64,000 bases of DNA from Phaeosaccion multiseriatum. Its lineage: Eukaryota; Protista; Ochrophyta, other classes. The position numbers and the translations under genes are program-made. Positions 1-64,000 of the stretch are shown here, one piece after another (position 1 is the first letter of the stretch; every line of letters begins with the position of its first letter). The stretch spans positions 2,480,001 through 2,544,000 of the forward strand of contig OZ218958.1 of assembly GCA_965112735.1 (NCBI GenBank). Direction: 5' to 3'. The notes beneath the pieces were generated by a model that was not told where the DNA came from, did not search any database, and was given only the letters and a program-made list of their open reading frames with translations.

Positions 1-32276
<32,276 letters not shown>

Positions 32277-32677
32277 CTGCTTGTTGCGAGGAATTGCCCA
32301 ATGCCAATCCTCTTATCCTCGCCCTCCCTCCAAGAGAGATGTTGGTGCCGTTACGACCTCTCCATCTCGAACAAAGGTCCCCTGTCCATCCTCCTCACTC
32401 GCGCAATTGGACTCCCTCCCTTCCTGACTACAGTACGAAAGGCTGTGTGTGTGTCTCCCGTCCTCCCACCTAGTGTGTATTTATTGGAGGTACCAGTTTC
32501 TCCCTCCAAAGAGTTTGCATTTCAGGTGGCCAAAACCGTTACACGCCATCCACTGCCTTTTTTCCCCACGCCAAACGGAGCTGCTGCACGAGGGCTTTTT
32601 ATTCCGAGTGCAACTGGTCGATGGTGGTCAGACGAAGGAGGAGGTGTGCTACCACGGCGTCGCGGCCGTCGCCACAT
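32277..32677. promoter_or_regulatory. Probable bidirectional promoter region between divergent genes
   Basis: Only about 400 bp separate the dynein ATG (minus) and the membrane-protein ATG (plus); inferred from geometry only. Confidence 0.4.
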
Positions 32678-32760
32678 ATGAAGAACGTGCTGGTGAAGTG
32701 TGTCTGCTGCCTGGTGTGGCTGGCTGAGCTCTGTTGTGGAGGAGAGGACAAAGTAATCGC

Positions 32761-32807
<47 letters not shown>

Positions 32808-34708
32808 GCGGCGGCGGTGGCGGCGGCGGCTTGACCGGGATGAGACCATCACTACTTCCCGAAGCAGTTGTAGCGGTAGTGGTGCAGCGTGAAGAGGAGG
32901 GCGTGGGCAGCAGCAGCATAAGTGATGACAGGGGGAGGAGGGTGGACGAGGACAGGGGCAGCGAAGAAAATAAGGAGCGGTACATGGCCGTTCTTGGCCA
33001 ATGGAGTACCTGTCATGACAGTAGCAGGCAACAAGACGCGCAAGCAGGAGGAGGAGACACGGTGGATATGAACATGATGAGCACATCATCCTCATCTTGC
33101 ATGCGAACCCGCCTCGTGTTCTGCTCCAGCAGTGGGGGAGCTCTCGTCTCAAACACCAATTGCCCTGACCTTCCCCTCTCGGTGGAGTCTTGTGCGCACG
33201 GGGAGTGTCGAGGGCTAGACGAGAAGGCCCCGGCGACGGAAAGGGGTCGAGGGGAGGGCAGGAGTGCTGAAGATAAGGCGGTCTCTCATTGGCGCCCTGC
33301 GGCTCCTCCTGCGGCTGCTTCTCCTACTCTGAGGAGCGATAGATACTCGTGGGGGGCGAAAAAACATTCGGCAGCGCCAAACGATGTTCTTCTCTCTTAC
33401 TTATACCAGAAGCAGGAGCAGGAACAGCAACAGCAGCATGGGCAGGAGCAGGAGCAGGAGCAGCAGAAGCAGGAGAAGGACCAGGAAGTGGAAAGTCTAC
33501 AGGAGCATCGAGAGGTACATTCTGCTGCTGTTGACGGCCGTAGTCCTGCGGACAGGTACCCTCCCAAGCCACATCAGCAGGGTGGGCTGCACCGCTACCC
33601 ACAGACACCGCCATGGATGAAGGGCGCGGAGCAAGAGAAAAGGGAGAGGGGGAAGGAGGGGAAGGGGGAGAGAGAGGGAGAGGAGAGAGTGGACGAGGAG
33701 GAAGAGGAGGAGGGGGTTGATGGACCTGGTGGTGGTGGTGAAGGTGGGGAACCAGAAAGCGCTAGCAAAGCCGGCCATCCGTCTTCGGAGCGGCGAGAGA
33801 GCAGGGCAAACACCGTACTCACGTCCGTTGGTAAGCATGCTTCGTCTGCACAACGAGGAGAGAGAGGGGAGAGAAGAGGAGAGAGAGGGGAGAGAGCGGA
33901 GAGCGGAGGAAAGAGAGGAGAGAGAGGAGGAGGGGAGAGAGGGAAAGCTAGAGCGACGGGTAGAGCGGAAGTGCAGGCGAAGACGAAGGGCAAAGTGGTG
34001 AGCGTGCTCATCAACAACTCCGGCTCGGGCTCAGCGGACGCCTCGAGTCAATTCAGCTCCATGAGCCACCGGACCTGGTTGGTACTCGCCGTCGGCACAG
34101 TCGCCGTAGGGAGCTTCTTGAGTATTGTCGTGTACGCAGTGAGGCAGTATCAAAGCGAGCAGGTCTCAACCCTGACGCCCTCGTGGATGGAGTTAGGCTC
34201 GGTGTCCAGTGAAGACGGCGGCGGGGGCGGGACTGGTCCTGACACCGACTATTTGCCGCCCTGTCCGCCCCCCGGGGATGAGTGGGATGAGTGGGACGCG
34301 GGGGAGAAGGGCGGCGTGTTTCGAATCGGGTGTAGCACCAGTACGAGAGTGGTACGTAAGCATACGAAGGGGGAGCATGGGAATGGATACAATGGATACG
34401 GGTACAGTGCTACTACCACCACCACTAGTAGTGCCAGTGTTGCTGCTGCTCCTTTTGCTGGGGGGGTGGTTGAAGTTGAAGTTGAAGAGGAAGCAGGAAA
34501 GAGCAGGGGGAGGGGTAGCGGGAGTAGGAGCGGTCGATGGAAGCGCATGCAGAACGACCGTTCACCCCCACAGGCAGTAGCAACAGAAGGAGGGGGAGGG
34601 GGAGGAGGAGGAGGGGGGGGGGGGGGAGAACGCGATGGGTTGGTGCCGAGGAGGGCAGGCCACTACGAGATCAACCCCTTTGCCTCATACGAGGCCGCCA
34701 CTCTGTAG
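32678..34708 (+). CDS. Intronless low-complexity hypothetical protein, predicted type I single-pass membrane protein
   Basis: Uninterrupted ORF 32621..34708. ATG at 32678 starts a signal-peptide-like MKNVLVKCVCCLVWLAELCCG. One hydrophobic segment TWLVLAVGTVAVGSFLSIVVYAV (about 34073-34141) is followed by R. No recognisable domain. Confidence 0.6.
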
Positions 34709-34946
34709 AGCAGGAGGAGGGTTCTCACTGCGGCAGGTGGGGGGGAGGGGGCAGGGAGGCAGAGATTCGCCTTCTTGCTCGCCTTCTACACAGGCAGAGA
34801 GAGAGGAGAGAGGAGAGAGGAGAGAGGGAGAGACAGAAGGAGAGAGGGAGAGAGGGGGAGAGAGACTGCGAGACTGACACAGCCAGACCACATTCTGACG
34901 TTCCTTCGATTGTTTTGTAGCCACGGAAAAGAGGCAATTTTAGCTG

Positions 34947-35175
34947 AGCTGTCATCACAGCGAGGGCCATATGAGCAAAGGAGGCGAGTATTTTACTGAC
35001 TTAGTAGTAGGAGGAGAGCCTTTTATTGACTTAATAGGAGGAGAGTATTCTTTAGACTTCAGCTGTCATCACAGCGAGGGCCATATGAGCAAAGGAGGCG
35101 AGTATTTTACTGACTTAGTAGTAGGAGGAGAGCCTTTTATTGACTTAATAGGAGGAGAGCATTTTATTGACTTCA
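34947..35175. repeat. Two 114 bp direct repeats, each made of 24-27 bp subunits (aggaggagag..ttttattgactt)
   Basis: agctgtcatcacagcgagggcc starts at both 34947 and 35061. Confidence 0.9.
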
Positions 35176-35717
35176 TGTGAAGAATCGCCTGTACGAAACT
35201 GCAAAGGAGGGGCCAAAAGTCGAATCTAGCTTGCTTGACGAGATTTGAGCTCCTCTGTGCTGCTGCTGCCCGCAAATATAAAGACATCTTACAGTAAAAG
35301 TAACATTAAAAGGCGTATCTTTAACTCCTCCTCCACACCACTATTCCTGCGGAAATGCTGAAAACTAGGAAAGGGATCGGCCCCTGACATGCTTCTGAGA
35401 CAGGCCAGCCCAGAAGCAGGAAGCAGGCAGGCTGGCGCCGGTCAGAAGCAGGAAGCAGGGGTGGTCGCCTCAGATGCATGTCAGGGGCCGAAAGGGAAAA
35501 AGCGATGAAAGACGAGAGTAACAGGTTGGCTCTGGTGGAGCACCAACGCGCCTATAGCGCTTACTCAAAGCTCCCCCCACCCGAACAAAACTCCAACCCG
35601 GCCAAGACGACAAGGCCTTACCTCCCCTTCCTCTGTGCCAACCCTCTTGCTTGTCGCCGGTCTGCTGCTGTCTGTACGACAGAGCCGCTTGAATAGGGGA
35701 GGAGAGTGCTCTGGAGG

Positions 35718-37835
35718 ATGACGTGGGCGCGCCGGAGCAGGATTGCCGGGAAGGTGCAGGCGTGGTATGACAAGAGAGTTGAGCTGGAGGCTTTGGGCTG
35801 GGGAAGCAGCAAGGAAGATCTCCTGCTCTTGCTCAAGGCCGTTCTCTGCACGGTCGATCTCAAGCAACTCAAGCAGATGGGGTATGGTCCGCTGCAATAC
35901 CTCGCCGAGGCTGAGAAGAGCAAGAAGACACGCTGTTCGGAGGTGAAGGGACCGAGAATGCTGGAGGGGGTGAAGCTGCTGGAGGAGTGCGGACTATGCG
36001 TTGACACCAGGCGAGATGGGGGTTCCTGGACGGCTCTGCACCAAGCTGCATGGAGGGGGCACTTTGACTTGGTGAAGGGGCTAGTGGAGGCGGGTGCGGA
36101 TGTCAACATCAAGCGTGATGCTGGAGCGACCCCTCTAGGCCTTGCTGCCTCCGCCGGCCACCCCATGATAGTGTGGTACTTGCTTAAGCATGGAGCCAAA
36201 TGGGAGGGGACCTACGCCTTGCACTGGGCAGCTCGGTTTGGGAGCCCTTCGAGTGTGAAGATGTTGCTGAAGGCAGGGGCCAATGTTTTCGAGAAGGATC
36301 AGGATGGGGACACGGCTGCCCAGAGTTGCTGCAGAGGGACTGACGAGCGGGGCTCGAAAGCAGGGCGGGCCGAGGCTCTGTCTATCTTGCTCAAGAAGGG
36401 CGCAGATGTGAAGGTGAAGGACGAAGATGGCGACACTCTCCTGCACCTCGCCGCGTTGTTCGGACACGAGCAGTGCATCCCCATTCTTGTGGGCAGAGGG
36501 CTGCAGGTCGATGCAAGGAGCAACAACTTGGACACGCCGCTCCACTTGGCCTCTTGGAATGGACATCTGGGATTTGTGAAGGAGGTCATTCGCCGCGGTG
36601 CCCCCCTTGACGCTGCCAATGAATACGGCCGCAGCCCTTTGCTGGAGGCTGCCGGTAGAGGCCACGTGAAGGTTGTGAGCGAGCTGATACGCGCCGATGC
36701 CTCTGTCAATGTCAAGGACAAGAATTCGATCACCGCACTGCATCTCGCGGCCGCCCTGGGCAGCATCAAGCTGGCCTACCTCCTGGTGGAGAGTGGAGCG
36801 GCGGTCGATGCCCTCACCGATGATGGTGAAAGTCCTTTGGTATCGTGCATGAGCCCTGCGGAAGGGACGGTAGCTCAGAATTTGAAGTATTGTCACACAT
36901 CACCAGGAGAAAAGGAGGCGCGCGAGAAGGTGGCTCGATTCCTGCTGAAGATGGGCGCTACCGTTGACGAGAAGGTGATGAAAGCGGCAGGGGAGGCAGG
37001 CTTCAGTGGTGTCATAACCTCTTTCATCAGGAAAGAACGGGAGGGGTGCAACGCTCTCACAGACAGACTTCACACCGTTTCGGAGCACTGCATGTCCGTT
37101 TTAGCTGGTGCTGAGGATGAGAAGGCTGACAGCCCAGTGCGGGTTAGGCTGGCGAATACGCGCAGTGGAGAGAAGGGCGAGAAGCAGTACGTCTTGAGCA
37201 TCCCTCTGATGGAGCGGCTGGCGGCGAAGGTCAGCGGGAGAGAGGAGGAGAGAGCGAAGATCTCCACAAGCCAAGCCTCAGCGGCAGGCATTCTTCCGAA
37301 TATGCTAGACCCGAGGAAGCACGGGTACAAGGGGGATGATGAAGGTGATGATGGTGAGGAGAAGGGGGAAGGGAAGGGCAAGAAGGAGATGAAGCGTGTA
37401 GAGCTGAAGTATGATGGCGTGGACTTCACGGAGGAGGGCTTTGAGGCTGTGGTGAAGTTCGTGACTACGGGCAGTGTGGAGGAGCTGCTGACGAGAAGGC
37501 CGCGAGAGAGAGGTACAGAGGGGGGCGCGAGCAGCAGCAGCAGCAGCGGCAGGCGAGGAGGAGGAGGGGGGGGGGCTGAAGGCACTGGCCGGGGCGGCAA
37601 GAAGAGGAAGCGTGTGAAGCTGTTCGACGACGTTCGAGCGAAGCAGGCTCTGCAGGCCGCGGAGTTCTTCTGTTTGGAAGGCATGGCGAGGGAGGTGAAG
37701 ACGCTGATGGGAGAGTACGGCTTCGAGCTGGAGCAGAACGAAACCGAGAAGGAGGAGGAAGGGCCGTCGCGGAAGAGAAAGGGCTGGACCCTGAGCACCA
37801 CCAAGGAAGACTTCAGCACCTGCATGCATGAGTGA
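35718..37835 (+). CDS. Ankyrin-repeat protein with C-terminal BTB/POZ-like domain, copy 1
   Basis: About 9 ankyrin repeats (TALHQAAWRGH, TPLHLASWNGH, TALHLAAALG). C-terminal FTEEGFEAVVKFVTTG...QALQAAEFFCLEGM fits the BTB helix pattern (inference). NLS-like KKRKR. Confidence 0.9.
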   Translation: MTWARRSRIAGKVQAWYDKRVELEALGWGSSKEDLLLLLKAVLCTVDLKQLKQMGYGPLQYLAEAEKSKKTRCSEVKGPRMLEGVKLLEECGLCVDTRRDGGSWTALHQAAWRGHFDLVKGLVEAGADVNIKRDAGATPLGLAASAGHPMIVWYLLKHGAKWEGTYALHWAARFGSPSSVKMLLKAGANVFEKDQDGDTAAQSCCRGTDERGSKAGRAEALSILLKKGADVKVKDEDGDTLLHLAALFGHEQCIPILVGRGLQVDARSNNLDTPLHLASWNGHLGFVKEVIRRGAPLDAANEYGRSPLLEAAGRGHVKVVSELIRADASVNVKDKNSITALHLAAALGSIKLAYLLVESGAAVDALTDDGESPLVSCMSPAEGTVAQNLKYCHTSPGEKEAREKVARFLLKMGATVDEKVMKAAGEAGFSGVITSFIRKEREGCNALTDRLHTVSEHCMSVLAGAEDEKADSPVRVRLANTRSGEKGEKQYVLSIPLMERLAAKVSGREEERAKISTSQASAAGILPNMLDPRKHGYKGDDEGDDGEEKGEGKGKKEMKRVELKYDGVDFTEEGFEAVVKFVTTGSVEELLTRRPRERGTEGGASSSSSSGRRGGGGGGAEGTGRGGKKRKRVKLFDDVRAKQALQAAEFFCLEGMAREVKTLMGEYGFELEQNETEKEEEGPSRKRKGWTLSTTKEDFSTCMHE

Positions 37836-38661
37836 GCTCGCCTCGGTGGTGGGAGGAGGGAGAGATAGAGTGAGCATGAAAGGCATGCTAGGAGACGAGA
37901 GATGGGTGGGGTGCGTAACGGTGTGCGGTGTGTGCGGTGTGCACCTTGGCGTCAGCGGCGTATGCGTTAGGAGGGCCGTGGTGAGGAGCACCACCTTCCA
38001 CCATCCCTCGTCCGAACAAATGTGAGAGGAGGCGTGCTCTTGATTGGGTCCCATTGATTGGGAGTACGATGTGGATCATGGATCACAACCATACCCGTCT
38101 CTGTGAAAAATCGAGTAATAGCAACATGAGAAAAAGGGGGAGGTTAACCCGACAGATGGTGTGTGTGCTGCGCATGAACAGCGGTTTCATGGCGTACATG
38201 AGGACAGAGTATCAGGTCGGGGATCATGAGTGGAAGGCCAAGGTGTCGAGAGCCGACCTTAAGGCCAAGCCATAGGTAATTGTGTACTTGAGTGATTAAC
38301 AGTGAATAGATAGTAAAAATAAAAAAAAGATTGGATCACATCACACCCCTGGGCGGGGGGGGCGGATCATACTAAAATCATGCAGATCATGGATGACGTC
38401 ATGGATCACATCAGCCAAGGCATCACATCATGGATCACATCATACGCTGCTTACACATGATCGGATCCCCCCCCCCACATCAAATTGCATAGGAGTTGGT
38501 TCCTCAAAACACAAATGGCGACTTTCATTTTTTTTTCCTTCTTTAAACTCATAACTAAAACAAGGGTGTAATATATATAGATCCTTCACGCTGAGCTGCT
38601 GCTTGCTGTTGTCCTTACGACAGACCCGCTTGGGTAGAGGAAGGGAGCGCTCTCGAGGAAG
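37836..38661. repeat. Array spacer type A (second copy at 52850-53675)
   Basis: Near-identical sequence at offset 15014. Confidence 0.9.
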
Positions 38662-40737
38662 ATGAGCGCGGAGCGGGAGAGGATTGCCGGGAAGGTGCAG
38701 GAGTGGTACGACAAGAGAGCTGAGCTGGAGGCTTCAGGCTGGGGAAGCTCCAAGGAGGACCTCCTGCTCTTGCTCAAGGCCGTTCTCTGCACCGTCGATG
38801 TCGAGGAGCTGAAGCAGAAGGGGTATGGTCCGCTGCACTACCTCGCGGATGCTGAGAAGAGCAAGGAGACACTGTGTTTGGAGGTGAAGGGACCGAGGAT
38901 GCTGGAGGGGGTGAAGCTGCTGGGGGAGTGCGGACTAAGCGTTGACACCAGGCGAGATGGGGGTTCCGGGACGGCTCTGCACCAAGCTGCATGGAGGGGG
39001 CACTTTGACTTGGTGAAGGGGCTAGTGGAGGCAGGTGCGGATGTCAACATCAAGTGTGATGCTGGAGCGACCCCTCTAGGCCTTGCTGCCTCCGCCGGCC
39101 ACCCCATGATAGTGTGGTACTTGCTTAAGCATGGAGCCAAATGGGAGGGGACCTACGCCTTGCACAGTGCGGCTCGGTTTGGGAGCCCTTCGAGTGTGAA
39201 GATGTTGCTGAAGGCAGGGGCCAATGTTTTCGAGAGGGAACCGGATGGGGACACGGCTGCCCAGAGTTGCTGCAGAGGGAGTGACGAGCAGGGCTCGAAA
39301 GCAGGGCGGGCCGAGGCTCTGTCTATCTTGCTCAAGAAGGGCGCAGATGTGAAGGTGAAGGACGAAGATGGCGACACTCTCCTGCACCTCGCCGCGTTGT
39401 TCGGACACGAGCAGTGCATCCCCATTCTTGTGGACAGAGGGCTGCAGGTCGATGCAAGGAACACCATCTTGGACACGCCGCTCCACTATGCCTCTTTGCA
39501 TGGACGCCTGGGATGTGTGAAGGAGCTCATTCACCGCGGTGCCCCCCTTGACGCTGTCGATGTATATGGTAGCATTTCCCTCACGTATGCGGCCCTCAGA
39601 GGCCACGAGGAGGTTGTGAGCGAGCTGATACGCGCCGATGCCTCTGTCGATGTCAAGGACAATAATTCGATCTCCCCACTGCATCTCGCGGCCGCCCTGG
39701 GCAGCATCAAGATGGCCTACCTCCTGGTGGAGGGTGGAGCGGCGGTCGATGCCCTCACTGATGATGGTGAAAGTCCTTTGGTATCGTGCATGCGCCCTGG
39801 AGAAGGGAAGATAGCTCAGACGTTGGAGAGTCTTCGAACATCACCAGGAGAGAAGGAGGCGCGCGAGAAGGTGGCTCGATTCCTGCTGAAGATGGGCGCT
39901 GCCGTTGACGAGAAGGTGATGAAAGCGGCAGGGGAGGCAGGCTTCAGTGGTGTCATTACGTCTTTCTTCAGGAAGGAACGGGAGGGGCGCAACGCTGTCA
40001 CAGACAGACTTCACACCGTTTCGGAGCACTGCATGTCCATGATGGCTGGTGCTGAGGATGAGAAGGCTGACAGCACAGTGCGGGTTAGGCTGGTGAATAC
40101 GCGCAGTGGAGAGAAGGGCGAGAAGCAGTACGTCTTGAGCATCCCTCTGATGGAGCGGCTGGCGGCGAGGGTCAGTGGGAGAGAGGAGGATAGAGCGAAG
40201 ATCTCCACAAGCCAAGCCTCAGCGGCAGGCATTCTTCCGAAAATGCTAGACCCGAGGAAGCACGGCTACAAGGGGGATGATGAAGGCGATGATGGTAAGG
40301 AGAAGGGGGAAGGGAAGGGCAAGAAGGAGATGAAGCGTGTAGAGCTGAAGTATGATGGCGTGGACTTCACGGAGGAGGGCTTTGAGGCTGTGGTGCAGTT
40401 CGTGACTACGGGCAGTGTGGAGGAGCTGCTGACGAGAAGGCCGCGAGAGAGAGGTACAGAGGGGGGCGCGAGCAGCAGCAGCAGCAGCGGCAGGCGAGGA
40501 GGAGGAGGGGGGGGGGCTGAAGGCACTGGCCGGGGCGGCAAGAAGAGGAAGCGTGTGAAGCTGTTCGACGACGTTCGAGCGAAGCAGGCTCTGCAGGCCG
40601 CGGAACTCTTCTGCTTGGAGGGCATGTCGAGGGAGGTGAAGACTCTAATGGGAGAGTACGGCTTCGAGCTGGAGCAGAACGAGACTGAGAAGGAGGAAGA
40701 AGGGCCGTCGCGGAAGAGAAGCAGGGCTGACCCCTGA
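38662..40737 (+). CDS. Ankyrin + BTB-like protein, copy 2
   Basis: 691 aa ORF, paralog of copy 1. Confidence 0.9.
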   Translation: MSAERERIAGKVQEWYDKRAELEASGWGSSKEDLLLLLKAVLCTVDVEELKQKGYGPLHYLADAEKSKETLCLEVKGPRMLEGVKLLGECGLSVDTRRDGGSGTALHQAAWRGHFDLVKGLVEAGADVNIKCDAGATPLGLAASAGHPMIVWYLLKHGAKWEGTYALHSAARFGSPSSVKMLLKAGANVFEREPDGDTAAQSCCRGSDEQGSKAGRAEALSILLKKGADVKVKDEDGDTLLHLAALFGHEQCIPILVDRGLQVDARNTILDTPLHYASLHGRLGCVKELIHRGAPLDAVDVYGSISLTYAALRGHEEVVSELIRADASVDVKDNNSISPLHLAAALGSIKMAYLLVEGGAAVDALTDDGESPLVSCMRPGEGKIAQTLESLRTSPGEKEAREKVARFLLKMGAAVDEKVMKAAGEAGFSGVITSFFRKEREGRNAVTDRLHTVSEHCMSMMAGAEDEKADSTVRVRLVNTRSGEKGEKQYVLSIPLMERLAARVSGREEDRAKISTSQASAAGILPKMLDPRKHGYKGDDEGDDGKEKGEGKGKKEMKRVELKYDGVDFTEEGFEAVVQFVTTGSVEELLTRRPRERGTEGGASSSSSSGRRGGGGGGAEGTGRGGKKRKRVKLFDDVRAKQALQAAELFCLEGMSREVKTLMGEYGFELEQNETEKEEEGPSRKRSRADP

Positions 40738-43700
40738 GCACCACCAAGTAAGACTTCAGCAGCTGCATGCATGAGTGAGCTCGCCTCGGTGGTGGGAGGA
40801 GGGAGAGTAGTGGAATGCCTTCCATCGCTCCTCTGAAGAAGCGCGAGAGGAGGTGTACCGTTGATTGGATTGCTTGGGTCCAAGGAAGAGGGGTCTTCCC
40901 TCCTGCCTCCGAGCCGCTCCCTCGTACCGTGTAGAGCATTAGATGCGCCGAAATGAATCGATCGAACCCCCTTCTGTGAGACACCCTATGTATGGTGTTC
41001 GGTATTGTTGATAAGGTCACTGAAAAAACCGTCCTCTCCCTTGGTCTAAGTGCCATGCCTTTCTTCCAATCCCTCTCTCTATTGCTCTGCGAACTGTCTC
41101 GGCTGCGAAGTGTCTCATCGCAGAGTGGGATTTCATAAAATTATGCATAAGTAACGTCTTGCTCATCGACGGAGGCACTCAACAGCACCACCTCACCTTA
41201 CCTGGCTTGACCTTGACATGCCCTGTCGTGCTTGTCCTTCCACAGAGGGGCGTGGTAACCCCCTGACCTGGTCTGACCTGCCCTGTGTGTTTCTGTACAG
41301 GGGCGTTGTGACAGCCCACTCAGTCTCTCGTGCCCCTTCGTCCCCCTTCCCTCCCACACGGAGCTCGCCCGTCCCCATCCCGCTCTCGCTCCGTTCAGTC
41401 GAGCTCCTGCCGCAACTGCTGCTGCTGCTGCTGCTCCTCCTCCTCCTCCTCCTCCTCCTCCTCCTCCTCCTCCTCCTCCTCCTCCTCATCCTCCTCCTCC
41501 CGCCTCCCTCCCTCCTCCTCCTCCTCCTCCTCTCCCTCCTCCTCCTCCTCCTCCGACTCCTCCTCCTCCTCCTCCTCCTCCTCCTCCTCATCCTCCTCCT
41601 CATCCTCCTCCTCATCCTCCTCCTCATCCTTCTCCCTCGTCCTCACGCCCCCACGGACTGAGCTCCGATCCCCACTCCGAGTATCCGGCCCCCATCATGC
41701 CCAGGCCGAGGGATGGCGCAGGAGCCGCTATCCAATCTCGAGGCACCCCAAGGAGGTCCAGGAGAGCGGTTTCCGAGCCCGGCATGTATGGGGAGGGTAC
41801 CCTGAGGGAGAGGGGTGGCAGTGGACGGGAAAGCCGTGAGAGGGGAGGGAGAGGACGATAAACCCTCGCGAGAGCACACAACCCCCCCCCCTTGCTGTCT
41901 CATGTCGTCATACATGCCCCCGTCTCGTTCCTGTTTGGCGTAGGATCGATGATGCGCTTGGCTGCTCTTCCTTCGTGCTTCTCACTATACTACTCGACCT
42001 CCCTCCCTTCTTCTAAGCAAACCCAGGAGGGGCGGACAGGTCGTTACTTTTAGGTAGGCATCGATGGCACTTAAAGGGCGTGATCTCTTCACTACTTCTC
42101 TGCCAAAGACCTCACTACTCTGCTCAAATACTCACGTTCTCTTCCCGTCTCCAGCCTCATGGGAGGCACGGGTACCTCTAGCGGCGCCTTCTTGAGCCCT
42201 TCGTTCAGCACATGGGGCACCTTGCTCAGCCCGTCCCTTTCGGTCGTCTCGTGATGAGCCGCGAGCATGCACTCACGTACAAGGGTCGACACAAGGATGC
42301 GCACCTGAGTAGTGAGGAGCATAGTGATTGGATGGCAGTGGATGGATGAGATGCATTGGATGGCAGTGGATGGATTGGGTATGTGGAGATACGACACAGA
42401 GGGAGGGGAGGATGGAGGAGGATGGGGGGAAACGCACGCACCTGCCGCCGCAGAAACCTGTCTCCCACTTTTGGAGGCGGGAGAGGGAGGGGGATGGCAG
42501 CCGATGGTGGGTGGGAGGGGGGGAGGGGTTGGAGAGAGCGGATGGCAGTGGACGGAGAAGGGGGTTGAGTTTGGGTTTGGGGTTGGGGCAATGAATCATG
42601 TTGAAGGAACATGCGTCGCCACCGCCAGGAAGGGAGTCAAGGAGAGAAGGGAGGGAGGGAGGGAGGGAGGGAGGGAGGGAGGGAGGGAGGGAGGGAGGGA
42701 GGGAGGGAGGGAGGGAGGGAGGCAGGGAGAAGAGAGAAGAGAGTGGGGGCCTTTTGTCACGCAATGAAGGGCAGAAAAGGGATGGAGGGCTCTCTCGAAA
42801 AGAAGCGCTAATATGGCACCAGACGGAAGGCACAGACAACCAAGGCGTGGTAGGAGCGGTTTGCATGTACGGGATATGGACCCATGGCACAGGCAGGCCC
42901 GACCATGTTAGCAGAGTAGGCAGTGTCGCCCACCCCTCCCTCCCCCCCCCCCTCCCCTCTCTTACCTAGCTGCACAGCCATGACAGGTACCTCCTCCCCG
43001 CTGCTCAGGCGCAGGGTCCTTACCCTTGCTCTCGCCTCCATAAGGCGGCACACATCTTCCTTGTGAGTGGTCTTGATCTTGCCGTGCATGAATGATCCCC
43101 AGCGATGGCCCTCGGCCCCCCCCTCCTCCTCGCCTCCACTCTCCTTGCCTCCTTGGATGCTCTGAAGCATGGCGTTGGCTCGCTTCACGCCTGTGATCCA
43201 AAGTGGCGCGGAGGAGAGGTGGACGAGAGTTAGAGTAGAGGTTTAGGGGCAGGGAGGTTACCATGACGCCAATTGAGCAAGACCGATACTCTGACGGGGG
43301 CAAATGAGAGAGTGGACAGGCCCGCCATTGTTGTCCAAATGGGTTTACGCTCGCGGAAGCTGAAACTTGGGCATCTGTCAGCCTACACCTTTGATCCTTC
43401 GATTCCTACTGTGCCGCCAATAGCTCAGGAGGAAAGCCTTCCGTTTCGCCTCCTCTCCATGCCTCCTGCTCTCTCACCTTTGCGTCTACTTGGCCCTACG
43501 CAGAACACGTGCGAGAGGCCCGCTACCAAAGCCCCATGGAGACAGCGGTGGTGCGGGAGTTGCCAGACGTGTTATACGGAGTGCATGATGACCTGACGGG
43601 CCCTGAGATCGGTAGATGGGACCAGCATCAGCATCTACACGTTGCGACATCAGCAAAGCCGGAGCGAGTACTCACCCTTTGAGGGAAAAGTCAAAGTGAC

Positions 43701-44374
43701 TGTGGTGTGACAGAGCAAGGGCGGCACATCAAAAGCTCCGCACAATCCTACGGAAGAGACACATGGCTGCCCCAGCTCTATCTCCGACGATGGAGTCGCG
43801 CTCGCCCATCCTCCTGACTGAGATGGTCATAGTTACCCTCGCTTTATCAGCTGCCAATTCTCGCCACGCAAACGCCGCGAGCACACTTTCAGCAGCCCAA
43901 CCCTTATTTCATAATGTGTTCTCTGAGACTGCCAAAGCGCTTCGTCTGCGATAGTCTGTATCTCTTGTATTCGTCTCCTCCCTCCAATGACGCGAGGGCG
44001 ACGATAATCCGACGACAAACAAAAGTAAAAAAAGGGAGCTGGAACTCCTTCGCCTGTGTAAAGGCCTACGACTCACAGGGCGTTAAATTCCCCCTCCCCC
44101 CTCTCGCACACTTTATACCGACACCGTTCCCCCCTCCCTCGTTCCGCTCGTGCTCCTCTCTATCTCCTTCTAAGGCTCTCAGTCTGTATTCGCTGCCTTT
44201 CTTCTTGTCGGCTTTCCCACCGACATCTGGCCCGATCTGTGGTGACTGCTCTACCAGACGCTTTCAGAGCTCGAAGCTCCGGGGTGGCCTCTATTTTCCT
44301 TCTTCCGCACCGTTCTTCTCTTGTCTGTACGGCAGAGTTGCTCGGGGTAGGGGAAGAGTGTGCTCTCGAGGAAG
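40738..44374. repeat. Array spacer type B (further copies at 46463-50701 and 58485-62089)
   Basis: Colinear high similarity among three spacers. Confidence 0.9.
41624..43760 (-). pseudogene. Putative spliced minus-strand gene or gene relic of unknown function in spacer B (copies about 47261-50090 and 59333-61435)
   Basis: Exon-like blocks (KRANAMLQSIQ..VMAVQL, VRILVSTLVRECML.., VPSPYMPGSETALLDLL..) bounded by CAG and GTAAG/GTGAG, with genome-typical intron repeats. Frames differ between copies (4 nt indel near 42148). I could not assemble one clean ORF. Confidence 0.4.
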
Positions 44375-46462
44375 ATGAGTGCAGAGCGGGAGAGGATTGC
44401 CGGGAAGGTGCAGGAGTGGTATGACAAAAGAGCTGAGCTGGAGGCTTCGGGCTGGGGAAGCACCAAGGAGGACCTCCTGCTCTTGCTCAAGGCCGTTCTC
44501 TGCACCGTCGATGTCGAGGAGCTGAAGCAGAAGGGGTATGGTCCGCTGCACTACCTTGCCGGTGCTGAGAAGAGCAAAGAGTCACGCTGCTCGGAGGTGA
44601 AGGGTTCGAGGATGCTGGAGGGGGTGAAGCTGCTGGGGGAGTGCGGACTGAACCTGGACGCCAAACTCAGCAGTGAGGAGGATGAAGTTGTGCCTGGCGA
44701 GATGGCTCTGCACCAAGCTGCACGCAGGGGGCACTTTGACTTGGTGAAGGGGCTAGTGGAGGCGGGTGCGGACGTCAACATCAAGTGTGATGCTGGAGCG
44801 ACCCCTCTAGGCCTTGCTGCTGAAGCCGGCCACCCCATGATAGTGTGGTACTTGCTTAAGCATGGAGCCAAATGGGAGGGGAGCTATGCCTTGCACTGGG
44901 CAGCTCGGTTTGGGAGCCCTTCGAGTGTGAAGATGTTGCTGGAGGCAGGGGCCAATGTTTTCGAGAAGAATCAGTACCATACGGCTGCCCAGAATTGCTG
45001 CATAGGGAGTGACGAGCAGGGCTCGAAAGCAGGGCGGGCCGAGGCTCTGTCTATCTTGCTCAGGAAGGGCGCAGATGTGAAGGTGAAGAACGAAATTGGC
45101 AGCACTCTCCTGCACCTCGCCGCGTACACCGGAAACGAGCAGTGCATCCCCATTCTTGTGGGCAGAGGGCTGCAGGTCGATGCAGTGGACAACATCTTGG
45201 ACACGCCGCTCCACTTGGCCTCTTGGAATGGACATCTGGGATGTGTGAAGGAGCTCATTCGTCGCGGTGCCCCCCTTGATGCTGTCCATGACCTTGGTAG
45301 CACTTCCCTCATGTTGGCTGTCGTCAGAGGCCACGTGAAGATTGTGAGGGAGCTGATACGCGCCGATGCCTCTGTCGATGTCAAAGACAAGAGTTCGATC
45401 ACCGCACTGCATCTCGCGGCCGCCCTGGGCAGCATCAAGATGGCCTACCTCCTGGTGGAGGGTGGAGCGGCGGTCGATGCCCTCACCGATGACGGTGAAA
45501 GTCCTTTGGTATCGTGCATGCGCCCTGGAGAAGGGAAGATAGCTCAGACTTTGCTTGAGCTTGGTACACCACCAGGAGAGAAGGAGGCGCGCGAGAAGGT
45601 GGCTCGATTCCTGCTGATGATGGGCGCTGCCGTTGACAAGGTGATGAAAGCGGCAGGGGAGGCAGGCTTCGGTGCTGTCATTAACTCTTTCATCAGGACA
45701 GAACAGGAGGGGCGCAACGCTGCCAGAGACAGACTTCACACCGTTTCTACCCACTACCTCTCCACGATGAACGGTGCTGAGGATGAGAAGGCTGACAGCA
45801 CAGTGCGGGTTAGGCTGGTGAATACGCGCAGTGGAGAGAAGGGCGAGAAGGAGTACGTCTTGAGCATCCCTCTGATGAAGCAGCTGGCGGCGAAGGTCAG
45901 TGGGAGAGAGGAGGAAAGAGTGAAGACCTCCTCAGGCCAAGCCTCAGCGGCAGGCATTCTTCCGAACATGCTGGACCCGAGGAAGCACGGCTACAAGGGG
46001 GTTGATGAAGATGATGATGGGGAGGAGAAGGGGGCAGGAAAGGGCAAGGAGATGAAGCGTATAGAGCTGAAGTATGATGGCGTGGACTTCACGGAGGAGG
46101 GCTTTGAGGCTGTGGTGCAGTGCGTGACCACGGGCAGTGTGGAGGAGCTGCTGACGAGAAGGCCGGGAGAGGGAGGTACAGAGGGGGGCACCACCAGCAG
46201 CAGCGGCAGCAGCGGTAGGCGAGGAGGAGGAGGGGGGGGAGCTGAAGGCACTGGCAGGGGCGGCAAGAAGAGGAAGCGTGTGAAGCTGTTCGACGACGTT
46301 CGAGCGAAGCAGGCTCTGCAGGCCGCGGAGTTCTTGTGCTTCGAGGGCATGGCGAGGGAGGTGAAGACACTGATGGGAGAGTACGGCTTTGAGCTGGAGC
46401 AGAACGAGACTGAGAAGGAAGAAGAAGGGCCATCGCGGAAGAGGAGCCGGGCTAACCCCTGA
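44375..46462 (+). CDS. Ankyrin + BTB-like protein, copy 3
   Basis: ORF 44360..46462; first ATG at 44375 (MSAERER). Confidence 0.9.
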   Translation: MSAERERIAGKVQEWYDKRAELEASGWGSTKEDLLLLLKAVLCTVDVEELKQKGYGPLHYLAGAEKSKESRCSEVKGSRMLEGVKLLGECGLNLDAKLSSEEDEVVPGEMALHQAARRGHFDLVKGLVEAGADVNIKCDAGATPLGLAAEAGHPMIVWYLLKHGAKWEGSYALHWAARFGSPSSVKMLLEAGANVFEKNQYHTAAQNCCIGSDEQGSKAGRAEALSILLRKGADVKVKNEIGSTLLHLAAYTGNEQCIPILVGRGLQVDAVDNILDTPLHLASWNGHLGCVKELIRRGAPLDAVHDLGSTSLMLAVVRGHVKIVRELIRADASVDVKDKSSITALHLAAALGSIKMAYLLVEGGAAVDALTDDGESPLVSCMRPGEGKIAQTLLELGTPPGEKEAREKVARFLLMMGAAVDKVMKAAGEAGFGAVINSFIRTEQEGRNAARDRLHTVSTHYLSTMNGAEDEKADSTVRVRLVNTRSGEKGEKEYVLSIPLMKQLAAKVSGREEERVKTSSGQASAAGILPNMLDPRKHGYKGVDEDDDGEEKGAGKGKEMKRIELKYDGVDFTEEGFEAVVQCVTTGSVEELLTRRPGEGGTEGGTTSSSGSSGRRGGGGGGAEGTGRGGKKRKRVKLFDDVRAKQALQAAEFLCFEGMAREVKTLMGEYGFELEQNETEKEEEGPSRKRSRANP

Positions 46463-49400
46463 GCATCGCCAACCCAAGGCTTGAGAAGCTGCACGTGCGA
46501 GTGAGGCTGCCCTGCCTGTGGTGGGAGGGGCGAGAGAAGTAGTGGAATGCCTTCCATCGCTCCTCTGAAAAAGCGCGAGAGGAGGTGTACTGTTGATTGG
46601 ATTGCTTGGGTCCAAGGAAGAGGGCCTTCCTGCCTACCTCCGAGCCGCTCCCTCGTACCGTGCAGAGCATTAGATGCGCCCAAATGAATCGATCGAACCC
46701 CCTTCTGTGAGATCGACCCTATGTATGGTGTTCTGTATTGTTGATAAGGTCACTGAAACTGAAAACCGTCTGTGCTCTTCCTTGGTCCAACTGCCATGCA
46801 TTTCTTCCAATCCCTCTCTATTACTCTGCGAACTGTCTCATCGCAGAGTGGGATTTCATAAACGTATGCATAAGTAAAGTTTGCTCATCGACGGAGGCAC
46901 TCAACAGCACCACCTGACCTTACCTGGCTTGACCTTGACATGCCCTGTCTTGCTTGTCCTTCCACAGAGGGGCGTGGTAACCCCCTGACCTGGTCTGACC
47001 TGCCCTGTGTGTCTCTCTGTACAGGGGCGTTGTGACAGCCCACTCAGTCTCTCGTGCCCCTTCGTCCCCCTTCCCTCCCACACGGAGCTCGCCCGTCCCC
47101 ATCCCGCTCTCGCTCCGTTCAGTCGAGCTCCTGCTGCAACCGCTGCTGCTCCTCCTGCTCCTCCTCCTCCGACTCCTCCTCCTCCTCCTCATCATCATCA
47201 TCATCATCATCGTCATCATCATCATCACCCCCCTCCTCCTCCTCCTCCTCCTCCTCCTCCTCATCCTCCTCCCTCGTCCTCACGCCCCCACGGACTGAGC
47301 TCCGATCCCCACTCCGAGTATCCGGCCCCCATCATGCCCAGGCCGAGGGATGGCGCAGGAGCCGCTATCCAATCTCGAGGCACCCCAAGGAGGTCCAGGA
47401 GAGCGGTTTCCGAGCCCGGCATGTATGGGGAGGGTACCCTGAGGGAGAGGGGTGGCAGTGGATGGGAAAGCCGTGAGAGGGGAGGGAGAGGACGATAAAC
47501 CCTCGAGAGAGCACACAACCCCCCCCCCCTTGCTGTCTCATGTCGTCATACATGCCCTCGTCTCGTTCCTGTTTGGCGTAGGATCGATGATGCGCTTGGC
47601 TGCTCTTCCTTCCTGCTTCTCACTATACTACTCGACCTCCCTCCCTTCTTCTAAGCCACCCCAGGAGGGGCGGACAGGTCGTTACTTTGAGGTAGGCATC
47701 GATGGCACTTAAAGGGCGTGATCTCTTCACTACTGCTCTGCCAAAGACCTCACTACTCTGTTCAAATACTCACGTTCTCTTCCCGTCGCTGTCCAGCCTC
47801 ATGGGAGGCACGGGTACCTCTAGCGGCGCCTTCTTGAGCCCTTCGTTCAGCACATGGGGCACCTTGCTCAGCCCGTCCCTTTCGGTCGTCTCGTGATGAG
47901 CCGCGAGCATGCACTCACGTACAAGGGTCGACACAAGGATGCGCACCTGGGTAGTGAGGAGCATAGTGATTGGATGGCAGTGGATGGGTGAGATGCATTG
48001 GATGGCAGTGGATGGATTGGGTATGTGGAGATACGACACAGAGGGAGGGGAGGATGGGGGGAAACGCACGCACCTGCCGCCGCAGAAACCTGTCTCCCAC
48101 TTTTGGAGGCGGGAGAGGGAGGGGGATGGCAGCCGATGGTGGGTGGGAGGGGGGGAGGGATTGAAGAGGGCGGATGGCAGTGGACGGAGAAGGGGGTTGA
48201 GTTTGGGTTTGGGGTTGGGGCAATGAATCATGTTGAAGGAACATGGGTCGCCACCGCCAGGAAGGGATTCAAGGAGAGAAGGGAGGGAGGGAGGGAGGGA
48301 GGGAGGGAGGGAGGGAGGGAGGGAGGGAGGGAGGGAGGGAGAAGAGAGAAGAGAGTGGGGGCCTTTTGTCACGCAATGAAGGGCAGAAAAGGGATGGAGG
48401 GCTCTCTCGAAAAGAATCGCAAACATGGCACCAGACGGAAGGCACAGACAACCAAGGCGTGGTAGGAGCGGTTTGTATGTACGGGATATTGACCCATGGC
48501 ACAGGCAGGCCCGACCATGTTAGCAGAGTAGGCAGTGTCGCCCACCCCTCTCTTACCTAGCTCCACAGCCATGACAGGTACCTCCTCCCCGCTGCTCAGG
48601 CGCAGGGTCCTTACCCTTGCTCTCGCCTCCATAAGGCGGCACACATCTTCCTTGTGAGTGGTCTTGATCTTGCCGTACATGAATGATCCCCAGCGATGGC
48701 CCTCGCCCCCCCCCTCCTCCTCGCCTCCCCTCTTCTTGCCTCCTTGGATGCTCTGAAGCATGGCGTTGGCTCGCTTCACGCCTGTGATCAAAAGTGGCGC
48801 GGAGGAGAGGTGGACGAGAGTTAGAGTAGAGGTTTTCGGTTTCATAGAGGTTTTCGGTTTCAGTTTGAATCACGCCCCCGCCAAAGCGATTGATACCCAC
48901 AGCCAATGATGCTTAATGCAGTCATGAGTGTCAACCAAGAGCCGGGGTACAGGAGAGGAGGCAGGCGTGTGTGTGTGTGTGTGTGCGTGAATGTGTGAGT
49001 AGTGTGGTTGTGTTGTATATGTGGGTGGTGTGGTAGCACACTCACTCCCTCCCTGACTCACGCACTCCCTCACTCACACACACTCATTCATTAACCCACT
49101 CCCTCCCATATTCACTCACTCCCTCATGCACGCACTCACTCACTCACTCACTCACTCACTCACCCACCCACTCACTCCCTCACCACTCACCCATTCACTC
49201 ACTCACGCACTCCCTCACTCACGCACTCCCTCACTTTCCCGTCCACTCACTTACTAAATCCTTCACTCTCTTACTCTCTCAACTACTCCTTCCCTCCTTC
49301 CCTCCCCTCCGTTCCTCCCTCCCTCCCTCCCTCCTCTCACTCACTCACTCCCTCCCTCCCTCCTTCCTCTCCCTGACTCACAGATTTCGTGTCCGTCGTG

Positions 49401-49700
49401 CGGCCCCTCGTTGAGCGGAAAGAGATACACATACCGTCGCCATTTGGCGGAGAAGGTCGAGTGCAGCCTGTGACAGTTACGGACGCAAGCAGGGAGGGGA
49501 GGGAGCGGATGGTGTTGACATTAACACACAGGGAAGGAAGACTAAAGTTCGCTGTTGGGGAGTTCTCTCTCTATAGAGGGGCGTCTGTCTGTCTCAATGA
49601 TAGGCGGGTATCTAATGATAGGGGGATATCTGTCTGCATGAAAGAGGGGTGTGTAGAGTCTCACCCTCAGAGACCAACACCTCAACACTTATCGCCCACA

Positions 49701-49772
49701 CCTTAACCTTAACCTTAACCTCAACCTTAACCTCAACCTTAACCTCAACCTTAACTTCAACCTTAACCTTAA
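49701..49772. repeat. (CCTTAA/CCTCAA)x12 telomere-like hexamer tract
   Basis: Direct inspection; ends exactly where similarity to spacer B resumes. Confidence 0.8.
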
Positions 49773-50701
49773 TAGCTCAGGAGGAAAGCCTTCCGTTTCG
49801 CCTCCTCTCCATGCCTCCTGCTCTCTCTCCTTTGCGTCTACTTAGCCCTACGCAGAACACGTGCGAGAGGCCCGCTACCAAAGCCCCATGGAGACAGCGG
49901 TGGTGCGGGAGTTGCCAGACGTGTCATACGGAGTGCATGATGACCTGACGGGCCCTGAGATCGGTAGATAGGACCAGCAAATCAGCAAAACCGGAGTACT
50001 CACCCTTTGAGGGAAAAGTCAAAGTGACTGGCTGTGGTGTGACAGAGCAAGGGCGGCACATCAAAAGCTCCGCACAATCCTACGGAAGAGACACATGGCT
50101 GCCCCAGCTCTATCTCCGACGATGGAGTTCGCGCTCGCCCATCCTCCTGACTGAGATGGTCATAGTTACCCTCGCTTTATCAGCTGCCAATTCTCGCCAC
50201 GCAAACGCCGCGAGCACACTTTCAGCAGCCTAACCCTTATTCCACAATATGTTCTCTGAGACAGCCAACGCGCTTCGTCTGCGATCTCTTGTATTCGTCT
50301 CCTCCATGACGCGAGGGCGACGATAATCCGACGACAAACAAAAGTAAAAAAAGGGAGCTGGAACTCCTTCGCCTGTGTAAAGGCCTACGACTCACAGGGC
50401 GTTAAATTCCCCCTCCCCCCTCTCGCACACTTTATACCGACACCGTTCCCCCCTCCCTCTCCCCTCGTTTCGCTCGTGCTCCTCTCTATCTCCTCTTGAG
50501 GCTCTCAGTCTGTATTCGCTGCCTTTCTTCCTGTCGGCTTTCCCACCGCCATCTGGCCCGATCTGTGGTGACTGCTCTACCAGACGCTTTCAAAGCTCGA
50601 GGCTACCGGAGTGGCCTCTATTTTCCTTCTTCCGCACCGTTCTTCTCTTGTCTGTACGGCAGAGTTGCTCGGGGTAGGGGAAGAGTGTGCTCTCGAGGAA
50701 G

Positions 50702-52849
50702 ATGAGTGCAGAGCGAGAGAGGATTGCCGGGAAGGTGCAGGAGTGGTATGACAAGAGAGCTGAGCTGGAGGCTTTGGGCTGGGGAAGCAGCAAGGAGGAC
50801 CTCCTGCTCTTGCTCAAGGCCGTTCTCTGCACCGTCGATGTCGAGGAGCTGAAGCAGAAGGGGTATGGTCCGCTGCACTACCTCGCCGATGCTGAGAAGA
50901 GCAAGGAGACACGCTGCTCGGAGGTGAAGGGTTCGAGGATGCTGGAGGGGGTGAAGCTGCTGAAGGAGTGCGGACTGAGCCTGGACGCCACACTCAGCAG
51001 TGAGGAGGATGAAGATGAGCCCGGCGAGACGGCTCTGCACCAAGCTGCATGGAGGGGGCACTTTGACTTGGTGAAGGGGCTAGTGGAGGCGGGTGCGGAT
51101 GTCAACATCAAGTGTGATGCTGGAGCGACCCCTCTAGGCCTTGCTGCCTCCGCCGGCCAAACCATGATAGTGTGGTACTTGCTTGAGCATGGAGCCAAAT
51201 GGGAGGGGAGCTATGCCTTGCACCGTGCGGCTCGGTATGGGAGCCCTACGATTGTGAAGATGCTGCTGAAGGCAGGGGCCAATGTATTCGAGAAGGATCA
51301 GGATGGGGACACGGCTGCCCAGAGTTGCTGCAGAGGGACTGACGAGCGGGCGAGTGACGAGCGGGGCTCGAAAGCAGGGCGGGCCGAGGCTCTGTCTATC
51401 TTGCTCAAGAAGGGCGCAGATGTGAAGGTGAAGGACGAAGATGGCGACACTCTCCTGCACCTCGCCGCGTTGTTCGGACACGAGCAGTGCATCCCCATTC
51501 TTGTGGGCAGAGGGCTGCAGGTCGATGCAAGGAGCAACAACTTGGACACGCCGCTCCACTTGGCCTCTTGGAATGGACATCTGGGATTTGTGAAGGAGGT
51601 CATTCGCCGCGGTGCCCCCCTTGACGCTGCCAATGAATACGGCCGCAGCCCTTTGCTGGAGGCTGCCGGTAGAGGCCACGTGAAGGTTGTGAGCGAGCTG
51701 ATACGCGCCGATGCCTCTGTCAATGTCAAGGACAAGAATTCGATCACCGCACTGCATCTCGCGGCCGCCCTGGGCAGCATCAAGCTGGCCTACCTCCTGG
51801 TGGAGAGTGGAGCGGCGGTCGATGCCCTCACCGATGATGGTGAAAGTCCTTTGGTATCGTGCATGAGCCCTGCGGAAGGGACGGTAGCTCAGAATTTGAA
51901 GTATTGTCACACATCACCAGGAGAAAAGGAGGCGCGCGAGAAGGTGGCTCGATTCCTGCTGAAGATGGGCGCTACCGTTGACGAGAAGGTGATGAAAGCG
52001 GCAGGGGAGGCAGGCTTCAGTGGTGTCATAACCTCTTTCATCAGGAAAGAACGGGAGGGGTGCAACGCTCTCACAGACAGACTTCACACCGTTTCGGAGC
52101 ACTGCATGTCCGTTTTAGCTGGTGCTGAGGATGAGAAGGCTGACAGCCCAGTGCGGGTTAGGCTGGCGAATACGCGCAGTGGAGAGAAGGGCGAGAAGCA
52201 GTACGTCTTGAGCATCCCTCTGATGGAGCGGCTGGCGGCGAAGGTCAGCGGGAGAGAGGAGGAGAGAGCGAAGATCTCCACAAGCCAAGCCTCAGCGGCA
52301 GGCATTCTTCCGAATATGCTAGACCCGAGGAAGCACGGGTACAAGGGGGATGATGAAGGTGATGATGGTGAGGAGAAGGGGGAAGGGAAGGGCAAGAAGG
52401 AGATGAAGCGTGTAGAGCTGAAGTATGATGGCGTGGACTTCACGGAGGAGGGCTTTGAGGCTGTGGTGAAGTTCGTGACTACGGGCAGTGTGAAGGAGCT
52501 GCTGACGAGAAGGCCGCGAGAGAGAGGTACAGAGGGGGGCGCGAGCAGCAGCAGCAGCAGCGGCAGGCGAGGAGGAGGAGGGGGGGGGGCTGAAGGCACT
52601 GGCCGGGGCGGCAAGAAGAGGAAGCGTGTGAAGCTGTTCGACGACGTTCGAGCGAAGCAGGCTCTGCAGGCCGCGGAGTTCTTCTGTTTGGAAGGCATGG
52701 CGAGGGAGGTGAAGACGCTGATGGGAGAGTACGGCTTCGAGCTGGAGCAGAACGAAACCGAGAAGGAGGAGGAAGGGCCGTCGCGGAAGAGAAAGGGCTG
52801 GACCCTGAGCACCACCAAGGAAGACTTCAGCACCTGCATGCATGAGTGA
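50702..52849 (+). CDS. Ankyrin + BTB-like protein, copy 4 (chimeric)
   Basis: ORF 50687..52849; 5' end resembles copy 3, remainder nearly identical to copy 1. Confidence 0.9.
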   Translation: MSAERERIAGKVQEWYDKRAELEALGWGSSKEDLLLLLKAVLCTVDVEELKQKGYGPLHYLADAEKSKETRCSEVKGSRMLEGVKLLKECGLSLDATLSSEEDEDEPGETALHQAAWRGHFDLVKGLVEAGADVNIKCDAGATPLGLAASAGQTMIVWYLLEHGAKWEGSYALHRAARYGSPTIVKMLLKAGANVFEKDQDGDTAAQSCCRGTDERASDERGSKAGRAEALSILLKKGADVKVKDEDGDTLLHLAALFGHEQCIPILVGRGLQVDARSNNLDTPLHLASWNGHLGFVKEVIRRGAPLDAANEYGRSPLLEAAGRGHVKVVSELIRADASVNVKDKNSITALHLAAALGSIKLAYLLVESGAAVDALTDDGESPLVSCMSPAEGTVAQNLKYCHTSPGEKEAREKVARFLLKMGATVDEKVMKAAGEAGFSGVITSFIRKEREGCNALTDRLHTVSEHCMSVLAGAEDEKADSPVRVRLANTRSGEKGEKQYVLSIPLMERLAAKVSGREEERAKISTSQASAAGILPNMLDPRKHGYKGDDEGDDGEEKGEGKGKKEMKRVELKYDGVDFTEEGFEAVVKFVTTGSVKELLTRRPRERGTEGGASSSSSSGRRGGGGGGAEGTGRGGKKRKRVKLFDDVRAKQALQAAEFFCLEGMAREVKTLMGEYGFELEQNETEKEEEGPSRKRKGWTLSTTKEDFSTCMHE

Positions 52850-53675
52850 GCTCGCCTCGGTGGTGGGAGGAGGGAGAGATAGAGTGAGCATGAAAGGCAT
52901 GCTAGGAGACGAGAGATGGGTGGGGTGCGTAACGGTGTGCGGTGTGTGCGGTGTGCACCTTGGCGTCAGCGGCGTATGCGTTAGGAGGGCCGTGGTGAGG
53001 AGCACCACCTTCCACCATCCCTCGTCCGAACAAATGTGAGAGGAGGCGTGCTCTTGATTGGGTCCCATTGATTGGGAGTACGATGTGGATCATGGATCAC
53101 AACCATACCCGTCTCTGTGAAAAATCGAGTAATAGCAACATGAGAAAAAGGGGGAGGTTAACCCGACAGATGGTGTGTGTGCTGCGCATGAACAGCGGTT
53201 TCATGGCGTACATGAGGACAGAGTATCAGGTCGGGGATCATGAGTGGAAGGCCAAGGTGTCGAGAGCCGACCTTAAGGCCAAGCCATAGGTAATTGTGTA
53301 CTTGAGTGATTAACAGTGAATAGATAGTAAAAATAAAAAAAAGATTGGATCACATCACACCCCTGGGCGGGGGGGGCGGATCATACTAAAATCATGCAGA
53401 TCATGGATGACGTCATGGATCACATCAGCCAAGGCATCACATCATGGATCACATCATACGCTGCTTACACATGATCGGATCCCCCCCCCCACATCAAATT
53501 GCATAGGAGTTGGTTCCTCAAAACACAAATGGCGACTTTCATTTTTTTTTCCTTCTTTAAACTCATAACTAAAACAAGGGTGTAATATATATAGATCCTT
53601 CACGCTGAGCTGCTGCTTGCTGTTGTCCTTACGACAGACCCGCTTGGGTAGAGGAAGGGAGCGCTCTCGAGGAAG

Positions 53676-55745
53676 ATGAGCGCGGAGCGGGAGAGGATTG
53701 CCGGGAAGGTGCAGGAGTGGTACGACAAGAGAGCTGAGCTGGAGGCTTCAGGCTGGGGAAGCACCAAGGAGGACCTCCTGCTCTTGCTCAAGGCCGTTCT
53801 CTGCACCGTCGATGTCGAGGAGCTGAAGCAGAAGGGGTATGGTCCGCTGCACTACCTCGCGGATGCTGAGAAGAGCAAGGAGACACTGTGTTTGGAGGTG
53901 AAGGGACCGAGGATGCTGGAGGGGGTGAAGCTGCTGGGGGAGTGCGGACTAAGCGTTGACACCAGGCGAGATGGGGGTTCCGGGACGGCTCTGCACCAAG
54001 CTGCATGGAGGGGGCACTTTGACTTGGTGAAGGGGCTAGTGGAGGCAGGTGCGGATGTCAACATCAAGTGTGATGCTGGAGCGACCCCTCTAGGCCTTGC
54101 TGCCTCCGCCGGCCACCCCATGATAGTGTGGTACTTGCTTAAGCATGGAGCCAAATGGGAGGGGACCTACGCCTTGCACAGTGCGGCTCGGTTTGGGAGC
54201 CCTTCGAGTGTGAAGATGTTGCTGAAGGCAGGGGCCAATGTTTTCGAGAGGGAACCGGATGGGGACACGGCTGCCCAGAGTTGCTGCAGAGGGAGTGACG
54301 AGCAGGGCTCGAAAGCAGGGCGGGCCGAGGCTCTGTCTATCTTGCTCAAGAAGGGCGCAGATGTGAAGGTGAAGGACGAAGATGGCGACACTCTCCTGCA
54401 CCTCGCCGCGTTGTTCGGACACGAGCAGTGCATCCCCATTCTTGTGGACAGAGGGCTGCAGGTCGATGCAAGAAGCAACCTCTTGGACACGCCGCTCCAC
54501 TTGGCCTCTTGGAATGGACATCTGGGATTTGTGAAGGAGCTCATTCGCCGCGGTGCCCCCCTTGACGCTGCCAATGAATACGGCCGCAGCCCTTTGCTGG
54601 AGGCTGCCGGTAGAGGCCACGAGGAGGTTGTGAGCGAGCTGATACGCGCCGATGCCTCTGTCAATGTCAAGGACAAGAATTCGATCACCGCACTGCATCT
54701 CGCGGCCGCCCTGGGCAGCATCAAGCTGGCCTACCTCCTGGTGGAGGGTGGAGCGGCGATCGATGCCCTCACCGATGATGGTGAAAGTCCTTTGGTATCG
54801 TGCATGAGCCCTGCGGAAGGGACGGTAGCTCAGAATTTGAAGTATTGTCACACATCACCAGGAGAAAAGGAGGCGCGCGAGAAGGTGGCTCGATTCCTGC
54901 TGAAGATGGGCGCTACCGTTGACGAGAAGGTGATGAAAGCGGCAGGGGAGGCAGGCTTCAGTGGTGTCATAACCTCTTTCATTAGGACAGCACGGGAGGG
55001 GTGCAACGCTCTCACAGACAGACTTCACACCGTTGCGGAGCACTGCATGTCCGTTTTAGCTGGTGCTGAGGATGAGAAGGCTGACAGCCCAGTGCGGGTT
55101 AGGCTGGCGAATACGCGCAGTGGAGAGAAGGGCGAGAAGCAGTACGTCTTGAGCATCCCTCTGATGGAGCGGCTGGCGGCGAAGGTCAGCGGGAGAGAGG
55201 AGGATAGAGCGAAGATCTCCACAAGCCAAGCCTCAGCGGCAGGCATTCTTCCGAATGTGCTAGACCCGAGGAAGCACGGCTACAAGGGGGATGATGAAGG
55301 CGATGATGGTAAGGAGAAGGGGGAAGGGAAGGGCAAGAAGGAGATGAAGAGTGTAGAGCTGAAGTATGATGGCGTGGACTTCACGGAGGAGGGCTTTGAG
55401 GCTGTGGTGCAGTTCGTGACTACGGGCAGTGTGGAGGAGCTGCTGACGAGAAGGCCGCGAGAGAGAGGTACAGAGGGGGGCGCGAGCAGCAGCAGCAGCA
55501 GCGGCAGGCGAGGAGGAGGAGGGGGGGGAGCTGAAGGCACTGGCCGGGGCGGCAAGAAGAGGAAGCGTGTGAAGCTGTTCGACGACGTTCGAGCGAAGCA
55601 GGCTCTGCAGGCCGCGGAGTTCTTCTGTTTGGAAGGCATGGCGAGGGAGGTGAAGACGCTGATGGGAGAGTACGGCTTTGAGCTGGAGCAGAACGAGACT
55701 GAGAAAGAAGTGCCATCGCAGAAGAGAAGCAGAGCTGACCCCTGA
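53676..55745 (+). CDS. Ankyrin + BTB-like protein, copy 5 (chimeric)
   Basis: 689 aa ORF; N-terminal part matches copy 2, central repeats match copy 1. Confidence 0.9.
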   Translation: MSAERERIAGKVQEWYDKRAELEASGWGSTKEDLLLLLKAVLCTVDVEELKQKGYGPLHYLADAEKSKETLCLEVKGPRMLEGVKLLGECGLSVDTRRDGGSGTALHQAAWRGHFDLVKGLVEAGADVNIKCDAGATPLGLAASAGHPMIVWYLLKHGAKWEGTYALHSAARFGSPSSVKMLLKAGANVFEREPDGDTAAQSCCRGSDEQGSKAGRAEALSILLKKGADVKVKDEDGDTLLHLAALFGHEQCIPILVDRGLQVDARSNLLDTPLHLASWNGHLGFVKELIRRGAPLDAANEYGRSPLLEAAGRGHEEVVSELIRADASVNVKDKNSITALHLAAALGSIKLAYLLVEGGAAIDALTDDGESPLVSCMSPAEGTVAQNLKYCHTSPGEKEAREKVARFLLKMGATVDEKVMKAAGEAGFSGVITSFIRTAREGCNALTDRLHTVAEHCMSVLAGAEDEKADSPVRVRLANTRSGEKGEKQYVLSIPLMERLAAKVSGREEDRAKISTSQASAAGILPNVLDPRKHGYKGDDEGDDGKEKGEGKGKKEMKSVELKYDGVDFTEEGFEAVVQFVTTGSVEELLTRRPRERGTEGGASSSSSSGRRGGGGGGAEGTGRGGKKRKRVKLFDDVRAKQALQAAEFFCLEGMAREVKTLMGEYGFELEQNETEKEVPSQKRSRADP

Positions 55746-56007
55746 GCATCGTCAACCCAAGACTTGAGCAGCTGCACGTGCGAGTGAGCTTGCCTCGGGG
55801 GTGGGAAGGGAGAGAGGGAGCGAGAGTCAGGGAGATGCGTGAGGATCGAGCCGGCATGTGGTGTGTTCCGTGTGCCCTTGGCGTGAGCGAGGCATTAGGA
55901 GGGCCGTGGTGAGCGGAGGAGAAGGAGCAGCAGCAGCAGCAGAAGCAGTAGCAGCAGCAGTAGCACCACCTTCCCGGTTGAAGGAGAGAGAGAGGAGAGG
56001 ATTTTTC

Positions 56008-56155
56008 ATTTTTTAACACTCGATTTGCGTCCCAAATCGCCCCCAATACATTTTTTGGACGAACTCCGCAAAATGACGCTGGGAGAAGCGCTATAGCTCT
56101 TCGTGTAGCTCTTTGAGATGCCTACCGACCCAAGGAAAATCGAGTGTTAAAAAAT
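56008..56155. mobile_element. MITE-like AT-rich element with 19 bp perfect inverted repeats
   Basis: attttttaacactcgattt (56008-56026) and aaatcgagtgttaaaaaat (56137-56155); no clear target-site duplication. Confidence 0.45.
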
Positions 56156-56422
56156 AAAATGTTTACCCAGCAGATGTGCCTCCCGAGCCGCATTTTTTTT
56201 TAGGATCTGCTGTCTAAAAGTAATGGAGCGGGGCTTGGCGGAGCACCAACGCGCCTAGCGCTTACTCAAAGCTCCCCCCACCCGACATATTACTCCTCCC
56301 ACCCGGCTAGGACGACAAGGCCTTGTCCCACCTTCCTCTGTGCCAACCCTCTTGCTTGTCGCCGGTCTGCTGCTGTCTGTACGACAGAGCCGCTTGAATA
56401 GGGGGGGAGAGTGCTCTGGAGG

Positions 56423-58484
56423 ATGACGGTGGCCCGCCGGAGCAGGATTGCCGGGAAGGTGCAGGCGTGGTACGACAAGAGAGTTGAGCTGGAGGCTTCG
56501 GGCTGGGGAAGCAGCAAGGAGGACCTCCTGCTCTTGCTCAAGGCCGTTCTCTGCACCGTCGATATCGAGGAGCTGAAGCAGAAGGGGTATGGTCCGCTGC
56601 AATACCTCGCCGAGGCTGAGAAGAGCAAGAAGACACGCTGTTCGGAGGTGAAGGGACCGAGAATGCTGGAGGGGGTGAAGCTGCTGGAGGAGTGCGGACT
56701 ATGCGTTGACACCAGGCGAGATGGGGGTTCCAGGACGGCTCTGCACCAAGCTGTATGGAGGGGGCACTTTGACTTGGTGAAGGGGCTAGTGGAGGCGGGT
56801 GTGGATGTCAACATCAAGTGTACCGATACTGAACGGACACCTCTACGCCTTGCTGCCTCCGCCGGCCACCCCATGATAGTGTGGTACTTGCTTAAGCATG
56901 GAGCCAAATGGGAGGGGACCTGCTGGGAGCCCTTCAAGTGTGAAGATGCTGCTGAAGGCAGGGGCCAATGTATTCGAGAAGGATCTGGATGGATATACGG
57001 CTGCCCAGAATTGCTGCATAGGGAGTGACGAGCAGGGCTCGAAAGCAGGGCGGGCCGAGGCTCTGTCTATCTTGCTCAGGAAGGGCGCAGATGTGAAGGT
57101 GAAGAACGAAATTGGCAGCACTCTCCTGCACCTCGCCGCGTACACCGGAAACGAGCAGTGCATCCCCATTCTTGTGGGCAGAGGGCTGCAGGCCGATGCA
57201 AGGAGCAACGAGTTGGTCACGCCGCTCCACTTCGCCTCTTGGAGAGGACAACTGGGATGTGTGAAGGAGCTCATTCGCCGCGGTACCCCCCTTGACGCTG
57301 TCACTGCACGTGGTAGCACTTCCCTCTTGTTTGCTGTCGTCAGAGGCCACGTGAAGGTTGTGAGCGAGCTGATACGCGCCGATGCCTCTGTCGATGTCAA
57401 AGACAAGAATTCGACCACCGCACTGCATCTCGCGGCCGCCCTGGGCAGCATCAAGATGGCCTACCTCCTGGTGGAGGCTGGAGCGGCGGTCGATGCCCTT
57501 ACCGATGAAGGTGAAAGTCCTTTGGTATCGTGCATACGCCCTGGAGAAGGGAAGATAGCTCAGACGTTGGAGAGACTTCGAACATCACCAGGAGCGAAGG
57601 AGGCGCGCGAGAAGGTGGCTCGATTCCTGCTGAAGATGGGCACTGCCGTTGACGAGAAGGTTATGAAAGCGGCGGGGGAGGCAGGCTTCAGTGGTGTCAT
57701 TTCCTCTTTCTTCAGGAAAGAACGGGAGGGGCGCAACGCTGCCACAGACAGACTTCACACTGTTTCTGAGCACTACTCGTCCATGATGGCTGGTGCTGAG
57801 GATGAGAAGGCTGACAGCACAGTGCGGGTTATGCTGGTGAATACGCGCAGTGGAGAGAAGGGCGAGAAGCAGTACGGTTTGAGCATCCCTCTGATGGAGC
57901 GGCTGGCGGCGAGGGTCAGCGGGAGAGAGGAGGAAAGAGTGAAGACCTCCTCAGGCCAAGCCTCAGCGGCAGGCATTCTTCCGAATATGCTTGACCCGAG
58001 GAAGCACGGCTACAAGGGGGATGATGAAGATGATGATGGGGAGAAGAAGGGGGCAGGGAAAGGCAAGAAGGAGATGAAGCGTGTAGAGCTGAAGTATGAT
58101 GGCGCGGACTTTACCGAGGAGGGCTTTGAGGCTGTGGTGCAGTTCGTGACGACGGGCAGTGTGGAGGAGCTGCTGACGAGAAGGACGGGAGAGGGAGGTA
58201 CAGAGGGGGGCGCGAGCAGCAGCAGCAGCAGCAGCAGGCGAGGAGGAGGAGGGGGGGGAGGTGAAGGCACTTGCCGGGGGGGGAAGAAGAGGAAGCGTGT
58301 GAAGCTGTTCGACGACGTTCGAGCCAAGCAGGCTCTGCAGGCCGCGGAGTTCTTCTGTTTGGAGGGCATGTCGAGGGAGGTGAAGACAATGATGGGAGAG
58401 TACGGCTTTGAGCTAGAGCAGAGCGAGACCGAGAGAGAGGGGGAAGAAGGGCCATCGCGGAAGAGGAGCCGAGCTGACCCCTGA
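56423..58484 (+). pseudogene. Ankyrin + BTB-like copy 6, frameshifted
   Basis: Split into ORFs 56411..57028 and 56898..58484. Only 4 nt (TGCT) lie between ACC and GGG AGC at 56921 versus 27 nt in other copies, i.e. a 23 nt deletion. Confidence 0.85.
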
Positions 58485-59238
58485 GCATCGCCAACCCAAG
58501 GCTTGAGAAGCTGCACGTGCGAGTGAGGCTGCTCTGCCTGTGGTGGGAGGCGAGAGAGAAGTAGTGGAACGCCTTCCATCGCTCCTCTGAAGAAGCGCGA
58601 GAGGAGGTGTACTGTTGATTGGATTGGGTCCAAGGAGGGGGGTCTTCCCTCCTGCCTCCGAGCCGCTCCCTCGTACCGTGTAGAGCATTAAGTGCGTCCA
58701 AATGAATCCATCGAACCCCCTTCTGTGAGATCGACCCTATGTATGGTGTTCGGCATTGTTGATACGGTCACTGACACTGAAAACCGTCTGTGCTCTCCCT
58801 TGGTCCAACTGCCATGCATTTCTTCCAATCCCTCTCTATTACTCTGCGAACTGTCTCATCGCAGAGTGGGATTTCATAAACGTATGCATAAGTAAGGTCT
58901 TGCTCATCGACGGAGGCACTCAACAGCACCACCTCACCTTACCTGGCTTGACCTTGACATGCCCTGTCTTGCTTGTCCTTCCACAGAGGGGCGTGGTAAC
59001 CCCCTGACCTGGTCTGACCTGCCCTGTGTGTCTCTCTGTACAGGGGCGTTGTGACAGCCCACTCAGTCTCTCGTGCCCCTTCGTCCCCCTTCCCTCCCAC
59101 ACGGAGCTCGCCCGTCCCCATCCCGCTCTCGCTCCGTTCAGTCGAGCTCCTGCTGCAGCCGCTGCTGCTGCTGCTCCTCCTCCTCATCATCATCATCATC
59201 ATCACCATCATCACCAACATCATCATCATCATCATCAT

Positions 59239-59273
<35 letters not shown>

Positions 59274-62089
59274 CCCCCTCCTCTTCCTCCTTCTCCTCCT
59301 CATCCTCCTCCCGCCTCTCCTCCTCCTCCTCCTCATCCTCCTCCCTCGTCCTCACGCCCCCACGGACTGAGCTCCGATCCCCACTCCGAGTATCCGGCCC
59401 CCATCATGCCCAGGCCGAGGGATGGCGCAGGAGCCGCTATCCAATCTCGAGGCACCCCAAGGAGGTCCAGGAGAGCGGTTTCCGAGCCCGGCATGTATGG
59501 GGAGGGTACCCTGAGGGAGAGGGGTGGCAGTGGACGGGAAAGCCGTGAGAGGGGAGGGAGAGGACGATAAACCCTCGCGAGAGCACACAACCCCCCCCCC
59601 TTGCTGTCTCATGTCGTCATACATGCCCCCGTCTCGTTCCTGTTTGGCGTAGGATCGATGATGCGCTTGGCTGCTCTTCCTTCGTGCTTCTCACTATACT
59701 ACTCGACCTCCCTCCCTTGTTCTAAGCAAACCCAGGAGGGGCGGACAGGTCGTTACTTTTAGGTAGGCATCGATGGCACTTAAAGGGCGTGATCTCTTCA
59801 CTACTTCTCTGCCAAAGACCTCACTACTCTGTTCAAATACTCACGTTCTCTTCCCGTCGCTGTCCAGCCTCATGGGAGGCACGGGTACCTCTAGCGGCGC
59901 CTTCTTGAGCCCTTCGTTCAGCACATGGGGCACCTTGCTCAGCCCGTCCCTTTCGGTCGTCTCGTGATGAGCCGCGAGCATGCACTCACGTACAAGGGTC
60001 GACACAAGGATGCGCACCTGGGTAGTGAGGAGCATAGTGATTGGATGGCAGTGGATGGATGAGATGCATTGGATGGCAGTGGATGGATTGGGTATGTGGA
60101 GATACGACACAGAGGGAGGGGAGGATGGAGGAGGATGGGGGGAAACGCACGCACCTGCCGCCGCAGAAACCTGTCTCCCACTTTTGGAGGCGGGAGAGGG
60201 AGGGGGATGGCAGCCGATGGTGGGTGGGAGGGGGGGAGGGGTTGGAGAGGGCGGATGGCAGTGGACGGAGAAGGGGGTTGAGTTTGGGTTTGGGGTTGGG
60301 GCAATGAATCATGTTGAAGGAACATGGGTCGCCACCGCCAGGAAGGGAGTCAAGGAGAGAAGGGAGGGAGGGAGGGGGGGAGGGAGGGAGGGAGGGAGGG
60401 AGGGAGGCAGGGAGAAGAGAGAAGGGAGTGGGGGCCTTTTGTCACGCAATGAAGGGCAGAAAAGGGATGGAGGGCTCTCTCGAAAAGAATCGCGAATATG
60501 GCACCAGACGGAAGGCACAGACAACGAAGGCGTGGTAAGAGCGGTTTGTATGTACGGGGTATGGACCCATGGCACAGGCAGGCCCGACCATGTTAGCAGA
60601 GTAGGCAGTGTCGCCCACCCCTCCTTCCCCCCCCCCTCCCCTCTCTTACCTAGCTCCACAGCCATGACAGGTACCTCCTCCCCGCTGCTCAGGCGCAGGG
60701 TCCTTACCCTTGCTCTCGCCTCCATAAGGCGGCACACATCTTCCTTGTGAGTGGTCTTGATCTTGCCGTGCATGAATGATCCCCAGCGATGGCCCTCGCC
60801 CCCCCCCTCCTCCTCGCCTCCCCTCTCCTTGCCTCCTTGGATGCTCTGAAGCATGGCGTTGGCTCGCTTCACGCCTGTGATCAAAAGTGGCGCGGAGGAG
60901 AGGTGGACGAGAGTTAGAGTAGAGGTTGAGGGGCAGGGAGGTTACCATGACGCCAATTGAGCAAGACCGATACTCTGACGGGGGCAAATGAGAGAGTGGA
61001 CAGGCCCGCCATTGTTGTCCAAATGGGTTTACGCTCGCGGAAGCTGAAACTTGGGCATCTGTCAGCCTACACCTTTGATCCTTCGATTCCTGCTGTGCCG
61101 CCAATAGCTCAGGAGGAAAGCCTTCCGTTTCGCCTCCTCTCCATGCCTCCTGCTCTCTCACCTTGCTTTGCGTCTACTTAGCCCTACGCAGAACACGTGC
61201 GAGAGGCCCGCTACCAAAGCCCCATGGAGACAGCGGTGGTGCGGGAGTTGCCAGACGTGTCATACGGAGTGCATGATGACCTGACGGGCCCTGAGAACGG
61301 TAGACAAGGCCAGCATCAGCATCTACACGTTGCTACATCAGCAAAGCCGGAGTACTCACCCTTTGAGGGAAAAGTCAAAGTGACTGTGGCGTGACAGAGC
61401 AAGGACGGCACATCAAAAGCTCCGCACAATCCTACGGAGGAGACACATGGCTGCCCCAGCTCTATGTCCGACGATGGAGTCGCGCTCGCCCATCCTCCTG
61501 ACTGAGATGGTCAAAATTGAAGAAAACGCACCCTCGCTTTATCAGCTGCCAATTCTCTCCACACGAATGCCGCAAGCACACTCTCAGCAGCTCAACCCCT
61601 ATTCCACAATGTGTTCTCTGAGACTGCCAAAGCGCTTCGTCTGCGATAGCCTGTATCTCTTGTATTCGTCTCCTCCCTCCAATGAGGCGCGAAGGCGACG
61701 ACGATAATCCGACGACGACAAACAAAAGTAAAAAAAGCGAGCTGGAACTCTTTCTTTCCCCTTCAGGTCTACGACTCACAGGGCGTTAAATTCCCCTTTC
61801 GCACGCATTATACCGACACCTCCCCCCCTCCCTCTCCCCCTCCCTCTCCCCCTCGTTCCGCTCGTGCTCCTCTCTATCTCCTTCTGAGGATCTCAGTCTG
61901 TATTCGCTGCCTTTCTTCCTATCGCTCGGCTTTCCCACCGCCATCTGTGCCCGACTGCTGAAGCAGACGCTTTCGTAGCTCGAGGCTACCGGAGTGGCAT
62001 CTAGTTTCCCTCTTCCTTACCCTTCTTGCTGCTGTCTGTACGACAGAGTCGCTCGGGGTAGGGGAAGAGCGAGTGTGCTCTCGAGGAAG

Positions 62090-64000
62090 ATGAGTGCAGA
62101 GCGGGAGAGGATTGCCGGGAAGGTGCAGGAGTGGTATGACAAAAGAGCTGAGCTGGAGGCTTCGGGCTGGGGAAGCACCAAGGAGGACCTCCTGCTCTTG
62201 CTCAAGGCCGTTCTCTGCACCGTCGATGTCGAGGAGCTGAAGCAGAAGGGGTATGGTCCGCTGCACTACCTTGCCGGTGCTGAGAAGAGCAAAGAGTCAC
62301 GCTGCTCGGAGGTGAAGGGTTCGAGGATGCTGGAGGGGGTGAAGCTGCTGGGGGAGTGCGGACTGAACCTGGACGCCAAACTCAGCAGTGAGGAGGATGA
62401 AGTTGTGCCTGGCGAGATGGCTCTGCACCAAGCTGCACGCAGGGGGCACTTTGACTTGGTGAAGGGGCTAGTGGAGGCGGGTGCGGACGTCAACATCGAG
62501 TCGGACGCTGGACGGACACCTCTGCGCCTTGCTGCTCACGCCGGCCACCCCATGATAGTGTGGTACTTGCTTAAGCATGGAGCCAAATGGGAGGGGACCT
62601 ACGCCTTGCGCGATGCGGCTCGGGCTGGGAGCCCTTCGAGTGTGAAGATGTTGCTGAAGGCAGGGGCCAATGTATTCGAGAAGGATCTGGATGGAGATAC
62701 GGCTGCCCAGAAGTGCTGCATAGGGAGTGACGAGCAGGGCTCGAAAGCAGGGCGGGCCGAGGCTCTGTCTATCTTGCTCAAGAAGGGCGCAGATGTGAAG
62801 GTGAAGGACAAAGTTGGCTACACTCTCCTGCTCTTCGCCGCGTACACCGGAAACGAGCAGTGCATCCCCATTCTTGTGGGCAGAGGGCTGCAGGTCGATG
62901 CAGTGGACAACGATTTGTGCACGCCGCTCCACTGGGCCTCTTTATATGGACAAGTGGGATGTGTGAAGGAGCTCATTCGCCGCGGTGCCCCCCTTGATGC
63001 TGTGAATGTATATGGTATCACTTCCCTCTTGTTTGCTGTCGTCAGAGGCCACGTAAAGGTTGTGAGCGAGCTGATGCACGCCGATGCCTCTGTTGATGTC
63101 AAGGACAAGAATTCGGTCACCCCACTGCATGTCGCGGCCGCCCTGGGCAGCATCAAGATGGCCTACCTCCTGGTGGAGGGTGGAGCGGCGGTCGATGCCC
63201 TCACCGATGATGGTGAAAGTCCTTTGGTATCGTGCATGCGCCCTGGAGAAGGGAAGATAGCTCGGACGTTGGAGAGGTTTCGACCATCACCAGGAGAAAA
63301 GGAGGCGCGCGAGAAGGTGGCTCGATTCCTGCTGAAGATGGGCACTGCCGTTGACGAGAAGGTTATGAAAGCGGCAGGGGAGGCAGGCTTCAGTGGTGTC
63401 ATTTCCTCTTTCTTCAGGAAAGAACGGGAGGGGCGCAACGCTGCCACTGACAGACTTCACACCGTTTCTACCCACTATCTCTCCACGATGAGCGGTGCTG
63501 AGGATGAGAAGGCTGACAGCACAGTGCGGGTTAGGCTGGTGAACACGCGCAGTGGAGAGAAGGGCGAGAAGCAGTACGTCTTGAATGTCCCTCTGATGGA
63601 GCGGCTGGCGGCGAGGGTCAGTGGGAGAGAGGAGGAGAGAGCGAAGATCTCCACAGCAGGCCAAGCCTCAGCGGCAGGCATTCTTCCGAATATGCTTGAC
63701 CCGAGGAAGCACGGCTACAAGGGGGATGACGAAGATGACAATGGGGAGAAGGGGGCAGGGAAGGGCAAGAAGGAGCTGAAGTATGATGGCGTGGACTTCA
63801 CCGAGGGGGGCTTTGAGGCTGTGGTGCAGTTCGTGACGACGGGCAGTGTGGAGGAGCTGCTGACGAGAAGGCCGCGAGAGGGAGGTACAGAGGGGGGCGC
63901 GAGCAGCAACAGCAGCAGCAGCAGGCGAGGAGAAGGGGGGAAAGCTGAAGGCACTGGCCGGGGCGGCAAGAAGAGGAAGCGTGTGAAACTTTTCGACGAC
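62090..64000 (+). CDS. Ankyrin + BTB-like protein, copy 7 (truncated by window end)
   Basis: ATG AGT GCA GAG at 62090 is in frame with ...KLFDD at 64000; missing from the ORF track because no stop is in the window. Confidence 0.9.
   Translation, partial: MSAERERIAGKVQEWYDKRAELEASGWGSTKEDLLLLLKAVLCTVDVEELKQKGYGPLHYLAGAEKSKESRCSEVKGSRMLEGVKLLGECGLNLDAKLSSEEDEVVPGEMALHQAARRGHFDLVKGLVEAGADVNIESDAGRTPLRLAAHAGHPMIVWYLLKHGAKWEGTYALRDAARAGSPSSVKMLLKAGANVFEKDLDGDTAAQKCCIGSDEQGSKAGRAEALSILLKKGADVKVKDKVGYTLLLFAAYTGNEQCIPILVGRGLQVDAVDNDLCTPLHWASLYGQVGCVKELIRRGAPLDAVNVYGITSLLFAVVRGHVKVVSELMHADASVDVKDKNSVTPLHVAAALGSIKMAYLLVEGGAAVDALTDDGESPLVSCMRPGEGKIARTLERFRPSPGEKEAREKVARFLLKMGTAVDEKVMKAAGEAGFSGVISSFFRKEREGRNAATDRLHTVSTHYLSTMSGAEDEKADSTVRVRLVNTRSGEKGEKQYVLNVPLMERLAARVSGREEERAKISTAGQASAAGILPNMLDPRKHGYKGDDEDDNGEKGAGKGKKELKYDGVDFTEGGFEAVVQFVTTGSVEELLTRRPREGGTEGGASSNSSSSRRGEGGKAEGTGRGGKKRKRVKLFDD

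Follow-up and report, generated by a model that had tools for sequence, protein, structure and literature searches.

Seven near-identical paralogues lie on the + strand between position 35718 and the end of the window (the whole 64,000-nucleotide stretch of DNA analyzed), and their recovery by tblastn bears out the tandem ankyrin array described in the initial annotation. Five copies are intact, a frameshift disrupts c6, and the window end clips c7; each encodes some 9 to 11 ankyrin repeats followed by a C-terminal domain.

35718..37835, + strand: copy c1, intact ORF, 705 aa from ATG
38662..40737, + strand: copy c2, intact ORF, 691 aa
44375..46462, + strand: copy c3, intact ORF, 695 aa
50702..52849, + strand: copy c4, intact ORF, 715 aa
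53676..55745, + strand: copy c5, intact ORF, 689 aa
56423..58484, + strand: copy c6, broken
62090..64000, + strand: copy c7, open as far as the window end, 636 codons visible
40738..44374, no strand: long non-coding low-complexity spacer; related spacers at 46463-50701 and 58485-62089

An alternative C-terminal tail, 19 aa longer, is common to c1 and c4. In c6, a net 23-nt deletion at 56921-56924 removed the core of repeat 3 and shifted the frame, and the remnant ORF of 528 aa starts at the ATG at 56898. The copies are arranged in nested duplications of 88-96% DNA identity, which, with the broken copy, are signs of birth-and-death; the spacers are part of the duplicated units. A second gene family within the spacers was considered and rejected, as only low-complexity ORFs are found inside them, and Rfam had no match within the window. 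Genes and spacers were covered alike in the four sequencing runs containing the sequence, and these runs are therefore DNA-like.

The repeats belong to the ankyrin family: Pfam assigned Ank_2 (E 6e-49) and Ank (E 2e-46) to a window protein in 7 stretches, an ankyrin E of 1e-49 also being given, and nine 33-residue units matching these profiles were placed by register. ESM features likewise scored the N-terminal 102 residues as ankyrin-like (0.97).

38968..39804, + strand: ankyrin repeats 1-9 of c2 by Pfam Ank_2 and repeat register, alignment columns 116-400; the same columns in the other copies at 36027-36863, 44699-45532, 51026-51877, 53982-54818, 56732-57548, and 62414-63250
39361..39657, + strand: hot region, repeats 5-7 of c2, five distinct haplotypes, block omega 1.7-5.3; in the other copies at 36420-36716, 45089-45385, 51434-51730, 54375-54671, 57105-57401, and 62807-63103
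40069..40647, + strand: divergent BTB-fold domain of c2 by homology to P0121-P0123 and a homologue model, interrupted by two low-complexity inserts; counterparts at 37128-37706, 45794-46372, 52142-52720, 55083-55661, 57813-58391, and 63515 onwards
40540..40554, + strand: KKRKR basic cluster of c2, located in the second of the two BTB-domain inserts, a candidate nuclear localization signal only

The C-terminal domain is far more restricted in its distribution. An exhaustive profile search of 1.84 billion representative proteins with the window tail yielded three relatives, P0121, P0122, and P0123 (E-values of 2.9e-14, 8e-7, and 9.7e-4), all from a single metagenome. Word-index protein searches returned only generic ankyrin proteins for the full protein, nothing for the tail, and only a self match for the tail of the homologue; pattern scans of IMG/VR and of JGI metagenomes gave no relatives. 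The domain had been called a BTB domain; a homologue's model supports this at the level of the fold, and sequence searches do not: the BTB profile PF00651 had no Pfam match in the window tail at E up to 10 or in the relatives at E up to 1, and PDB sequence searches with both tail profiles found no BTB and nothing meaningful. AF2 gave no reliable model for the c2 tail (pLDDT 33), for which only the order of secondary-structure elements and the ESM features agree with BTB; in the latter, BTB clusters came out on top (score 0.89), which is a lead. The tail of P0122, which aligns to the window tail, was modeled with a pLDDT of 75 and a pTM of 0.73 and has the BTB core order strand-strand-helix-helix-strand-helix-helix-helix, and Foldseek with this model gave BTB structures as all of the top 50 PDB matches, Swiss-Prot matches likewise; against the KEAP1 BTB, VIA gave a Z of 10.0 (2.6-3.1 Å, 103-106 residues). 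The family thus has a BTB fold, which the window copies are predicted to adopt through their homology to the modeled protein.

Introns were considered as an explanation of the two tail inserts and rejected: in our own reading of the alignment, there are six apparent indels between copies, all multiples of three, and the inserts are therefore coding. The KKRKR peptide of the initial annotation is present in 7/7 copies, and P0121 has a basic cluster at the equivalent position; the proteins may thus be nuclear.

A candidate h-X-(D/E) Cullin-3 contact motif, of the kind that follows BTB helix 2 and placed here by the order of secondary-structure elements without a residue-level structural alignment, reads M-L-D in all seven copies as well as P0123, L-L-Q in P0121, and M-L-R in P0122. 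Neither BACK nor 3-box was found after the BTB domain: the P0122 model has no helix past residue 135 of 146, and in the window proteins the last helix is followed by only about 35 residues, of low complexity. KCTD-type Cullin-3 adaptors likewise have no BACK or 3-box, and the absence of these elements is therefore compatible with Cullin-3 binding. Many BTB domains, however, do not bind Cullin-3, and the tail might be a plain oligomerization or regulatory module, as in NPR1/BOP or BTB transcription factors, making the family a set of nuclear regulators or scaffolds that differ in their partners. The missing BACK and 3-box, the variation of the motif among the relatives, and the basic clusters would all suit such a role. 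We nevertheless hold it to be somewhat unlikely, because M-L-D is invariant in 7/7 window copies and because the pairing of a fast-evolving binder with an unchanging BTB, in genes undergoing tandem birth-and-death, is the pattern described for ligase adaptors (PMC4334554).

The relatives are 33-38% identical to the window copies and do not have the N-terminal 85 residues; P0121 is collinear with c2 (33% identity, 611 residues). The contigs of P0121 and P0122 are dense and resemble giant-virus DNA, one of them with Pox_VLTF3, a location that does not figure in the initial annotation. With relatives so placed, the array could be either a host defense family or a virus-derived one. In the latter case, the genes would have come with an integrated giant virus and been amplified in the host, the ankyrin face would redirect host ligases to host factors in the manner of poxvirus ankyrin and BTB-kelch proteins, and the present copies would be relics or domesticated. 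That the sole three relatives come from one metagenome, two of them on compact contigs, speaks for such an origin; the ORFs of the array are also uninterrupted beside an intron-rich dynein gene, and one copy is broken. We judge it unlikely all the same. No viral hallmark gene was found anywhere in the 64 kb, whose spacers are non-coding; GC (0.59-0.60) and GC3 (0.70) in the array match the flanks and the dynein exon; the N-terminus and tail remained under purifying selection while the copies diverged; and the viral relatives are distant and truncated, as given above. In addition, the spacers inside the nested duplications are of host-like low complexity, a sign of amplification in place.

Variation among the copies is concentrated on the concave face of the ankyrin solenoid. 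The variants listed in the initial annotation were all found: the strings of repeat 6 at alignment columns 285-299 (in c1/c4, c2, c3, c6, and c7), those of repeat 7 at columns 318-332, and HWAARF, HSAARF, HRAARY, and RDAARA of repeat 3 at columns 182-187. The most divergent surface variant is c7, the haplotype of repeats 6-7 in c2 is unique to that copy, and at column 288 five residues occur among the seven copies. Variable columns make up 34/48 of the canonical concave-face positions and 53/221 of those elsewhere (p = 2e-9); the claim of an almost invariant scaffold was thus somewhat overstated, since about one quarter of scaffold columns vary, whereas the concentration on the concave face holds. 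So does the proposal that variation falls on the target-contact positions of DARPins: the six DARPin-randomized positions show a 7.7-fold enrichment of variable columns (p = 2e-9), and random sets of six positions matched the observed count in only 78 of 100000 draws. The most variable positions here are the published concave specificity positions 1, 3, 8, 33, 11, and 12 (PMC8415598).

The copies form a clear gene-conversion mosaic, which, like the broken copy, was overlooked in the initial annotation. From column 251 on, c4 is identical to c1; c5 is identical to c2 through column 275 and c1/c4-like thereafter, and is therefore a recombinant. Nearest-neighbor distances are 18-21 differences per 150 nt in repeats 5-7 versus 0-8 in the flanks, where the likeness between copies is due partly to gene conversion.

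Because of this mosaic, the codon models (our own fits) used block-specific trees; note that the sample is seven paralogues from one genome, of which about five are independent in any given region. M2a was preferred to M1a with an LRT of 57 (p = 4e-13) and omega of 5.7 at 8.8% of sites, and with 14 separate 50-codon trees the LRT was 50.2; across fits, the values were 50 to 57, with omega of ~5.5 at ~9% of sites, although recombination inside blocks could have inflated the LRT. In the 14-tree fit, 9 of the 12 sites with P > 0.8 are concave ankyrin positions and three are in loops, with no other ankyrin position among them. At the six DARPin positions, omega is 2.23 versus 0.45 for the scaffold (LRT 25.7, p = 4e-7); for positions defined beforehand, it is 2.2-2.5, a result that survives omission of the hot block. 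Positive selection on the concave face, for which the initial annotation had proposed site models as a check, is thus found. By block from N-terminus to tail, omega is 0.32, 0.84, 2.22, 1.69, 0.99, 0.51, and 0.24, and within the tail it ranges over 0.06-0.65. A tree-free count at the six strict positions gave N:S of 54:9 (omega ~1.8, one-sided p = 0.06), and only when positions 1 and 10 were added did it become significant (77:10, p = 0.006).

That borderline count, the strong mosaic, omega of ~1 in repeats 8-9, and the fact that variability peaks at the surface in every kind of ankyrin repeat (PMC8415598) might suggest that no adaptation occurred, the surface being simply least constrained, conversion erasing differences elsewhere, and omega > 1 arising as an artefact of recombination, multi-nucleotide changes, or biased conversion in a tiny sample; but this is very improbable, as relaxation predicts omega near 1 and 2.2-6 is seen at concave positions, copies differ in repeat 5 (columns 251-283) by as many as 12 non-synonymous changes with 0 synonymous ones, column 288 is as diverse as noted above, fitting 14 independent block trees still leaves an LRT of 50, the hot region does not exceed the N-terminus or tail in synonymous divergence, and the signal is present outside the hot block too.

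On balance, we lean toward a young, lineage-restricted, diversifying ANK-BTB family that provides alternative binders on a common output, probably against parasite proteins. Its genes, uninterrupted and in a host chromosome, would have multiplied by nested segmental duplication, with likeness upheld by gene conversion. The variable module is the solenoid of ~9 to 11 ankyrin repeats, in which positive selection has driven the copies apart on the concave face of repeats 1-7 and in two adjoining loops, and the constant module is the divergent C-terminal BTB-fold domain, held by purifying selection. The ankyrin face would capture different, fast-changing partner proteins, and the BTB domain would oligomerize and link them with one effector used by all copies, for which a Cullin-3-type ubiquitin ligase is the most plausible candidate. 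Parasite proteins are the probable partners, above all those of giant viruses, given that the only known relatives sit on giant-virus-like contigs. Few intracellular recognition systems against giant viruses have been described in protists, and the ANK-BTB family would be a testable candidate, comparable to the nematode and plant adaptors of the MATH-BTB and F-box types; its naturally selected surface variants are also a small ready-made panel with which to explore the range of partners open to a retuned ankyrin face. The existence of viral relatives turns the direction of gene flow and of conflict into a concrete question. Alga and giant viruses might even share a hypervariable ANK-BTB recognition system, in which the host repertoire tags viral proteins and the viral copies are decoys or counter-weapons, or the reverse. 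We think this improbable; if true, a protist would possess a natural "DARPin library", encoded in its germline and wired to a ligase.

Ankyrin repeats and BTB are found in one chain elsewhere: animal ABTB1, ABTB2, and BTBD11 have ANK then BTB, and plant NPR1/BOP have BTB then ANK, but these are single conserved regulators and not diversifying arrays. No kinship in sequence between the array and these proteins was detected, the exhaustive tail profile search having returned only the three metagenomic proteins.

Among viruses, poxvirus ankyrin/PRANC (F-box-like) and BTB-kelch host-range proteins and the giant-virus families with ankyrin or BTB domains (PMC5753266; bioRxiv 10.1101/2023.12.02.569716) are likewise multigene families combining a repeat binder with a cullin-ligase docking module, and the relatives of the array lie on giant-virus-like contigs. 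The array differs in having no kelch and in residing, with host-like composition, in a host chromosome; Pfam matched neither PRANC nor F-box in the window proteins or relatives, and no description of the ANK-to-BTB order was found for the viral families in those two sources. DARPins offer a different comparison: the top variable sites here (DARPin numbering 2, 3, 5, 13, and 14, plus 1 and 10) are largely those randomized in the libraries, and both rest on a stable consensus-like scaffold, although that of the array is no consensus repeat. The array, however, is natural, with few variants (five haplotypes seen); its position 33 varies just mildly, and its solenoid is flanked by additional variable loops.

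Fungal NOD-like receptors have hypervariable ankyrin, TPR, and WD repeats in which positive selection and polymorphism fall on the inner helix and beta-hairpin of the concave ankyrin face, and variants are shuffled by recombination and concerted evolution, with within-protein likeness > 85% and varying repeat number (PMC4986451). The array is alike in concave-face selection and in such shuffling, but its diversity lies between paralogues: repeats 5-8 of c2 have only 9-13 of 33 residues in common, well short of ~85%, and repeat number is identical across all copies in the alignment. It also has neither NACHT nor NB-ARC, and its output domain is a BTB fold. A further parallel is with the MATH-BTB and F-box families of nematodes and plants, which are tandem and turn over rapidly, with positive selection in the substrate-binding and not the cullin-binding domain, and which have been put forward as an intracellular defense tagging foreign proteins (Thomas 2006, as cited in PMC4334554). 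Here the binder is an N-terminal ankyrin solenoid rather than MATH, and the BTB is C-terminal, invisible to Pfam, and interrupted by two low-complexity inserts, without BACK or 3-box, its cullin binding being a candidate function only. The same tandem turnover and binder-only selection are nevertheless found, the docking domain being kept by purifying selection, and the array is a case of a known kind, the adaptively evolving ligase-adaptor or repeat-receptor families.

Seven ankyrin paralogues (c1 to c7), all on the plus strand, were located by tblastn with one copy as query, and they occupy the window from 35718 to its end. The array and its neighbours are as follows.

5600-32300, minus strand: intron-rich dynein heavy chain gene, split into numerous short exons; exon ORFs match MT, AAA_8, AAA_7, Dynein_AAA_lid, and DHC_N2.
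32621-34708, plus strand: uninterrupted 695-aa ORF immediately upstream of the array, of very low complexity (poly-S, poly-G, EQ and RGE repeats); it includes a single hydrophobic stretch.
35718-37835, plus strand: c1.
38662-40737, plus strand: c2.
44375-46462, plus strand: c3.
50702-52849, plus strand: c4.
53676-55745, plus strand: c5.
56423-58484, plus strand: c6.
62090 onwards, plus strand: c7.

Five of the seven copies are intact ORFs of 689-715 aa. Copy c6 has lost a net 23 nt at 56921-56924, which takes out the core of its ankyrin repeat 3 and causes a frameshift, and c7 continues past the window end. Because an ordinary, intron-rich dynein heavy chain gene lies upstream of it, the array is placed in the host chromosome. 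Its GC (0.59-0.60) and GC3 (0.70) match those of its surroundings. Sequencing runs containing the locus behave like genomic DNA. A Pfam search of the 695-aa ORF gave no meaningful match. Long short-period tandem repeat arrays lie in the dynein gene region (8442-8928, 13184-13780, 19385-19762, 22326-22731, and 22855-23322); those at 19.4 and 22.3 kb are 94-99% alike, and thus the same satellite is present in two introns.

Comparing the window with itself revealed nested segmental duplications: c4 and c5 match c1 and c2 at 96%, and c6 through c7 matches c2 plus spacer through c3 at 91%. The spacers of 3.6-4.2 kb held nothing beyond low-complexity ORFs. The C-termini of c1 and c4 (37779-37835 and 52793-52849) are 19 residues longer than the others, with …KGWTLSTTKEDFSTCMHE replacing …SRADP, and this alternative terminus marks the junction of one duplication unit. 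A sliding nearest-neighbor scan showed the copies to be a clear mosaic. Up to about alignment column 275, c5 is identical to c2, and beyond it c5 resembles c1 and c4; c4 is identical to c1 from column 251 on, c7 to c3 at the N-terminus, and c6 to c3 over columns 226-275. Over columns 276-325, the nearest-neighbor distance reaches 19-21 per 150 nt for c2, c3, c6, and c7. In the DNA runs, the summed word depth falls about three-fold below its flanks at 39455-39651, in the unique hot region of c2 (within repeats 5-7), which fits a single-copy region between flanks common to several copies.

Pfam recognized only ankyrin repeats in the window proteins (E 1e-49). Nine repeats were placed by register, and the N-terminal 102 residues are ankyrin-like too, as judged by ESM features (score 0.97). 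The initial annotation had claimed hypervariability on the ankyrin binding surface, and every peptide it quoted was found in the alignment. At the six repeat positions randomized in DARPins (designed ankyrin repeat proteins), 34 of 48 columns vary in amino acid, compared with 53 of 221 in the rest of the ankyrin repeats (odds ratio 7.7, p = 2e-9); of 100000 random sets of six positions, 78 had a count at least as high. The positions with most changes per repeat are, in descending order, 3, 5, 10, 1, 2, and 13 in DARPin numbering (respectively 1, 3, 8, 32, 33, and 11 in that of PMC8415598), all on the concave face; four of these six (1, 3, 8, and 33) are proposed specificity determinants (PMC8415598).

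Pairwise pN/pS was 0.3-0.9 in the N-terminus, 0.7-1.6 in repeats 1-4, 0.8-4.0 in repeats 5-7, 0.7-2.0 in repeats 8-9, and 0.3-0.65 in the tail; repeat 5 (columns 251-283) showed up to 12 non-synonymous differences and 0 synonymous ones. Codon likelihoods were obtained with a purpose-written GY94-type program (F3x4), with each alignment block given its own tree and branch lengths to allow for recombination, and branch lengths fixed from M0. Over seven blocks, M0 omega was 0.32, 0.84, 2.22, 1.69, 0.99, 0.51, and 0.24, and M2a was preferred over M1a (LRT 57, p = 4e-13; 8.8% of sites have omega 5.7); a division into fourteen 50-codon blocks gave an LRT of 50.2. Twelve sites had a posterior above 0.8, nine of them on the concave ankyrin face, none elsewhere in the ankyrin repeats, and three in loops before repeat 1 or within repeat 9. 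In a pre-set partition, omega was 2.23 at DARPin positions (LRT 25.7 against omega = 1, p = 4e-7), 0.45 for scaffold codons, and 0.63 for codons that lie outside the repeats. In these models dN exceeds dS at concave codons, as had been anticipated. The signal survives removal of the hot block and is absent from repeats 8-9. A conservative tree-free count was weaker than the codon models at the strict positions (N:S 54:9, p = 0.06) and gave 77:10 (p = 0.006) with positions 1 and 10 added. On this small sample of about five independent haplotypes, positive selection has probably acted on the concave face.

The tail of the window copies had no match in Pfam or in PDB sequence searches, and its own AF2 model reached a pLDDT of only 33. 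When a profile of the tail was run exhaustively against 1.84 billion representative proteins, just three relatives emerged, P0121, P0122, and P0123 (E 2.9e-14, 8e-7, and 9.7e-4). All come from ENA assembly ERZ1426853, and in each the same tail comes after ankyrin repeats; c2 and P0121 are collinear over 611 residues at 33% identity. The inserts of P0122 are short, and its tail model, built on an eight-sequence alignment, reached pLDDT 75 and pTM 0.73. BTB domains made up all 50 best PDB and all 30 best Swiss-Prot matches in Foldseek, and KEAP1 BTB superimposed with a VIA Z of 10.0 (103-106 residues, 2.6-3.1 A). For the tails of a homologue and a window copy, ESM features pointed to BTB clusters (0.93 and 0.89), as leads only. 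Because the P0122 model matches BTB domains only, the family's tail is, as modeled, a divergent BTB fold; the BTB C-terminus initially proposed holds as a fold seen through a homologue, and not as a sequence match or from the window tail's own model. In the window copies this fold is split by two low-complexity inserts, judged to be coding because all six apparent indels between copies, as read from the alignment, are in frame.

The P0121 contig (11.8 kb) packs ten genes tightly, including Pox_VLTF3 and glutaredoxin, and that of P0122 (10.3 kb) carries fifteen small genes, among them one for a RING finger; from gene density and one hallmark family, both are probably giant-virus genomes or inserts.

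The motif KKRKR (40540-40554 of c2), whose position is occupied by a basic cluster in P0121, is a candidate signal from which we infer a possible nuclear location. Ligase coupling of the BTB-fold tail, by analogy, and the direction of a host-virus conflict are likewise what we infer. The pattern is that of a constant BTB and a fast-changing binder in a tandem family gaining and losing members. We favor a reading in which the copies would be a repertoire of alternative binders that feed a common output, probably a cullin ligase, and take part in a conflict probably involving giant viruses, because the same pattern, a fast-changing binder on a constant domain in a tandem birth-and-loss family, has been reported in MATH-BTB and F-box adaptors (PMC4334554), and selection on the concave face is likewise found in the ankyrin repeats of fungal NLRs (PMC4986451).
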